Positions 1 through 64,000 of a stretch of DNA of 64,000 nt are shown here, piece by piece (within the stretch, counting starts at the first letter, position 1; the number at the start of each line of letters is the position of its first letter). Source of the DNA: Promethearchaeia archaeon (GTDB taxonomy: Archaea > Asgardarchaeota > Lokiarchaeia > Sigyniarchaeales > SOKP01); NCBI GenBank assembly GCA_029856045.1, contig JAHQWG010000035.1, positions 73,213-137,212 of the forward strand, in the 5' to 3' direction. The notes below the pieces were generated by a model that did no database searches, was not told where the DNA came from, and was given only the letters and a program-made list of their open reading frames with translations. Both the position numbers and the translations under genes were made by a program.

Positions 1-955
1 TCTACGGTTATAGAATTTGAATTATTAGTATAACAATGCTCAGAAATTATATCTATATTGATATTTATTTCTACGGGATTTTCAATTATTTTTTCTATTC
101 CCGAATATACACATAAATTTCCATTTATTTTTGGAAGATAATCAGGATTGAGGTCAAGATAAATATCTTTTTCATATAAATTTTCACCGTTTCTATCCAG
201 AATAATCGTTCCCAGCATATCGCTCTCAAATTTTACCGTTACTGGCGGTCCCAAACTGTCAAGAATCGGATTAGAAAGGTTTGCTTCTATATGGAATGTA
301 TGCCCGAGAGTAGCATTATTATCTATTTGATAAAATAATTCGTTAAAATAATATGTCTGAAGCGTCAATTCCTTCTTACCAATTTCAGGATTATATATCT
401 TGGGATCTAAGAATGGATGGATCACGTAAAAATCAAAAGTATATTGCCCTAGCTCTATAAGACCATAAGTCAGATTAAAATGATTTTTCTGTCCGACCCG
501 AGATGAGCCCAATGAAACATTTTCTATAAAAGAATCGTTGAGAAATACGCTTGCATACATTTCTATTCCCGATATTAGAGTATATCCCGAGGATGTATTA
601 ACGGTATAATTAAATTCTACGGTTATAGAATTTGAATTATTAGTATAGCAATTTTCCGAAATTATGTCTATATTGGTATTTATTTCTACGGGGGTTTCAA
701 TTATTTTTTCTATTCCCGAATACACACATATTTTACCGTCTATTTTCGGGAGGTAGTCGGGATTAAGATCAAGATAAATGTTTTTTTCATATAAATTCTC
801 ACCGTTTTTATCCAAAACAATCGTTCCCAACTTATCGCTCTCAAATTTTACCGTTACCGTCGGTCCAAAACTGTCAAGAATTAGATTACATAAACTCGAC
901 TCAATTCTAAATGTATATCCGAGGGTGGCATTATCATCTATTTGATAATATAACC
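1..955. repeat. Intragenic direct repeat, period 615 bp (1-~340 vs 616-~955)
   Basis: TCTACGGTTATAGAATTTGAATTATTAGTATA occurs at 1 and 616, with similarity continuing for ~340 bp; 615 bp = 205 codons. Confidence 0.9.
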
Positions 956-3149
956 TAATGTCATCATTTACTGCAATATCACATATCCAAAAGACCATAT
1001 CCGTGTCGATGGTTTCCGAAGTATTTAAGGCAAAATATTCTTTTTCATCCCCAATATATAAACTATGAATTAGAGTCCTAACTTTCTCAATATCAAGGTC
1101 AATGGTAATATTCAAGACTTTTGAAATTTTAAACGTATAATAAACATCCCTAAAATTGGAATAATCCAACTGTGAAAAAATGTAATTTATAATTTTTTGG
1201 GTATCTAAATTATATCTCCCTACAGATGTTAAGACATAGACCATATAATAAATATCTTTCAAAATATCGCTGAAATCATCGGAATAGTTGGGGTCATAAT
1301 AAAGATATTGCGAAGATTCCATAACACCTGCGGAGATAAAGGTGCACAGTGCGTCAATGTCTATCCCGTTATTAGTTATATCCCCGTCATCCAAGAATAT
1401 ATCGAGTATTTCTATGCATCTTATGGTAAAATAGGAGTAATGTAAATAAATATGGTCCTCATAATTCTCAGGCGGATATAAAGTATATATATAATCCGGA
1501 ATAAATCCGCCGTATTTGGTATATCCGGGTTCTAAAAATTGACATGTTATTATATGCTCAAGTAACTCAGTCAGGTTGTTAGCTGAAGAAAAATCATCCA
1601 GTTTATATATAGTGTCTAAAGCGGATAAAGCATAGAAGATATGCTCTACCGAATGAAGGAATCCTATCTCTTGTGAATAAGTGTGTTTTTTTGTTCCTTT
1701 ATATTCCAACGGGGCTGTTCTATAATTAACGGAAGTTAAATTTGATGTGGCAGGTCCGTAGAATGTACCTTCACCAAGATTACCGAAAGTATAATTTTTA
1801 TGAGCCGATTCTATGAGTTCATATAACTCCTGCAGATTTAAATCGGGGATTCTATAATTTAAATCGAAAGAGCTAACGGTATTCCAGACTACCTTTAGAG
1901 AAGTATGGTCTCTTGATAGAGATGAGAACCCTTCTATTTGCTGGAATCTTAGGATAAATTGGTAAATTTCTTCTCTTGCTAAATCATCAAGATAAAAAAG
2001 TTTTTCATTCCTTTTGAAATACCTTATAACCTCATAAGTATCAATTAACTCATAGGTCCCCAAAAATTGAGTATTCTCCCAACCTCCGCCATTCATTCTA
2101 ATGTTTAACAAAAAATCTGTTGATAATGAATTATTATAGTTATAGCCGATAAGGTCTGCAACCTCCATCGTTAAAGCGGTCGAAAAAATATTATAAGTTT
2201 TTGTAATTTTGTTAAAATAATTATAATAAAAACAACCCGAATCTATATCGTACAATCCATCGATATACTGTAAGAGATTTTCAATGTTTATCACGTCCAG
2301 CATTTCAAAAGAATCAAGTATAGTAATAGCAAAAAATGTGGATCTCAAGTTAGGATCATATCTTAAAACTGTATCTACTAAATCTTCCAAATCATTATTA
2401 AACCCACCGTGGGTGTACGAATTATAGGGACTCTGGACTTGAAGTGAATTCAGGAAGGCAATAATTTGGTTTCTCTGAACAAGGTAATAATCCCAATTTA
2501 TGTTAAGGACATTCAATAATTCGACGGCAAAAAATGTATTTTCTGCCGTTGGAATATTTTGCGGGGAACTATCGGGAGAAGGACAACCAAAAAATCCACC
2601 AGTATCCGGATCGTGGCAGCTCCATATATAATCCGTAATATCTTCCTGGTTTAATGCACTTAGCTCATCCAATATAATCAAAGAAAAAATGGCATAACAA
2701 TATGTCAAGAGGGGAGAGTTTTGATAATAAGCTTCCGAGTCTATAAGATCATAAAACCTAAGGGAATAATCATCTTGAAATTCATTGTTCACAGAATCAT
2801 AATGAGACATTATATATTGTAAGACTTTTCCCTCATCGATTTGATGTAATTTGCTGATTGCATCCAGAACATACAGAGCAAAATAAGTATCCCTGATTGA
2901 TGGAGAATAATATTCCTGGAAGCATCCATATTGATTATAATCAGATAGTCTGTCATCTAAAAGATCATCGACATTTGATTGGTTTAGACCATATTCTGAT
3001 GAGTCTATACGTTTTATATTTGCCTGGGAAAAATCAATCGAGACCATTTTCTTAGATGATAATAAAGAAATAAATCCAGACATTCCTACAATGAATATTA
3101 TTAGATTTCCAATCAATATTTTTTGTTTAATTTTAATCAATTTAATCAA
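1..3149 (-). CDS. Large secreted/surface protein with prenyltransferase/squalene-cyclase-type repeats and C-terminal ~205-aa tandem repeats (3' end runs off window)
   Basis: Not in ORF track because it has no stop in the window. Manual translation from TTG at 3149 or 3140 gives a hydrophobic N-terminus (ILIGNLIIFIVGMSGFISLL) and repeats such as PSIRDTYFALYVL, DTGGFFG..PTAENTFFAVELL, GGFN..PNLRSTFFAITIL. Frame spot-checked at both ends. Confidence 0.75.
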   Translation of the reverse strand, partial: MIKLIKIKQKILIGNLIIFIVGMSGFISLLSSKKMVSIDFSQANIKRIDSSEYGLNQSNVDDLLDDRLSDYNQYGCFQEYYSPSIRDTYFALYVLDAISKLHQIDEGKVLQYIMSHYDSVNNEFQDDYSLRFYDLIDSEAYYQNSPLLTYCYAIFSLIILDELSALNQEDITDYIWSCHDPDTGGFFGCPSPDSSPQNIPTAENTFFAVELLNVLNINWDYYLVQRNQIIAFLNSLQVQSPYNSYTHGGFNNDLEDLVDTVLRYDPNLRSTFFAITILDSFEMLDVINIENLLQYIDGLYDIDSGCFYYNYFNKITKTYNIFSTALTMEVADLIGYNYNNSLSTDFLLNIRMNGGGWENTQFLGTYELIDTYEVIRYFKRNEKLFYLDDLAREEIYQFILRFQQIEGFSSLSRDHTSLKVVWNTVSSFDLNYRIPDLNLQELYELIESAHKNYTFGNLGEGTFYGPATSNLTSVNYRTAPLEYKGTKKHTYSQEIGFLHSVEHIFYALSALDTIYKLDDFSSANNLTELLEHIITCQFLEPGYTKYGGFIPDYIYTLYPPENYEDHIYLHYSYFTIRCIEILDIFLDDGDITNNGIDIDALCTFISAGVMESSQYLYYDPNYSDDFSDILKDIYYMVYVLTSVGRYNLDTQKIINYIFSQLDYSNFRDVYYTFKISKVLNITIDLDIEKVRTLIHSLYIGDEKEYFALNTSETIDTDMVFWICDIAVNDDIRLYYQIDDNATLGYTFRIESSLCNLILDSFGPTVTVKFESDKLGTIVLDKNGENLYEKNIYLDLNPDYLPKIDGKICVYSGIEKIIETPVEINTNIDIISENCYTNNSNSITVEFNYTVNTSSGYTLISGIEMYASVFLNDSFIENVSLGSSRVGQKNHFNLTYGLIELGQYTFDFYVIHPFLDPKIYNPEIGKKELTLQTYYFNELFYQIDNNATLGHTFHIEANLSNPILDSLGPPVTVKFESDMLGTIILDRNGENLYEKDIYLDLNPDYLPKINGNLCVYSGIEKIIENPVEININIDIISEHCYTNNSNSITV

Positions 3150-3291
3150 AAGAAGACTAAAAATATACATATATAAAAAAAAAAAGGTAATTTTCAAATT
3201 AGAAAGAAATTCATGAAAATTTTTATATATAAATTTAATTAATTAAATAATATAAAAACAAACTTGAAAAAAATTTAAGGGAGTTGTTTTT

Positions 3292-3720
3292 TTGCCAAGA
3301 ATGGATAAAAAAATTATAATTAAAGCGTCTTTAAATAAAATTTATGATATTATGAAGGACTATTCAACTTTACCTAGATGGAATATTGTTATAAATGAAG
3401 CTACTGAACTTGAACCCGGTAAATACTTCTTTAAAACAAATGTTGGAGATGTTATAAATACTGAAATAGAAAATATTCCAAATGAGAGAATGACATCGAC
3501 ACAAGAGGGAAGTCCGATGACTTCAATAGGATACATTTTTAAACCTGTAGATGAAGGAACCGAAGTGACACTTTGGGCAGAATTTGAATTAGAGGATCAA
3601 AGAAATGTTATGGACATAGCAGGAGATTTATTTTTAAAGAGTTTGAAAGTATATGTTGATTATATTGAAGCTGGTGGAAATCCAGAAGAATATAAGAAGA
3701 AATTTTCAGCAATAAAGTAA
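3292..3720 (+). CDS. SRPBCC/START (polyketide cyclase-like) family protein
   Basis: IIIKASLNKIYDIMKDYSTLPRW N-terminal motif, GTEVT strand, C-terminal helix LKSLKVYVD. Confidence 0.8.
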   Translation: MPRMDKKIIIKASLNKIYDIMKDYSTLPRWNIVINEATELEPGKYFFKTNVGDVINTEIENIPNERMTSTQEGSPMTSIGYIFKPVDEGTEVTLWAEFELEDQRNVMDIAGDLFLKSLKVYVDYIEAGGNPEEYKKKFSAIK

Positions 3721-3891
3721 ATTTAAAAATTCCTAAAATTCTTCCTAAATCGTTAATATCTCATGCTTCTTGGAGATATGGAGTGATTTTAATTATGATA
3801 ATACCATTTTCCTTTCTTTTTATTATTATAAGTCTTAATAAAAGAAATATCTGGAAAAAATAATATAATAAAAAAAAAAAATTAATTATTA

Positions 3892-4404
3892 TTAATCTCT
3901 GCCTGCAAAACCCCCAATAAGACCTAAAAAGCCTCCTGCAATTAATACGTATGTCCCAATATCCACTGTGTCAAGTTCTAATATTTTAAGCGGAATTATT
4001 CCATCTATTAATGGCTCGGCATCCCAAAATAAAAATGTATATATACTCAATTCCGTAGGAAGAACCCCAAAACCATATAATAAAATATATATACCTATTA
4101 AAATTGGCAATATTGAGCCTATAATCACTAATACGCGACTTTTTACCCCAATTAACTGAAAGATCCCTGAAATCAAGAAAAAAATAATAACGACTACAAT
4201 AATATAAATTGCAAAAGTTGGTAAACTAAATAAAGTCGCATATGAATCAGGATTGGTTAACATCTCTGGGATTTGTTTCATTGAGCCTATTCCACCAAGA
4301 TAAATGGTTACAAAAAAGAATTCAAATGCAAAAAAAGATAAAAAGTATGTTGCTACTATCGTTAAAAGTCCAGCTAATACACTAAAAATTTTTCCAGCAC
4401 CCAT
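3892..4404 (-). CDS. Four-TM membrane protein
   Basis: Four hydrophobic segments; AGAGG SD-like sequence upstream. Confidence 0.7.
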   Translation of the reverse strand: MGAGKIFSVLAGLLTIVATYFLSFFAFEFFFVTIYLGGIGSMKQIPEMLTNPDSYATLFSLPTFAIYIIVVVIIFFLISGIFQLIGVKSRVLVIIGSILPILIGIYILLYGFGVLPTELSIYTFLFWDAEPLIDGIIPLKILELDTVDIGTYVLIAGGFLGLIGGFAGRD

Positions 4405-4568
4405 TTTTTAATAAACCTCTTAAAAAAGATTTCGATTATAAATAATTTAATCACAGAATTATTTATAATTTATGTTATTTCTTTTACGAAATTGTCTTGT
4501 TTTTTATTCAAAAAAAAATAAATTATATATTTAAAGCGATTTTTAAGTGAATAAATATTTTCTTTATT

Positions 4569-5756
4569 GTGATACCACCTTGGCTAAGCTTTCTTCTGAT
4601 AATTGCATTAATTATTATTTTTTCTAAAAAAGAATTGAGCATCATTTTGTTTTTTGGGGCTCTAATATTTGGAATTTTAACTCAAGTAGATGTAATAATT
4701 TCGATTATTTCAGTCTTTACGGATCCTTCAATCATCCTATTAGCACTTTCAGTAACATTAATCCCCATTCTCGGTGGTATAATGGAAGAGTCAGGCCTAA
4801 TGCTTGAATTGGTTCAAAAAATGAAGGTTTCTAAAAGAGTTGCATTAATGACAGCTCCCGGGCTTTTTGGGCTTTTACCAGTACCGGGAGGGGCACTTCT
4901 CTCCGCTCCAATCATAGATCAAATAGATCCAAACCTTAATCCTAATCGTAAGGTTGGAATCAATGTATGGTATCGTCATGTATTAATTTTAATTTATCCT
5001 CTTTCCTCCACTCTGATTGTAGCCAGCGCCTTATCCGGTATTTTATTATATATCATTATTGCAGCGATGATTATTCCATTTATCATTATGATAATTATTG
5101 GATACTACACATTACTTCGAACAATTGAAAAAACGGAAGACATAAATACTCGGGATCTTAAAAGAGTGTTCTTTAATATTATCCCCATTGTGATAGCACC
5201 AATTATTGATTTTATTGGTAGAATTGTTCTAAATCTTACTATTCCAGAGATTTTTTTATTTATTGGATTAGTCTTGAGCATTTGGGTTGCTTTAAAATTT
5301 GCAAAAATGCCGGCATCAAATATAAGAAATATCGCTAAAAAAATGCAAATTTGGAGATTTCCACTTTTGATTATTGCAATGTTCTTATTTTTAGATATAT
5401 TCATAAATTCAGGGGTGCCTGAAGATATTGGAGCATTAGATCTACCGTTTATATTATTAATTTGCATCGGATTTTTACTTGGATTTGCTTTAGGGCGCGT
5501 TATATTACCAATTTCGATTTTAATTCCGATTTATTTAATCCAAAACATCTTAATAATTATGCCTCTACTTGATTTTGTATTTCTATATTTTGCTACATTT
5601 CTGGGCTATTTAATGACCCCACTTCACCCATGTCTTGCATACAGTATCCAATACTTCAAAACTGTCTATAAAAAAGCTTTCAAAGATATAGCAATTCCCA
5701 CATTTATCTGCTTTGGTTTATTACTAATCGTTTATTTGATTATCAGTTTATTTTAA
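4569..5756 (+). CDS. DUF401-family multi-pass membrane transporter-like protein
   Basis: GLLPVPGGALLSAP, NVWYRH and GYLMTPLHPCL motifs; about 11 TM segments. Confidence 0.8.
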   Translation: MIPPWLSFLLIIALIIIFSKKELSIILFFGALIFGILTQVDVIISIISVFTDPSIILLALSVTLIPILGGIMEESGLMLELVQKMKVSKRVALMTAPGLFGLLPVPGGALLSAPIIDQIDPNLNPNRKVGINVWYRHVLILIYPLSSTLIVASALSGILLYIIIAAMIIPFIIMIIIGYYTLLRTIEKTEDINTRDLKRVFFNIIPIVIAPIIDFIGRIVLNLTIPEIFLFIGLVLSIWVALKFAKMPASNIRNIAKKMQIWRFPLLIIAMFLFLDIFINSGVPEDIGALDLPFILLICIGFLLGFALGRVILPISILIPIYLIQNILIIMPLLDFVFLYFATFLGYLMTPLHPCLAYSIQYFKTVYKKAFKDIAIPTFICFGLLLIVYLIISLF

Positions 5757-5835
5757 ACCTTTCACACGTTTTTAGAGCGTGGAGGAACTTTAAAAAAATT
5801 TATTAAAAGGAGAGAAAAAAGGAAGTAATTAAAAC

Positions 5836-7092
5836 TTATATAGGAGGGCCTTTTTCCGGATGCCTTTTATTTAATTTTAAAATTTGAAAATCGCTCCTAT
5901 TTATTATATTTGTATAGTTCTCTAAAAGATTAAGTGGATAAGTATTTATGGTAAATTTGAGTGGATCTGAATGCAAATTATGAGGAACTATATCTCGAAA
6001 ATCTTCCAGACTTACATTAAAATGATGTTCCTTTTCATTTTTTAGGTCAATAATTACAATTTCACTTTCATCTGATTCTTCAATTTCTTTCCCAACTGAG
6101 ATATCTTGAACAATATCAGACTTAATTATTAGCGCATCAAACACAACACCTTCAATTACTTCTTTTATCAATTTTGATGAGTTTACTAAACTTTTGAATC
6201 CTGAAATTCTCTTTTTACCGAAAATATGATTTTTAACCTGATAATTAATTGTGCTCATTTTAATTCCAATCTTATCACAAATGCTTGAGATCGAAACGGA
6301 ATTAATATTTTTAGCAGTTATTGTTAAGGTGGTCACCACACCTGCGATTACATCATCTTTTGTATTCTTGATAAATGGCCAAAATTTCAGCAGTATAATA
6401 TTTGCAATTTTAATGAAATCATTGTTAAAATTAAAGGATAAACAAATTTCATTTATTTTTTTAAGGATCAATTGTTTTCTATCTCTCCTAGCGTAAGCTG
6501 GATAATAGCGAGATGCTTCCATTAAAATCTCTTTAAAATCGCTTTTACTTACGTTTAAAATGTTTATAAAATGTGGAATTTCGAAATTAATTGCTTTTAC
6601 TTTTGAAACCATAAAGAGAATAACGGGTACTAACTTCTCTGGTGCCCTTCCTTTAGTTCCTTTTTTTAAATTTTTCCAAACATTCTTAAAAACGAAGATA
6701 CAATCAGATTTTAACGAGATAGGAAGATGTAGAGCAGTTATAATACGATTAAATTCGGAATCAGCTATTTGAAGTACAAAATTTCTATATCCATTAGAAA
6801 TCCTTTGCATCTTTGACATTCGCTCTAACTCATATGAGCGTGAATTTGCTCTCCTTTCTAAATTAGTCCCTAATTTTGTTGTTTTCTTAAGTTCATTAGA
6901 ATAAACTTGAATTGAATCTTGATTATAGGGAGAGTTATATCGAAAGATCGGTAAATCTAATGTTAATCCACAATTTCTACAAACATAAACACCACCAGAC
7001 TCGATAATGTCTTCTGATCTACAGCCGTCACAGAAAAATCCAATCGTTTTTTCCGGTAAATCAAATATTTGAAGGTTTTTATTAAACATCAT
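5836..7092 (-). CDS. Divergent TFB/TFIIB-like factor (Zn ribbon + two cyclin folds + C-terminal tail)
   Basis: CDGC..GVYVCRNCGL zinc ribbon; EFNRIITALHLP first cyclin repeat; second repeat ending in HTH SISSICDKIGIKMSTINYQVKN. Confidence 0.75.
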   Translation of the reverse strand: MMFNKNLQIFDLPEKTIGFFCDGCRSEDIIESGGVYVCRNCGLTLDLPIFRYNSPYNQDSIQVYSNELKKTTKLGTNLERRANSRSYELERMSKMQRISNGYRNFVLQIADSEFNRIITALHLPISLKSDCIFVFKNVWKNLKKGTKGRAPEKLVPVILFMVSKVKAINFEIPHFINILNVSKSDFKEILMEASRYYPAYARRDRKQLILKKINEICLSFNFNNDFIKIANIILLKFWPFIKNTKDDVIAGVVTTLTITAKNINSVSISSICDKIGIKMSTINYQVKNHIFGKKRISGFKSLVNSSKLIKEVIEGVVFDALIIKSDIVQDISVGKEIEESDESEIVIIDLKNEKEHHFNVSLEDFRDIVPHNLHSDPLKFTINTYPLNLLENYTNIINRSDFQILKLNKRHPEKGPPI

Positions 7093-7475
7093 TTTTTATA
7101 GATCCGAAATTTAATTATCACTTGAATATGATAGGGTAGGAGTTTTAATTTTAAAGATTACGATTACCCTCTAGAAATGGCTTCTATCATATTTTAAATG
7201 GAATAAAATTGAATAAAATTGAATTCTTAAGGAATAATCTAAGATCTAGTATTCTTCATCAAAAATCTAAGACCCTTTAAATTATTTAAAAAACGTCTCT
7301 GATAAAAATATAAAAAGGTACTGCAATTATATTTAAAAATTAATAAGTTTATGGTGTCAAAGGTTCTTAAATTATTAAAAAATTATTTATGTATAAAAAA
7401 CTAAAAATTAATTTTTATCTAAAAATATTAGCCTAAATCTATTAGGGTGCGTTATTTGATATGTTTCATAAAAAT

Positions 7476-8219
7476 TTACTCTAAATTTAATAATTTATTT
7501 AATTTTGGGATAATTTCATCAGAAAAATCATAATATTGAAGAAAAAGATCCAAAAATTCATCGTAATCATTTTCATTTAAATTAAAATTTTGAAATATCA
7601 GGTTGCGCGAAATATCAGAAAGAGGAGTATTACTTATCCAATTTAAAAACTTACTAAAAAAATCGCCATTACCAGTTAAAATATAACCTAAATTAATCCA
7701 AACTTTATCAGGAACAAGTCCCTCATTATTAAATAATGTTTTTTCGATAATCCTCAAACTTTCTTTATTATTTTTTATTTTCTGTAATGCTTTAAAATTG
7801 GTCCCATTACTTATTTTAAAGCTTTCAATGAATAGCTTTTGAGCTTCTATTTTATTCCCTGCAATTTCTTCAATCAATCCCAAGTAATAATAATTTACAT
7901 CAAAAAATTGATTGATTTTTATAGAAGCAATGAACATTTTTTTTGCAGTTTTATATTTCTTTTGCTTGAATTTTATTTTTCCTAAAAGATATCTTGATTC
8001 GAAATCTTCAGGATCGTTCAGTATTGCTTTATTGAGAAAATCTTCACTTTCTACAAATTTTCTTAACTTATAAAGAACCTTTGCCATAAAACCATAAGCA
8101 GTACTATAATTAATATTAATTTCAAATATGTTTTTCAGAAGATTGTATGCTTCTTCAATATTATTCTCGCTATATTGAAATTCCGCTTCCAACATTAGGT
8201 TTTCTAATTTAGAATTCAT
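7476..8219 (-). CDS. TPR repeat protein
   Basis: Several TPR-like units (AYGFMAKVLY, YLLGKIKF..A..F, YYYLGLIE..A). Confidence 0.75.
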   Translation of the reverse strand: MNSKLENLMLEAEFQYSENNIEEAYNLLKNIFEININYSTAYGFMAKVLYKLRKFVESEDFLNKAILNDPEDFESRYLLGKIKFKQKKYKTAKKMFIASIKINQFFDVNYYYLGLIEEIAGNKIEAQKLFIESFKISNGTNFKALQKIKNNKESLRIIEKTLFNNEGLVPDKVWINLGYILTGNGDFFSKFLNWISNTPLSDISRNLIFQNFNLNENDYDEFLDLFLQYYDFSDEIIPKLNKLLNLE

Positions 8220-8362
8220 CTATAAATGAACTCAAGAATTTTTTTATCCAATATGGTTAAATAAATCTTTATTATGATTTTATAATAATTTATCTGTATT
8301 TTTTGTTAATACTAATTTTTTTTTTATTGAATTCAAAAAATTTGATGATTTTTCTTTTTATA

Positions 8363-10894
8363 TCATGCTAATGTATTAAACCCCTCAAATTCTTTTATTT
8401 TGCTTTTATTTTTTCTTGATTTTGTTGATATTATTATTGATTTACAGATTGTTAAGTTTAATCCTGTTTTATGTCGCAATATATGAGGATTTTCAGAAAG
8501 AACTTTTGATGCAATATGATATCCAGCATTATACAAAATCCGACCCCTGACTCTTCCCACATTCCTCAACCTTAAAACTAAATCAAATAATTCTTCACGA
8601 ATTCCGTGTGTAATTCGGATTATTAATGTTTCACATAAATTTGCAATTTTATCATCATCTAAATAAGAAGCAATTATTCCAATAAATTTGATAATTCTGA
8701 TAACGTTTTCTTTAATTGAAAATAAATCCCCGGCATAAATTTTGAATTCATCCAATATATTTTGTAAAGGTTCTTCATCTGCCCACCAAATGAGTGGTTT
8801 CATCATCTTCATATTTCTGATTCTTGATTCAGATTTTAATACAATAAAAGCACACTTAATTAAACTTTTATAATCATTAACTTCACCGTTTTCTAACATT
8901 TTTCTAATTTTTACACCGCTTGACGGATACAGATATAATTTAACTATTAATTTGCCAAAATTGGAGCAAATTAATCCATTCCTTTCCTTTAATAAAAGCC
9001 CTTTCTCAATTAAATAATCTAAGATATATTCTCCCTTCACACTTTTAGGGATTATATCATTTACGTATTTTATTATTCTTACATCGGTCTGAGAAACCAA
9101 AAATAAAAGAAAACTACTTATGTGATTACAAAAAATGAAGTTACAAGAATTTTGTCCTAGTAAATCTTCTCCAACTCTATTATTAAAATTACAACTACAT
9201 GTAATTCCGCTATCCATATCAAATCTTACATGAAAGACTCCAAAATCTGTTTTAACTATCCCTTCAATTGAATCCTTTTTTATATTTGTAATTTTTGTTT
9301 GAAAGTTAGACCTTTTAATTTTTTCTAAAACTTCTGGATTTGAATGCAATTTCAATATATTCTCTGTTGTTATTTCTTTAATTCGTAAGAATTGATCTAT
9401 GGGAATTATTTTATCCTTTATGCAATTCCAATAATATGTTTTTTCAAAAAAATTTTTCAATTTATTAAATGAAATGGATTCTTGCTCAAAAACCCTTAAT
9501 AATACTTGTTCTCTTAAAGTTTCAGTTGAATTTATAGCAGATTGAATAGAATTATATATAGGAACCAATCGTTTTCCATCCTCTCCTATTTGAAAATATT
9601 GATCCTCCACCCATATTTTTTCTTCAATGTTTTTAACAAGTATTATTCCAAAACCTTTAAGATCTAAACCTGGTCTACCAGCTCTGCCCAGCATTTGGAA
9701 AATTTGATTTCTTGAAAAAGGTTCAAAATAAGTAAATCCATTGCCAAAATCTTCATAAAATTTAGAAAAATCGGTAATGTTATCAACACTTGTTTGATAT
9801 CTTTTAAAATCCTTAATAATTACCATTCGAGCTGGCGTGTTTATTCCTGCGGAGAGAGTTGTTGTGGAACAAATAACTTTTAAAATTCTCTTATTAAAAT
9901 ATTCTTCAATTATTTGTCGTTCTTTTGAGAGAAGTCCTGCATGATGGAAAACCACACCTCCTTTTATGCAGCTCTTTAATTCAGTAATTCCACCCTTAAT
10001 GTTTTCTAATTGCTGTGATAATTTTTTACAGATTGATAGTTCTTGAGGATCCAACTTTTTCTTTATAAAATTTTTAAGGTATAGAGCAAGCTTCTGCGCT
10101 TCCTTCCTTTTATTCACAAATATTATAATTTGGCCTTTTTTCTTTAAAATTTCATTTACATAATGTTTGATGGTTGAATCTTTATTTTGAGACACTTTGA
10201 TATCATATTTTAATGGTACTGGCCTTTCATTAGAAATTATTAAGATAAATTCTTGCCCAAGTGACGATAACCAGTTGCAAAAAAATTCAGGATTTGCTAC
10301 TGTGGCAGATAAAGCAATAATTTGAGGATTAATCAAAAATTCATTCAATCTAACAATTAATGATTCTAACCGCGGACCTCTGTCTCTCTCTCCAACACAA
10401 TGTATTTCATCTATAATAATTGTCGTAATTTCATTAATCCATTTTTCTTCTTTATAATTTCTTAATATTGAGTCCATCTTCTCATATGTAGTTATAATTA
10501 TATTAGCTTTTTGAAGTTCCTTATCGTCAATGACAATATCCCCGATTGATAATTCTATTTTTATTCCGTATTTACTGTAATTTTTCGAGAAATATTGATA
10601 CTTCTCGGAAGCCAAAGCTTTAAATGGTACTAAGTAAATTGCCTTTCCATCGTTTTTGAAAATATTATTAACAATACACAGTTCACCAATCAATGTTTTT
10701 CCGCTACCGGAGGGTGCAACAATTAAAAAAGATTTATTAAAATAGAGTCCCTTAATAATTGCTTCTTTTTGGATATCTCGTAAATTATAAATGTTATTTT
10801 TTAATAAGATTCTAATTATTCTCTCATCGTCTACATATTGATTAAATTCTGAGATTATTTCCTCCGGTGATTTTTCAAAATTAGTCGTTGTCAT
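8363..10894 (-). CDS. Hel308/Ski2-like SF2 helicase with inserted SWIM zinc finger
   Basis: APSGSGKT, DEIH, LSAT, FHHAGL, TTTLSAGINTPA, QMLGRAGRPG, C-terminal VGRVRGRILYNAG; insert CSC-x20-CNH. Confidence 0.9.
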   Translation of the reverse strand: MTTTNFEKSPEEIISEFNQYVDDERIIRILLKNNIYNLRDIQKEAIIKGLYFNKSFLIVAPSGSGKTLIGELCIVNNIFKNDGKAIYLVPFKALASEKYQYFSKNYSKYGIKIELSIGDIVIDDKELQKANIIITTYEKMDSILRNYKEEKWINEITTIIIDEIHCVGERDRGPRLESLIVRLNEFLINPQIIALSATVANPEFFCNWLSSLGQEFILIISNERPVPLKYDIKVSQNKDSTIKHYVNEILKKKGQIIIFVNKRKEAQKLALYLKNFIKKKLDPQELSICKKLSQQLENIKGGITELKSCIKGGVVFHHAGLLSKERQIIEEYFNKRILKVICSTTTLSAGINTPARMVIIKDFKRYQTSVDNITDFSKFYEDFGNGFTYFEPFSRNQIFQMLGRAGRPGLDLKGFGIILVKNIEEKIWVEDQYFQIGEDGKRLVPIYNSIQSAINSTETLREQVLLRVFEQESISFNKLKNFFEKTYYWNCIKDKIIPIDQFLRIKEITTENILKLHSNPEVLEKIKRSNFQTKITNIKKDSIEGIVKTDFGVFHVRFDMDSGITCSCNFNNRVGEDLLGQNSCNFIFCNHISSFLLFLVSQTDVRIIKYVNDIIPKSVKGEYILDYLIEKGLLLKERNGLICSNFGKLIVKLYLYPSSGVKIRKMLENGEVNDYKSLIKCAFIVLKSESRIRNMKMMKPLIWWADEEPLQNILDEFKIYAGDLFSIKENVIRIIKFIGIIASYLDDDKIANLCETLIIRITHGIREELFDLVLRLRNVGRVRGRILYNAGYHIASKVLSENPHILRHKTGLNLTICKSIIISTKSRKNKSKIKEFEGFNTLA

Positions 10895-11040
10895 TTTTTC
10901 TTTAGAGGGTCTTTAATTAATCTGGATTGAACTTTTTTTAAATTAGTTAAATATTACTAAAATTGCAATTTATAAAGAAAAAATCTCAATTAAATTACAA
11001 GTATCTCAATTAAAACCATTTATTACTTTTTTTTCTCACT

Positions 11041-11055
11041 TCTTTTATTTAAATA
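11041..11055 (+). promoter_or_regulatory. T-tract + TATA promoter motif
   Basis: TCTTTT-A-TTTAAATA; TATA starts 32 nt before ATG 11080. Confidence 0.55.
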
Positions 11056-11079
11056 GTTTGATTTTATACATCTACTAAT

Positions 11080-11505
11080 ATGGATAAAAGATTATTTGAT
11101 CCAAACGACATAAAAATTTCACGCTCTGGAATATGGAAAATAGAAAGAGACCATGGAATTTTATATTTTGGGGTTAATTTAGACAATAAATCAGATTTTA
11201 ATATTTATAATCTCAAATTTTTCTTACACAAAATTCCCATAAATATGAAATTAGAGCCAAAACAAATTCATAGAATTCCAAATTTGAATCCAAAAACGAA
11301 TATCTCAGTTTATTTCAGGTTAATTCCCGAAAAAGATTATATTTTTGATACTGTAGAAGGATTTATTTCATATTATGATTTACGAGAAAAAATATATATT
11401 AGAGATATAGAGCCGTATAAGATCGAATTTCAAAGAGAATTATATACACCGAATAAAATTTTCATAAGGAATTTGAATCAAAAAGTTAAGTCTTCTTCTA
11501 TTTAA
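11080..11505 (+). CDS. Hypothetical beta-sandwich protein
   Basis: 141-aa ORF with beta-strand pattern (VNLDNKSDFNIYNLKFFL); promoter motif upstream. Confidence 0.6.
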   Translation: MDKRLFDPNDIKISRSGIWKIERDHGILYFGVNLDNKSDFNIYNLKFFLHKIPINMKLEPKQIHRIPNLNPKTNISVYFRLIPEKDYIFDTVEGFISYYDLREKIYIRDIEPYKIEFQRELYTPNKIFIRNLNQKVKSSSI

Positions 11506-11534
11506 GCGTTTTCACTGATATAAAAAAAACTTTG

Positions 11535-11554
11535 GAGTTTTTTTTATTTAAATA
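11535..11554 (+). promoter_or_regulatory. T-tract + TATA promoter motif for membrane operon
   Basis: GAG-T8-A-TTTAAATA; TATA starts 35 nt before ATG 11582. Confidence 0.6.
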
Positions 11555-11572
11555 TACTTATTTGAACATCTA

Positions 11573-13963
11573 TTGGATATTATGGATAATTACTTATATC
11601 AAAGTGATACGACATTAGATACCCCAGATAGAACAGATTATAAATATCATTATAATGAAGCAGAGAAATTGGAGAAAGAAGGAACTCTAGAAAGCCTTGA
11701 GTCCGCTATTGTTCATATTGAGATGGCAATCAATAATTTAAACATGAAAAAAGAAATATTGCCAGAGAAATCATTAGATTCAGAGTTAAAAAAATTCGCT
11801 GAACATCAATTAACGATTAAAACAAATTATCATGAGAAACGAATTAATAAATTGTTAGAAGAGGTAAAAAATGAGGAGAATTCAAAAAACTATAAAAAAT
11901 CGGTAAATATTTATAAGAAAATAAGAGATTCAATGAATTTTTTATATAAATTAGGAGATAAAGGCATAAACATTAATGAAATAAATAAAGTAAAAGAGAA
12001 AATTAGTAAATTAACTAAAAAGATATTAAATGAGAATTTATCAATCTCTTTGAACAGAAAATCAAGTAAAACTGAGCAAAAGCCATATTCAGATGAATTT
12101 AAAGAAATTAATGCAGAATTTGAGGAAATAAATTTTGATACAAATGATCAAATTCCTTTACAGAATCATGATACTGAAGGAGAAATAAAAATACCGATTG
12201 AGGTTGAATCCAAGGTAATGGATCAAGATGAATTAGCTCAATCAGAAATGATATTATTAGAGGATAATGAAGTGGAGGAGGATAACATAGATTTACTTGA
12301 TAGACCTAACAAAATTAATATCTTAGATCAAATTAAAGTGATTTCAAATATCCCTGAAACTAAAGAATATTGCATGGAAAACGAAATTTTGGATAAAAAA
12401 TCAGTCAAATTGTTATTAGCTCAGTTAAGAAAAGCATTAATTGCTAATAATTACCAAATTTTTCCTAATGATGACATTGATTTTCAAGAATTATATAATA
12501 AGATTGATTTTCTTGCAATAAAGATCTTCCATATTAATGAATTTTTAGATATATGCCATATTTTACCACTAAAACTTGCTAAACTATACGGTTTATTACT
12601 TGTCTCAGAAAAAAAGATCGATTATAATAGCAATAATACAAATTTATCTCAGATTGAGCGTAAAAATCTAATACAGCCACTAAAAGAAGACATAAATGAT
12701 GTCGTTCGTACTTTATCAAATGAACTTGGAAATGAAGGCCCGATCGCTAAAAATTTCATTTCGTATATTAATGATGATATATCCTTAGAAAAAAGCAGAA
12801 TAGCAAGTAAAGGCTATTTTTATTGTAGAGGCCGAATGCAATACAATTTTATAGTTCAGCCCATTATCATTTCCCAAAATAAAATTGGATTTTTAGAGAG
12901 GAATATACCATATGCATTCCAACAATCTTCTGATTTATATGTTGTTAATATTAACGATTTAAATGATTTATTAAGCTACTTGGAACAGAAAAAAAGTTCA
13001 ATTGAAAAAATTTGTATCAAAAAGCAGCCACTTAATTTATTTATAGATAATAAAATAAAATTAAGCAATGCTTTAAGGTTAATAAGCATCTTATTAGGAG
13101 TATTTGGGGTTTCTTACTTAATTTCATTGTTTTTAAATGATAAAATTTTTGTCAGTGTGTTTCAAGTATTACAAATTCCTTTTATAATAGGGATAATACT
13201 TCTATTAGGTTTCTTTATATACATATATAAAAAAAACCAAGATGAGATCATTCAAAAATATAATAGACCATTCGGCTTCGACCATCCGGACTTTTCTGGA
13301 CAAAATTTATCTATTGCTTTGAATCAAATTAATCCTCCTGAAAGAGAGCAATTCCTATATGAGATATATAACAAGCGTCCAATTCCTATTGAGTTATTGC
13401 AAAAGATCCAAAATCCTCACATTTTTTCAGAATTTGTTGAATTATTTGAATCAAACATAGTAAATATCACATTAAATAATGAGAATTTAACTAGATTAAA
13501 ACAGTCTTTTAAATATTTTAAACAAAAACATAATTTCTACAAAGCATATTGTATTCTTCGGGCAATTCTTGTGTTGAAATTACGAGATTTTATAAGACAT
13601 CGCTTGAATAAATCAGCCGATGATATCCATAATATCTCTTCCCTGCTAGATATAATATGCGCTGAATGTAATATCCTATTTAACAATAAGTCGGTAGAAG
13701 CGATAAAGAAAATAGAGGGAATTAGAGAACTGAAGGGACTTATAAATCAGAATTTTTTTACTCAAATTGTAAATATAGTATATGATATTATCGAAATAAT
13801 TCAGAAGAATACCAAATTGACTGAAGATCTTAAAGAATTTAATAATTTTCATGAAGAAAATGTTCAGAAATTTGAAGAGAATGCTGTATTTGAAAAAAGC
13901 ATTGGCTATACGGGAGGAGACCCTCCAGAAAATATATTTAAAGATTTCTTAAAGGATGATTAA
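11573..13963 (+). CDS. Large membrane protein: helical N-terminus, acidic linker, possible degenerate PD-(D/E)xK-like domain, 2 TM, helical C-terminus
   Basis: 796-aa ORF with two TM segments near aa 500-555; first gene of an overlapping four-gene operon; true start may be ATG 11582. Confidence 0.65.
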   Translation: MDIMDNYLYQSDTTLDTPDRTDYKYHYNEAEKLEKEGTLESLESAIVHIEMAINNLNMKKEILPEKSLDSELKKFAEHQLTIKTNYHEKRINKLLEEVKNEENSKNYKKSVNIYKKIRDSMNFLYKLGDKGININEINKVKEKISKLTKKILNENLSISLNRKSSKTEQKPYSDEFKEINAEFEEINFDTNDQIPLQNHDTEGEIKIPIEVESKVMDQDELAQSEMILLEDNEVEEDNIDLLDRPNKINILDQIKVISNIPETKEYCMENEILDKKSVKLLLAQLRKALIANNYQIFPNDDIDFQELYNKIDFLAIKIFHINEFLDICHILPLKLAKLYGLLLVSEKKIDYNSNNTNLSQIERKNLIQPLKEDINDVVRTLSNELGNEGPIAKNFISYINDDISLEKSRIASKGYFYCRGRMQYNFIVQPIIISQNKIGFLERNIPYAFQQSSDLYVVNINDLNDLLSYLEQKKSSIEKICIKKQPLNLFIDNKIKLSNALRLISILLGVFGVSYLISLFLNDKIFVSVFQVLQIPFIIGIILLLGFFIYIYKKNQDEIIQKYNRPFGFDHPDFSGQNLSIALNQINPPEREQFLYEIYNKRPIPIELLQKIQNPHIFSEFVELFESNIVNITLNNENLTRLKQSFKYFKQKHNFYKAYCILRAILVLKLRDFIRHRLNKSADDIHNISSLLDIICAECNILFNNKSVEAIKKIEGIRELKGLINQNFFTQIVNIVYDIIEIIQKNTKLTEDLKEFNNFHEENVQKFEENAVFEKSIGYTGGDPPENIFKDFLKDD

Positions 13964-14705
13964 AATGATTGAGAATAGTGAGAAGATTGTAAGATGTTTT
14001 AAAATTTTCTATATCATAGGGATCGGACTGGTTATTGCATCCTTTTTCTCTGAGTGGTATTATTACGCTTATATCATCAATAGAATTACAATGATTTGGG
14101 GATATAACATAATTGCAGGATGGAACTGTATTACTAATAATTCTATAAATTATCCTATATCAATCGAGATTGATCTTATGTTATTTTTACTATATGTATT
14201 TATTTTTTTTTTAGCATTAATATCATTTATTTATATTTCACTTGAGCGTCCACTTTTTAGCAAGAAAAATTTTTATAATAAGGTAAAAACTTTAAATTAC
14301 ATTTTTCCTGTATATCTTGGATTTAACCTTATAATATTGGCATTATTTTTATTTAATTTATTCCAGGCTAATTTCTATTTTCCATTTTTGAAGCTTTATA
14401 TTGTTTCCGAAGATTCTGAAACTCTTTACTGGCTTGGTCCGGGATGTATTTTGCATATGATATCTTTTATTTTTATGTTTCCCTTTTCTGCTATAGTTTT
14501 ACAGATCCCTCGAAAATTTAAATTAAAGGAGAATAAAATTGAAATTAATAAATTAATTGAAGTAAGTTCTAAAAATATAGATTTTGAGAAAATTATAATG
14601 AAAGAGAGGATAAAGAAAGATAAGACATTCAATCAATCTTCTAACGGAAAACTACAAAAAGGAAAATTTAATCTGGATAATATACGCTTGGAGAGTGAAT
14701 CATAA
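13956..14705 (+). CDS. Four-TM membrane protein with basic tail
   Basis: Four hydrophobic segments; overlaps the previous stop, suggesting translational coupling. Confidence 0.7.
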   Translation: MIKMIENSEKIVRCFKIFYIIGIGLVIASFFSEWYYYAYIINRITMIWGYNIIAGWNCITNNSINYPISIEIDLMLFLLYVFIFFLALISFIYISLERPLFSKKNFYNKVKTLNYIFPVYLGFNLIILALFLFNLFQANFYFPFLKLYIVSEDSETLYWLGPGCILHMISFIFMFPFSAIVLQIPRKFKLKENKIEINKLIEVSSKNIDFEKIIMKERIKKDKTFNQSSNGKLQKGKFNLDNIRLESES

Positions 14706-15584
14706 GTGTCAAAATTATTAGAAGCCACTAAATTGTTATTGAATAATCAAAATTACAATGACCTGTATGAATTATATTTGGATTTGATTTATAACGCGGT
14801 CAATGAAATTGGTGTAAAATTAAATATTACAACACTTAAATCCAACGAAAAAATTTATGATTATATGATAATAATCGATAAATTCCTCTTTAATAATATC
14901 AATATTGTATTATTTGGAGAACATATTCAGAAAGTAGTTAATTTTCACACTATATATGATAAAATTAAAAATACTTCAGAAAACCTAAAACTAGATCAGT
15001 ATGATATAAAAGAATTAATTGAAGAATACTATGAACTTAAAGCCCTAGCTGTCCCTAATGTTTTTCAAGATATTGAAAGTTATAAGACAAGTAAATATGC
15101 CAATTTTCAAACACTCAAAGCGTGTAATTTAGTTTTTGGAAAAAAAAATAAGAATTATGATAATACCAACATTGAAGATGCATTGTATGAGATGATCTCC
15201 AATCGTATTCAAAATGATTCTGATAAAATCAGGAGAGATTATGTGAAAGGAAAACTAGCTTTTGATAAAAGTTTCAGAAAATTAGCAACCTTAGATTCAA
15301 TCCAAAAAACAATAGAGTCGTCAAAGAAAAAATTCAGCCAAATAGAGATCAGTGGAACCTTATCTGACAATTTAGAATATAAAATCTATACATTACGGAT
15401 GCCGGGATATCTTATATTATCTTTTGGAATTATTTCAGCGATATTATTAGGTTTTATATTTATGGAGATATTTTCAGTGCCAATACTGGCTGTATCATTA
15501 TATCCTAGTGCTATATTTTCTGGATTAATTTGTTTTATTTGTTTTTATATCTTTATTAAATTCTTTATTAGAGGAAAAAAATGA
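14706..15584 (+). CDS. Helical protein with two C-terminal TM segments
   Basis: GTG directly after the previous TAA; C-terminal hydrophobic hairpin. Confidence 0.7.
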   Translation: MSKLLEATKLLLNNQNYNDLYELYLDLIYNAVNEIGVKLNITTLKSNEKIYDYMIIIDKFLFNNINIVLFGEHIQKVVNFHTIYDKIKNTSENLKLDQYDIKELIEEYYELKALAVPNVFQDIESYKTSKYANFQTLKACNLVFGKKNKNYDNTNIEDALYEMISNRIQNDSDKIRRDYVKGKLAFDKSFRKLATLDSIQKTIESSKKKFSQIEISGTLSDNLEYKIYTLRMPGYLILSFGIISAILLGFIFMEIFSVPILAVSLYPSAIFSGLICFICFYIFIKFFIRGKK

Positions 15585-18500
15585 GTAAAACACCAACAGA
15601 AATCACAACAAGTTTGAGTCCTTCAGAGAAAGAGGATTTAAATAGATTTGGAGCCGTTGCTGACATTAACATTTGGAATGAACGACCTGCATTCAAAGAC
15701 GTGAATAAATTTTGTATTTATTTAAAAAGTGGTTTTATCATTGGTATATTTTTAATATTTACTTTATTGTTATATTATTGTAGTGGGGCGTTGATACCTT
15801 CGTTCTTATTCCCGAGTTTGATAATTTTCTTTTTTGTGTTAATATTTTTCCAAGATATTTTTTATTATTTTCCTAAATTCAGATATTCTGGAATTAAAAG
15901 AATCGAATTATTTAAGAATTGTTCATTTAGGATTAAAGATAAGAATTCTGATACTTTATTTATTTTCAATAGAAAAGAGAATTTAGTTACTGGTATAAAG
16001 TTATTTAAAATAGACATATTACCTGAAACGATTGAAGGTAACGTTTATCGATTCTTAAGTTCTCTCGATCGAACTGGAATTCCTTATGTTTATCAAATAA
16101 TTCAGACTTCAAATATTCAGTTAATAAAGAGATCTTCAGATTTTTCTGATAAAAAAGAAAAAATGAGAGTTAGGAACACTCTACAAAATTCACAGACATC
16201 TTTTAATATTAGTTTATTCTTGGCAACTTCTTATTGTAATATGAATAAAATAATTTCTGTTGCATTGGATGAAATACAAAATTCTTTAAATCGTTATGGT
16301 AAAGGTATCATTTCCTCCTTTATTGCCTGTTTTCCTCATCATCATTTAACAGAACTAAAAGGTTTGGAATTAATAAATGGGTTATATACTTTATTTTTTA
16401 AGACAGAAGTAGAACCAAGAAAAGATAATGAAAAATCATTTAAAAATAGAAATTGGAGATCCACAATAATCAGAATTGTTTATCTATTTATTTTTATTAG
16501 TTTTGAGGCATTCTTATTATTTTCTGTAGGCATTAGTGTTGATTTTAATATATTGGTTAATCTAATTGTTTTGATTGGAATTCTTTTCATCTATTGGAGA
16601 GAAATATTTAGCTCTTTGACAGATAAATTCATCTTTAGGGATTTTCTTAGATTAAATCTTTTTAACGATTATAAATTTTTTATGAGAGCTGGTATTCCGG
16701 ATTCTGTTTTTGTTTGGAATGAAGAATTGAAATTATTGATTGGAATTAAGTTATTTGCAGTTAGAAATATTATGACCCGTGGTTATTGTAATCCCGATAA
16801 GTTTATTAGAGCAATCTCGCCTTTTAAATTGTCATATTCTTATACAACGATCCAGGCTGCTCTTTCTCAATTTGATTTGGAAAAAGATTATATGAAATAC
16901 CTGAAAAGTAAAATCATTTACAGCATGCAGAAATATTATAATAATGAGGAGAAACTTTTAAAATGGCTTTCTATGAGAGCCGGTATTTGGCGATTTATGT
17001 TTCTTATTTCTATAAATTCCTACAAATTTACATCCTATATTTCAACTGAAATTATTGATAATTTAGAGTTGGAATTACAGGAGAGATTTGAAACCATTCA
17101 CCTTGCGTTTCAGGAGACATATAGTGATTATGTGCCATTAGTATTAAGAAATCGACGATTAATTTTAGGAATTAAGGTAATTCTTTTAAAAAACAAGTTT
17201 ATCCGTCGTGGAGGCACATATATACCCTATTCTCTTATTCAAGGTAAAATTTTAAAAGAAGTTAACAAAATAATGAATGAATTAAAGAAGGGAATTAAAA
17301 CTCAAGTGGCTGTGGAGTTTAATACACCCTTAAGCTTAAAAAATGAAATTTTAATTGGTAATACAATAAATACTGAATTTTTTAGGGAGGAAATACCTTT
17401 TGGTTTATTATTTAATCAGATTAATAATTTAATCATTAGTGGTGGAACACACAGGCAAAGAGAAGATATTTGTATGAAAATAATAACGGAATTGGTTAAA
17501 AACAAAATCCCTTCAATAATATTTGATTTTAATGGAAAATATAGTAGGCTTATTGAAATTTTCTCTAAGACACAATTTTATCGTGATTTCTATTATTTTA
17601 AACTGGGTCAAAGTTTTAATATCGAGTTATTGAATTCGGGAATAAAAAATGATCCCAAGAATTTAGAATATTTGGATTATATCTGTGAAGCGATTGGATG
17701 TATAAAAAAATTAAATGACAAAGAAATACAAACGATTAGGGATTTGATATCAAAAGTCCCAATGGATTCTAAATCTATAACTATGGATATGGAAATGGAA
17801 GATAAGTGGAAAAAAAATAAAAATTATAATGAAAAATATATTGCTTCAGTATTTAATGATTATACTCAACAAACTAGAAATACAATCAGTGCAATAGGCA
17901 TTGTGGAGGAAAATATTAATTCAAATGATTTTCTAAAAGATGATAAAACTGTAATTATTGATTTAAGCATTTTAAGCCCCCCGCTTAATATATTTGCAAT
18001 GTTTGTGTTGATTTCGAGAATAATTCATTATACCCAAGAAGGTAAAGATTATATTCCTAAGTTGTTAGTAATGCCTAACGTCGAATATTTTTTCGATAAA
18101 TTTTATCTTGATAAATTTATTAAGCCTTATACAATTGATAGATTCCTTAATCCATTGAAAGAAAAAGGATTTGGATTTATGTTTTTAGTCAATGAAGTAA
18201 ATAAATTACATCCAACATTTTTTGATTATATTCAAAATTTTATGGCTCTAAAAACGGTGCAACCGGCAGATTTAATGGTTTTAAAAAATCTTCTTAACTT
18301 GCAAGAAATTCAAGGTCAAGGATATTATACAAAATCACGAAAAAATACATATCATATAGATTTTTTGAAACAATTAAGGAATAATAATGCCATAGTCTTA
18401 AGAGATGATATTGACCAACCCTTTCCCGTTAAAATCGATATTGATTCTCTTGCAGCGATACCTATTCCAAAATATTTGGAATTAAGCGAATATATGAAAG

Positions 18501-19438
18501 AATTTGGGTATAATTTTCAAAAAACCGAAGAGCAAATCTTGAATTCAATTGAAAAAACAATATTTGAAAAAGATTTTCAACAATATCTCTTTCTTTTAGA
18601 CGATATTATTAATTTTCTTAGAGCCTTAAATCGAATAGACACAATTGGTAATATTTATGAGTTTAAAATCAAAGAACAACTTTTTAAGTTTATACATAAA
18701 AAATTAGTAGCTAAAGACTACAAGAGAAAACAAATTAGTAAAATTAGAGATGATTTGTTCAATGTATTAATTTCCCATCAATATTTGGTTGAAAATCACC
18801 CAAGAGAAGCTGGAGGCTCTCAATCGATGAGAACATCATATTCTGTAGGACATCAATTTGTGAAAGCATTGGATGATCATTATGATTCAAAAAAAAAAAT
18901 CAATGATCAGGTTGATTTACAGCTTATCGAGAAGAGAAAGATTAATGTAAATGAAATTATCCCTAAAAAGGAAGAGATTTTCGAATATTTCGTTCCACCA
19001 GATAGTGATCAGAATAAGCAACAAGTGATAATAAAAACCAAAAAAAAGATTAGTAATTCAAAAAATATATTGGCAAGTCTTATAGGAGCACTTTTAGTCA
19101 ATGGAACTATAAGGGCTGGTAAAGAATTAAGAAGAAATCAATACAAAGATACAATCTTAAAAGTGAGAGATGTTTTATCTAAATTTTTATATAAATTATA
19201 TGATTTTAAATTTGATGAAAAAAGCAATGCAAAAATCCACAGTGATGTACTATTAGAAGCGGTAGATTTTATTGCTGAATCTAATATCATTCCTTTCAAT
19301 AGGCAAGAATTATATGATATTCTCAAAATGATTAATATTATTAAAATTAAAAGTGGAGAGTTAGAAAATACTGCAAAAAATCATTATGAAATGCTTTATG
19401 ATTTTACACAAAAAATTTTGATAGGGGTCATGGATTAG
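15581..19438 (+). CDS. Membrane-anchored VirB4/HerA/CedB-like ATPase-fold protein with degenerate Walker motifs
   Basis: Two (2TM + alpha/beta) modules, then ILIG..PFGL..NLIISGGTHRQREDI (Walker A position), SIIFDFNGKY, FNIELL, TVIIDLS, LLVMPNVE (Walker B position), KGFGFMFLVN. Confidence 0.7.
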   Translation: MSKTPTEITTSLSPSEKEDLNRFGAVADINIWNERPAFKDVNKFCIYLKSGFIIGIFLIFTLLLYYCSGALIPSFLFPSLIIFFFVLIFFQDIFYYFPKFRYSGIKRIELFKNCSFRIKDKNSDTLFIFNRKENLVTGIKLFKIDILPETIEGNVYRFLSSLDRTGIPYVYQIIQTSNIQLIKRSSDFSDKKEKMRVRNTLQNSQTSFNISLFLATSYCNMNKIISVALDEIQNSLNRYGKGIISSFIACFPHHHLTELKGLELINGLYTLFFKTEVEPRKDNEKSFKNRNWRSTIIRIVYLFIFISFEAFLLFSVGISVDFNILVNLIVLIGILFIYWREIFSSLTDKFIFRDFLRLNLFNDYKFFMRAGIPDSVFVWNEELKLLIGIKLFAVRNIMTRGYCNPDKFIRAISPFKLSYSYTTIQAALSQFDLEKDYMKYLKSKIIYSMQKYYNNEEKLLKWLSMRAGIWRFMFLISINSYKFTSYISTEIIDNLELELQERFETIHLAFQETYSDYVPLVLRNRRLILGIKVILLKNKFIRRGGTYIPYSLIQGKILKEVNKIMNELKKGIKTQVAVEFNTPLSLKNEILIGNTINTEFFREEIPFGLLFNQINNLIISGGTHRQREDICMKIITELVKNKIPSIIFDFNGKYSRLIEIFSKTQFYRDFYYFKLGQSFNIELLNSGIKNDPKNLEYLDYICEAIGCIKKLNDKEIQTIRDLISKVPMDSKSITMDMEMEDKWKKNKNYNEKYIASVFNDYTQQTRNTISAIGIVEENINSNDFLKDDKTVIIDLSILSPPLNIFAMFVLISRIIHYTQEGKDYIPKLLVMPNVEYFFDKFYLDKFIKPYTIDRFLNPLKEKGFGFMFLVNEVNKLHPTFFDYIQNFMALKTVQPADLMVLKNLLNLQEIQGQGYYTKSRKNTYHIDFLKQLRNNNAIVLRDDIDQPFPVKIDIDSLAAIPIPKYLELSEYMKEFGYNFQKTEEQILNSIEKTIFEKDFQQYLFLLDDIINFLRALNRIDTIGNIYEFKIKEQLFKFIHKKLVAKDYKRKQISKIRDDLFNVLISHQYLVENHPREAGGSQSMRTSYSVGHQFVKALDDHYDSKKKINDQVDLQLIEKRKINVNEIIPKKEEIFEYFVPPDSDQNKQQVIIKTKKKISNSKNILASLIGALLVNGTIRAGKELRRNQYKDTILKVRDVLSKFLYKLYDFKFDEKSNAKIHSDVLLEAVDFIAESNIIPFNRQELYDILKMINIIKIKSGELENTAKNHYEMLYDFTQKILIGVMD

Positions 19439-19532
19439 ATGATCTAATTTTACTACTACTCATAAACGTCAATTAAGGCTACAGAGTCTAAAAAAAAAGA
19501 GATTAATTGAATTTTTATTTTTAAGATTTTTC

Positions 19533-19847
19533 TTATTCTTTTATTTTTTTACCAAGTTTCATTAAAATTGGAAGCAATTTAATCAATTCCATAGCAGGCG
19601 TAGTTTTTATGAATTTAAAAACACCTGGTTTGGCGATTCTCCATACTGCTGTGCCTTGTGCCATTTGTTCTTCGGTATCCGCTTCTGTTATTGATATGCC
19701 CTAAAAATCAGAGGTGCTGATATACCTAGCAATTGTCTTTGTGCCTTCAACTGGATAGAGTTTCTTGTTAAGGATTGTTTGTGCCATCTCCGATAATTCT
19801 GATGGGTCAAAATCTGTATTTAACTCCCAATACGAAATAAATATCAT
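19533..19847 (-). pseudogene. DUF3303-like small protein interrupted by in-frame TAG at codon 49
   Basis: AGGTGG SD, then MIFISYWELNTDFDP..YPVEGTKTIARYISTSDF*GISITEADTEEQM..FIKTTPAM..KIKE; TAG at 19703-19701. Confidence 0.7.
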
Positions 19848-20128
19848 TCTTTTTTACCACCTTTTGTATTTTAATTGGATTCAATAAAGGTATAGTTTTC
19901 AAAACTATATACCATTTTTTCCTTCTATTTTTGATTATTTATAAATTGCCATTATAAATTATTAATTATTTTAGGAGTATTATCAGTTATGGGATGATCT
20001 AATTACATTTTAAAAAATTGAGATAAAACCATTAAGTATATTATTATAAATACAAGAAAAGAGTAATTATTGAAAAGAAAATTTCATAATAAAAAATCTA
20101 AAAAAAAATTTTATTAAAGTGAGAAGTA

Positions 20129-20563
20129 ATGAGAATTAAAAAAAAACAGATGAATAATTATTTCTTAATTACGTTTGGATTAAATCTTGCCACTATGGTG
20201 ATGGGAATTCTCTATTTCGTGATTGGACCTGATTTAATATTTGGATTTTTATTTGGTATTATTTTGGTCATCTCATGGCTTCTTGACATCGGTTTAGTTT
20301 TATTAGATGATTTCAAACTCGCAAAAAACAATGCAACTGGAAAAATTCTTAATCGACTTGGTTATTGTTTTGTTTTTTTCCAGATATTTGGGGTGTTTTG
20401 CATGGTAGGTGGATTATTCCTTTTGAATGCAGATTGGACATCGGCTTTAGTTCACTATTCATTGATATTTATTAGCTTTTTTGGCTTTTTTCTTTTTGGT
20501 AGCATCTTGGCTTACTTGAATATAAAAAAATTAGATATTCCGGAGGCATGGAACTTTGAATAA
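20129..20563 (+). CDS. Four-TM membrane protein
   Basis: Hydrophobic segments; overlaps the downstream hydrolase. Confidence 0.7.
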   Translation: MRIKKKQMNNYFLITFGLNLATMVMGILYFVIGPDLIFGFLFGIILVISWLLDIGLVLLDDFKLAKNNATGKILNRLGYCFVFFQIFGVFCMVGGLFLLNADWTSALVHYSLIFISFFGFFLFGSILAYLNIKKLDIPEAWNFE

Positions 20564-21827
20564 ACTCAAGATTTTCAAGCTGTTATTGGTAATTTTCTGC
20601 ATCATAATCTTAGTTTGGGGTTGCTTGTGGATATATTTATTATTTGTCGGAGGTAGACAATTACGGGGTGTTATGATATTATTAGAGGAATTTGTCGCGC
20701 AAAGTGCGACTTTGATGGTTGGTCTTTGCGTTTCAGCCACAATTTTATTGTTGAAACTCTTTTCTTCTAAAAGAATTCGTCATCCAAAACAATATTATGC
20801 TCTCGCTATTATTGGTTTTACAATTGCTGGATTGAATTCTATGTCCTTACTAGCCACCCCATTCACAATATTGCACGCCAATGTTGAATTCGATGAAGTT
20901 TTTGGGCCTAATTGGGAAAACTCCATCCCTAAAGATGTTAAACAACATTTCCTCCAAACTCCTTATATTCTTCCTACGCATATTCTAACAATTCCCGAAA
21001 AACCAATTCTTGTAGAAAAAGATGTTTTATTTTATGAAGGAGAAAATATCACGCTATATTTTGATGTATATATACCTGCCCGGCCATCATCGGAATTGCC
21101 TGGTAATGGAAGTATTATTATTAATCTTCACCCAGGCGCTTGGTGTTCTGGAGGAAAAGGCACATGGAATATGATTTCAACTAGTAAATACTTGGCAGGT
21201 CAGGGTTATGTTGTATTCGATATTGAATACGGATTGATAGAATGGTTCCATTATTATGCTGCAGCTCCAGATACTCCTGTGCATGTAATGGGTAATTTTA
21301 CCATAGAGGATCAAATCAGACATATAGGAATTTTCACAAAGAGACTTGAAAATGAATTTGCAGCGACTTACGGGGCCAATTTGGATTCCGTTTATTTTAT
21401 GGGTAGATCTGCTGGAGCACACCTTGCAGGTGTATCGGGATTGGGATATAATGAAGAATTCCATAATGGTACTTTTAGTTCGAAAATGAAAGTGAAAGGG
21501 ATTATACCATTATATACCCCTTCAGCAGCTCCTGATGCATTTTTGAAAGAAGACCAAGAAACAAATCCCGAATTATTTGATGCTTATGCATTTGAAAAAC
21601 TCTCTGACCCACAAGATCCACCTGCACTTTTCTTTCAAGGAACTAGTGATGGTCAAGTATCGAGCACAAGTGTTGAAACTTTAGAATCAGAGATGGAATT
21701 GAAAGGGGTTCAATGCTGTCTTTTAATATTCCCATTCGCAGGCCATGCTAATGATTTCGTTTTAAGTACGAACATTGGTCAAGTATGGGTTTATTATTTA
21801 GAACGTTTTCTATATTTAACACAATAA
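20556..21827 (+). CDS. Membrane-anchored alpha/beta hydrolase (esterase/lipase, HSL/BD-FAE-like)
   Basis: HPGAW oxyanion motif, GRSAG nucleophile, QGTSD acid, AGH histidine; three N-terminal TM segments. Confidence 0.85.
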   Translation: MNKLKIFKLLLVIFCIIILVWGCLWIYLLFVGGRQLRGVMILLEEFVAQSATLMVGLCVSATILLLKLFSSKRIRHPKQYYALAIIGFTIAGLNSMSLLATPFTILHANVEFDEVFGPNWENSIPKDVKQHFLQTPYILPTHILTIPEKPILVEKDVLFYEGENITLYFDVYIPARPSSELPGNGSIIINLHPGAWCSGGKGTWNMISTSKYLAGQGYVVFDIEYGLIEWFHYYAAAPDTPVHVMGNFTIEDQIRHIGIFTKRLENEFAATYGANLDSVYFMGRSAGAHLAGVSGLGYNEEFHNGTFSSKMKVKGIIPLYTPSAAPDAFLKEDQETNPELFDAYAFEKLSDPQDPPALFFQGTSDGQVSSTSVETLESEMELKGVQCCLLIFPFAGHANDFVLSTNIGQVWVYYLERFLYLTQ

Positions 21828-22011
21828 TTTACTTCGAGATATCTTATATCCACAATGATAAAGAATATGGATTTGAATCAATATAATTTAAATAACTTCC
21901 CTTTTTTTTAATTTCTATTTTTAATATAAATTCATTTTATTATCTGATTAATAACCTAGTTAAAATGGAGGATCTTTCAAAATATATTGTAAATAATAAA
22001 TCATTAAGCCG

Positions 22012-22033
22012 GGAGTCTTTTTTTATTTAAATA
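22012..22033 (+). promoter_or_regulatory. T-tract + TATA promoter motif
   Basis: GGAGTC-T7-A-TTTAAATA, nearly identical to the copy at 11534. Confidence 0.55.
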
Positions 22034-22089
22034 GTTACTTTTGAAACTGATGATAACGCATCCCATAATTAAAAATTGATTTTATAAAA

Positions 22090-22482
22090 ATGGAAGCAGA
22101 ATCGAGAGCAAACAGAAAATTTGGTTCCATAAACTTCTTTTTGGATGAAGATTTCATCAATACATTTAAGTGGAAGCAACCAAAATGGGATGAGTTTGAA
22201 TATCAAATTTTTAAAAGGTATTATGCTCATTATATTGAAGAGGAAGATCGCCTTGAAGAATTTTGGGAAACCTTAAAAAGAGTGATTGAAGGCTGTTTTG
22301 GTATTCAAAAGGAACATTGTATGAATTTAGGAATACCATGGGATGAACAAGACGCTCAAAGATCAAGCCAATTAATGTTCCAAAAAATGTGGCATTTTAA
22401 ATTTCTAGAGCCTGGTAGATATATGCTAAAATTTTCTGAAACTCTTTTAAAATATTCTAACTCAGTTAAGAAATATAGATAA
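22090..22482 (+). CDS. Stand-alone N-terminal segment of class II (B12-dependent) ribonucleotide reductase
   Basis: IFKRYY..EEFWETLKRVIEG..IQK..WDEQDAQ..MF..KFLEPGR resembles the monomeric NrdJ N-terminus ending in FLPPGR; no catalytic core. Confidence 0.65.
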   Translation: MEAESRANRKFGSINFFLDEDFINTFKWKQPKWDEFEYQIFKRYYAHYIEEEDRLEEFWETLKRVIEGCFGIQKEHCMNLGIPWDEQDAQRSSQLMFQKMWHFKFLEPGRYMLKFSETLLKYSNSVKKYR

Positions 22483-22521
22483 TAATTTTAAAAAAAAGTT
22501 TATTATTTCAGCGCAATTTGT

Positions 22522-22782
22522 TCAAGTAATTCCTGCACCAAATAATTTCTGAGATTCTAATAATTTATTTTCATACTGTTTTGATTTAATCATAGCCCGA
22601 AACAATGAAATATCTAATTTTAATTCAAAAATTCCATTTTTACTTACAAAATCATCTAATTTATCTAATAACCAGTTTGATTCGATTATTTGATTTTTAC
22701 TAAGGTAAATGTGTACAATTTCTAACAAGTTTTTTATTCGTTTTATTTGACTTTTTTTGGCTTTCTTCATATCTGTTCTCAA
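22522..22782 (-). CDS. Small hypothetical helical protein
   Basis: 86-aa ORF; T-tract TATA motif at 22833-22846. Confidence 0.5.
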   Translation of the reverse strand: MRTDMKKAKKSQIKRIKNLLEIVHIYLSKNQIIESNWLLDKLDDFVSKNGIFELKLDISLFRAMIKSKQYENKLLESQKLFGAGIT

Positions 22783-22910
22783 AATTAAATAATTTAATTT
22801 ATTTTATTATTTGCAAAATTATTGAGCGAAGATATATAAATAAAAAGGACATACATTAGCGTTCTTTAACAAATTTTTTTCTTTAAATATATTTATTTTA
22901 AACAGGAAGT

Positions 22911-23018
22911 ATGGCACAAATAACTTCGATAATATTAATATTAATTGCATCTTTGGGAATTGGATTTATATTTTTCTTCATCAAAAATGTTATATCATTT
23001 TATATAAATTCAAATTAA
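22911..23018 (+). CDS. 35-aa single-TM microprotein
   Basis: MAQITSIILILIASLGIGFIFFFIKNVISFYINSN*; AGGA upstream; T7-C-TTTAAATA with TATA 29 nt before ATG. Confidence 0.55.
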   Translation: MAQITSIILILIASLGIGFIFFFIKNVISFYINSN

Positions 23019-23113
23019 AACTCCTTGAATTTTTGCAGATAGTTTTTTTTCTTTATATAAATCATTTTTATTTTATTTTATTTTTATAGATAAGAGAGAT
23101 CAAATATTTTATT

Positions 23114-23488
23114 ATGAAAGAAACAATAAGAAATGTTAAAAATATATCAGCAGATAAAATAAAAACTCAATTAAATACTTTAGATTTCATCGTAGAATCC
23201 ATAAGAGATATTATTTTTGACACTCAATATTTAGCAATATTAAAAAAGACCATTTTAAGATTAATTAATGGGCAAATTGAACAAAAGGACTTAAAAAGAT
23301 TGATAATTGAGCATGGAGTTAGTTCAGTAGAAGATATTAAAGATTTAATTAAATTATATACTGAAACAGAGATTAAAAGAGTTATTAAAAGCGTTGAAGC
23401 ACAAAAAGATAAAATTAAAAAATATAATCAATTGCTTTCAAAAATTGCTCCTAGAGTAGAAAAAATTTATAATAAATTGAGTTTGTAA
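23114..23488 (+). CDS. Hypothetical helical/coiled-coil protein, co-operonic with Hef
   Basis: 124-aa ORF ending 7 nt before the helicase start. Confidence 0.6.
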   Translation: MKETIRNVKNISADKIKTQLNTLDFIVESIRDIIFDTQYLAILKKTILRLINGQIEQKDLKRLIIEHGVSSVEDIKDLIKLYTETEIKRVIKSVEAQKDKIKKYNQLLSKIAPRVEKIYNKLSL

Positions 23489-23495
23489 AGAGTGA

Positions 23496-25580
23496 GTGAA
23501 AATTAGCAATTCAAGGACCTTAAAAAATGAAGAGAATAATCTATTAAATTTCAATTTTCTTAAAAACGAGAAAATTGACCATAGAGAGTATCAAATAAAT
23601 ATTGCTAAGAAATGTTTTGGTAATAATTCCTTAGTTGTGATTCCAACTGGGTTAGGAAAAACGATAATATCTATAATTATTGCAGCTCATACTCTTGAGA
23701 ATTCTCCACCACATAGTAAAGTGGTAATTTTAGCACCAACACGCCCCCTGATTAACCAACATCATGAAAACTTTTTAAAATTCATGAATATTCCTAGTGA
23801 AAAATTCAGTATTTTAACTGGACAGATCGAGCCACATAAAAGGACACACGAATTTATGAATAATCAGGTCTTATTTTATACTCCTCAAACATTAAGGAAT
23901 GACATCTTAAATAACAGATATTCTTTAATGAATGTTTGTTTAGTTATATTCGATGAGGCCCATCGAGCCCAAGGAGACTATGCTTATTGTCAAATTGCAG
24001 ATGAATATATTGAACATAATAATGATGGAATTATACTTGGTCTTACTGCCTCTCCAGGGTCAAACAGAGAAAAAATCTCAGTTCTTTGTAAAAACTTGCA
24101 TATTCCCGATTCTAATATTTTCCTTAGAACAAGAGATGATAAAGATGTTAAAGATTATATCAAACCAATGAAAATTTGGAAAGTTGGTGTTGATATGACA
24201 GATTTAATGAGATTAGTTCATTCCGCTTTAAAAAAAATGATTCAAGAAAGATTAAATTACCTAAATTCTCTTGGATTTATTGATTCTAATAAAGAACAAT
24301 TGGAAAGTATCTATAGAAAAGATTTAATAAAATTAAATCGAGATCTTTTAGAAATAATTAATGGAGATGGAAATAAAACGGGTGCTTATAAAGCATTATC
24401 AATTAATGCACAAATGCTTAGGTTGTTTCATATGTTAAGCTTAGTTGAGAGTCAAGGACTTGATTCATTATTATCTTATTTAAAATCTATGAAAAATCAA
24501 TCTTCACAAAAAAATGCCTCTAAAGCGTTAATTATTTTAGCGAATGATTATGAAATCAATAAAATCTTCAATGAACTTCAGCAATATAATGAATTAGATG
24601 AATTAATATTAATCCATCCAAAATTCAATATTTGTAAAGAAATAATTTTAAAGGAGCTTAAAGCAAATCCTAATGCAAGAATTTTAGTATTTTCAAAATT
24701 AAGAGATTCAGTAGCAAATATCTCTTCTAAATTAAAAAAAAATAGTTTGATAAAACCAAAAAGATTTGTAGGGCAAGCAACTAAATCAACTAATGATAAA
24801 GGTCTTTCTCAGAAAAAGCAAATTGAGATATTAAATAAGTTTAAGAATGGAGAATATAACGTGTTGGTATCAACTAACGTAGCTGAAGAAGGACTTGATA
24901 TCACAGAATGTGATCTTGTCATATTTTATGATGTTGTTGCTTCGGAAATTAGATTTATACAGAGAAAAGGGAGAACAGCTAGAATTCGTGAGGGTAAAGT
25001 AATTATTCTTTATTGTAGAGGAACTTCAGATGAAATATATTTACGTATTTCTTTAAATAGACTTAAAAGAATGTATGAATCATTAAATAACACGAAAAAG
25101 ATTCCTGAAATTAATAAACAAAAAAATAAAATTAAGCGTATAAAAAAATCACAGAATGAAAATTTAGATAATTATCTTTCTCCTATTGTAATATTAAGTA
25201 AAATTATTCCTTTATTTTTTGGAATTCGACAATTCTACTCAGAATCCGGTATTAAATTTCAGGTATCCTCTAATGATTATCATATTCAAATTCAGAATCA
25301 AATAGGTATTCACATCTTTGAACCTAGAGATTTAATACAACAAGATGCAAATAATCAGTTTAAAAATTTTATTGAAAAATTTAAGAAAAGTTTTAAAATC
25401 ATTATAATTATAGCCCAATTTCTTGATTTTACCGAGATTTTTAAAAATGAAAAGAAGTATATCAAAAGAAAATTATTAAAGATTTCTCAAAAATATGAAA
25501 TTCAAATTATTCCTATTGATAATAAAGATGAATTATTTCTTTTATTGAGAGGATTTTTCAAAAAGAGAATAAAGAAATGA
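23496..25580 (+). CDS. hef: Hef/FANCM/Mph1-family helicase with degenerate C-terminal ERCC4-like domain
   Basis: REYQ, PTGLGKT, LAPTRPL, DEAHRA.GDYAY, GLTASPG, RFVGQA, GLSQKKQ, EEGLDI, IQRKGRTAR. Confidence 0.9.
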   Translation: MKISNSRTLKNEENNLLNFNFLKNEKIDHREYQINIAKKCFGNNSLVVIPTGLGKTIISIIIAAHTLENSPPHSKVVILAPTRPLINQHHENFLKFMNIPSEKFSILTGQIEPHKRTHEFMNNQVLFYTPQTLRNDILNNRYSLMNVCLVIFDEAHRAQGDYAYCQIADEYIEHNNDGIILGLTASPGSNREKISVLCKNLHIPDSNIFLRTRDDKDVKDYIKPMKIWKVGVDMTDLMRLVHSALKKMIQERLNYLNSLGFIDSNKEQLESIYRKDLIKLNRDLLEIINGDGNKTGAYKALSINAQMLRLFHMLSLVESQGLDSLLSYLKSMKNQSSQKNASKALIILANDYEINKIFNELQQYNELDELILIHPKFNICKEIILKELKANPNARILVFSKLRDSVANISSKLKKNSLIKPKRFVGQATKSTNDKGLSQKKQIEILNKFKNGEYNVLVSTNVAEEGLDITECDLVIFYDVVASEIRFIQRKGRTARIREGKVIILYCRGTSDEIYLRISLNRLKRMYESLNNTKKIPEINKQKNKIKRIKKSQNENLDNYLSPIVILSKIIPLFFGIRQFYSESGIKFQVSSNDYHIQIQNQIGIHIFEPRDLIQQDANNQFKNFIEKFKKSFKIIIIIAQFLDFTEIFKNEKKYIKRKLLKISQKYEIQIIPIDNKDELFLLLRGFFKKRIKK

Positions 25581-26113
25581 TTGAAAAAAATGCCCAAATA
25601 AGAAATTATATTGTATTTCCTTGTAGGAAGTGCTATCAATATACTTATGCTCATGTGGATCAAAAAGGAAAAAAATGCCCCCGTTGTGGACAAAATCACA
25701 AAATTTCAGAAATCTCTGGAGAAATTGTCAATAATTTGAAAGAAGCAAATCTATTGGTAAGAAAAAAACAATATGAATTTGATAAAAAAAGTGGATTTAA
25801 AAAACTCCACTTATCATCTTTAACATCTGGTTTTACCATACCAGGATCTGATAAATCTACAATTAATTTCCAGCAATTTATAGAAAAGAATAGAAAAGAT
25901 AATAAAAATTCATATAACAAATTTATATTTTGGCTGAAACAATTAAAAAGTAATTTTTCTACAATTCCAGAAAATATTTTTAATTTATTTTTTATAAATA
26001 AGGGTTTTAAGAGTTCAGAAATTAGACAATTTACAAAATTGGCTTTAAAAAACAAAAAAATTGATCAAAATTTAAAAATTAATGATGTTAAATATTATCA
26101 AATAGTTGTTTAG
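25577..26113 (+). CDS. Zn-ribbon protein (DUF1922-like)
   Basis: YIVFPCRKC..KKCPRCG; overlaps the hef stop. Confidence 0.65.
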   Translation: MIEKNAQIRNYIVFPCRKCYQYTYAHVDQKGKKCPRCGQNHKISEISGEIVNNLKEANLLVRKKQYEFDKKSGFKKLHLSSLTSGFTIPGSDKSTINFQQFIEKNRKDNKNSYNKFIFWLKQLKSNFSTIPENIFNLFFINKGFKSSEIRQFTKLALKNKKIDQNLKINDVKYYQIVV

Positions 26114-26142
26114 ACTTTTCTTTTGTATTATAATTTTTATAT

Positions 26143-26676
26143 TTAAATCATATTAGCATTTTCCATCATTACACGAGCTATAGCGACGAAGACTGATTCA
26201 ACATTTTCACCAGATTTAGAAGAACATTCAGTGTATCCAATTAAATTATGAGATTTTGCCATCTCTATAGCTTCTTCTCTAATTACAGTTCTTTTTTGAG
26301 AAAGATCTGCCTTCCCTCCGACCATCAAGATTGGAATTTTGTTATAATCATCTTTTAATCCTTGACTTATTACCTTAAGCCATTGATCTAAATTTTTAAA
26401 ACTGGAATATCTGGTAATATCATACATGAAAATACCTCCAGAAGCCCCAATTACATAACCAGGCAAAAGAAACCTGAATCTTGATTCTCCTGCAAAATCC
26501 CAGATTTGTAAAGAGATCTTTTTCCCGTCGTAATTAATATTTTTTAAGTGAAAATCAAGACCTATTGTCATTAATGAATCACTTTTAAAAATACCAGTAA
26601 CATAACGATAAGTTAATGCAGTCTTTCCTACCCCACCCTCCCCACAAATAAAAATCTTAAAAACTGCATCTCGAAT
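26143..26676 (-). CDS. Rab-like small GTPase (probable ATT start)
   Basis: Frame extends 35 codons upstream of the tracked Met and includes FKIFICGEGGVGKT; then TIGLDF, LQIWDFAGE, GKAD, ECSSK; AGGTGA SD 7 nt before ATT. Confidence 0.9.
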   Translation of the reverse strand: MRDAVFKIFICGEGGVGKTALTYRYVTGIFKSDSLMTIGLDFHLKNINYDGKKISLQIWDFAGESRFRFLLPGYVIGASGGIFMYDITRYSSFKNLDQWLKVISQGLKDDYNKIPILMVGGKADLSQKRTVIREEAIEMAKSHNLIGYTECSSKSGENVESVFVAIARVMMENANMI

Positions 26677-26982
26677 TTTGTTATCACCTTGATTTTGAAA
26701 AAAATTTTTATTTTGTCTTAATTGAAATTTAATAATTTATGTATTTAATTTTATAGATATTAAATTATAAAGTATAGATATTCTCATACACTATTAATAA
26801 GCAAAATATTCAATTATTTTTTAATTTTATCTTATTTTAAAGGATTAAATACACCATTTAAATTACTCATTCATAATAAATTTTTTCATTCAAAATGTTA
26901 ATCAATTTTATCGTCATTAGAATTGCAAGAATATTATATAAATATTAGATAAAAGAAAATAGTTTCCTCTGCTTTAAAGTTA

Positions 26983-28035
26983 TCAATTTCTTCTTTTAAA
27001 AAAAAAATTGCATTTTTCGTAATTATTAGTAAATTTAATTATATTATTTTTTATCCTTTCTGAATTTAATGTATGATCTTCACACATAAATTCCATAATT
27101 TTCTCTATTTGAGGATAATTCCATTTAAAATTAGAATAATTGCTAATTACTTCAGGAAATAGAAATATTTTTCTAATCTCCGCGATTTTTTTTCCATATA
27201 ACCCAGAGAAATCGAATTTAGACGTACAATTTTTGACAACTGATTCAATAGAGCCAAATTTTTTAATAAACCGTAATGCTAACTTGGGACCTATTCCCCT
27301 AATTCCTTTATTATAATCCGTTCCAATAAGCATTGCAATATCAACTAATTGAAATAGATCAATGTCCCATTTTTTTAAATTCTCTTTTAATTTAATGATA
27401 GATGGTTTTATTTTTGTATATTGCCAACTATTATTTATTTTCCTTACTCTAGATTTTGATAAATTTCTAACTTGTCCCAAGCTTCCGAAAACTAAACAAT
27501 CAAAATCCTGGCTAACCGTAAAATCTACCACTTTTGTTTTAACCAAATAAGCGCATTGTGACTCCGCTGATGCAGGAGATTCCACGTAAGGAATTCCCAA
27601 ATATGATAACATCTTTTTTGATTCTTGAATTGTATTAATCCACAAAAATTCTTTTCCAGTAGCGATTTGTTGAGCAAGTTGGTAATTATGATTTTCTATT
27701 GCTTCTTTGTATTTTTGTTTAATATATTGGAAATCATGTAATTTATCTTTTGTAATCAATCGTTTATAGGGATGTACACAACCATCAAAACAAAAAATTG
27801 GGAGTATTTTTTTTGAATAATAAAAATTTATTCGATATAACAGTCCATAAAGATGAGAGATAATCCTTCTTGTTCGATCAAGCATATATTTTGAGTTGAA
27901 ATAACTGGATTTTTTATAAGAATAATTTAATAAAGACATAACAATATTAGGGCCATCTACGGCAACTATACTACCTTCCAAATCCTTTAATTCAATTTGA
28001 TGAATAGTCAGAATATCTTTAATTTTTACTCCCAT
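26983..28035 (-). CDS. FEN1/XPG-family flap endonuclease paralog
   Basis: MGVKI, VAVDG, SHLYGL, FDG, AESQCA, SQDFDCLVFG, GTDYN.GIRGIGPK; no C-terminal PIP box. Confidence 0.9.
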   Translation of the reverse strand: MGVKIKDILTIHQIELKDLEGSIVAVDGPNIVMSLLNYSYKKSSYFNSKYMLDRTRRIISHLYGLLYRINFYYSKKILPIFCFDGCVHPYKRLITKDKLHDFQYIKQKYKEAIENHNYQLAQQIATGKEFLWINTIQESKKMLSYLGIPYVESPASAESQCAYLVKTKVVDFTVSQDFDCLVFGSLGQVRNLSKSRVRKINNSWQYTKIKPSIIKLKENLKKWDIDLFQLVDIAMLIGTDYNKGIRGIGPKLALRFIKKFGSIESVVKNCTSKFDFSGLYGKKIAEIRKIFLFPEVISNYSNFKWNYPQIEKIMEFMCEDHTLNSERIKNNIIKFTNNYEKCNFFFKRRN

Positions 28036-28059
28036 TTCGATAAAATGTTACATATTGGG

Positions 28060-28077
28060 AATTTAAAAACAAAAAAA
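28060..28077 (-). promoter_or_regulatory. T-tract + TATA promoter motif
   Basis: Minus strand T7-G-TTTTTAAATT; about 32 nt before the FEN1-like ATG. Confidence 0.5.
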
Positions 28078-28189
28078 TAACTTGGATTAGGAAAAATCTT
28101 TTAATTTCTTAGCATTTTAAAAATTTTTGTTTAAATATGCTCATTTTATTTTTTGTCTGATTAATATTAAAAAAAACAGGATATATAAA

Positions 28190-28735
28190 ATGCAAGCAAT
28201 ACCGAAATTATTATATAAAAATAAAATTTCAGAAATTTTGGATGAAATTAGATATAATTATGGGATTTTAACACGACATGGTTATATTTATGGTTTAATA
28301 GCAGTGGATCAGGACGCAAAAATTATTGCAGTTGATACCAGATTTGATAAAAAATTAAATTATTGGGATCTTGCATCGATTGGTACAGCATTATATGGAG
28401 TTGCAAAACAAGGTCAAGATTTCTTCGAGGCAGAAGAACTTGAGCGCGGTGCCTTAATTTATAGAAACATGCAGTTATTTGTTAAATCTATCGGTAATGT
28501 CCATATTGGAGATAAGGGTAAAAGAGATATACTTATTGTCATTTTAGCAGATAATGAAGTGAATATCGGAATTATCATCTTACAAATGAGTAAATTTGCA
28601 AATAAGATAAAAACAATTATTGAAAAAAGCGGAAATATTAAGAACACATTGAAAATGACAGAAAGTGAACTTAGAGAACATATAAAAGAATTAAAAAAGC
28701 AAATATTTTCGGATAAAATCGGAATTATCTCATGA
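28190..28735 (+). CDS. Roadblock/MglB-like protein
   Basis: LIAVDQDAKIIAV, ILAD.EVNIGII roadblock pattern; adjacent to an MglA-like GTPase; ATG 28190 preferred over TTG 28127. Confidence 0.7.
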   Translation: MQAIPKLLYKNKISEILDEIRYNYGILTRHGYIYGLIAVDQDAKIIAVDTRFDKKLNYWDLASIGTALYGVAKQGQDFFEAEELERGALIYRNMQLFVKSIGNVHIGDKGKRDILIVILADNEVNIGIIILQMSKFANKIKTIIEKSGNIKNTLKMTESELREHIKELKKQIFSDKIGIIS

Positions 28736-28753
28736 TTTGGAGGTCTATAGCTT

Positions 28754-29401
28754 GTGATAATCAAATCTGAACACGATTCTAGCAAATCAGAACTTCCAGA
28801 TTTTAATAAGGATGATTATATAATTCAATTTAAAATTGTATATTGGGGTCCAGGTGAATCAGGAAAAACAACAAATTTTCTAAGATTAAAGGAAAAATTC
28901 AGTTTTTTAAAAATTTCTAATGGATATTCTATAGATACTACTGATGGCAGAACACTTTGGCACGATTCCATATTTTTTACATTTAATTTGCAAATAAAAG
29001 GAAAAAAATATAATATTATTACTCAAATAACCACTTGTACCGGTCAAGAGCGTTTTTTATCAACTCGAGAGTATGTTATCGATGGTGCTGATGGAGTTAT
29101 CTTTGTTGGAGATTCATGTCCTGATAAAATAGAGGAAAATAAACGGAGCTATCGAGAGCTAATAAGTTTTGTCAATAGAAATAATATACCTATTGTTATT
29201 CAGTTAAATAAGCGAGATTTACCAGATGCAATTTCTTTAAAAAATTTTAAAAAACATTTAGGTCTTCCAAATTTAGATAAAAATTCAGATGGAACACCAA
29301 TTGTTTACGAAACCATAGCTTTAAAGGGTGAAAATGTTGCAAGAGTTTTTGAAGATTTGGTTATGAAAATATTCATCAATTTTTTTATAAAAAATAATTG
29401 A
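28754..29401 (+). CDS. MglA-family small GTPase
   Basis: KIVYWGPGESGKTTN, RTLWHD, TCTGQ, GADGVIFVGDS, QLNKRDLPDA. Confidence 0.85.
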   Translation: MIIKSEHDSSKSELPDFNKDDYIIQFKIVYWGPGESGKTTNFLRLKEKFSFLKISNGYSIDTTDGRTLWHDSIFFTFNLQIKGKKYNIITQITTCTGQERFLSTREYVIDGADGVIFVGDSCPDKIEENKRSYRELISFVNRNNIPIVIQLNKRDLPDAISLKNFKKHLGLPNLDKNSDGTPIVYETIALKGENVARVFEDLVMKIFINFFIKNN

Positions 29402-29416
29402 AGGTATATTGTTAAT

Positions 29417-30586
29417 ATGGATACTGAATATGACATTATATCTCCTGAATTCTTTTATTTATTATTTTTTAAGCAAAAAAATCTAATTATTTACCCATAT
29501 CTTGATTTAAAGCATTTAATCCCCCTTGAATGCTTTTTAGTAGGTTATAATATTGAAAAATTAGATGGAACAGCATTATATAATATAAGTGAGATTATTG
29601 AATATGGTTCAGTTCCTACTCATAATCATAATCCTACATTTTTTATCATCACAAATGTTAATCGAGAAGAAATTGAAAAATTAATTAAGATCAAGGATCT
29701 TCATTGTATAATTAACACAAAAGAAGACGTATCTAAAGATTTCATTTCTAATTCCAATTTTATTGTATATAATAAAAAAAAGAAAACTTTTCTAAATCAA
29801 GATTTTTCTAACATTGATCTATCATTTGAAACTCAGATAATACAAAAATCTTCTTCATTAGAATTTTTAACTGATGAGATTCAATCTATTAAAAATCTTG
29901 GTAATAAGATATATCTGGAACTTAATAAAACCGGAAAAATTGAAGATATTATGTACTTACTGAGTGAATTTAAACCTCAATACCATAAAACAATTTTAGA
30001 TTTTGTTTCAAATTATTATAAAATTGTTATTCCTATTTCTATTCCAAAAGAACTAAACCAGTCCAATAAAAAATCAGACTCCAAAATAATAGAACAATAT
30101 CAAAAAATTCAAAAGATAAATTTAAAAATATTTTCGATTTTTAAGACCTTATTGCAGGATTACAAGAAAAATTTTGATGATAGTAATCTAACAACTAAGC
30201 AATTATTTCCGAGAAATTTTTTTGTATATTTAAGAGAACATCATTGGAAAAATGGTATTCCTCGAAAATTTTTAAATAATTGGCATTCTCGTTATATCAG
30301 TCAAATGAACCCAAACGATGAGGATTACACAGAATTCAAACAGATTTTAAGTATATTAGACGTATCTGAACCAGAAATTAACTCTCTTTTTATAAAGAAC
30401 TTATCGACTAAGGAAAAAACAAAACCACTGATAATAAATAACTCTAATTCCTCTATTGATTTCAACCTTAAAGAAATTGATAATAAAGAGATTCCAAGTA
30501 TTAATAATATAGACAAGTTTGAAAAATGGATCCTTAATAAATTAGATCAGATTGATTCAATACTAGATAAAAAAGATCTTCCTTAG
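29417..30586 (+). CDS. Hypothetical protein
   Basis: 389-aa ORF co-oriented with the MglAB-like genes and XPF; no motif recognised. Confidence 0.6.
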   Translation: MDTEYDIISPEFFYLLFFKQKNLIIYPYLDLKHLIPLECFLVGYNIEKLDGTALYNISEIIEYGSVPTHNHNPTFFIITNVNREEIEKLIKIKDLHCIINTKEDVSKDFISNSNFIVYNKKKKTFLNQDFSNIDLSFETQIIQKSSSLEFLTDEIQSIKNLGNKIYLELNKTGKIEDIMYLLSEFKPQYHKTILDFVSNYYKIVIPISIPKELNQSNKKSDSKIIEQYQKIQKINLKIFSIFKTLLQDYKKNFDDSNLTTKQLFPRNFFVYLREHHWKNGIPRKFLNNWHSRYISQMNPNDEDYTEFKQILSILDVSEPEINSLFIKNLSTKEKTKPLIINNSNSSIDFNLKEIDNKEIPSINNIDKFEKWILNKLDQIDSILDKKDLP

Positions 30587-30654
30587 TTTTCCTTTTAATT
30601 TTTATACTTTCATCATAATAATATTTCTGTAAATTATAGAATGGGTGTATAATT

Positions 30655-31377
30655 ATTTCTAAAAGTCAATATAAGAAAAAATCGAAATCCTCAATTAAAT
30701 ATCGACCCTATATTATTGTAGATGAGAGAGAACCAAAAATCATTAAAGAGATACTTGATAATATAGGGTGTGATATTATTAATCAAACTCTTGATATAGC
30801 CGACTATATTCTCTCTGAAAAAGTAGCTGTTGAAAGAAAACGTGGTGATGATTTTGCAAAATCATTATGTGATACTCGGCTTTTTGAACAATTATTAAGA
30901 TTAAAAGAGTCTTTCGAATCACCAATTTTAATTTTAGAGGATTTTGAAAAAATGTTCTCACGACCAAAAATGAAAATTGATTCTCTCTACGGTGCTCTTA
31001 TTTATATTGCAAGAAAGTTTGGATATCCCATTATTCCTACTAGAAATATAGCGGAAACCGCGACTTGCTTAAAGAGAATCGCAATTCGTGAGCAAGTTAA
31101 AAATCCTGCCCCTTTTTTTTCTCGAAATGCCCCAAAAAAAATGAATAATGAAGAAAGGAAAAAATTCATTTTGGAGGGTCTATATGATACTGGACCAAAA
31201 CTCGCTAAAATTTTAATTAAAAAATTTAAAACCCCATACGATGTTCTCTATGCAATATATAATTCAAAATTAACATTTACAAAAACGGGAAATCCTAAGG
31301 GAGTTGAAGGACATTTAGGAGAAATACGGGGTATAGGGTTCAAATGGGTTGAAAAAAATAAGAAATTATTTGAATAA
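30655..31377 (+). CDS. xpf: XPF/ERCC4-family nuclease, short form (probable ATT/ATA start)
   Basis: Frame upstream of the tracked Met encodes IIVDEREP..LDIADYILSEKVAVERKRGDDFAKSLCDTRLFEQ..PILILE; C-terminal HhH motifs GPKLAK and IRGIG. Confidence 0.85.
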   Translation: MSKSQYKKKSKSSIKYRPYIIVDEREPKIIKEILDNIGCDIINQTLDIADYILSEKVAVERKRGDDFAKSLCDTRLFEQLLRLKESFESPILILEDFEKMFSRPKMKIDSLYGALIYIARKFGYPIIPTRNIAETATCLKRIAIREQVKNPAPFFSRNAPKKMNNEERKKFILEGLYDTGPKLAKILIKKFKTPYDVLYAIYNSKLTFTKTGNPKGVEGHLGEIRGIGFKWVEKNKKLFE

Positions 31378-31434
31378 AATTTATAATTACAATTTTTATT
31401 AAAAATTGTTAAAGAAAAAAAGAGTAAATTATTA

Positions 31435-32304
31435 TTATTCACTGGGATGATACTGTGGTTTTATAACAAATCCCAGCGTCATTATACACCATATAATTAG
31501 ATCCATTATTTCCGAGACCCATACAAGGCCCCAAGGGGGTTCTCCAATTGTCATGAGGAAAGGTCTTAAAATTGATGAAATCAAATATGCTATCCAAGCA
31601 ATAGATATGATTAAACTATGTATTTCAGGCAGTCTTTTATATTTATAAAGAAATAGATAAGTAACAATAGACAGGATAATAATTGGTAACAATAAAAAAA
31701 CATGAATATCTTTTATTAGTCCAAAAGTAGGAACTACAACAATGTATATAGTCCAAGAGGAAATGAATATAATAAGCATTAAATATAAATATTTTTTATT
31801 ATAATCTGCCATCCATATCGATAATAATAAACCCACCATTGGAACTGTATTCGCCAGTATTAAGAGCCATCTTATTTTAGCATACCATATCAAAATTGGA
31901 TCTATAGCGATATATATTTCAAAATCATAGCCACCAAAAAGGTTGAAAAGATATAGATCATATGCTTTTGCTACAATTAATATAAAAGTAGTAAGCGCCA
32001 TCAGGAATGGTAAGTCTGTAAAAAAATGTTTTTCCGACTTAAGCCATTTATTTAGTAAAAAAAAACCTAAAAATACTAACACTATTTCTCTAGCTATAAT
32101 AGAAATGGTTAATAAAGGATCTACATTAAATTCCATACCACCTGGAGGTAATTGAGCAAGAACAAAAGAACTCAAAAATCTAAAAAGATTTAATATCGCA
32201 ATTATAAAGCCCATAATAAGGATTAAATACAATTTATTTAGTTTTGTGGAAGTCATAAGAATCAAATTAAAATATTTTAAAGGTTTTTGATATAAAATTT
32301 GCAT
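31435..32304 (-). CDS. Multi-pass (about 7 TM) membrane protein
   Basis: Seven to eight hydrophobic segments; start uncertain. Confidence 0.7.
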   Translation of the reverse strand: MQILYQKPLKYFNLILMTSTKLNKLYLILIMGFIIAILNLFRFLSSFVLAQLPPGGMEFNVDPLLTISIIAREIVLVFLGFFLLNKWLKSEKHFFTDLPFLMALTTFILIVAKAYDLYLFNLFGGYDFEIYIAIDPILIWYAKIRWLLILANTVPMVGLLLSIWMADYNKKYLYLMLIIFISSWTIYIVVVPTFGLIKDIHVFLLLPIIILSIVTYLFLYKYKRLPEIHSLIISIAWIAYLISSILRPFLMTIGEPPWGLVWVSEIMDLIIWCIMTLGFVIKPQYHPSE

Positions 32305-32472
32305 TATTATTTAAAAACATCTATATAAAAGATTTTGAAGATTAACTGTATTTAACGTATTATTTTTTTAACTTTCGAAATTAATTGAAATTTTAAATGA
32401 ATTTTTATACAGAATGATTTTTATATACAAGAAATTACAAATATCTTGTTTCTTATTATTAAAATGGCTTTT

Positions 32473-32949
32473 CTAACCATAATATATAAGCAAATTATTA
32501 AATAATGAAATTCCTGTTAAGATAATTCCAATCAAGATAAAAATGACATTCCATTTAAAGTCGTCATAAGGTATATTGGATATTTTTTTATTATTAAATA
32601 GTAAAGGGATGCCAGTCGGATTTAATGCATCCAATAATATATGAATTTCAAAAATAAACCACATTGAAATGGCTAAAAATATTGAAAAAGGAAGATTAAT
32701 TAAAATTCCAAATAATCCTAAGATTATTGCCAATCCGATAAGTAATGGAGAGAGTGGAGAGTGTGTCCAAAAATATCTTTTATGTTTAATAAACAATTTA
32801 TAATCAAGGATATCATTTATTATTCCCGCTTCAAAATAAATTGGCAACATAAAAAAATAAATAACTCCAATATTTTGAAAAAAATTAAAAATTGTTAATA
32901 AAAAAGAGCCGATTCCAAGACTCATAAATCTATGAGAGTTTTTTTTCAT
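32473..32949 (-). CDS. YdjM-like membrane metal-dependent hydrolase
   Basis: N-terminal H, DILD, HKRYFWTHS, HILLDALNPTGIPL. Confidence 0.8.
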   Translation of the reverse strand: MKKNSHRFMSLGIGSFLLTIFNFFQNIGVIYFFMLPIYFEAGIINDILDYKLFIKHKRYFWTHSPLSPLLIGLAIILGLFGILINLPFSIFLAISMWFIFEIHILLDALNPTGIPLLFNNKKISNIPYDDFKWNVIFILIGIILTGISLFNNLLIYYG

Positions 32950-33101
32950 TTTATCTTCTTATTTATTGTTTTCTAAATAAAAAATTCCAATTTTTAGAAA
33001 GAATATATACTCCTTATTATTAAAGAAAAATGTTTTCTTTTTTTTTATTTAAATAGATCTATTTTATTTTTCACATAAATTTCCAAAATTATTAAAAAGA
33101 G

Positions 33102-34250
33102 ATGTTTAGTTTGCAAATTGAAATACAAGAAAATACATTTTATTGTAAAAAATGTATTAATCATAAAGGATGTATCAGCGTAGAGATAGGAAGTGATGGC
33201 ATTTGCAATCACTGTAAAGAACCTGATAAACATTTTGTTGTCCCAATATCACCCGAATTAAAAGAGCAAAAACGTAAAGAAATGGAAAAAATCCTAAAAA
33301 AAATAAAAGCCAAACATAGAAATCGGGAATATGACTGTGTGATTGGTTTTTCTGGAGGAAAAGATTCTACATATCTGTTGTACATTCTTGCCGTTAAATA
33401 TGGACTTAATGTTCTTGCAGTTTCAGTAAATTCAGGTTATATGAATAAGGTTGCTTTAAATAATATTAAACAAACGATTAAAAACTTAGGTGTAGAGCAT
33501 ATTTTTATTAAACCACCAATAGAAGTATTCACTAAATTATATCGCTGGCACATTATTAACTATGATTCTAACGATTTACCTATGATGAAGAAAATCTGTG
33601 ATAATTGCACTGATCTTATTGACTCGCTTGTGATTAAAGAAGCAGCACGTAGGGGAATCCCTTATGTTTTTATTGGGCTTTCGCCAGACGAGAATGCAAG
33701 ACATTTCTTTGAAATTCCTAAAGAAAAATTAAATCATTCCTTGTTACCTAAACATTGGAAATCTGATTTTTATAGTAATGAGGATAGAAAATGGTGGTGG
33801 GATCCAAATGAATTTGGATCAAAAAAGGCACCTCGATTGTTATTTCCTCTTCACATCTGGCCGTACAATGAGAAGGAAGTCATTGCAACGGTTGAGAGAG
33901 CAGGTCTCGTAAGGAGAGGTAAAGCTGATCCTCTAAAAACTAATTGCATTCTTATCTGGGCTATAGGTATGTATGATATAATGCGATTTGGACACCATAT
34001 GTATAGACTACAAATCGCAAAATTGGTACGACAGGGATTAGGAGACAGAGAGCATTGGTTGGAGATTTTTAACAGGTTAGAACCTCTCGTAGCGAATGGT
34101 GAGTTCAATACTCAACAATTAGATCGTTTTTTTAAGCAAATAGGTATGACAAGAGATGAATTGATAGAATTAGCTCGATTTAAACGGAAAAATGATCCTC
34201 GAAGGGATAATATTGAGAATGCTATGAAATTAAAAGGAATTTCCTTATAG
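33102..34250 (+). CDS. PP-loop ATPase, N-acetyl-sugar amidotransferase-like
   Basis: CKKC..GICNHC, YDCVIGFSGGKDSTY, CDNC, TNC. Confidence 0.8.
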   Translation: MFSLQIEIQENTFYCKKCINHKGCISVEIGSDGICNHCKEPDKHFVVPISPELKEQKRKEMEKILKKIKAKHRNREYDCVIGFSGGKDSTYLLYILAVKYGLNVLAVSVNSGYMNKVALNNIKQTIKNLGVEHIFIKPPIEVFTKLYRWHIINYDSNDLPMMKKICDNCTDLIDSLVIKEAARRGIPYVFIGLSPDENARHFFEIPKEKLNHSLLPKHWKSDFYSNEDRKWWWDPNEFGSKKAPRLLFPLHIWPYNEKEVIATVERAGLVRRGKADPLKTNCILIWAIGMYDIMRFGHHMYRLQIAKLVRQGLGDREHWLEIFNRLEPLVANGEFNTQQLDRFFKQIGMTRDELIELARFKRKNDPRRDNIENAMKLKGISL

Positions 34251-34313
34251 CTTTATTTTCTTTTTTTTGTCTTTGGTCTTCTTTTTATTAAAATATTTAT
34301 TTAAAAACTATTT

Positions 34314-35534
34314 TCAGTAAACAAGATCCACTATTTTTTCTGCTTCAGGAATTAATTGTAGTTTAGGATTTAATTTTCCTTTTTCTAGATTAAATATTAT
34401 ATGATCTTCAAATAATTCTCCTGATGGTGTGATAACTCTTTTCCAACTTGGAATATATCCTCTAACTTTAAATCCAACATCACAAAATATTCTTTGATGA
34501 TTAGGTTTATAGGCTGATACAAAACATTCAATATAACGAACTTTTTTTTCAGAAGCATATCGTTTAAGTTCTTTAAGTAAGACAAACAATTCAATATCAT
34601 TATTCACATTATACTTAATCTTTTCGATGTTTTCAACAGTTGGTGTATATAAGAATTTGATATTGGAATCTGTTTCTAAAATCTTAATTATAACCTTATG
34701 ATATCCAAATTTATCAATTTCTTCATAAATTTTTACACTTTTTCTATTCCAAATCTTCCTATCTAAATTAAAATCATATTGAACTATTGGTTCTAAATAG
34801 TTTGCCTCTTCAAGATTATATTGTTTTTGAATAAATGAATATATCTTATTTATCTCTGGTATTAGAACAGGATTTTTTTTCCGTAAAGAAGATAAAACTT
34901 TCTCTGAGTAAATTGTATGGAAGATATCTGATTCTATATTATTTAAGAAAATATCCTTATTAGGTAGAAAAGCTAAGGGTTTTATACCACAGATATTTGC
35001 TAAATATTGTGATTTTATATGAGCTGTTCGACATTCTGCGTACCATATATAAATAATATTTTTGAATGTACCCCACATTCCAATCATCGAGCCAATCATT
35101 AATTTCTTAACATTTGTAATTTTCTGATATTTCTTTTTTACTAATAACCCTCTCATATAACCTTTTTTTTGTTTTCTATTTAATACGTAAGTAAAACATC
35201 CTATAGTCTTTCCTCTAGGTGTTCTGAATAATACCCAATAATAATTTTTATTCAAAATCATCTTTTGAACTTCTACCGGATCTTCCATTTCTTTATAAGG
35301 ATATGTACCGTTATAGCAATCTTTATAAATTTCAGTTATATCATAGGCATCTTCAGGTGAAGCTAAGGTCAAACAGCAATCTAACCTATCTAAATTTTTA
35401 TCAATCTCGAAATTTAATTCCATATTTTCAGTTAGATCTGGATTAACTCCAATTTTAGTAAATTTTTCAATAAATTTTTCTGTAGAATCTGAGGTTATCA
35501 ATTTGGTTTTTATTATAAAACTACTTGAAGCCAT
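34314..35534 (-). CDS. Tandem GNAT acetyltransferase-like protein
   Basis: ASPEDAYDITEIYKDCYNGTYPY, LLVKKKYQ, YAECRTAH.KSQ, GFKVRGYIP. Confidence 0.7.
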   Translation of the reverse strand: MASSSFIIKTKLITSDSTEKFIEKFTKIGVNPDLTENMELNFEIDKNLDRLDCCLTLASPEDAYDITEIYKDCYNGTYPYKEMEDPVEVQKMILNKNYYWVLFRTPRGKTIGCFTYVLNRKQKKGYMRGLLVKKKYQKITNVKKLMIGSMIGMWGTFKNIIYIWYAECRTAHIKSQYLANICGIKPLAFLPNKDIFLNNIESDIFHTIYSEKVLSSLRKKNPVLIPEINKIYSFIQKQYNLEEANYLEPIVQYDFNLDRKIWNRKSVKIYEEIDKFGYHKVIIKILETDSNIKFLYTPTVENIEKIKYNVNNDIELFVLLKELKRYASEKKVRYIECFVSAYKPNHQRIFCDVGFKVRGYIPSWKRVITPSGELFEDHIIFNLEKGKLNPKLQLIPEAEKIVDLVY

Positions 35535-35863
35535 AAAAAAATCAGCATTACTATCTTTTAATTCTTTTAAAATTTGATAGGAACTGTATAAAATGAGGAT
35601 ATTTAAAGAAAAAATTAAATTACATTACTAAAAGAATTGTAAAAACTTTTCAAACATAAAAACAAATAAGATCTAAGAATTTGAATACATTTTATTATCA
35701 AAAATTATAATATTTAGACAAATACTATTGAATAATTATAGGTTTTAGATAATATGGTATTAAAATTTAATTAGTAAATTTCTATTTGATTAAAAATTTT
35801 TATTTAAATATGTCTGTTTTACTCTCCTTTAAAATAAATTTAGAAATAATTTTGAAACCATAA

Positions 35864-37027
35864 GTGAGAAAAATGGTATTAGAATATGAATTAGTAAAAA
35901 AAATCTATCAAACCCATGACTTAATAGAAATTGAATATGCTTTAGAATCTATCCTTGAAATTTCCGATAAACGATTGAAATCTAGAATTGTAAGTGAAAT
36001 TTTAAAATATCTAATTGAGAAATTTTTTGATAATATCTATAAAATAGCTGTTTATATCTGCCGTGATAATTCTGAAATTGTTGGATTTGTTATTGCTCAA
36101 ATAGATCCTAGTTATCGAAGTTATGGTAAGTTGTGTGCTACTTTTGGATGGTTACGGGCTGATTCCTTAGAAACATGCAAAAAACTTATGAATGCTTGTG
36201 AAAATTTTGCTAGAAAACATGGATTTCGAAAAATTAGAGGACCAATTAATTATCCAAAAGGTTTAGGTGGTATTGGAGTTCAAGTAGATGGATTTAATGA
36301 GAAGTTATTTTATGGTGTTGCTTTCAATCCTATTAATATAGCAGATTATTTAGACAAGTTGGGATTTAAACGAGATGCCGAATATATTTGTGTTCATGTG
36401 ACAGAAAAAACTTGGAAGAAGGGAAAAAAAATAGATAATAATGTTTGTTTAAGATTTCTTCCTTTAAAAGATATAATTGCAAAAGAAGAAGAGATTATGG
36501 AATTGACATCTAACGCGTTTAATTTCATTTTGCCTGATCATAGTGGAAGTGGTAGGTTTGATGAAGTTATGAGACAATATGCTGCAGTACCAAAAACTCA
36601 TTATAAATTGCCACCAAATTTTAACCCAAGAAACTATTCCGATATTCCAGAGTTTATTGAAGCATGGGAATCTTGTGACCTAGAAAATGTAGTTACATGG
36701 GCTCCGATAGCATTTAATAGTTATACAGGAGAGATTGTTGGAGCCATCTTTTCACTTCCTGATCTTTATCAACTATGGCTTAGAGAACCAATTACACGGG
36801 TTAATGTTGATACTGTTTTTGTTAAACCCGGTTATACAGGTAAAGGAATATTCTCTGCATTAAATAACATCGGACAGATCACTACCGGATTCAACGGGAT
36901 AAAATATATTGAAGGAACACATATCTGGAATAAGAATGAAGAAGCGGTACAGTCAATCTTTCCTCATACTAAACCTTTAAGAAAGCATATTATTTTTCAA
37001 AAAAGATTGCGTGCTCATAAAAAATAA
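35864..37027 (+). CDS. Tandem GNAT protein (YghO-like)
   Basis: VGFVIAQID, ATFGW, KIRGPIN, FN..Y...LGF, SLPDL, VKPGYTGKGI. Confidence 0.75.
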   Translation: MRKMVLEYELVKKIYQTHDLIEIEYALESILEISDKRLKSRIVSEILKYLIEKFFDNIYKIAVYICRDNSEIVGFVIAQIDPSYRSYGKLCATFGWLRADSLETCKKLMNACENFARKHGFRKIRGPINYPKGLGGIGVQVDGFNEKLFYGVAFNPINIADYLDKLGFKRDAEYICVHVTEKTWKKGKKIDNNVCLRFLPLKDIIAKEEEIMELTSNAFNFILPDHSGSGRFDEVMRQYAAVPKTHYKLPPNFNPRNYSDIPEFIEAWESCDLENVVTWAPIAFNSYTGEIVGAIFSLPDLYQLWLREPITRVNVDTVFVKPGYTGKGIFSALNNIGQITTGFNGIKYIEGTHIWNKNEEAVQSIFPHTKPLRKHIIFQKRLRAHKK

Positions 37028-37040
37028 AATCAATATTCAT

Positions 37041-37739
37041 TTATTTTTTAATTATTTTATCTATTAAGTCCTTTATAACATCAGATGATTTTCTCAGACT
37101 TATAAATCCAACTAAATGAAGACTTTTAAAAATTTTATTTTTTACTTGATAATTTACTGTGCTCATTTTAATTCCTATTTTATTACATACGTGTACAAAA
37201 GGGATGGAATTTATTCCCAATGCAATCATTGTTAAAATAAAAATTACTCCCACTATTACATCATCTTTTGTATTTTTTATATAAGGCCAAAATTTTTTAA
37301 AAATCTCTTGAGATTTATTAGTAAAACCTTTGTCAAATCTAAAAATTTCTTTTATTTTGTTTATTTTTTTGATAATAACGGTCTTTCTATCTCTTTTAAA
37401 ATAAGTCGGATAAAAAATCGCTGCTTGCTTTAAAATTTCAGTAAATTCTTTTTTATTTGAATTGATCTTTTCTATAAAATCAGCAATTCTAATATCAAAT
37501 CCTTTTGCTTTAAAAACCATATAAATTATTACTGGGGCTAACTTTTTTGGTGACCTTGATTTAGTTCCTTTTCTCATCTGTTTCCATATCTGTAAAAAAA
37601 TCTGAAAACATTCTTCATATAAGTTTGGATATTTTGCCAAATCCAAAATAATTATCAATTTGTTTAAAATTAATTCAAAACTATCAATTACAGTTTTCTC
37701 ATAGTAAGAATATTGAATAAATTGTTCAGATTTGCTCAT
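37041..37739 (-). CDS. TFB-like protein with cyclin folds only (no Zn ribbon); paralog of 5836-7092
   Basis: Shares KGTK.R.P.KL.PVI, RDRK..I.KKIN, KFWP.IKNTKDDVI.GV and KIGIKMST.NYQVKN with the upstream paralog. Confidence 0.75.
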   Translation of the reverse strand: MSKSEQFIQYSYYEKTVIDSFELILNKLIIILDLAKYPNLYEECFQIFLQIWKQMRKGTKSRSPKKLAPVIIYMVFKAKGFDIRIADFIEKINSNKKEFTEILKQAAIFYPTYFKRDRKTVIIKKINKIKEIFRFDKGFTNKSQEIFKKFWPYIKNTKDDVIVGVIFILTMIALGINSIPFVHVCNKIGIKMSTVNYQVKNKIFKSLHLVGFISLRKSSDVIKDLIDKIIKK

Positions 37740-37760
37740 GAATAGTTTTTAAATTAAAAA

Positions 37761-37775
37761 TATTTAAATAAAAAA
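37761..37775 (-). promoter_or_regulatory. T-tract + TATA promoter motif
   Basis: Minus strand T6-A-TTTAAATA; TATA 29 nt before ATG 37739. Confidence 0.6.
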
Positions 37776-37786
37776 GAGATTTACTT

Positions 37787-38950
37787 TCATAAGTTAAGTA
37801 ATATTGGACTTTTAGGAATTTTAACTTCCGACATTATTTCTTTTTTTAAATTGTTGTCATAACGGAACTCATTACATTTATATTCCTCTAAATTTAGAGA
37901 AAATGGATAATAAAACTTACATATTGAATGATAAATAAATTGGAACCAGAGATATGGAATTTTTTTCAACATGTTATTATCATCTTGTTCAATATTATAG
38001 AAAATAAATCTCAAATCTTCAAATCCATTTTGTGTTAATGAATTTAAAGGAGGAAATGACTCATATTTCAAAAGATCTAATGATAAATTAGAATTAGGAT
38101 TATTTAAAATGAGAATTAACTTATTTTGGAAATTTTTTTCTATGTTTTTTCTTAAAATGAATTTTATAATAAAAATTGAAGAAATTATTTTTCTTAAGAA
38201 GATAGGAAGCGTAATAGGAAATTTAATTAAAAAAATTCCCTCCTGTATTTTATCAAGAGTCCAAGACTCAATATTAATTTCATTTAAATCTTGCATAATC
38301 ATGTGAAAATTTATATGATACAACAATTGGTATAAAATCGAGATGAATTTATCATTTATTTTTGAGCCAAAATGTTTCAATTGGTTGATATTTTTATTAC
38401 CAGATATGAAGCTCTCAAATGGATCGTTATTTAATAATAGAGTTTCAATCTCTATTGCTTCTATTTCGGTTAATTTAAATATAGATTTTAAAATTTGCGT
38501 AATTGAATTATACCAAATAAAAGGATTAATCTTTGAAGGACGAACAAATAAGTTTTGATACATATCTGAATTAAAATAAATAGTATTTACTTGAGATTTA
38601 AATATATTATGGCGAAAAAGTTCATTATTAAAATCAAAAATCACAACCGAATGATTTTTCATATTAATAATACCCAATTCTTTATCTTCCTGAAATAATT
38701 GAACATATTGAGAAATTAAAAACTCTACCAACTTAGTTTGATCTTGAAAGTGATGAATTTTGCTTGAAATAAAGATGTTTTCTTTTTTAAATACTCTATG
38801 AATAAGAGAGTAAAACACAAATGGGTTAAGATAATAGATTTTTTTTTTTGATGATTTCTGAAAAAATCTTTGCCTATTTTTGAAGTTTCTTATTAATTCC
38901 CAATCAGTTTTTTGTAATCTATTGGATATTTTACTGAAATTTTTAATCAT
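37787..38950 (-). CDS. Hypothetical protein, possibly a highly degenerate HerA/VirB4-like fold
   Basis: NIFISS, VVIFDFNNEL, INPF, GIFLIKF, LILILNN occur in HerA-like order. Second Met (38950) sits 32 nt from the promoter motif. Confidence 0.5.
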   Translation of the reverse strand: MIKNFSKISNRLQKTDWELIRNFKNRQRFFQKSSKKKIYYLNPFVFYSLIHRVFKKENIFISSKIHHFQDQTKLVEFLISQYVQLFQEDKELGIINMKNHSVVIFDFNNELFRHNIFKSQVNTIYFNSDMYQNLFVRPSKINPFIWYNSITQILKSIFKLTEIEAIEIETLLLNNDPFESFISGNKNINQLKHFGSKINDKFISILYQLLYHINFHMIMQDLNEINIESWTLDKIQEGIFLIKFPITLPIFLRKIISSIFIIKFILRKNIEKNFQNKLILILNNPNSNLSLDLLKYESFPPLNSLTQNGFEDLRFIFYNIEQDDNNMLKKIPYLWFQFIYHSICKFYYPFSLNLEEYKCNEFRYDNNLKKEIMSEVKIPKSPILLNL

Positions 38951-39072
38951 ATCAAGAAAGTTATAAGACATAAGCTTTTAAAGAAAAAACATCATTTCAT
39001 CTTTTTTTCTTTATATATTTTGATTATTATTTTCTCATAAAAGGTAATTGAACGATCAAATTTTGATGAGTA

Positions 39073-39405
39073 ATGAGTAAAACAAGTGTGTTAAAAATAT
39101 TTGGAGTATTTTCAATAGGTATAATATCATTAGTGGTATTTTTCCAAGATGAAATTATGGTCCATCTTATTGATCCAATCCAAGAAATTTTTAGATATAT
39201 ATTTAATTTAATTCCAGTGATATTATTTTCCGCAGCCGGAATATTTTTAATAAGCGGATTTATAAGTAAAAGGAATAGAGTAAGTTGTCTCATATTCAGT
39301 GCATTATGTTTCTTATTTGGGTTCTGGTTATCTAATCCAAGTGGTTTAGAAGATATTGCAAATATGTTTGCTGGAAGACCAGTAACTCCAAAAGGTTGGC
39401 ATTAA
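39073..39405 (+). CDS. Small three-TM membrane protein
   Basis: Hydrophobic segments; T7-C-TTTATATA at 39002-39017. Confidence 0.65.
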   Translation: MSKTSVLKIFGVFSIGIISLVVFFQDEIMVHLIDPIQEIFRYIFNLIPVILFSAAGIFLISGFISKRNRVSCLIFSALCFLFGFWLSNPSGLEDIANMFAGRPVTPKGWH

Positions 39406-39430
39406 GTAAAAAAATGGGGGTAAATATAAA

Positions 39431-39688
39431 ATGTATAATTTATTTCAATTTCCAGATTTAATTGATATATTTACAAATCAATTACCTGTAAACTTGGCAG
39501 AGTTTTGGCAGTTTTTAACAGCAATTCTTTCATTATTGGGATTAACAGGACTTGTTATTTCAATTGTGTGCCTTTTACTCTCAATTAAAGTAAAATTTAA
39601 AGGATTATTGAGTTTTATGATATTTTCATTGATTTTATGTTTAATTTGCGGCTTCGATACCGGATTGATCTATTTTAAGATTATTTAA
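39431..39688 (+). CDS. Small two-TM membrane protein (pilin-sized)
   Basis: 85 aa helical hairpin with basic loop KVKFK; GGGGT SD. Confidence 0.65.
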   Translation: MYNLFQFPDLIDIFTNQLPVNLAEFWQFLTAILSLLGLTGLVISIVCLLLSIKVKFKGLLSFMIFSLILCLICGFDTGLIYFKII

Positions 39689-39813
39689 ATTAAAAATTTC
39701 TTGCTTTAAATTAATTTAAGAGGAAAATATTAACTATTTTCAATTATTCTAATTTTTTCTTTTAAATATCTTCATTGTATAATTATTTCAAAATTTAAGA
39801 AATTTTGATAATA

Positions 39814-40992
39814 ATGACAGAATTAAAATTAGTGAAAGGCATTCAAGCGAGACATATTAAGATTTTTACAGAGAACGGTATTACTACAGCAGAAGCTCTT
39901 GCTATGTCTGGTTTTAAGAGTATTACTGCAATGGAAGGTATTGGAGAAGCAACTTCTAAAAAACTTATTTGGAATGCCAGAAGTGCTTTGGGAATGAGTA
40001 GTTTTAAAACAATATCAGAGTTCCAAGAAAATCATGAATATATTAGCACAGGTTCTTTAAATTTTAATGCAATTTTAGGAGGTGGTATAGAAACAGGTTT
40101 TATAACAGAAGTTTTTGGTCCATTTAAATCCGGAAAGACCAATTTAGCGCACACTTTGTGTGTTACTACACAATTACCAAAAGGAAAAGGTGGATTAAGT
40201 GGTGCTGTGATTTATATTGATACCGAAAATACATTTTCGAAAGAAAAAATCAAACGAATTACCAAGAGATTTGGTCTTAAACCCGAAAATGTACTCCCGC
40301 ACATTTTTCATGCGAGAATTTATAGTTCCGATCATCAAGCTCAAATGATTTTGGAAGCGGAGAAACTCGTAAAAGAAAAAAATGTTAGAATAATAATTTT
40401 AGATAGTTTAATGGCGCTTCTTCGAGCAGAATACATCGGAATTGGAATGCTTCCACAACGACAAGCTACATTAAATCAAATGATTCATGCTCTTTCCAGA
40501 ATTGCAGAGAGTTATAATATAGCGATCCTTGTAACAAATCAGGTTGCCCAACAAATAAAGGGAATGTTCAGCGGTATTGATGCAATTGGAGGGAATATCG
40601 TCGCTCATGGTTGCCAGATTCGGGTGATGTTTAAGACAAAAGGGTTCGCCGCGAATAGTTCTCTTGAAAGAAAGGCAATTATTGTTGATGCACCTGATTT
40701 ACCTCCTGAGGAATGCCAGTTTTATATAACTCCAGCAGGGATCTCAGATACAGAGAAAATAGATTTTTCAAGTATGGAAGAAAATATAGAACCCAAATTT
40801 ATTATGGCTAATGATGAATTTACCTTAGAAAAAATTAGAGGAATAGGAAAAAACATAATGGAGAAATTGGAACAAATAGGAATTACTACTACTGAGCAAT
40901 TGAAAGATACAAATCCCGAAGATCTTGCTAAAGATTTGCCAGGTATTTCAAGTAAAAAAGTAAAAGAATGGATTGAACAAATTCCTGCTTAG
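39814..40992 (+). CDS. radA: RadA/Rad51-family recombinase with extra C-terminal HhH domain
   Basis: N-terminal HhH, ISTGS..LGGGIETG.ITEVFGPFKSGKT, YIDTENTF, ILDS..LRAEY.G, RQ..L, VTNQV, IGGNIVAH. Confidence 0.9.
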   Translation: MTELKLVKGIQARHIKIFTENGITTAEALAMSGFKSITAMEGIGEATSKKLIWNARSALGMSSFKTISEFQENHEYISTGSLNFNAILGGGIETGFITEVFGPFKSGKTNLAHTLCVTTQLPKGKGGLSGAVIYIDTENTFSKEKIKRITKRFGLKPENVLPHIFHARIYSSDHQAQMILEAEKLVKEKNVRIIILDSLMALLRAEYIGIGMLPQRQATLNQMIHALSRIAESYNIAILVTNQVAQQIKGMFSGIDAIGGNIVAHGCQIRVMFKTKGFAANSSLERKAIIVDAPDLPPEECQFYITPAGISDTEKIDFSSMEENIEPKFIMANDEFTLEKIRGIGKNIMEKLEQIGITTTEQLKDTNPEDLAKDLPGISSKKVKEWIEQIPA

Positions 40993-41120
40993 AAAAAATA
41001 AATCTTTCTTTTTTTTAATATTAATTTTTTTTTTAAGCTTAAATGAAAAAAACAGATAAAAATTGTTAGAATTAATTTCCTTATTATTCAAACTTTTCTG
41101 ATATTTGATTATGTTTATAT

Positions 41121-42179
41121 TTATTTTATGGGTTTTTGCCCATATGTTTCATCTAATCCTTTAATTTTTATTTTCCTGGCTTGCATTGATAAAATTATTA
41201 CAATTACAACCACAATACTTACGAATATCATTAAAAAATAACCTTCTAGAGGGATTTCGAAATAAAATGTTGTGTTAAAATAGCCAGTATTATTAAAAGT
41301 GTCATTTGCTGGGTTATTTATATCATAGGCTTGAGTTTCATTAATTCCTTGTCCAATTTTTCTAGATTCATATATTAAATATGCAAAATTGTATCTGGGA
41401 TATGCTGAAGCCAGACCAAATTTAAATAAATAAGACCCACGAAGTGCTGTTCCGAATAAAATGTCAGCAAATTCTAAATTTTCGGGAAGAGAAGTTGTAT
41501 TATCAAATATAAGATAAGGATCTGCCTCAGGATCAATAATAGTTAAATTTACCGTTTGAGTTGCTGGTAATGTATAGGCAATCGGAGAAACTCTTACGAC
41601 AATTATTCGGTAAAATGTATCATTTTCTAAATTAGCCAAAAATTGTAATTCATTATAAACTCCCGAACTGAAACAATGGACGTCATAAGATATTGTATCA
41701 TTAAAAACACTTTCTAATAATTTGTCATATATGCACATATCCCCTTCCTTTACTGCAATATGTAAATTAAGATTATATTCAGTCTCAACTGTTATTTTCA
41801 GTTCATAAGTTCCATTTTTTGCTGTTCCAAATGGCACAGTAAATTTTTTCGTATTTTCAAAATAAAAAGACATTGTCGCATTATAGATTTCAAACTCAAT
41901 ACCGTCGGGATCTATCATATTTAGAGATATATTGCACTCATTAGGCGTTACTAATTCACAATTGATTATATAATAATAGTATTCTCTAAATTCTAAATCA
42001 AATATTCTTGTTGTTTTTGGAAAATTAAATTTATATACTTTATCAATGTAAGTCTTTGGCCACTCATTTGATTCGTTAGCAATCACATTATAAATATTAA
42101 GATTGATTGAATTCATTAAAATTAATGATGCTAGAGAAAAAATCAAATATATAGATTTAATTTTTCTTTTAATACCCAT
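41121..42179 (-). CDS. Secreted, C-terminally anchored surface protein with two repeated beta domains
   Basis: Signal peptide; IDPDG..PFGTAKNGTY and IDPEA..LFGTALRGSY repeats; many N-x-T sequons; C-terminal TM. Confidence 0.7.
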   Translation of the reverse strand: MGIKRKIKSIYLIFSLASLILMNSINLNIYNVIANESNEWPKTYIDKVYKFNFPKTTRIFDLEFREYYYYIINCELVTPNECNISLNMIDPDGIEFEIYNATMSFYFENTKKFTVPFGTAKNGTYELKITVETEYNLNLHIAVKEGDMCIYDKLLESVFNDTISYDVHCFSSGVYNELQFLANLENDTFYRIIVVRVSPIAYTLPATQTVNLTIIDPEADPYLIFDNTTSLPENLEFADILFGTALRGSYLFKFGLASAYPRYNFAYLIYESRKIGQGINETQAYDINNPANDTFNNTGYFNTTFYFEIPLEGYFLMIFVSIVVVIVIILSMQARKIKIKGLDETYGQKPIK

Positions 42180-42495
42180 TCACCTTTAATTCTTTAAACT
42201 CTTTAATTAGATTATTTACTTCCGAACATTGGGTATAATCAATACAAGTAAAACATGGTCTATCAGTCCAAAAATAATTGGTTTTATTTTTCTTAAATAT
42301 AAGCAAGATTGGCACTTTTGTATTTGGACATAATAAAGTAGTATTTTCAATCTTTCCTGCTTTGGGCACAGCATACGAAAAATTACATGTCTCAGATTCA
42401 CATTTTATAAATCTCTTATAAGATTTTGTCTTATAAAGAATTAATTCATCAAATCCGCATTTAGGGCATTCTCCAATAGAAATAATCTTTCTCAT
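42169..42495 (-). CDS. Topoisomerase-I-type C4 zinc-ribbon protein
   Basis: IGECPKCG..KRFIKCE..CNF..CP..PCFTC..C. Confidence 0.7.
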   Translation of the reverse strand: MRKIISIGECPKCGFDELILYKTKSYKRFIKCESETCNFSYAVPKAGKIENTTLLCPNTKVPILLIFKKNKTNYFWTDRPCFTCIDYTQCSEVNNLIKEFKELKVNGY

Positions 42496-42519
42496 AACAA
42501 TGAAATGCTAAATTTAAAA

Positions 42520-42537
42520 TATTTAAATAAAAAAAAA
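42520..42537 (-). promoter_or_regulatory. T-tract + TATA promoter motif
   Basis: Minus strand T9-A-TTTAAATA; TATA 32 nt before ATG 42495. Confidence 0.6.
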
Positions 42538-42554
42538 TTGAGTGCATACAAATA

Positions 42555-42992
42555 TTAGTGATAATCATTTATTGTTGAAGAATTAGGCAAGGAGGTTGTA
42601 GCAAATTCAATTTTTTCCTGTAGAATATGTTCGAACAAACGTTTTAAAAACTCTGACTGTGGATATTTCAATAATCTATTATATTTTCCAATATTTATCC
42701 AAAAAGCTTGATCTGTTTCATGTTTTTTTATCGAAATTTTTGTAGTTTCATTATTAAATATGTGAATCGTACTCCACTCTGTTTTTTTCTGAGAGAGAAC
42801 AAATAACATCTCGATAATTTCACATATATTAAATTTCACAATTTTACCTTCATTGAGTGATGGTTTTTCCCAAATTCCATTCTCCTTTTTTCTTATACAA
42901 TGAAAATATAGAAATGGCTCATTTTTTTTATTACTTTTAACAATAATTCCTACTTTCTGACCAAAAAAACTCTGATTGTGCTTATCTGTCAT
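42555..42992 (-). CDS. Putative Whirly/PC4-like ssDNA-binding protein
   Basis: Pattern suggests (beta4-alpha)x2: SFFGQKVGIIV, FLYF, W, KIVKFNICEI, STIH, FWINI, final helix. Confidence 0.45.
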   Translation of the reverse strand: MTDKHNQSFFGQKVGIIVKSNKKNEPFLYFHCIRKKENGIWEKPSLNEGKIVKFNICEIIEMLFVLSQKKTEWSTIHIFNNETTKISIKKHETDQAFWINIGKYNRLLKYPQSEFLKRLFEHILQEKIEFATTSLPNSSTINDYH

Positions 42993-43013
42993 TACTTCAC
43001 ATCCAATTTTATT

Positions 43014-43781
43014 TTAAATTATAAATTCAAATCCATTATTTGACAACTTGTATTTAGAAATAAATTCAATTTTATGATATTTTAAGTTAAGAGCTTTTTC
43101 TCGTTTCTCATTTACTTCCAATTTTATCATTATTGAGTCAATCCTATCAAATAATTTATGTAAAAATTTAACGTTTTTATTCAAATTTGGTTTATATGAA
43201 ACTTCATGAATGAAAATTAGATTTACTCTATTAAGTGAAGCAAACATTTGTAGCGGATATATTTGCTCAGTAAAGAATGTATTTATTATCTTGATTTTGT
43301 TGTCAATCTCATTAAATTCCATAAGTTTAAGGCGAAAATTGCTTGAAATTGAATCAAATATTATTAATTTTGTATTTATGGGAATAAAATTTTCTATTGA
43401 GCTTAGCTCATTTATTAAATTCTGTTGTTTAAAATATGATGAAATATTGGTTAAAAAAATATTATTCTTAATATATTCTAACTGTTCTGGAGCATCCTTA
43501 AAGTTATGTTCTAATCTTTTATATGAAAATGGCGAACCAGCATTTATCCATAAAGCAGAATATAAATTTTCCTTATCTGAAATCAGATGTCCGACTAAAA
43601 ATTGTACAAACGTTGATTTACCTGAACCTGATTCACCAGATATTTGAATTATTCTAGAATTATTTCTTAAGAGATTATAGATAAGATTAAAAAATTCATC
43701 ACACAACTCATTTTTATTTGAAATAAAATCATAGAAATTTGTTTTATTATTTTTTATCAGTTTTTTTGCCTCAATTATCAA
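43014..43781 (-). CDS. RadB/Rad51-paralog-like RecA-fold ATPase
   Basis: IIQISGESGSGKST, LWIN..F..KRL, LIIFDSISSNFR, IFIHEV. Confidence 0.8.
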   Translation of the reverse strand: MIIEAKKLIKNNKTNFYDFISNKNELCDEFFNLIYNLLRNNSRIIQISGESGSGKSTFVQFLVGHLISDKENLYSALWINAGSPFSYKRLEHNFKDAPEQLEYIKNNIFLTNISSYFKQQNLINELSSIENFIPINTKLIIFDSISSNFRLKLMEFNEIDNKIKIINTFFTEQIYPLQMFASLNRVNLIFIHEVSYKPNLNKNVKFLHKLFDRIDSIMIKLEVNEKREKALNLKYHKIEFISKYKLSNNGFEFII

Positions 43782-44118
43782 ATAATTTTAAAATTTGATT
43801 TTTTTCTTCTTTCAAATCTTCATCTCTTTCTTTTAAAGAATTCATCACATCTTGTTTTAAAATAAGTTTTACAGGTTGTGATTGATTCTGATTCAATAGA
43901 GACATTAAAAGTACCAATTTCACTAAATCATTGTTTGTCGATTCCCCAATTTCTCCTTTCCCAAAAATTCCCCCACCAGAATTCTTATATTTTCGATATT
44001 TTGGATATAAATAAATTATTAAAATAATTCCAATAATTATTGAGGCTGTTAAGGGATCTTTCTGGAAAAAGATAAAACCCATCAATATCATTACCCCATA
44101 TATTATTAATTTAAACAT
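43771..44118 (-). CDS. Small two-TM protein with soluble tail
   Basis: GAGG SD; overlaps the RadB-like start. Confidence 0.65.
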   Translation of the reverse strand: MFKLIIYGVMILMGFIFFQKDPLTASIIIGIILIIYLYPKYRKYKNSGGGIFGKGEIGESTNNDLVKLVLLMSLLNQNQSQPVKLILKQDVMNSLKERDEDLKEEKNQILKLFDN

Positions 44119-44147
44119 TTTTTCTTACCTCATTTTTCTTCTCTATT

Positions 44148-44900
44148 CTACCATTGAGTGCGTGGTGAGAATTCATTTCCTCTTTTTTTTTTGCGATATT
44201 TAACTTCTATTTTATGTTTAGTATATTTGATTTTTCTCCGGGAGATTATTATGTTGTGATGGATTAAAATTAATCCGAGTCCGAGATATCTCATCATGTA
44301 ATAAAAGAGCATTGATAGAAAAAACAATGTTATTAATGAATCAAATATAATTAGTTCAAAAAAATTCATTAAATAATAGGAGATTGACGAAGCAATAAAA
44401 ATGACAATAATTTGAATTACTGTATATCTCTTGTTAGTGCTTTGAAATGATTTAGCAATCATTCGAATATCGGTATTGCTGGGACTCATCTGTGTAAGAA
44501 TTGAAATTGCGATATAAATTAAGATTAGGGCAATCATATAATTAACTACTGGACTGAATATATAGAAAAGGATAAAGCCAATAATATAGGTTCCAATAAA
44601 TAAAGGTGCAAACGAGACCAAAAGACTCTGAAAAAAATTCGAATTTGCAGTGGCAATTTTTCCAGACAGACCACCTTTTTTATTTCTTATTGGTATAATA
44701 TTTGTTTCAGTTACTTTAGTATGAGTTAAAATACACATAATATAATGACTTACCTCATGAACGATAATCCCAATAAAGAAGCATGTATGAAATAAACGAT
44801 AAAATGTTATACTTTTACTACCTAAATGGGTTGTAACGAATGATAACAATGTGGAGATTACAAGAACTCCAATAAATATTATTAAACAGGTTACAATCAT
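44148..44900 (-). CDS. Membrane zinc metalloprotease (M50/S2P-like)
   Basis: IIVHEVSHY, VSFAPL, PSNTD; multiple TM segments. Confidence 0.8.
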   Translation of the reverse strand: MIVTCLIIFIGVLVISTLLSFVTTHLGSKSITFYRLFHTCFFIGIIVHEVSHYIMCILTHTKVTETNIIPIRNKKGGLSGKIATANSNFFQSLLVSFAPLFIGTYIIGFILFYIFSPVVNYMIALILIYIAISILTQMSPSNTDIRMIAKSFQSTNKRYTVIQIIVIFIASSISYYLMNFFELIIFDSLITLFFLSMLFYYMMRYLGLGLILIHHNIIISRRKIKYTKHKIEVKYRKKKRGNEFSPRTQW

Positions 44901-44924
44901 GAATTGAGATTTTTATAAAATGAT

Positions 44925-44941
44925 TATTTAAAAATAAAAAA
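44925..44941 (-). promoter_or_regulatory. T-tract + TATA promoter motif
   Basis: Minus strand T6-A-TTTTTAAATA; TATA 32 nt before ATG 44900. Confidence 0.55.
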
Positions 44942-44997
44942 TGTAAAAATGAATTTTATTTAGAAGAATTTTAAAAATTTGTTTCTTACATTAAATT

Positions 44998-45816
44998 ATG
45001 GTCAAATCAAAAACAAAATTTCCAAAAGAAGGAAGTTTTGTTATTGCTAAGGTTGTGGATATTCAAAGGGGCTATATTTATGTAGATCTATTAGATTTTG
45101 AAGGTCGGGAAGATGAAAATTTAGCAAGAGGGATGATTCACATATCTGAGATATCTTCTAGGTGGATAAGAAATGTAAGAAATTATGTTCGTATGAATGA
45201 AATTTTAGTATTGAAAGTTTTGAATGTAGATAATTTAAAAGGTCATGTAGATCTATCATTACGACGTGTTACGTCTCAACAAAAGCAATTAAGAATGAAA
45301 GAATGGAAATATGCTGTTAAATATGAAAATTTATTAACATTTTTAGCTGATGAAACTGGGAAATCAATAGATGAATTGTATGAAATAATTGGATTTCCTA
45401 TATTAGATAGTTATGAATCATATCAAAAAACACTTGAGGATATTAAAGAAAATGGTATTCAAGCAATTAAAAATTTAGATATTGATCCTGAAATTTCTAA
45501 AAAATTCGTAAAAATTATAGAAGAGAATGTTATTATAGGTACAGTATTAATTAGCGGCAAATTGTTATTGACTTCTACTGCTCCAAATGGAATTAAACTT
45601 ATAAAGAATATATTAAATACTGGAATAAAAGTGATAAAAAGCCCAAAAGAAACACAGAAAGTTGATATTCGTTATGTTGCTGCCCCTAATTATCGTTTAG
45701 AAGTGATTGAAAAAAATTATCAAGAAGCAGAATCAGTACTAGCTAGTGTTCTAAAAACAATTGAAGATGAAATGATTAATGTTGGTGGGACCTTTGAATT
45801 CATTCGAGATAAATAA
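44998..45816 (+). CDS. eif2a: Translation initiation factor aIF2 alpha
   Basis: S1 domain GMIHISEISSRWIRNVR, KGHVDLSLRRV, YVAAPNYR. Confidence 0.95.
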   Translation: MVKSKTKFPKEGSFVIAKVVDIQRGYIYVDLLDFEGREDENLARGMIHISEISSRWIRNVRNYVRMNEILVLKVLNVDNLKGHVDLSLRRVTSQQKQLRMKEWKYAVKYENLLTFLADETGKSIDELYEIIGFPILDSYESYQKTLEDIKENGIQAIKNLDIDPEISKKFVKIIEENVIIGTVLISGKLLLTSTAPNGIKLIKNILNTGIKVIKSPKETQKVDIRYVAAPNYRLEVIEKNYQEAESVLASVLKTIEDEMINVGGTFEFIRDK

Positions 45817-45846
45817 ATTATGAATTTAATTGGTTTTTAAAGAACT

Positions 45847-46053
45847 ATGACGAAATTACTTTTTAAATGCGTGGATTGTGGAGAATATTCTTTACCAAAT
45901 AAAGAAATGAAATGTAAAATTTGCGGAGGGAATTTAAAGAATTCCAAACCTTCTAAGTTCTCATTAATTGATAAATTTGGAAGATTTAGAAAAGATTATT
46001 TCAAGGAGGAATTTAATAAGCGTTTTGATAGAACCTCTAATAATAATAATTAA
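45847..46053 (+). CDS. nop10: Nop10 H/ACA RNP protein
   Basis: KCVDCGEYSL..CKICGG..PSKFS..DKFGRFR; follows aIF2a. Confidence 0.9.
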   Translation: MTKLLFKCVDCGEYSLPNKEMKCKICGGNLKNSKPSKFSLIDKFGRFRKDYFKEEFNKRFDRTSNNNN

Positions 46054-46070
46054 AATTTTTCAACAATAAT

Positions 46071-46742
46071 TTATTTTGGCATTATTTTTTCCGCTATCTT
46101 TTCTTCAATAAGAATTTTCGCATTTTCAAAAGGTACCATACAGACATCTTCCTTTAAAAAAGGGCCGTAATTTACAAGATCAATTCCCACTAATGCAGGA
46201 CAATCCATTATAAATCTTACATTTAGATATTCAATTCCATTTAAAGATGCATATATTGTTGAGTTCACAGCCAGTTCATCTTTTTTTGAAAGTATATTTG
46301 GAATTTCTGAAACATTCTTTTCAACTGGAGTTAATTCTTTCTTCTTTAAAGAACTTTCGATATCAGATAATGTTAGAGATTCCAAATTTTTAAATCCTTT
46401 AAAAGAAGCAATGAGATTATCATAGAACATTTGTTCATGTTCTAATAATTTGTTTCTATCAATTTCTAATAAAATAAGTGATTTTTCAATTATTTTGCGT
46501 TTTCTAACTTTTAATAAATCATCTAATAGAAATTTAGTATTTTTTATTAAAGAATTAATTAAAGATTCTTTTATAACTTGCATATCTGAATTATTTAGTT
46601 TTCCATCTGAAGCCGAATCGAGTGCATATAATTTTAAATATTCCTTAAAAGATTCATTAGTAAGAGAAGTTATCTCTTCATTATTTATTTCATTAGTCCA
46701 TTGTTGATATAATTCATTATATATTTTCTGAGTATTCATCAT
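46071..46742 (-). CDS. GINS15 (Gins51) subunit
   Basis: R.RKI helical A domain; B domain VRF..P.LVGIDLVNYGPFLKEDV..P.ENA; next to priS. Confidence 0.85.
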   Translation of the reverse strand: MMNTQKIYNELYQQWTNEINNEEITSLTNESFKEYLKLYALDSASDGKLNNSDMQVIKESLINSLIKNTKFLLDDLLKVRKRKIIEKSLILLEIDRNKLLEHEQMFYDNLIASFKGFKNLESLTLSDIESSLKKKELTPVEKNVSEIPNILSKKDELAVNSTIYASLNGIEYLNVRFIMDCPALVGIDLVNYGPFLKEDVCMVPFENAKILIEEKIAEKIMPK

Positions 46743-46831
46743 TTCTTGAGTATATCTTTTAGTACCGATTCAATTATTTTATATGTCTTATTATTTAAAT
46801 AAATTTAAAATCACTATTATTTAATTAAATT

Positions 46832-48091
46832 TTATTTAAGAGTTGCCACATTTTTACATAAAAGAAAGATTCCAATATCATGTGGAAGATCTAAGACTTC
46901 TCCCATTTTAAAAGGACCCCAAATGTTTTCTCTTACACGGATCTTAGGTACTTCTGGAACTGTAATTTCCAGTTTAAGGAAATTTTTTTTTGAAAAAATT
47001 ACTGGATCAGAAAATGGATCAAAACTTTCTAAATTCTTATACTCGATTCCAACCACTTTAAAGCCACTACTGCCATGTAAAGAACCAGGATATCTTATTA
47101 ATCTATGGATATCAATGGTTACCGGGATATCAACATCTGTTCCAATATTTTTAACTAAATTAAAAAAAAGGTTTTCCCATGATTTTATGCCAAATCCAAG
47201 TAAATTCCAAGGATTCTTCCTTTGAGAGACAATATTATCTATTATGTGTTTTCTTTCTTTAATTATAGTACCTATTTGTTCCTTGTTAAGTGAAAAATTA
47301 CTTAAACTATTTTTTAATGCTTCTTCATTTTCTATTGAAAGTATCTCCTTTAATTTCAACATTATTTTTCTAGGCCAGCCAGCAGCATATTGATTAAAGA
47401 AACCAAGACCAATGTTTGGCTTTTCTAATCCTAAAACAGTAAATGAAATATTGTTCCCGGTAATATAATCAACTATTTCTCTTCGTTCATGACTTGATAA
47501 TTTCCTTAATTTCTCATCTTCTATATGAAGATGATAACCTCTATGTCCAGAAAAAAAGATAAAACAATTGTCTTTATTAATTCCAAAATCTGGTTCTAAA
47601 AATTCATTAATCAATTTAAATATCTCTTTTTTTGCCTTTTCGAGACATTCTTCACAAATCCAAGTTATTTTTTTAAATTTTGTTGATTTACAATCAGGAT
47701 TAGGACATAATTTGGGTGATAATCCAGTTCCATATTGATTACATGATTCACATTCCCAAAAATCATGTTTTTCTTTACATGTAGTATCTAAATGATCAGC
47801 ATCAATATCAAAGATTAAATCACAACCAAGATAATTTTTATTATCCATTTTAGATGCATCAGGAAGCTCATAAAGTGATGCACTTGAATACATATGTTTT
47901 GGAACATTATGAATCAAATAATCAGTTAAAATATCTAAGGATTTAAAGCCTATATGTCGAATCATAATATTATTTTCCCATGTTAAAAACGCAAATTCTC
48001 TTTCCAGCAGATTACTAACTGATGGAAGAGAATTCTGTTGATTTTTATAATAGGCTTGAAATAATCTTTTTATAAATCTTATACTTTCCAT
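46832..48091 (-). CDS. priS: DNA primase small subunit
   Basis: REFAF, DLIFDIDADH, FSGHRGYH, VTIDIHRLIRYPGSLH. Confidence 0.95.
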   Translation of the reverse strand: MESIRFIKRLFQAYYKNQQNSLPSVSNLLEREFAFLTWENNIMIRHIGFKSLDILTDYLIHNVPKHMYSSASLYELPDASKMDNKNYLGCDLIFDIDADHLDTTCKEKHDFWECESCNQYGTGLSPKLCPNPDCKSTKFKKITWICEECLEKAKKEIFKLINEFLEPDFGINKDNCFIFFSGHRGYHLHIEDEKLRKLSSHERREIVDYITGNNISFTVLGLEKPNIGLGFFNQYAAGWPRKIMLKLKEILSIENEEALKNSLSNFSLNKEQIGTIIKERKHIIDNIVSQRKNPWNLLGFGIKSWENLFFNLVKNIGTDVDIPVTIDIHRLIRYPGSLHGSSGFKVVGIEYKNLESFDPFSDPVIFSKKNFLKLEITVPEVPKIRVRENIWGPFKMGEVLDLPHDIGIFLLCKNVATLK

Positions 48092-48104
48092 TATTTAGAT
48101 TCCT

Positions 48105-49355
48105 TTATTTTTTTTCGATTTTTGTTATGTTTTGTCCATTAATTTCTTTTTTTTTTATTTCCCAGAGAGATCTTGATTCTTTAACGCTTGTAAAGAAAAG
48201 TGGATGCGAGATTTTTATTATTTTATCTTGATTTTTTGAATAAAATCCTTCCCGACAAATCTTATCCCCAAAAATTTTATGATCCTTTTGACAAATCCCT
48301 AACGTTTCTAATTTTGCACAACTATGAGGTGAATACCCCTTTTTAATAGCAAATTCAATTTGATATCGTGCAATTTTGTCATCAAAATCCGGTAGTGTTT
48401 TAAAAATATTTATTATCAGGTCTATAGGGTATTTTAAAGAATTTAGAAAAAATACTAAAAATAGACGTTCATTGTGAATTAAATTTTGACTTTGTTGCAC
48501 TTTTGATAAAAGTAATTTTATACAAGGAGGAAAAAAAATAGATAGATCTTTTCCCTCTTTATATTTCATAGTTTCGGTATAATCACTGCTTAAATCAATT
48601 TTTTTACTTTTAATTAGATCTTTTATTTTTTCAAATGTAATTTTAAAAGCGGTTATCTCGGTTAAGGTTTCTTCTAAATCAGTTCTTTCTTTCGGATCAT
48701 CTTCAGATTTATTAGTCTTTTCAAACTTTAAAATTTCATTTCTAACATATTCTTGAAGAAGTCTAATCAATCGATTCTTTGAAATGAATACATATCCGTG
48801 AGAAAGTGAATTATTTACAAGTTTTCTATAATCATCCCTGAGATTGATTCCCATTTTTATGAAATCAATAAAATGCACGCTTAGATTTGTTTTTTCAACA
48901 GCTGTAATTTTAATTGGATCTTCATAATATTGAACGTTAAGACCCAAATCACTACAAATCCAGTAAAGATATTCCATTTTTTCATCTCTAAGTAGTTCTA
49001 ACTGGGTTTTTGCATTTTTTGAATACAGATTAGCAATTCTATTTGTTATATTTTGATTATTTAGAAGGAATAAAATGATTTTTAACATCCAATAAATGTA
49101 AATATTCAATTCTCCGTCTTTAGGATCAAAATCTCGAATTATCTCTAAATTATTTATTGCATCTTCAAAAATTGATTCGATTTTCTTATCAATATCAACT
49201 TTATTTTCGTCCCAATACTTTTTGTATAGCCACTCAACAAATTCATAGGGGTTTTTTTTTCCAATCTCTTTGAATTTGAATTTAGTAAAAGATAACCATG
49301 GGAATCTATATAATAATTCTGGTTTCGATGTTAAGATATTTTCATCAGAACTCAT
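48105..49355 (-). CDS. priL: DNA primase large subunit
   Basis: FPPCI, H.ER..L..FL, PDFD..IARYQI, YSPHSC, HPL. Confidence 0.9.
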   Translation of the reverse strand: MSSDENILTSKPELLYRFPWLSFTKFKFKEIGKKNPYEFVEWLYKKYWDENKVDIDKKIESIFEDAINNLEIIRDFDPKDGELNIYIYWMLKIILFLLNNQNITNRIANLYSKNAKTQLELLRDEKMEYLYWICSDLGLNVQYYEDPIKITAVEKTNLSVHFIDFIKMGINLRDDYRKLVNNSLSHGYVFISKNRLIRLLQEYVRNEILKFEKTNKSEDDPKERTDLEETLTEITAFKITFEKIKDLIKSKKIDLSSDYTETMKYKEGKDLSIFFPPCIKLLLSKVQQSQNLIHNERLFLVFFLNSLKYPIDLIINIFKTLPDFDDKIARYQIEFAIKKGYSPHSCAKLETLGICQKDHKIFGDKICREGFYSKNQDKIIKISHPLFFTSVKESRSLWEIKKKEINGQNITKIEKK

Positions 49356-49474
49356 AATTATAGTGCGCAGATTTTTTCTTATTATGGATAATTAATTAAA
49401 AAATTATTAAAATTTGTAAGAATGAGAAATTAGTAATAAACAAAAAAAAAACGATATGAATCAACGATTAAATT

Positions 49475-50272
49475 TTAGTATTCTTCTAAATCTTCTTCTT
49501 CAAATTCAATTTCTTCTACCCTCGGTGCCAGAAAATAACTAATTGTGCCTCCTTCGAGAATATTAAAGATTAATTTTAATGGATGATCGTCCTTCAACGA
49601 AATCGTTAATTTCTCAGTAATATTTTCAATTTTAAGAATGCTCTTTAAAAATTGAAGTGAATAAGAACCTTTACTTATTGCCTTAATATTTTTTTCCAAT
49701 AAATCATCGAGAGCTAATTCATATTCCATTTCTCCAATTTGTCCAACAGAACTAAATAATAAGCCTTTATCTTCCTCTGCTTTTATAGTTAGAATTTCTG
49801 AATAAATTTCAGCATCTTTTATTGCTTCTACAAAAAATACAGGATCCATTGACCAATCTGCATTATATTCTAATTTTAAAAGATTTTCCATTGGAATATC
49901 TTCCATCTCTATATCTAACAATGCAAGACTAAAGGTTCTAACTTTTGTGCTTTTATGTTGTTTCATTTTAATTTTTAATTTTTGAGTATCAGGTTCGAAA
50001 ATTAACTCAACAGAATCACCTGCAGAGCTTCTTTTTAATATTTTATCGAGATCTTCGAGATTTAGACCAATTTTGGTATCTTTATCGCATTCATACTCAT
50101 CGAAATCTTGTTTAGCCATAGACAATTGGAGAAGACATATTCTAGATGGATCCATAGCTCTAATTGATAATTCCGTAGTAGTAATTATGAATTCAGTTTC
50201 ATCAATAATCGACGCTAAAGCCTCTATAATCCCTCTTAAAATTCTACTATTTTCTAATTTTATTTTAAACAT
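49475..50272 (-). CDS. pcn: PCNA sliding clamp
   Basis: RAMDPSRICL, GLNLEDL.KILKR, YSLQFL, YFLAPRVE. Confidence 0.95.
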   Translation of the reverse strand: MFKIKLENSRILRGIIEALASIIDETEFIITTTELSIRAMDPSRICLLQLSMAKQDFDEYECDKDTKIGLNLEDLDKILKRSSAGDSVELIFEPDTQKLKIKMKQHKSTKVRTFSLALLDIEMEDIPMENLLKLEYNADWSMDPVFFVEAIKDAEIYSEILTIKAEEDKGLLFSSVGQIGEMEYELALDDLLEKNIKAISKGSYSLQFLKSILKIENITEKLTISLKDDHPLKLIFNILEGGTISYFLAPRVEEIEFEEEDLEEY

Positions 50273-50370
50273 AAAATGGTATCAACTACTAAAGTTTTAA
50301 TAAAAATAATTATATTTTGATAAATAATCTAAATATATATTAAAAATTATATTATTAAGCCACTATTATT

Positions 50371-50706
50371 TTGTCTGAGCAATTCTTTAAACCCAAATCA
50401 CCAGCAATACAAAGGATTATTGGTGATTTAAAAAGCGATGATGTTAGAATTCAAATTATTGGATATATTAGGGAAATAATATCAAATTCAGAGTTTATTT
50501 TAAAAGATAATTCAGGAGAAATCAAAGTTACTTTCGAAAAATCTGATTTTCCTATTAAAAAAGATTTATTAATTAATGTAATTGGTGAATTGGAAATAAA
50601 TGTTGAAGGTGAAAAGAATGTTAAAGCAAAATTTATTCAAAATATGAATATGTTGAATTATGAATATTATGAAAAGATTTATCACTTAAAAAAAGAATAT
50701 TTATAA
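50371..50706 (+). CDS. Single OB-fold protein (RPA14/RPA3-like)
   Basis: PAIQR.I.DL..VRIQIIG..FILKDNSGEI..INVIG..A.FIQ, C-terminal helix. Confidence 0.65.
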   Translation: MSEQFFKPKSPAIQRIIGDLKSDDVRIQIIGYIREIISNSEFILKDNSGEIKVTFEKSDFPIKKDLLINVIGELEINVEGEKNVKAKFIQNMNMLNYEYYEKIYHLKKEYL

Positions 50707-50781
50707 AATTAAGTAATCAAAATCCTGTTATGGCTTGTTTTATTTCTGTATTTAAGAGAAATTTACTGGGAGTATAAGAAT

Positions 50782-51117
50782 ATGATAAAATTCTGTCCTA
50801 AATGTAATAATTTATTACGAAAAAAAATAACTGATAAGAAATTTGTTTATTCTTGTGCTTGCGGATATTCAGAACCGTTTGAAGAAGATATACAAGAAAA
50901 GGAAATGATTGCTAAAAATAAAATCAAAAAATATTCAGATAAAACAATTGTTCTACCAGAAATAAATGCTGTTATTTATCCAACAACTAAGGCAGAATGT
51001 AGAAAATGTGGAAATAAAGAAGTAGAATATTGGCAATCCCAAACACGTTCGGCAGATGAAGGATCCACAACTTTTTTTCGTTGCACAAAATGTAAATTTA
51101 CTTGGCGTGAATATTAA
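50782..51117 (+). CDS. tfs: Transcription factor S
   Basis: FCPKC..CACG; CRKCG..QTRSADEGSTTFFRCTKC..WREY. Confidence 0.95.
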   Translation: MIKFCPKCNNLLRKKITDKKFVYSCACGYSEPFEEDIQEKEMIAKNKIKKYSDKTIVLPEINAVIYPTTKAECRKCGNKEVEYWQSQTRSADEGSTTFFRCTKCKFTWREY

Positions 51118-51124
51118 ATCTTTT

Positions 51125-51325
51125 TTAGGTTAAAACTTCTAAAATTTTTGTTAAAATATTAGCTTTACCTCCAGTAGATTGTGTTAAAGGCTTACCACAT
51201 ACACGACAAACAACTTTAGTGGAGGCACAACCAAAAATTATTTGTTCATTACCGCAATTCAAACATTTAACGCCCAGGAATCTTGATTTAGGATTTGGTA
51301 TTAATTTTCGAATTTCTCTTGACAT
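51125..51325 (-). CDS. rps27e: Ribosomal protein eS27
   Basis: [28 protein letters not shown]. Confidence 0.95.
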
Positions 51326-51346
51326 TTTTTTTATTCCTTTTTTTTT

Positions 51347-51628
51347 TTATACTTCAATTAATTCAAATCGTTTTACCCGATAAGATTTACCAATTGACTT
51401 TTTTGAACACTCCGTACATTGAAATATAGGTGTAGATTTCTTGTTAATTTTAGCAAAATTATGCTGAACCTCCTTGGGCTGCGAACCATAGCCTTTTTTC
51501 TTTCGCTCGTATCTTCTTTTGCCTTCCGCAGTTTTTCGCTCTTTTCCTTTCTTATAAATAGTTACCTTGTGTTCGGTATGCTTTTTACAATGTTTACAAT
51601 ATCTTCTTTGGGTCTTGGGATACTTCAT
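51347..51628 (-). CDS. rpl44e: Ribosomal protein eL42 (L44e)
   Basis: YCKHCKKHTEHKV, G.RRY.RK..GYG.QPK. Confidence 0.95.
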   Translation of the reverse strand: MKYPKTQRRYCKHCKKHTEHKVTIYKKGKERKTAEGKRRYERKKKGYGSQPKEVQHNFAKINKKSTPIFQCTECSKKSIGKSYRVKRFELIEV

Positions 51629-51770
51629 AAATGTTTTTTCTCGTTATTATACATATCATAAAAATTGATAAATTTTAAATTTTTTCACAAAGAGTAAGTT
51701 TCAAAACTAATTAAACAATTATTATATTTCAAGAAAATTTTTATATAATAAAAAAACTTCCTAAATGATA

Positions 51771-52697
51771 ATGAGGGATTTTAAAAACTAGAATATATTA
51801 AGTGCAAGAGATTTTACTAGGGAAGAAATTGATTTTATTCTGCAAATCGGTAAAAAGATGGTAAATAATAAGTATTCTAAATTATTAGATAATAAAATAA
51901 TGGCTACTTTATTTTTTGAACCTTCAACCAGAACAAGATTGAGTTTTGAATCTGCAATGCTTAGATTAGGAGGAAAAGTTATTGGATTTCAAACTCGAGA
52001 TGTCTCATCAGTTAAAAAGGGAGAATCTATTGCAGATACTGTTAGAACAGTTGAAAATTATTCAGATATTATTGTAATACGTCATCCTTTGGAAGGTGTA
52101 GCACGTATGGCAGCCAAATTTTCTTCAATTCCGATTATTAATGGTGGATCAGGAAGCGCAGAACACCCTACACAGGCGTTATTAGATTTATTTACAATTA
52201 AAGAAGAATGTGGAACCATTGATGGACTGAATATTGGACTCTGTGGTGATTTAAAATATGGCCGGACAGTTCATTCGCTAGCCTATCTTTTTAGTAATTA
52301 TAATATAAATTTATATTTTATATCTCCTGCTTCATTGAAAATGCGATTTAGAATAACTGATTGGTTGCGTGACAAAAAGATGAAATTTAAAGAAACTGAA
52401 AAGTTCAAAGAGATATTACCAATATTAGACATTCTGTATATGACACGAATTCAAGAAGAGCGTTTTTTGGAACCAGAAGAATATGAAAAAGTTAAAGATG
52501 TATATATTCTAACTGAGAAGGATTTAGATAATACAAAAGAGAATTTTCGTTTAATGCATCCTTTACCAAGAGTTGGTGAAATATCTCCCGATATTGATAA
52601 ATCTCCTAAAGCGGTTTATTTTAAACAGATGAAATATGGACTTTATCTAAGAATGGCACTGCTTGCATTAATATTAAAAGGAAATAATTTTGTATAG
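51771..52697 (+). CDS. pyrB: Aspartate carbamoyltransferase catalytic subunit, with in-frame TAG at codon 7
   Basis: FFEPSTRTRLSF, HPTQALLD, GDLKYGRTVHSL, HPLPR. The upstream frame reads MRDFKN*NILSARDFTREEI, the usual PyrB N-terminus. Confidence 0.9.
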
Positions 52698-52734
52698 ATA
52701 TTGAAAATCAAGATATATTAAGTGCTGAAAGATT

Positions 52735-54864
52735 TTATAAATATCTATTTATAATTTTTTTATTTAAGGATTCAGAATCTATATATTGAGTGTCTGGTCT
52801 TATAAGAATACCTTTTTTGTCAATGGATTTATTGTAATAATTTAAATGTTTTGATGAAAAACAAAAATAACGAATCCCATATGTAATTAAATATTTTATC
52901 TTTTCATGGAAATCTTCTATATTTTTTGAATTGGGTAATAGTATGTTAAAAAGTGTGCCCCCATCTACGATTTTTTGAAATGTTTTAAATAATGAGACTT
53001 TTTTTTCAAAATTCAATTTTGATTCAAATCGTATGAATTCTGTACTGAAACTATCATATTTATGAGAAATTTTATCAAATTCAAAATTCCATCTATTTAT
53101 AAGATAATTATCTACATGAGGCTGGGAGAAAATGAAGTATTCATTTTGTTCATTATTCATTTCATTTATTCTGTTACTAATTCTAGTTAAAATTTGTTTT
53201 GCAAACTCTTGACTTTGGTCAATTCGATCAAGCTCGATATTACAATGATATAGAATAGATTCATTTAAACCAAAAAAACTGACCGCTTTAAAAGGATGAT
53301 CAGGAAATACATAATTTTTATTATTAAAGAGAATTCTAGAAAGAGACTGCCAATGATGAAATGAATTTAAATATTTTTTTATTAAATCTTGTTTTATTTT
53401 AAAAATTTCAAATACCGCTGTGATATTTAAATCTAATAATTCTAGAAAGTGTTGATCATTTTGTTTTGATTCTAATGCAATTTTTGGTAAATTTATAAAA
53501 ATTTTATCCAATAATATTTTGTTAAATGAATTAGGGATAGAATCATAATTTTGAGTTATTGAAGTTAATACATTGTTTATTGGATTTGCCCCTCGATTTC
53601 TATAGAAAAGTAAATTTGATTTATCAATTATATTAAAGAATCGAGTGAGAACACTTTCATTGAAGTTTTGAGAATTAACATCACTACAATCATATAATAT
53701 CAATGGATTTAAATGAACAAAATTTTGATATCGATCGTTTTTTATTGATTCAATCAAATCATTTTCTAATTCTATGATAAGACTTGGGTCAAATTCTCTC
53801 TTTTGCAAAAAACCATGAGAAAAATCTAAACTAATTTGAGATTTTCCTAAATTTAAATTAAAATTTAATTTAAAGAATTGTTCTAAAAGGAATAATAATA
53901 AACTTTTTGTATCTTTTTGATTCAATCTTGAAAGTATTGAAAGTAATATTTCATTAAACTTATATAATAAAATATCTTCATTAAAAAATTTCTTAATATG
54001 AGTTAAAATAGAGATAAAATTTAAGAAATTAGATTTTATTTGGGTTTTTTCAAGAGGGGCATCGATTTTTATAAATCTTTTATCCATATTATTTGTATTC
54101 TCTAAATTAGATATCGAAATAGACAAAGGACGTAAAGCCCAAGAATCTAAATGTAATAAAGATATCTGCCCTGAAAGATAGAGATCTGCTAGTTCACGAG
54201 GTAATAAATTCAATAATAGATATTGCTCTGATACTTCACTACCCAATTTTTTTAAAAATTCTTTAGGATCAGAAAATTTTTGATTTCTTAATAAGGATTC
54301 TACTTCGAAAGGTGGTAAGCCTAATCGTGTAAGTTTGTGTCTATATTCCTCAAAACCTTTTTCAATTAAAATGCCATTTATATATTCTCTTATTAGAGGA
54401 GTAGTTAAGTAATTTACTTTTGAATTAGATAACTTTAACTTTACTTCATTTGCAATTTTCCTTGCTAATTTTTCTGGCATCTCCGATTCTCGAATTAAAT
54501 ATTCAATGATTTTATTTATGTTAAAGAGTTCAAAAGTGTAATTTGATGTTCGGATTTGAAGAATTCTTTTTTCTTCATTAATTATATCTCCTATATCTAA
54601 TAATTTCTCCAATATTCTTCCACCCAATTTTGTTAAAAAATATCCCTCTTCTCCTGATAATATGAAATTGTTTTCTTTTAGAATGTTTAAATGATATGAA
54701 ATTTTACTACTATCCCCTTTTTCTTCTAAAATTCTTCTCTTTAAAGCCATAAATGGAATTGGGCTGTTTATTTCATATAAAATCTTGAGAATTCCTAATC
54801 TTATTTTTTTTCCAATAATTTGTAAATGTTTTTCTAAATTACTCGAACTGTCTTTTGTATTCAA
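52735..54864 (-). CDS. ArsR-type wHTH + ATP-cone + degenerate class III RNR (NrdD-like) fusion; putative regulator
   Basis: RLGILKIL..SYHLNIL..YFLTKLG; IRTS..F..KI..LIRE..LTTPLIRE..EEYRHKLTRLGLP; LPRELADLYLSGQI.LH; INLPKIALES; GLNE; GG; no glycyl-radical motif. Confidence 0.8.
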   Translation of the reverse strand: MNTKDSSSNLEKHLQIIGKKIRLGILKILYEINSPIPFMALKRRILEEKGDSSKISYHLNILKENNFILSGEEGYFLTKLGGRILEKLLDIGDIINEEKRILQIRTSNYTFELFNINKIIEYLIRESEMPEKLARKIANEVKLKLSNSKVNYLTTPLIREYINGILIEKGFEEYRHKLTRLGLPPFEVESLLRNQKFSDPKEFLKKLGSEVSEQYLLLNLLPRELADLYLSGQISLLHLDSWALRPLSISISNLENTNNMDKRFIKIDAPLEKTQIKSNFLNFISILTHIKKFFNEDILLYKFNEILLSILSRLNQKDTKSLLLFLLEQFFKLNFNLNLGKSQISLDFSHGFLQKREFDPSLIIELENDLIESIKNDRYQNFVHLNPLILYDCSDVNSQNFNESVLTRFFNIIDKSNLLFYRNRGANPINNVLTSITQNYDSIPNSFNKILLDKIFINLPKIALESKQNDQHFLELLDLNITAVFEIFKIKQDLIKKYLNSFHHWQSLSRILFNNKNYVFPDHPFKAVSFFGLNESILYHCNIELDRIDQSQEFAKQILTRISNRINEMNNEQNEYFIFSQPHVDNYLINRWNFEFDKISHKYDSFSTEFIRFESKLNFEKKVSLFKTFQKIVDGGTLFNILLPNSKNIEDFHEKIKYLITYGIRYFCFSSKHLNYYNKSIDKKGILIRPDTQYIDSESLNKKIINRYL

Positions 54865-55039
54865 ATTAATATATCAATTTATTCTTCTTTTATAAACTAG
54901 ATTTAACCAAATACAAATATAAAATTTACTGAGACCATATAATTGGGAAAAATTTAGGATTCTTATTATTCTTTCCGACAAAAATCACTTTAGAACACAG
55001 TATATAGTTAAGAAGAATAGGAAAAGAGTTAAGTTCTAA

Positions 55040-55657
55040 CTATCGAGCAGAAACCGCAATTCTTTCAATTTCGTCTCTTCTTTTAATTGCTTTTGAATTT
55101 TGACTTTTTTTTGAAGCCGCTATTAATTCCTGGGCGATTGCTTCTTCAATTGTAATTATATTATCATGTGTTTCATTGACAATAGCATGAACAAGTAATT
55201 TTAATGCAAGGTCAACTCTACGCTGTGGAGCAATATCAACGGCACTTGCATATGAAATTCCACCCATTGCGATTTTTGTAGTTTCTTCTCTTGGGGCAAC
55301 ATTTTCAATTGCATTAATTAACACTTGCAAGGGATTCATACCCGTTTTTAACTCAATTAATAAAAATGCAGTCTCAACCAATTTAATTAGTTTACTTTTT
55401 TTACCTGAATTATAAGAACTTTTATGACCCTTTATCTTTCCACTTATATAACCCGGAGATTGAAGTTTATTAATAAAACGTTCTACAATAGATATATTAG
55501 ATTTCCAAAATCTTTTGTGCGTATGGCGACCTTGAGAATCAGGTATTATAATTGGTTTTAAATTAATGTATCTCTCTAAACCATAATCATGAATTTGAAT
55601 GTCGAAATCCCATTTATTAAGAAATTTTATTGTTGGTTTTTTCTTTGTTTTGCTCAT
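55040..55657 (-). CDS. rps7: Ribosomal protein uS7
   Basis: IVERFINKL, NPLQVL..AIEN.APREE, AVDIAPQRRVDLAL, ERIAVSAR. Confidence 0.95.
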   Translation of the reverse strand: MSKTKKKPTIKFLNKWDFDIQIHDYGLERYINLKPIIIPDSQGRHTHKRFWKSNISIVERFINKLQSPGYISGKIKGHKSSYNSGKKSKLIKLVETAFLLIELKTGMNPLQVLINAIENVAPREETTKIAMGGISYASAVDIAPQRRVDLALKLLVHAIVNETHDNIITIEEAIAQELIAASKKSQNSKAIKRRDEIERIAVSAR

Positions 55658-55845
55658 ATATTCAATTTAACACCATTATAATCAAAAATATCTATTGTTG
55701 AATATAAAATTCCATTTCTCTTAAATTTATCTTTCTAATAAAGAAAAATTAGAAAGTAATGAAGCGAAAATAATAGTAAAATTTAATTAAAGTGATTAAA
55801 TATTAAAATATATCATAATAATTTTCAAAATTAATTGAGTTTTAA

Positions 55846-56274
55846 ATGGCAAAGGGACTATATTCTGCAAGAGCACTAAAACGAAATAGGAAAAAATTTA
55901 GATGGAGTAAGACAAAATATAAAAGAAAAAAACTTAAATTAAAACAAAAAGCAGATCCATTACAAGGAGCTCCAGCCGCTGAAGGAATTGTGCTTGAAAA
56001 GGTGGGTAGAGAGAGTAAACAACCTAACAGTGCAATACGTAAATGTCTTAGAGTCCAATTAAGAAAGAACGGTAAAACTATAACTTGTTTTCTTCCGGGT
56101 GATGGTGCGCTTAATTTCATCCAGGAGCATGATACTGTTTTGGTAGAGGGCATAGGTGGTGCAAAAGGAAGAGCAGTGGGTGACTTGCCTGGTGTTAGGT
56201 GGAAGGTAACAATGGTTAACGGAGTTAGTTTAGAAGCCTTAATAAGTGGAAAGCGAGAAAAATCTATGCGCTAA
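55846..56274 (+). CDS. rps12: Ribosomal protein uS12
   Basis: [33 protein letters not shown]. Confidence 0.97.
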
Positions 56275-56298
56275 TTTATTTATGTGTACATATTAAAA

Positions 56299-56325
56299 CT
56301 AGGGTTTTTTATTGAACAACCCTAG
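56299..56325. terminator. Hairpin between convergent rps12 and nusA
   Basis: CTAGGGTT (56299-56306) and AACCCTAG (56318-56325) form a perfect inverted repeat. Confidence 0.5.
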
Positions 56326-56343
56326 AAAATATTAAATATTTAT

Positions 56344-56805
56344 TTAATTTTTCGTGTTAATAATACAATTATCAACATCAAAATGACGTAATACAAGTAG
56401 TTTAGTTTTCTTTATCATTATTCCATTCTTTCCAATGGCTTTACCCTTATCTTCAGGGTTGACAGTAATTATTATCGTCTTTTTTCCGCTAATATTTTCT
56501 CTAATTTCAACATTTTGGACTTTACTTGTATTAAGAATATTTTGAATAAATTCTTTAAGATCTTCGGAAAATCCAATTATATCTATGGTTTTCTGTAGTT
56601 TTTCCTTTAAAACTTTAACATTCTCTCCATTTCTACCAATTGCTTTTCCAACATCTTCTTTTAATACGAGAAATATGACTTTATCTCGTACTCCCATTTT
56701 TCCAGGGATTACAATACAATCTTTAACAACAGCACCAGTTAAATTATTAAATAGTGTAATTAATTTTATAGCTTCCTCATCAATTTTTACAGCTTTTCTA
56801 TGCAT
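56344..56805 (-). CDS. nusA: Archaeal NusA
   Basis: TGAVVKDC, GKAIGRNG, DKGKAIGKNG (two KH domains). Confidence 0.93.
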   Translation of the reverse strand: MHRKAVKIDEEAIKLITLFNNLTGAVVKDCIVIPGKMGVRDKVIFLVLKEDVGKAIGRNGENVKVLKEKLQKTIDIIGFSEDLKEFIQNILNTSKVQNVEIRENISGKKTIIITVNPEDKGKAIGKNGIMIKKTKLLVLRHFDVDNCIINTKN

Positions 56806-56827
56806 TAGAATTCCTCATTAAATGATT

Positions 56828-57190
56828 TCATTTTATTAATTGTAATAGATCTGAATCTCCTTCATCATAAACTCCCAATGTCGAAACCATAAAGGGTTTT
56901 CCACAAGCTAAACCTAATTCCCAGCTTGATTGATTAAATTTATAAATAAAAATAGGATCATCTAAAAGTGAATTATGATATCTTATCTTATTCTCAATAT
57001 TTGCAGGACAATTATCAGATAGGATAATTATTTTAAATTTATTAAGTCTCATCTCTTGTATTGTTCTTTTTGACCCAATAATTACCTTTCCACTTTTTAC
57101 TGTAATATTAATATTTTTTTTTACATCAAATTCTTTTTTTTTTTTTTTTCGTTCTGTCTTATATTTAGAGACATATCCATTTGAACTCAT
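56828..57190 (-). CDS. rpl30e: Ribosomal protein eL30
   Basis: KSGKVIIGSK.T, NCP, ELGLACGKPFMVS..DEGDS. Confidence 0.93.
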   Translation of the reverse strand: MSSNGYVSKYKTERKKKKKEFDVKKNINITVKSGKVIIGSKRTIQEMRLNKFKIIILSDNCPANIENKIRYHNSLLDDPIFIYKFNQSSWELGLACGKPFMVSTLGVYDEGDSDLLQLIK

Positions 57191-57306
57191 ACTTAATTTG
57201 CCTGTAGACTTTTTTGGAATAATACGTATAGCTTTCTCTAATAAAGTAATTAATTCTTTATAACCTTTATAATTAATATTTTATATTTTTTTAAATAAAA
57301 TCTTTA

Positions 57307-58542
57307 TCATTCATCATTTACATCTTTTAAAGATAACTTTTTCTCTTTCTCTTCTTTTTCCCGCAGGATCTTTAAGTTATCATCCAATGACATCATAAGT
57401 TCAACTCCTCCGGTTCCCATAGGGACTATCTGACCAATTATAACATTTTCAGGAATTCCTAGCAAAAGTTCTTCTTCACCATAAATCCCTGCATTTAATA
57501 ATTGGTTTACTGTCACTTCGAATGCTGCTCTTGCAAATACACTTGATTTTGACCCTGAAATTCCATGTCTCCCAATAGATGAGATTAGTCCATTTTGACT
57601 CATTAAGTCAGCTAGAATTAATAAATGTCTTATATCTACGTCCAAGCCTTGATCTTCAAGAACTTGCAATGCTTCATTAATTAAAAGGTTTCGAGCCGCT
57701 TCGATTCCGAAAATTTTTTGAACCTCATGAATATGGTTTGAGTAAGTTCTCGTTGAATCTACCCCTTCAATCTCAAGAACACCTTGTAAATTAGTTCCTT
57801 CTGTCTGTATTATCCATTCTTTAGTCTTTGAATCTTTTGTTATTAATCCTCTCTTTATACCTCTTACTCCCTTAATTACTTTCTTTAGAATTTTTTCTCT
57901 TAATTTTTGAAGTTTTTGTAAATCTTCAATTCCAGGATCAATTATAATCGAATTTTGTTCTTTTTTAATTGAGCCTTTTTTTTTGTAACGTTTTAAAATC
58001 TTGGGAATTTCATCAATACTTATACCTTTTTTTTTTAACATTTCAGGGATTAGGTTGATGTGGATACGCCATTCTATGAAATCCAAATCTACATCATATG
58101 TAATATTTTCAATTCTGATTTGTTCAATCCGATTATGAACTTCTTTAGCCATTTCTTCATCATGAGCATATTCTTCTTCTAAATATATTTTCATAATTGG
58201 AGTTGAAGGAAATCGTCGAGCATCAACCAATTCAATTAATCGCGGCAAACCTTGAGTAACTGAGAATTCTGCAACACCTGCATAGTGAAAAGTCCGCAGA
58301 GTCATTTGTGTTCCTGGTTCTCCTATACTCTGAGCCGCAACTGTTCCAACTGGTTCAGCAGGTTCTACTAATGAATTCATATATGTAATGTAAAGTTTAT
58401 CTGCTAAGTAATCTATTTGAGATTCGGTTAGTTGGTCCTTCATTATTTTTTCTTTAGCATGTTTTACTAAATCATGAGGGATTCCATCTTTTTCAAGACT
58501 TTCCAAACAATTATCGATATATCTTTCCGACGCTTTTGACAT
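57307..58542 (-). CDS. rpoA2: RNA polymerase subunit Rpo1C (A'')
   Basis: [44 protein letters not shown]. Confidence 0.97.
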
Positions 58543-58569
58543 TAAATTTTACCTCGAAATTATGAAATT

Positions 58570-61494
58570 TTATTTTTTGACTCCATATTTTTCATTTTTC
58601 CAATTATAATATTGTTTTGTTTGTTTTCCACGCCAGATTGCCTTTTTCCCTGTTTCTTTTTCAAATTCTTGAATTAAAGAGTCTTCATCAAGAATTTTTT
58701 TGTCTTTCTTTGTTGGCTTCTTTAAAATTTTTTTTTCTGTTTTTTCTATAGGAACTTTTTTCACTGGTGCATTTTTCTCCGAAGTTTTAGTAGTTGGTGT
58801 TTTCTTGATAGCTTTTAACGATTTAGCTTTTAATAGTAAAATATCAAGGTTTATTGCTAAGCCATGGTCACTCTTAGAGGGATCAATTCCATCATCACCA
58901 AATTGAAATTGTACAATACTCTTATTAGCATCTCTTACAGTATTATCATTTTCAACAATTACATCTTGTAATGCATTAACTAACCTTCTTTGCATATACC
59001 CACTTTGACTAGTTCTGACAGCAGTATCAACAAGTCCCTCTCTACCACCCATTGAATGGAAGAAAAACTCTTCAGGATTCAAACCTTTTCTATATGATGA
59101 TGAAACAAATCCTCTTGCTTTTGGAGAGAGATCATTAATCTTATAGTGAGGTAATGTTCTTTTTATATATCCTCGATGAATTCTTTCACCCCGAATTGCT
59201 TGTTGCCCAACTATTGCAGCCATTTGACCTAGATTTAGAGGATTACCTCGCGCTCCAGATTTTGTCATTATAACCGAATGGGCTTGATCTCCAATATCAA
59301 TAGAGGCAATTGTTTCAGCTGTCTTTCTTGCATCGTTTAATATCCCTCTAATTCTTAATTCCAAAGTTTCTTTTAAAGTTCTTCCTGGGGCTCGAGATAA
59401 AATCTTCTCATCTTTGTTATAGTATGCTTTTATGAGTTCTTCACATTCTACATTTGCTTTATCTATAGTATTTATGATTTCTTCCATTGCATCATCTTTT
59501 ACAAAAACTTCATCTAGACCAATAGTAATTCCATTCATTCTGATTACATGAAGGAGCATTTGTATCGAATTATCTAAAAATATTCTCCCTCTTTCATTTC
59601 CATGATCTTTTATTATTCGCTGTAAAATACTATTCGGTTTCATTGCTCCAAAAGTAGCCTCATCAATAGTTCCAGTTAACAGTTTCCCGTTTTCAATATG
59701 AACATATGCATCATATTCACAATCATCCTCTTTACATACGTCACATCTCTTGCAAAACTTTGATCTTTGGCGTAAATTTAAATCTTGTGGAAATAATGCA
59801 GAAAAAATTAACTTTCCAGAATATTTTGGCTCTGGATCAGTCGTTATTGGTGTTAAATCAATTATTGAAAAATCAGGATTTGTATCAAATATTTTGCCTA
59901 AATACAATAATTTTAAAGTATCCTTAATATTATAAACAGAGTCCTTACTTGTAAATTGATATACAGTAGATATAAAATCTTGAATTCCACCTATTATAGG
60001 TCCACCAAAACGAGGAGATAACATATGTTCTTGAACTTTTAAAAGTAATTCTGCTTCAGTCCTTGCCTCTTCACTCTGTGGGACATGCAAATTCATCTCA
60101 TCCCCGTCGAAGTCTGCATTATATGGAGGACATATTGTTAAATTTAATCTAAATGTTCTTCCATCCATAATTTTTACTTCATGAGCCATAATTGACATTC
60201 TATGAAGTGAAGGTTGGCGATTGAATAAAACTAAATCTTTATTATTAAGGTGTCTTTCAACAATATAACCAGGTACTAGAGTTTCTGCAATTACATCTCT
60301 ATTCTTAACATATCGGAGATCTATTCTTCGATTATCAGTTCTTATTATATAATTAGCTCCTGGATGCGTAAAGGGTCCATTTATAACGAGTCGTTTCATC
60401 TCTCCAATATTCCAAGGATTTACATTCGATGGAATTGTAAGTATTTTTGCAATACTGGTTGGTACTCCCACGTCATTAATACTAATATGAGGATTAGGTG
60501 AAATAACACTTCTGGCGGAAAAATCTACTCTTTTCCCACTCAAATTACTTCTAAATCGTCCCTCTTTGCCCTTTAATCTCTGCGTAATTGTTCTTAAGGC
60601 TCTACCAGATCTATGTCGCGCAGGAGGAATTCCAGAAACTTCATTATCAAAATATGTTGTAATGTGATATTGTAAAAGTTCCCATAAATCTTCCACAATA
60701 AGATGTGGTGCTCCAGCGTCAAGGTTTTCTCTCAATCTTTGATTTATACGGATTACATCAACTAATTTATGAGTTAAATCATCCTCCGATCTAATTCCAC
60801 TATCTAATGTAATTGAGGGCCTCACACAAACTGGTGGAATAGGTAAAACCTCCAATACTGTCCATTCAGGTCTAGCAGAGGCTGGAGAGATTCCCATAAT
60901 TCTAAGATCATTATCAGAAATTCTTATTAACCTTTCTCTAATATCCATTGGAGTCAATCTTCTTGAACCTTTACCCTCTTCCTCTTCATAAAAAGTAGTT
61001 GGTTTCTCTATAACAATTTTTTTCTTTCTTGCTCCACAATATGGACATTTTTTTGCTTTTCTTGCGGTTTTAAAAATTAATTTAGTTAATTCTTCATCAC
61101 TTTCAAAATACATCTCACGATGTTTCTCTTGTTCTTTAGTATATTTAACTTTTTCATCTTCAGTGAGCATAAGCATTGAGCATTCTGGGCATATGCTACG
61201 TAAAATCTTTAAAACCTTTTTTGCATAACCACAATGAATAATGGGTCTAGCCATCTCAATATGACCAAAATGACCCATGCATTGACTTACAAGATTTCCA
61301 CATGTTTGGCAACGCTGACCAGGCTCAATCGTGCCCAAGCGTTGATCCATAAGACCAGATGGGATAGGGAGGCCATCTTCATCATAAGTGTCTGCAGTAA
61401 TTATTCTGGCAGAGCTTAATTTACGTATTTCATCAGGTGAGAGAATTCCAAATCTAATTTTTTCGATTATCTTCGTTTTTAAATAACTACTCAA
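58570..61494 (-). CDS. rpoA1: RNA polymerase subunit Rpo1N (A')
   Basis: NADFDGDEMN, LSGKRVDFSARSVI, NRQPSLH, GGREGLVDTAVRT; TTG start with GAGG upstream. Confidence 0.97.
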   Translation of the reverse strand: MSSYLKTKIIEKIRFGILSPDEIRKLSSARIITADTYDEDGLPIPSGLMDQRLGTIEPGQRCQTCGNLVSQCMGHFGHIEMARPIIHCGYAKKVLKILRSICPECSMLMLTEDEKVKYTKEQEKHREMYFESDEELTKLIFKTARKAKKCPYCGARKKKIVIEKPTTFYEEEEGKGSRRLTPMDIRERLIRISDNDLRIMGISPASARPEWTVLEVLPIPPVCVRPSITLDSGIRSEDDLTHKLVDVIRINQRLRENLDAGAPHLIVEDLWELLQYHITTYFDNEVSGIPPARHRSGRALRTITQRLKGKEGRFRSNLSGKRVDFSARSVISPNPHISINDVGVPTSIAKILTIPSNVNPWNIGEMKRLVINGPFTHPGANYIIRTDNRRIDLRYVKNRDVIAETLVPGYIVERHLNNKDLVLFNRQPSLHRMSIMAHEVKIMDGRTFRLNLTICPPYNADFDGDEMNLHVPQSEEARTEAELLLKVQEHMLSPRFGGPIIGGIQDFISTVYQFTSKDSVYNIKDTLKLLYLGKIFDTNPDFSIIDLTPITTDPEPKYSGKLIFSALFPQDLNLRQRSKFCKRCDVCKEDDCEYDAYVHIENGKLLTGTIDEATFGAMKPNSILQRIIKDHGNERGRIFLDNSIQMLLHVIRMNGITIGLDEVFVKDDAMEEIINTIDKANVECEELIKAYYNKDEKILSRAPGRTLKETLELRIRGILNDARKTAETIASIDIGDQAHSVIMTKSGARGNPLNLGQMAAIVGQQAIRGERIHRGYIKRTLPHYKINDLSPKARGFVSSSYRKGLNPEEFFFHSMGGREGLVDTAVRTSQSGYMQRRLVNALQDVIVENDNTVRDANKSIVQFQFGDDGIDPSKSDHGLAINLDILLLKAKSLKAIKKTPTTKTSEKNAPVKKVPIEKTEKKILKKPTKKDKKILDEDSLIQEFEKETGKKAIWRGKQTKQYYNWKNEKYGVKK

Positions 61495-61878
61495 GGAGTA
61501 AAGGCCTCATTTTATTTTTTTTATATATTGATTGAAATAAGAAATAAACCTACTAAACAAGTTAGAATAAATCTCCTAATTTTGGCTTGTAAGATATTCT
61601 CATGAAACAAATCTTAAAAATTTTTCTAAAATTTTAATTTTAACTCGATTAAACAGCATAATAAGTAAAACAAAATTAGCCTTTTTTAAAATCCAAAACA
61701 ATTTCAAAATATTTACCTTCTTATCGAAAGAAAGTTAGCTACAACGCAAAATAACATAATAGATCTAAAATAAAGAAAATAAATTAAGAGAGATTGGCAA
61801 AATAGGCGAATTGGAACCAGAAATCGTTATTTTCTGCAATGAAACACAATTCGCTATATAAAATTCAAGTGATTGCCA

Positions 61879-62226
61879 TCATACTTTTTGATCTAATATA
61901 GTGAAACTACAAGAGGAAGCATTGAACTTTTTTATGTAATTTTCTACAATCTCCCTTGTGTGTGTATCTTTTTCCACTGCATCAAAAAACTTTTCAAAGT
62001 TTTCAATCTCTTTGAAGATCATTTGCTCTGTATATTTGTTTTTTTTCTGAGTAAATTGGTAAGAAAAGTACTTTTTCACTTCCATGGGCATAAATAATTC
62101 ATACCGCTCACAGTTGTGGGATTCATAAAGTGGTTTCAATTTTTCCTTTGCAAACTTAAGGAAGTCTTCCAACTTTTCTGGAGGTACCTCACACGACCAT
62201 TGGACCAGAATCAAGTCTTTTAACAA
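61879..62226 (-). CDS. Dimeric alpha+beta barrel-like (NIPSNAP/ABM-like) protein
   Basis: EVPPEKLEDF..LKP.YES, Y.E..F..ENFEKF pattern. Confidence 0.5.
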   Translation of the reverse strand: MLKDLILVQWSCEVPPEKLEDFLKFAKEKLKPLYESHNCERYELFMPMEVKKYFSYQFTQKKNKYTEQMIFKEIENFEKFFDAVEKDTHTREIVENYIKKFNASSCSFTILDQKV

Positions 62227-62330
62227 CTCTTAAAAAATTTTTTAATTATAAATCTCATCTATTAAATGGTATATTAATTCAAACCAATAAGCATTTTTAA
62301 TATATAAAAACATTTCTAAATATTAGACCG

Positions 62331-62939
62331 ATGAATAAATTTAAGTTTTTAAAAAACAGATTTATTATTATTTTTTTAATGATAATTATAATATCACTTC
62401 TAATTTTTTCTTTAAATGGAAGAATCATCTTACCACTTGATTTAATCATTTTAGATGAGCGAAAACTAATTATAGAAATACTTGCATCATATTTCTTAGC
62501 TGAAATTCCCATTCAATTTAATCAAACATTAATTAATATCTATTTCGCTTGGACTTTAGGAGCCTTATTCTCATCTTTAATTTTGGCAAATCCTAAAAAA
62601 AGCCTTACCAACACAATTATATTAGGTATTTTCATTAGCTATTTTTTATTAATATTCGGATTTCGGCATTCTCCAAATTATTTTAACTCGTTTTTTCCTC
62701 AAATTTTCATTCAAATTATTTTTCTGTTAATATATATTAGTCTTTTTTCTTTTATCTCGGCATTTTTCATTGAAAAAATTTATCAAAAATTTCAAAAAAG
62801 TGAAAATCACAAGATTAGAATTGAGGTACTTGCTAGTTCTAATAAAATTAAATGTCCCCATTGTGGAACGGAATATGAATCTGTACCTCTTTATTGTTAT
62901 AATTGTTTAAAAAAGATAAAAAGTAATAATGAAATTTAA
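62331..62939 (+). CDS. Membrane protein with C-terminal zinc ribbon
   Basis: Four TM segments; KCPHCG..P.YCYNC. Confidence 0.75.
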   Translation: MNKFKFLKNRFIIIFLMIIIISLLIFSLNGRIILPLDLIILDERKLIIEILASYFLAEIPIQFNQTLINIYFAWTLGALFSSLILANPKKSLTNTIILGIFISYFLLIFGFRHSPNYFNSFFPQIFIQIIFLLIYISLFSFISAFFIEKIYQKFQKSENHKIRIEVLASSNKIKCPHCGTEYESVPLYCYNCLKKIKSNNEI

Positions 62940-63471
62940 TAACTGATTTTAAAAATTTTTAACTTAAAGTAAAAATAGCATTAATACATATAACCGACAA
63001 AATTATTTTCAAATTATAATAATTTCGGTTAAAATTGATTGGATAAGAAAATTTTACTATAAAATAATAATTAATTGGGAATATATTCAATGAATTATTA
63101 GATAAATCATCATAGAATATAATTTGAAGAATTCCTAAAAATTGTATTCAATCAATTTATTGAGCCAATATTTGGTGAATATCATCAATCCAATTTTATT
63201 TCTTGTTATAAATGATAGATTTTGATTTTAAGATGCAAATAATTTACTGAATCCTTGATCTACTCTAGAACCAATATTAATAATTTCCGACAAAAATTAT
63301 GGATCATATTTGTATAATTTTACTCAACCAATTTTACCCTAAAACACGCCTATTTTTCCATAATCTTTATATAGTAGATAAACAATAATATTTCATAGAT
63401 GATTTAATTTCATCAAAAATTGATAAAAAAAACAAAATAAAGTTAAAAATTATAAGCGGAGGTAATAAGTA

Positions 63472-63675
63472 ATGGCATTTGCTTGGTCTCCACTACGTTC
63501 CCTGATGAAAAAAGCTGGCGCAGAAATTGTTAGCAGGAATGCAGTTGATAGGTTAATGGACTTTTTAGAAGAAAGAGCTAAAGCATTAACTGCATGCGCA
63601 ATCGACATCAGCAAACATAGTGGTAGAAAGAAAATTACCAAAGATGATATGAAAATAGCTATTGGCATGCTCTAA
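63472..63675 (+). CDS. Archaeal histone
   Basis: SPLRSLMKKAGAEIVS..A..L..LE..A..AI...HSGRKKITKDD; GGAGGT SD. Confidence 0.92.
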   Translation: MAFAWSPLRSLMKKAGAEIVSRNAVDRLMDFLEERAKALTACAIDISKHSGRKKITKDDMKIAIGML

Positions 63676-63709
63676 ACCAATGGCTAATTATTATGTCATA
63701 AAATTAAAT

Positions 63710-63732
63710 TTTTTTTTTTTTTTTCTTTTTTT
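63710..63732 (+). terminator. Oligo-T terminator after histone
   Basis: Long T run about 35 nt after the stop. Confidence 0.5.
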
Positions 63733-63885
63733 AATAATTTGAGTAGAAAATATTTTCAGTTTTAAAGAGATTAGCCAATAAAAATTTAATATAGTTTAGT
63801 TACTAATTATTATTACAATAAATAAAACTACAACAATTTTAACTACAAAAAAAAGATAACTAATAAAAATAAATTGGTGTAAAAT

Positions 63886-64000
63886 ATGGAAATTAATGGC
63901 GTTTTGATTGATGATACATACTGTGAAGCATTTCCCGGTTGGTTTTGTCGCATTTTAGTAACTGCTAAAAATAAGAAATGGTTAAACATATGTGCTCAGG
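63886..64000 (+). CDS. ftr: Formylmethanofuran-H4MPT formyltransferase (5' part only)
   Basis: MEINGVLIDDTYCEAFPGWFCRILVTAKNKKW matches the Ftr N-terminus; GGTG SD. Confidence 0.85.
   Translation, partial: MEINGVLIDDTYCEAFPGWFCRILVTAKNKKWLNICAQ

Follow-up and report, generated by a model that had tools for sequence, protein, structure and literature searches.

A T-run promoter type confined to one gene block of a Lokiarchaeial genome, with a very divergent TFB as its candidate reader

Introduction

Can a single gene block of an archaeon possess a core promoter type of its own, together with a TFB that reads it? To our knowledge, archaeal and eukaryotic transcription is thought to be devoid of sigma-style promoter switching, and the TFB paralogs known to us use much the same BRE and TATA box as the housekeeping factor or, in the case of TFB3, do not read DNA. 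The question is raised by a Lokiarchaeial locus, analysed here in a window of 64,000 nucleotides (the whole stretch of DNA under study), for which a first-pass annotation had listed about 17 copies of a T-run followed by a TATA box and had proposed a sigma-like alternative promoter class. No published description of a T-run promoter system was found.

The T-run motif and its sites

The motif consists of five to nine T residues, one non-T base (C, A or G), the octamer TTTAWATA and a purine 29 nt past the TATA start. All 17 sites listed at first are present in the sequence; 13 match the strict pattern, TTTTTVTTTAWAWA, and four are variants, at 28067(-), 38982(-), 39761(+) and 44932(-). An additional site at 28130(+), absent from that list, brings the total to 18. 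TTTAWATA, the AT-rich TATA box of the archaeal core promoter, occurs in all of them, and T occupies positions -7 to -2 in 15-17 of the original 17, in agreement with the claim that a T-run stands in place of the purine-rich BRE. TTTTA at +14 to +18 is conserved in the source genus only. Copies of a repeat or mobile element are ruled out as the source of the sites, the flanks of all 18 sharing nothing past ~30 bp. Two other strict matches, at 10056(+) and 56939(-), are located inside coding sequence and look like products of chance.

The predicted T-run promoters are as follows (window coordinates, strand, gene or operon served, distance from TATA start to ATG, PWM score and, where given, conservation in other genomes):

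10947..10984 (-): promoter of the Hel308-like helicase gene 8363-10894; TATA start 10976, 82 nt; PWM 18.5; kept in genomes G042, G023 and G116
11040..11077 (+): promoter of the 141-aa ORF 11080-11505; 32 nt, leaderless by sequence; PWM 25.9
11539..11576 (+): promoter of the four-gene membrane operon 11582-19438; 35 nt; PWM 25.4; layout identical in G042
22018..22055 (+): promoter of the RNR_alpha-domain (Pfam) gene 22090-22482; 64 nt; PWM 25.5
22811..22848 (-): promoter of the 82-aa ORF 22522-22770; 70 nt; PWM 17.7
22874..22911 (+): promoter of an unannotated 35-codon hydrophobic ORF 22911-23018; 29 nt, leaderless by sequence; PWM 27.0; kept in G042
23044..23081 (+): promoter of operon 23114-26113 (124-aa ORF, Hef-like helicase and DUF1922 protein; Pfam, NCBIfam); 62 nt; PWM 19.8
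28038..28075 (-): variant promoter of the FEN1-like gene 26983-28035; 32 nt, leaderless by sequence; PWM 14.6
28122..28159 (+): promoter of operon 28190-30586 (181-aa ORF, Arf-like GTPase and 389-aa ORF); 60 nt; PWM 20.9; new relative to the first list; kept at 55-62 nt in G042, G062, G056 and G116
33040..33077 (+): promoter of the WbuX-like PP-loop gene 33102-34250 (NCBIfam); 54 nt; PWM 24.5
35578..35615 (-): promoter of the GNAT-like gene 34314-35534; 73 nt; PWM 29.7, the best of the genome; kept at 68-73 nt in four other genomes
35795..35832 (+): promoter of the GNAT-like gene 35873-37027; 70 nt; PWM 21.6; kept in G042 and G116
37739..37776 (-): promoter of the short TFB paralog 37041-37739; 29 nt, leaderless by sequence; PWM 23.7
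38953..38990 (-): promoter, variant TTTAAAAG, of ORF 37787-38950 (start re-read to the in-frame ATG at 38950); 32 nt; PWM 18.0
39002..39039 (+): promoter of two small ORFs 39073-39688; 63 nt; PWM 18.7
39753..39790 (+): promoter of the RadA paralog 39814-40992 (C-terminal HhH domain; RadA score above the NCBIfam cut-off); 53 nt; PWM 23.8; kept at 53-82 nt in G042, G062, G056 and G116
42498..42535 (-): promoter of operon 41121-42495 (zinc-ribbon protein and 352-aa ORF); 32 nt, leaderless by sequence; PWM 23.9; kept in G042, G116, G056 and G023
44903..44940 (-): variant promoter of operon 42555-44900 (four genes, one of them for a RadB-like ATPase); 32 nt, leaderless by sequence; PWM 14.7; T-run and TATA at 23-34 nt before the orthologs

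Enrichment and confinement to one block

The motif is far above chance despite the AT-rich DNA. The window holds 15 strict matches against 0.95 expected from dinucleotide shuffles, and a fifth-order Markov model trained on the spacers of the gene block itself also gives an expectation of 0.95. In intergenic DNA, 13 strict matches fall into the 4,317 bp of the block (window 8.3-44.9 kb) and 25 into 475,784 bp elsewhere, a 57-fold enrichment (Poisson 5e-19) at nearly the same AT content (0.797 in the block, 0.789 elsewhere). An unbiased k-mer contrast between the upstream regions of the block and all others returned pieces of the motif only. Genome-wide there are 73 strict matches, 14 of them within 40 kb. 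The motif is found at 18 of the 23 transcription units of the block (PWM 14.6-29.7), the remaining five being devoid of it, and the window flanks, where no unit carries it, all score 5.5 or less.

Outside the block, the pattern does not clearly favour the sense strand (16 matches in sense orientation, 10 in antisense orientation and 33 inside coding sequence). The best outlying matches precede a paralog of u124 and a triple PD-(D/E)XK nuclease gene on contig C43, and these two genes are plausible members of the same regulon; other outlying matches, before the unrelated DUF2284, TIR, DUF447 and CofC genes, are probably due to chance. Among relaxed T-rich sites elsewhere, A at +29 reaches 0.54 as compared to 0.40, so that no more than one or two dozen additional sites are likely. 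As a promoter type, the T-run belongs to one gene block and to at most a few sites outside it. The proposed sigma-like class is partly supported, as a set of promoters with a candidate factor, and falls as a general second class of the genome.

Promoter geometry

All 13 strict intergenic sites are oriented in the sense direction, none in the antisense direction. Nine of them are placed between divergent genes, as had been stated for many copies, and four lie behind a co-directional gene. The distances between TATA and ATG form two clusters, 29-35 and 53-82 nt. The former comprises the eight cases already noted at 29-35 nt, all leaderless by sequence (29, 29, five times 32, and 35), a count that needs the start moved to 38950 in one case and the unannotated 35-codon ORF at 22911 in another. 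At +29, a purine is present in 16 of the 18 sites here and an A in 51 of 61 sites (84%) of other genera (p = 2.7e-11), from which we infer a start-site signature and a predicted TSS. None of the sequencing runs listed as containing this DNA is recorded as RNA.

The 13:0 sense orientation, the fixed distances and the conserved A at +29 support a reading of the T-run sites as promoters, and not as terminators or effects of composition. Archaeal RNA polymerase does terminate at oligo-T tracts, the spacers are 79% AT and four strict sites follow a co-directional gene, all of which would fit oligo-T terminators of the upstream genes or chance products of AT-rich DNA. However, 9 of the 13 strict sites have divergently transcribed genes on either side, the enrichment survives every null model tried, the register to both TATA and ATG is fixed, and the sites are conserved in orthologous spacers. 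Terminators or chance are therefore barely credible as an explanation, and the earlier statement that the copies cannot be upstream terminators is upheld for most sites by divergent placement, conservation and enrichment.

The T-run could also work through DNA structure, with no specific reader: stiff poly(dA:dT) would exclude histones, or bending would favour TBP. Lokiarchaeia possess histones, poly(dA:dT) tracts open promoters in yeast, and the run length is variable (5 to 9). Such an effect nevertheless gives no reason for the 57-fold confinement to one block, and it needs neither a fixed one-base linker and TATA register nor a constant non-template strand; we consider it very improbable.

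The usual promoter of the genome is of another kind. Its A-rich BRE and TATA box, counted as AAAN followed by TATA, have a sense bias of 94 versus 40 outside the block and are absent from the block's spacers. tRNA upstream regions carry GAAAA or AAAAG followed by TTTTTATA; since ARAGORN finds only 17 tRNA genes, they provided examples and no consensus. An EM motif search over the full set of 2,073 upstream regions ended in an AT-rich profile without distinctive features, and the canonical promoter is therefore described from strand-biased k-mers, pattern counts and the tRNA upstream regions. Canonical A-rich sites have no A peak at +29 in the register used, which is not suited to a comparison of start geometry between the two classes.

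A divergent TFB beside the block

Three features are relevant to the factor that may read these promoters:

5836..7092 (-): gene of the divergent TFB (dTFB), 418 aa, with zinc ribbon, two cyclin folds and a C-terminal extension; beside the block
7134..7155 (-): promoter of dTFB itself, TTTAAAAT then AAAACTCCTACCC, without T-run
37041..37739 (-): short dTFB paralog, 232 aa, with both cyclin folds and the recognition helix as in dTFB; no zinc ribbon

By Pfam alone, dTFB and its short paralog both remain unrecognised, and dTFB scores below curated cut-offs (PF00382, 14.1 bits versus 23.6; NCBIfam TFIIB, 21.5 bits versus 384); this failure made profile and fold comparisons necessary. A profile built from 35 dTFB homologs matches TFIIB (1.2e-6), Pyrococcus TFB (1d3u/1ais, 7e-4) and the zinc ribbon 1pft (0.009). 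In the AF2 model, the core (pLDDT ~90) consists of two cyclin-fold repeats and a helix-turn-helix, and Foldseek retrieves TFIIB chains with the model (E 1.7e-7; 1d3u_B with TM 0.72, rmsd 3.7 over 201 columns). The zinc-ribbon cysteines C21, C24, C38 and C41 are invariant in the 35 homologs, and some relatives carry PF08271. By profile and predicted fold, the ORF is a very divergent TFB. The short paralog is 48% identical to dTFB residues ~115-318.

In TFB, the upstream BRE is recognised by the C-terminal helix-turn-helix (PMC4581349). At the BRE-reading helix, dTFB has IKMSTINYQVK, as compared to VTEVTVRNRYK in the genome's four canonical TFBs: the conserved TEVT-V/L-R-x-R is absent, both arginines being replaced in all orthologs examined, and the change is retained across genera. 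Changed in this helix, encoded beside the block and apparently inherited with it, dTFB is the likely reader of the T-run and is treated here as its candidate. The helix is nearly invariant within the family, which therefore offers no real covariation test, and the variant of the sister family comes with a few sites in one genome. Upstream of dTFB, a TATA box and AAACTCCTNCC are common to the orthologs in five other genera; from its sequence, the promoter of dTFB itself is classified as canonical (purine BRE) with a conserved extra element.

Alternatively, T-run and TATA might together form the operator of an ordinary regulator, be it a repressor seated on BRE/TATA or an activator bringing in a canonical TFB, in which case dTFB would have another job or be a co-factor only. 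Factors of this type usually run archaeal regulons, and there is a precedent in Pyrococcus, where TFB-RF1 activates at weak BREs and canonical TFB is recruited to a BRE-less promoter (PMC5937170). The motif moreover exceeds the length of a BRE, with TTTTA at +14 to +18 in the source genus, and the block encodes small zinc-ribbon proteins of unassigned role. Against an operator, the part conserved across genera is exactly the BRE position, the TATA box and the start purine, the +14 to +18 element not being retained outside the genus; Pfam and NCBIfam recognise no DNA-binding regulator in the block besides the TFB paralogs; and the one factor whose BRE-reading helix has changed accompanies the block. 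We regard an operator as unlikely.

Conservation and origin of the block

The block, ~37 kb long, is conserved in Lokiarchaeia as an optional set of genes. It encodes extra paralogs of RadA, FEN1, Hef and Hel308, a RadB-like gene, a membrane operon, small GTPases and others, including a 1285-aa protein that has no match by sequence in PDB, Pfam, NCBIfam or PHROG. The block may serve DNA repair, DNA uptake or exchange between cells. A provirus was considered and rejected (no tRNA, no integrase and no PHROG match among ten unassigned proteins).

Inspection of orthologous upstream regions, a check that the first-pass annotation had suggested, revealed that T-run and TATA are kept in other genera at similar distances, with diverged flanks. 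Of the 101 genomes sampled in the family, 73 contain dTFB, and block genes adjoin it in seven other genomes, from five further genera of the family and one genus of a sister family. Across the 101 family genomes, which as relatives are not independent, dTFB and the RadA of the block are both present in 53, both absent in 18, and found singly in 30 (20 dTFB only, 10 RadA only). Several of these discordant genomes reflect contig breaks beside the factor gene; three ‘dTFB-negative’ block contigs end exactly at the expected position of dTFB. Motif 15-mers number 1031 versus 390 backwards controls in dTFB-positive genomes, and 128 versus 84 in genomes that have neither dTFB nor the RadA of the block. 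Some genomes contain several dTFB copies (six matches in G049, four in G116, three in G062). A TBP specific to the block is ruled out by G023, G050 and G061, which have a single TBP gene despite carrying dTFB and block-type RadA (in G023, the entire block). dTFB appears to be inherited together with the block, as is expected for genes in one block whatever the factor does.

The block might be a present or past mobile element, its promoters and TFB being a private expression system of the element and not a host stress regulon. Its presence in 73 of 101 family genomes looks optional, synteny of its flanks is limited to the genus, dTFB occurs in multiple copies, contigs often break beside dTFB and the repair genes are all extra paralogs. 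On the other hand, the block showed neither an integrase nor a tRNA target nor a viral hallmark (tRNA scan, PHROG on ten proteins, Pfam), and the G+C content of the block is close to that of the neighbouring DNA. A mobile origin, which appears improbable, would alter where the block came from and not the mechanism, and it overlaps with the best explanation.

Proposed mechanism

The best explanation of these observations, and in our judgement a probable one, is a sigma-like switch in which dTFB reads the private T-run promoters of the block. The transcription units of the block would share a private core promoter with a TATA box of the normal kind (TTTAWATA), to which the ordinary TBP binds, and the purine at +29 would be the start of transcription. 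Before the TATA box, the 6-7 bp where the helix-turn-helix of TFB contacts the BRE would present a T-run and one C, A or G in lieu of the A-rich BRE; housekeeping TFBs, with R-x-R in their helix, may read this poorly, and the block would be silent until dTFB (5836-7092) is made. In the dTFB helix, the two arginines have given way to Asn and Gln, and its zinc ribbon would recruit RNA polymerase; that Asn and Gln might favour A:T pairs is a general rule of thumb and not a model of the dTFB complex. The ordinary purine-BRE promoter of the dTFB gene would render the switch accessible from outside, and the block would follow as one unit. The ribbon-less paralog (37041-37739), itself driven by a T-run, may occupy the same promoters without recruiting polymerase and thereby exert negative feedback. 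One of the genome's four canonical TFBs could serve the T-run promoters instead. The proposal in full, a Lokiarchaeial sigma-like switch built from TFB, with Arg-x-Arg of the helix changed to Asn/Gln-x-Gln, a regulon for recombination and probably DNA exchange, and a ribbon-less anti-factor, is advanced tentatively, the chances of all its parts holding together being slightly below even.

Comparison with known systems

If this proposal is true, no TFB paralog before dTFB would have had a promoter code of its own, and the case would come from the archaea most closely related to eukaryotes. Such a factor would indicate that the TFB-BRE contact can be re-coded into a separate promoter class, and the regulon could then be read straight from sequence. 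The block would mark a set of additional genes for recombination, nucleases, helicases and membrane proteins that is conserved and co-regulated in Asgard archaea.

Expanded TFB families of haloarchaea are often compared with sigma factors. The multiple TFBs of Halobacterium and Haloferax (TfbA-G) reportedly have partly distinct regulons, according to Turkarslan et al. in 2011, and we know of no clean separate upstream element assigned to any haloarchaeal TFB paralog. Whereas those TFBs are ordinary and overlap in promoter use, dTFB is far below the family cut-offs and is associated with a discrete promoter type.

The system resembles TFB3 of the Sulfolobales, also a TFB paralog co-inherited with DNA-exchange and repair genes including membrane machinery; the genes of its DNA-damage regulon (Ups pili, Ced DNA import) are induced together (PMC6101594, PMC6101591, PMC6061795). 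TFB3, however, is truncated, has no C-terminal helix-turn-helix, is unable to read DNA by itself and serves TFB1 as a co-activator (PMC6101594), whereas dTFB is of full length, its recognition helix is rebuilt, and another element occupies the BRE position of its presumed promoters. The short paralog is lacking the opposite end, the zinc ribbon. Sulfolobus TFB2 is a full-length cell-cycle paralog with its own promoter subset and a feedback circuit; the promoters of TFB2 are nearly identical in the TATA box, similar in the BRE and different in spacing (bioRxiv 10.64898/2026.09.06.749720). Here, in contrast, the sequence at the BRE position is different, and the dTFB helix is devoid of both arginines.

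In its logic, the arrangement resembles that of ECF-type sigma factors with their own -35 element: (i) an altered DNA-reading helix in a homolog of the housekeeping factor, (ii) an altered upstream element, (iii) a small private regulon and (iv) a possible anti-factor. It differs from bacterial sigma systems in operating with TBP, TFB and archaeal RNA polymerase and in having a predicted regulon that is mostly one contiguous block. The HTH2/BRE pair of TFB is regarded as the homolog of sigma region 4 and the -35 element (PMC4581349), and the T-run, as an element specific to the predicted regulon, is discrete, block-confined and conserved.

Conserved T-run promoters in the block

All 17 sites at which the first-pass annotation had placed a T-tract followed by a TATA box are present in the window. 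Aligned on the TATA box, the listed sites begin with at least six T's and a single base other than T (A or C here), continue with TTTAAATA and, after five variable positions, end in TTTTA. The strict pattern TTTTTVTTTAWAWA has 15 matches in the window versus 0.95 expected from dinucleotide shuffles. Because the annotation had been concerned about AT-richness, the comparison was restricted to intergenic DNA, defined by the gene calls for the host genome, G000 (3,021 genes, 86% coding): 13 strict matches fall in the 4,317 bp of the block (window 8.3-44.9 kb) and 25 in the 475,784 bp of all other spacers. This 57-fold enrichment (Poisson 5e-19) occurs at near-equal AT content (0.797 versus 0.789). 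A fifth-order Markov model built from the block's own spacers also gives an expectation of 0.95, and a k-mer contrast of block versus other upstream regions, made without prior knowledge of the motif, yielded only fragments of the T-run motif.

Every one of the 13 strict intergenic sites of the block is directed at a gene; nine are in divergent spacers, as the annotation had described for many copies; the explanation that the sites are terminators or chance matches is refuted for most of them. Two strict matches fall inside coding sequence, at 10056-10069(+) in the Hel308-like gene and at 56939-56952(-) in a gene outside the block; with no gene to serve, they are probably due to chance.

Between 8.3 and 44.9 kb, 18 of 23 transcription units have weight-matrix scores of 14.6-29.7, whereas every unit in the window's flanks scores at most 5.5. 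Genome-wide there are 73 strict matches, 14 of them in C35:80-120 kb, and outside the block the pattern, with 33 matches in coding sequence, 16 sense and 10 antisense, is mostly noise. The proposed alternative promoter class thus holds as a discrete, gene-directed class in the block, but it is local rather than genome-wide. We are highly confident that the class is real, discrete and conserved.

Elsewhere in the genome, AAAN followed by TTTAWAWA is found 94 times in sense versus 40 times in antisense orientation in co-directional spacers; a pattern count found none in the block's spacers. The strand-biased k-mers of the genome (CAAAATTT, AAAGTTTAA and GTTTAAATA) and the tRNA upstream regions (GAAAA or AAAAG followed by TTTTTATA) bear out the A-rich BRE as the genome's norm.

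A second small cluster is located outside the window at C43:1766-12029 of the same genome. It includes a paralog of the 124-aa ORF that opens the Hef operon, as well as a gene for a 773-aa protein in which three PD-(D/E)XK nuclease domains are recognised; each follows a good T-run promoter, with scores of 22.3 and 16.9.

Gene content of the block

The host genome (3.34 Mb, 55 contigs, about 29% G+C; window at C35:73213-137212) contains dozens of Ras/Arf-type small GTPase genes, and its proteins have their homologs in Lokiarchaeota/Promethearchaeota bins, which identifies the host as an Asgard archaeon of the Loki type. The block is rich in unknown genes and includes a four-gene membrane operon besides the following.

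Genes of the block assigned with Pfam/NCBIfam
Hel308-like helicase
Hef-like helicase operon
FEN1-like nuclease
39814-40992, + strand, RadA with an additional HhH domain at its C-terminus (residues about 338-389), over the NCBIfam cut-off
RadB-like ATPase
ERCC4 fragment
RNR_alpha-domain protein
WbuX-like PP-loop enzyme
Two GNAT-like proteins
Ras/Arf GTPases

Since every repair gene of the block has paralogs elsewhere in the genome, the block represents a spare repair set. A rival account derives the block from a mobile element, which would leave the mechanism unchanged; a tRNA search, Pfam and a PHROG search of ten unknown proteins gave no integrase, tRNA or phage-family matches in the block. 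There are three RadA-type genes in the genome including that of the block, the other two being about 42% identical. The 690 bp that separate the membrane operon from the gene after it (19439-20128) contain neither an ORF call nor a T-run promoter.

Promoter geometry

The distances from TATA start to ATG form two groups, one of 29, 29, 32 (five times) and 35 nt, which matches the nearly leaderless spacing of 29-35 nt reported by the annotation for eight cases, and one of 53-82 nt. Of the 18 block sites, 16 have a purine at +29, counted from the TATA start. The 61 T-run sites from seven genomes in other genera carry A there in 84% and T in 5% of cases (p = 2.7e-11). Judged from these sequences, the purine is the signature of a predicted fixed start site, with which the 29-35 group would be leaderless, with leaders of 0-6 nt.

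For ORF 37787-38971(-), a mere 11 nt separate the TATA start from the longest-ORF start (38971); the in-frame ATG at 38950 is the likelier start, giving the standard leaderless spacing of 32 nt. An unannotated 35-codon ORF (22911-23018, + strand), kept in G042 of the same genus, has its first codon exactly 29 nt from the TATA start of a top T-run promoter and encodes a hydrophobic peptide that probably spans the membrane.

Back-to-back T-run promoter pairs in divergent spacers
38953-39039, TATA starts 28-72 bp apart in this and the next three, T-runs facing each other
22811-22911
10947-11077
28038-28159
35607/35803, fifth pair, 196 bp apart

A divergent TFB as candidate reader

Beside the block, Pfam missed a divergent TFB (dTFB), for which PF00382 gave only 14 bits; a short paralog lies within the block.

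5836-7092, - strand, dTFB
37041-37739, - strand, short paralog

Four canonical TFBs elsewhere in the genome match PF00382 clearly. A profile of 35 dTFB homologs retrieved TFIIB (1.2e-6), Pyrococcus TFB (7e-4) and the TFIIB zinc ribbon (0.009). The AlphaFold model of dTFB (core pLDDT about 90) matched TFIIB chains at E 1.7e-7 and the Pyrococcus woesei TFB core (1D3U) with TM 0.72 and rmsd 3.7. In dTFB, four cysteines are invariant, two cyclin folds are present and the C-terminus is extended by about 100 aa. The paralog shares 48% identity with the dTFB core and has the same recognition-position helix described below, without the zinc ribbon; its start codon follows the TATA start of a T-run promoter by 29 nt.

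The upstream BRE is read in the major groove by the second helix of the C-terminal helix-turn-helix of TFB (PMC4581349). By alignment, this helix is (V/I)TE(V/A)T(V/L)RxR(Y/C)K in the four canonical TFBs and IKMSTINYQVK in dTFB, where both arginines are substituted; the dTFB orthologs keep (K/R/Q)MS(T/S)(I/V)(N/Q/H)xQV. From this changed helix and the association with the promoters, dTFB as reader of the T-run is the best-supported mechanism, and a reasonably likely one. Rival explanations are that the T-run is purely structural, or that an ordinary regulator binds at BRE/TATA. The genome has two TBP genes, both outside the block; G023, G050 and G061 have a single TBP gene together with dTFB and a block-type RadA, and in G023 the whole block is seen beside dTFB.

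The promoter of dTFB itself (7134-7155, - strand) consists of TTTAAAAT directly followed by AAAACTCCTACCC and has no T-run. In five other genera, a purine-rich BRE, the same TATA and AAACTCCTNCC are all kept before the gene. These features are compatible with a cascade whose first step, the production of dTFB, would be carried out by the ordinary machinery and governed by some regulator; the TATA plus AAACTCCTNCC element is a candidate for the operator that controls the master factor.

Conservation among relatives

In seven other genomes, orthologs of block genes (23-70% identity) lie within 40 kb around dTFB. Upstream of orthologs, a T-run separated from TTTAWATA by one linker base (C in 57%) is kept at similar distances, and the flanks differ; TTTTA at +14 to +18 was seen in the host's genus only. 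TATA-to-ATG distances across orthologs are 53, 53, 56, 66 and 82 nt for the RadA paralog, 73, 73, 68, 72 and 68 nt for GNAT-1, and 60, 60, 62, 61 and 55 nt for the 181-aa operon.

Sampling of the family turned up dTFB in 73 of 101 genomes, and that of a sister family in 4 of 14, with weaker matches. In G022, the one sister-family genome examined, the sites read T-run, G/GC and TTT(T)ATAAA, and the dTFB helix is ITASTVYSHIK; the sites are too few for covariation to be claimed.

Within the family, 53 genomes have both dTFB and the block RadA, 20 only dTFB, 10 only RadA and 18 neither; 3 of 5 near-complete genomes without dTFB also lack this RadA. T-run promoters occurred on 5/5 fragments examined from RadA-only genomes. 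Three RadA-only contigs scored dTFB-negative (L075/L076, G111:C16; L077, G043:C59; L079, G091:C125) stop exactly beside the ortholog of ORF 44148-44900, the neighbour of dTFB in other genomes, which makes some of the discordance an artefact of assembly; assemblies tend to break at dTFB, for which a multi-copy state would be a possible cause. The 15-mer TTTTTTVTTTAAATA and its backwards control were counted 1031 and 390 times in dTFB-positive genomes and 128 and 84 times in genomes without dTFB and RadA, hand-summed totals that carry no p-value because the genomes are relatives, not independent samples.

Comparison with known systems

Full-text searches on Asgard/Lokiarchaeal promoters, TFB and BRE yielded no description of a T-run promoter type or a dTFB-like factor. 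The nearest known cases are TFB3 of Sulfolobales, which is without a DNA-binding domain (PMC6101594), and TFB2 of Sulfolobus, whose promoters have a similar BRE and different spacing (bioRxiv 10.64898/2026.09.06.749720).

Follow-up and report, generated by a model that had tools for sequence, protein, structure and literature searches.

A ribbon-less TFB-core paralogue behind a T-tract promoter in a Lokiarchaeial genome: a possible feedback competitor of a ribbon-bearing sister

A gene of 232 codons in a Lokiarchaeial genome of 3.34 Mb (approximately 27% G+C) encodes a paralogue of the archaeal transcription factor TFB that consists of the TFB core without the N-terminus that recruits RNA polymerase (RNAP). 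The gene stands behind a promoter of a T-tract class that is concentrated in one region of the genome, and a ribbon-bearing paralogue of 418 aa is encoded 31 kb away. Both genes lie in the window, by which is meant the whole stretch of 64 kb that was analysed and which forms the end of contig C35. We tentatively suggest that the short protein may compete with the long factor at T-tract promoters and so act as a feedback limit on its programme. The features on which the argument draws are as follows.

37041-37739, minus strand: core-only TFB-family paralogue, 232 aa, with two cyclin-like repeats and one C-terminal helix (the short gene)
5836-7092, minus strand: ribbon-bearing paralogue, 418 aa, with Zn ribbon, linker, TFB core and a tail of approximately 100 aa ending in KGPP (the long gene)
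37774-37761, minus strand: T-tract and TATA motif TTTTTATTTAAATA, with the TATA box at 37768-37761, read from the sequence and by pattern match
8349-44940: T5-V-TTTWWAWA promoter region, holding 18 of the 19 loose matches in the window and 12 of the 38 strict matches in the genome

Architecture of the short and long proteins

The reading frame of the short gene extends just three sense codons upstream of its start before a stop codon is reached, and the gene upstream ends at 37787, so that a Zn ribbon cannot be hidden 5' of the ORF. The 232-aa protein contains neither Cys pairs nor a CxxC, and hence no Zn ribbon, and the B-reader and B-linker are likewise absent. In an AF2 model the first cyclin helix starts at residue 12 and is preceded by poorly ordered residues (mean pLDDT 61 for the first 10-residue block and below 50 for residues 1-3). 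Met1, in the sequence 'MSKSEQ', falls opposite residue 91 of the 418-aa paralogue, in an internal 'RMSKMQ', a position directly C-terminal to the ribbon/reader/linker region of that protein. The C-terminal tail of the long paralogue is missing too; this loss and that of the B-linker add to what had been listed in the first-pass annotation, a reading of the window from its letters and open reading frames. With a pI of 9.9 the short protein is strongly basic, as TFB cores are. Judged by ribbon, reader and linker, the defining features, it is not a functional TFB; it is a TFB-core paralogue lacking the RNAP-recruiting N-terminus.

The 418-aa paralogue, presumed to be the activator partner of the short protein, carries a four-Cys ribbon at its N-terminus. 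AF2 models this ribbon at a pLDDT of approximately 85 and the core at above 95; the reader is poorly ordered, the linker is a long helix that continues into the core, and the tail is of low confidence. Sampling of 126 genomes of the GTDB family gave ribbon-bearing proteins of this type, of approximately 420 aa, in 91, and sampling of 24 genomes from other families of the class gave none. No promoter precedes the Met of 'RMSKMQ' inside the long gene, and production of a delta-N isoform from an internal promoter was rejected on this ground.

Fold and kinship with TFB

Sequence libraries proved blind to the 232-aa protein. No usable domain was found in Pfam (best match DUF2935, E 0.097), NCBIfam or the PDB sequences, and a scan of the whole genome with PF00382, which recovered the four canonical TFBs, missed the ORF, the protein having no score at E <= 1. 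The assignment to TFB therefore required profile and structure methods. An exhaustive HMMER search yielded a family set of 270 representatives with 30-47% identity to the short protein. The HMM built from these representatives identifies exactly two ORFs of its own family in the genome, those of 418 aa and 232 aa, and also reaches the four canonical TFBs (E 1e-14 to 5e-6). The two paralogues are 48% identical over 205 aa (E 9e-63), and the core blocks of the family, KGTKxRSPEKL, YPxYxKRDRK, NTKDDVIAG and MSTxxYQVK, are all present in the short protein. There is also 34% identity to a 340-aa metagenomic protein, P0006, that itself passes the PF00382 cut-off (26.4 versus 23.6 bits). Features in the ESM Atlas lead toward TFIIB clusters, many of them viral (scores 0.92-0.94), and were taken as a lead only; a structure search of the Atlas with the short protein returned nothing above TM 0.38.

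The AF2 model of the short protein, generated from a 60-sequence alignment, has a pLDDT of 94.6 and is made up of five plus five helices followed by the C-terminal helix. Foldseek gave TFIIB/TFB cores as the best matches to this model. Aligned by VIA-align with 1d3u_B, the TFB core (TFBc) of Pyrococcus woesei in its complex with TBP and BRE/TATA DNA, the model scored Z 15.3 with an rmsd of 3.7 A over 196 of 201 residues. Across both repeats all TFIIB, Brf1 and Brf2 entries gave Z 13-15, and the best structural matches were DNA/TBP-bound TFB/TFIIB/Brf cores (Z 13-15.3). In the model, then, both cyclin folds are present and are set in the TFB arrangement.

The recognition helix

Helices 181-188 and 192-204 of the short protein correspond to the helix-turn-helix (HTH) of repeat 2, at the position that reads the BRE in TFB. 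The recognition helix is MSTVNYQVKNKIF in the short protein and MSTINYQVKNHIF in the 418-aa paralogue, with 11 of 13 residues identical as against 48% overall. When the two proteins are compared helix by helix, identity is highest in this element and lowest in repeat 1 (4/20 in BH1 and 5/17 in BH2). This type of helix is common to the whole family and is found beyond the short and long pair. It aligns with the VTEVT(V/L)R(N/S/T/M)R(Y/C)K of the genome's canonical TFBs, and its base-reading residues differ from those of the canonical TFBs. These results bear out the first-pass annotation, which had described a protein that keeps both cyclin folds and the same recognition helix and lacks the Zn ribbon and B-reader.

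A further retained element is the Arg-Ser in the family's K-x-R-S-P, which aligns to the canonical RGRS, a motif linked to the TBP stirrup. This one aligned motif, together with the TFB-like arrangement of the modelled repeats, suggests that the short protein may contact TBP. The T-run of the promoters described below may in turn be what is read by the recognition helix of this divergent Lokiarchaeial TFB family.

A local class of T-tract promoters

On the minus strand, the DNA 5' of the short gene runs TCTC-TTTTTT-A-TTTAAATA-(21 nt)-ATG. The TATA box of this T5-V-TTTAAATA motif begins 29 nt before the A of the ATG, the distance that had been given for it at first pass. Archaeal promoters have a TATA element centred approximately 26 nt upstream of the transcription start, and with this general spacing a leaderless mRNA is implied for the short gene.

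In its loose form, T5-V-TTTWWAWA, the motif occurs 19 times in the 64-kb window as against 2.5 expected from shuffles. The genome holds 164 loose matches, 18 of them between 8 and 45.5 kb of the window, a region that makes up 1.1% of the 3.34-Mb genome; the same motif read backwards, as a control, gives 177 and 2 respectively. For the strict form, T5-V-TTTAWATA, the counts are 38 in the genome and 12 in the region, a 41-fold concentration (Poisson P 5e-14), as against 30 and 0 for the backwards control, and this cluster of strict motifs is the only one in the genome. Genome-wide, the motif is no more frequent than its control in G000 and in five relatives. The idea that it might be the usual promoter of the genome was rejected on these counts, the enrichment being confined to one region. 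Several of the matches sit 26-34 nt before start codons.

The class is not confined to one genome. In the homologous region of a congener (G032) there are 10 strict matches in 36 kb and 0 in the control, and within 40 kb around the family's gene in other genera the motif is enriched in 3 of 5 genomes (13, 15 and 8 loose matches versus 3, 1 and 0). The genome's only two family members lie in or beside the T-tract region. Local enrichment here and enrichment near family genes elsewhere together indicate that the promoter class is real, local and tied to the divergent Lokiarchaeial TFB family, and the earlier placing of the short gene under a T-tract promoter therefore stands. No T-tract motif was found within 400 nt upstream of the start of the 418-aa paralogue.

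Among the genes of the region are a VirB4/HerA-like membrane operon, a RadA paralogue and Hef/XPF. There is no dedicated TBP gene in the region; both TBP genes of the genome are on other contigs. A-rich promoters of the form 'AAA-N-TATA' number 0 in the region where 2 would be expected, a difference that is not significant (P 0.13).

A possible feedback competitor

In TFB it is through ribbon, reader and linker that RNAP is brought in and placed, and through the core that TBP and DNA are bound. We propose that the short gene would supply the bare promoter-binding core of the divergent Lokiarchaeial TFB family, and that the 418-aa factor most likely brings RNAP to local promoters in which a T-run takes the usual place of the BRE. 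Given its TFB-like repeats, its Arg-Ser and its near-identical BRE helix, the short protein should bind the same TBP/T-tract complexes and, having no ribbon, reader or linker, it would be unable to bring in polymerase. Since the short gene lies behind a T-tract promoter and the long gene does not, the long factor would be expected to activate the gene of its own competitor. The expected outcome would be a delayed negative feedback in which the competitor limits or ends the T-tract programme, and the presence of the T-tract promoter on one gene and not the other fits such wiring. We regard the role of the short protein as a natural delta-N TFB that limits the long factor's programme as the most likely of those considered, at a little short of an even chance, since the binding, the competition and the timing are all matters that we infer.

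Support by analogy comes from Sulfolobus acidocaldarius, for which a 2026 preprint (Kuo et al.) reports that TFB2 delta-N still engages promoters and cannot recruit polymerase, and that in vivo it competes with the parental TFB2 as a dominant negative over its regulon. This published behaviour of an N-truncated TFB, along with the conserved BRE helix, is the basis on which the short protein may be thought to occupy promoters and shut them off. Taken as a whole the first-pass interpretation, that the protein could occupy the promoters of a regulon without recruiting polymerase and so end the programme, is partly supported.

Phylogeny and the ribbon-less clade

Two trees were built, one with FastTree (140 rows, rooted on canonical TFBs) and one with IQ-TREE under LG+C20 PMSF (54 rows, with the main ribbon-bearing clade of the family as root). 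In both, the short gene falls in a well-supported clade (SH-aLRT 99) whose members almost all lack the TFB ribbon, sister to a small ribbon-bearing clade that includes the window's 418-aa paralogue. Loss of the ribbon is thus old and stable and is not a matter of strain-specific decay. The nearest neighbours of the short protein outside the genus, P0011 and P0012, are core-only proteins of 230-235 aa with 42-44% identity to it, and the N-terminus of P0011, MIQSEKIVPINYYEK, is much like its own. HTH_23/HTH_28 arrays, or a CxxC-x13-CxxxC module with basic repeats, stand in place of the ribbon in other members of the clade, and some have C-terminal ribbons or very long extensions.

The frequency of added DNA-binding domains among these relatives makes a live rival, and the main one, of the idea that the short protein is a gene-specific HTH regulator, either repressor or activator, that reads an operator of its own independently of TBP. 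Membership of so well supported a clade is in keeping with this idea, as are the HTH arrays, Zn modules and long extensions of the clade, which are the architecture of sequence-specific DNA binders, and the strong divergence of BH1 and BH2 in repeat 1, the most diverged part of the protein. The short protein itself, however, has no added DNA-binding domain, its helix is near-identical to that of the ribbon-bearing paralogue whereas most HTH-fused members have changed theirs, and its repeats are modelled in the arrangement of TBP/DNA-bound TFB. We consider an operator-binding role of this kind unlikely, if still deserving of attention.

Orthologues and selection

Within the genus, ribbon-less orthologues of the short gene are found in the genomes of three species, one orthologue being cut by a contig end, and others occur in metagenomes, with identities to the short protein of 99, 90, 87, 86, 84 and 68%. 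It had been pointed out at first pass that a ribbon in all orthologues would speak for strain-specific decay; those at 90, 87, 86, 84 and 68% are without exception ribbon-less and begin with MSKSEQ, which goes against that alternative. The metagenomic orthologues (99, 90, 86 and 68%) are 230-232 aa in length with the same MSKSEQ start. A fragment of 90% identity bears the NCBI name 'Candidatus Lokiarchaeota archaeon'. G032 has an intact 232-aa orthologue (87%) with the same flanks (radA paralogue and GNAT) and with its own long paralogue 27 kb away, and the orthologue in G043 (84%) ends at the contig end. G026 retains only a remnant, in which 95% nucleotide identity begins at nt ~105, the 5' end is unrelated, a 2-bp insertion is present in an A-run and the 3' end is divergent. 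No match to the short gene was found in G103, which is 69% complete.

Over the 232 codons there are no stops or frameshifts in G000, G032, L050, L051 and P0003 (68%), and the gene occurs without indels in contigs of four independent metagenome runs. The 45 nt 5' of the short gene are unchanged in G032, G043 and L051, with a single base altered in L050, as compared with approximately 89% identity of the coding DNA. Values of dN/dS for the short gene are 0.25-0.28 against G032 and 0.24-0.33 against G043; those of the long paralogue are 0.31-0.36, those of the RadA paralogue 0.08-0.11 and those of three neighbouring enzyme genes (two GNAT and one PP-loop) 0.14-0.31. The dN of the short gene is approximately three times that of the adjacent radA and GNAT genes. 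Selection on the short gene is thus purifying, though not strong. The flanking DNA is indel-polymorphic, a 394-aa ORF being deleted in G032, L050 and L051.

No close orthologue was found outside the genus in the GTDB family, all 135 genomes of which were covered. With the orthogroup restricted to one genus and the long type present in 91 of 126 genomes, the presumed regulon would run without the short protein in most relatives, and the 5'-truncated remnant in G026 indicates that the short gene is dispensable. It could be argued from this distribution and this decay, from a dN above that of neighbouring genes and from the polymorphic flanks that the short gene is a truncated duplicate drifting to loss, with no regulatory role. 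Such a view is improbable given the low dN/dS and intact frames, a promoter conserved beyond the coding sequence, the very confident AF2 model and the N-terminus shared with core-only relatives at 42-44% identity.

Partial factors and cyclin-like adaptors

A positive or placeholder role for the short protein was also considered, in which it would pre-assemble or bookmark TBP on T-tract promoters before exchange for the full-length factor, or would form one half of a split TFB whose ribbon is supplied by another gene. The promoters of the long factor would also be bound by the short protein, and in Sulfolobus a partial TFB, TFB3, activates in trans (PMC6101594). TFB3 activity requires the ribbon, however, which the short protein is missing, and in vivo the engineered delta-N TFB acts as an inhibitor (Kuo et al. 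2026 preprint). The split-TFB idea was examined by searching all frames of at least 30 aa in the genome with a family HMM of the ribbon/reader, and was rejected when no stand-alone protein that could complement the core was found; the HMM matched the 418-aa paralogue, the canonical TFBs weakly and a few weak others (E 0.0025-0.23), with the best small ORF at E 0.015. We give little credence to a positive role.

Least probable of all is that the short protein is a cyclin-like adaptor with no part at promoters, pairing perhaps with a kinase or with the nearby DNA-transfer/repair proteins: its fold is a double cyclin box and cyclins A, C and T do match one repeat (approximately 104 residues, Z ~11), but they match both only at an rmsd of at least 15 A where TFB/TFIIB/Brf alone do so at low rmsd, and the most conserved element of this strongly basic protein is an HTH recognition helix.

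Implications of a natural ribbon-less TFB

Alternative TFBs correspond in archaea to sigma factors. Neither a natural equivalent of an anti-sigma factor at the TFB step nor a natural ribbon-less TFB was described in the literature searched, which was incomplete, so that novelty is not proved. A delta-N TFB that is conserved, has a gene of its own and stands under the promoter class that it targets would be such an equivalent. If the feedback reading is correct, the promoter class that the full-length sister activates also drives a core-only TFB, and the old ribbon-less clade, with its frequent HTH domains, would record a shift from initiation factors to gene-specific regulators among the archaea most closely related to eukaryotes. 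The fullest form of this proposal, in which a natural 'anti-TFB' competes at TBP/T-tract promoters and makes an Asgard DNA-transfer/recombination pulse self-limiting while its clade passes from initiation to gene-specific regulation, is more speculative, and we hold it possible with somewhat less confidence than the competitor role itself. The size of the ribbon-less clade shows that loss of the polymerase-recruiting module is recurrent and stable and is no artefact of annotation. The short and long pair, with an altered recognition helix and a T-run where the BRE would be, may also serve as a system in which the partition of promoters among Asgard TFB paralogues can be studied.

Comparison with known systems

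With the archaeal TFB/TFIIB core (PF00382 x2; PDB 1D3U and 1AIS) the short protein has in common the HTH at the BRE-reading position, an Arg-Ser aligned to RGRS and a basic charge. It differs in having no Zn ribbon, B-reader or B-linker and in its recognition helix, which reads MSTVNYQVKNK as against the canonical VTEVT(I/V)RNRYK, and its family adds a 'YPxYxKRDRK' insert between the repeats and an extra C-terminal helix. From the 418-aa type of its own family it is distinguished by the lack of the CxxC..CxxC ribbon and of the KGPP tail of approximately 100 aa.

The closest likeness in architecture is to the engineered TFB2 delta-N, which is also core-only (Kuo et al. 2026 preprint). That protein is a laboratory construct, whereas the short gene is natural, separately encoded and conserved, and has a promoter of its own target class. 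TFB homologues carried by viruses and mobile elements of Asgard archaea (Medvedeva et al., bioRxiv 10.1101/2021.07.29.453957) are similarly TFB-like and outside the housekeeping set. Unlike these, the short gene is chromosomal, in a region that is syntenic within the genus, and a search of IMG/VR viral contigs with two conserved peptide patterns gave 35 pattern matches and zero relatives. The concept of a general-factor paralogue turned inhibitor is shared with TFS4 of Saccharolobus solfataricus (PMC5715097); TFS4 has an unrelated, TFIIS-like fold and acts on the secondary channel of RNAP, whereas the presumed target of the short protein is the promoter.

TFB3 of the Sulfolobales (PMC6101594, PMC6101591) is likewise a truncated TFB paralogue tied to DNA-transfer and repair genes. 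It is an accessory to full-length TFB and activates the ups/ced DNA-damage/DNA-transfer regulon (PMC6101594, PMC6101591), and the T-tract gene set, with its VirB4/HerA-like genes, RadA paralogue and Hef/XPF, resembles this TFB3-controlled DNA-exchange response. The two truncations are opposite, as had been recognised at first pass: in TFB3 the Zn ribbon and a coiled coil remain and the core is gone, whereas the short protein retains the core and lacks the ribbon. A truncation reciprocal to that of an activator leads us to expect that the short protein would have the opposite effect.

Neighbourhood of the short TFB gene

The short TFB gene, which encodes a TFB core without the Zn ribbon, has the following neighbours in the window, the two GNAT genes lying directly downstream of it and the indel block between it and the radA paralog:

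34314-35534, large GNAT-domain protein, 406 aa
35864-37027, large GNAT-domain protein, 387 aa
37787-39688, block of a 394-aa ORF and two small membrane-protein genes
39805-40992, RadA/Rad51-family protein (radA paralog)

In relatives, just the final ~20 codons of the 394-aa ORF are left (…EVKIPKSPILLTLQE and stop), making the block an intra-genus indel polymorphism. The ORF and both small membrane-protein genes are absent from the same-genus genome G032, and two metagenomic contigs lack at least the body of the ORF upstream of the short TFB gene. The matching sites in relatives are L010:1263-1500, L050:100-190 and L051:5880-6000. The RadA/Rad51-family gene is under strong constraint (dN/dS ~0.1) and its product has two Pfam HhH_5 matches, one of them C-terminal at residues 341-392. 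Both GNAT-domain genes have a T-tract promoter match 61-73 nt upstream of the start.

A remnant of the short gene with 95% nucleotide identity was found in G026, another genome of the genus (G026:C204:1430-2250, locus L029). Unrelated DNA stands in place of the promoter and the first ~35 codons, an A-run carries a 2-bp insertion and the 3' end is divergent. The same genome has two copies of the long, ribbon-bearing type (426-aa and 345-aa frames).

T-tract motif in other genera

Genomes of other genera likewise show a concentration of the loose motif T5-V-TTTWWAWA within 40 kb around the family TFB gene: it occurred 13 times against 3 for the backwards control in G120 (L037-L038), 15 against 1 in G047 (L040-L041) and 8 against 0 in G016 (L042-L043). 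No concentration of the motif was seen over the same span in G092 or G053.

Domain architecture of the TFB family

Ribbon-bearing members share a C-terminal extension of ~100 aa with a nearly invariant terminal KGPP motif, seen in the long paralog as:

5836-7092, minus strand, KGPP extension at residues 320-418

This extension has no match in Pfam and is poorly modelled by AF2 (pLDDT 36-65). In two subclades (P0041, P0078, P0084, P0119, P0108 and P0141), the TFB ribbon is replaced at the N-terminus by a CxxC-x13-CxxxC module, after which come repeats rich in K/R/Y/N (…YYRKNKEKI…). A C-terminal CxxC..CxxC pair is present in P0103, P0123, P0132, P0146 and P0148.

Many members of the ribbon-less clade, to which the short gene belongs, carry arrays of HTH_23/HTH_28-type domains N- or C-terminal to the TFB core (P0016, P0019, P0023, P0103, P0136, P0148 and locus L052:2-964), with P0103 matching >25 HTH families. 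The core of a general initiation factor has been fused repeatedly to ordinary DNA-binding domains.
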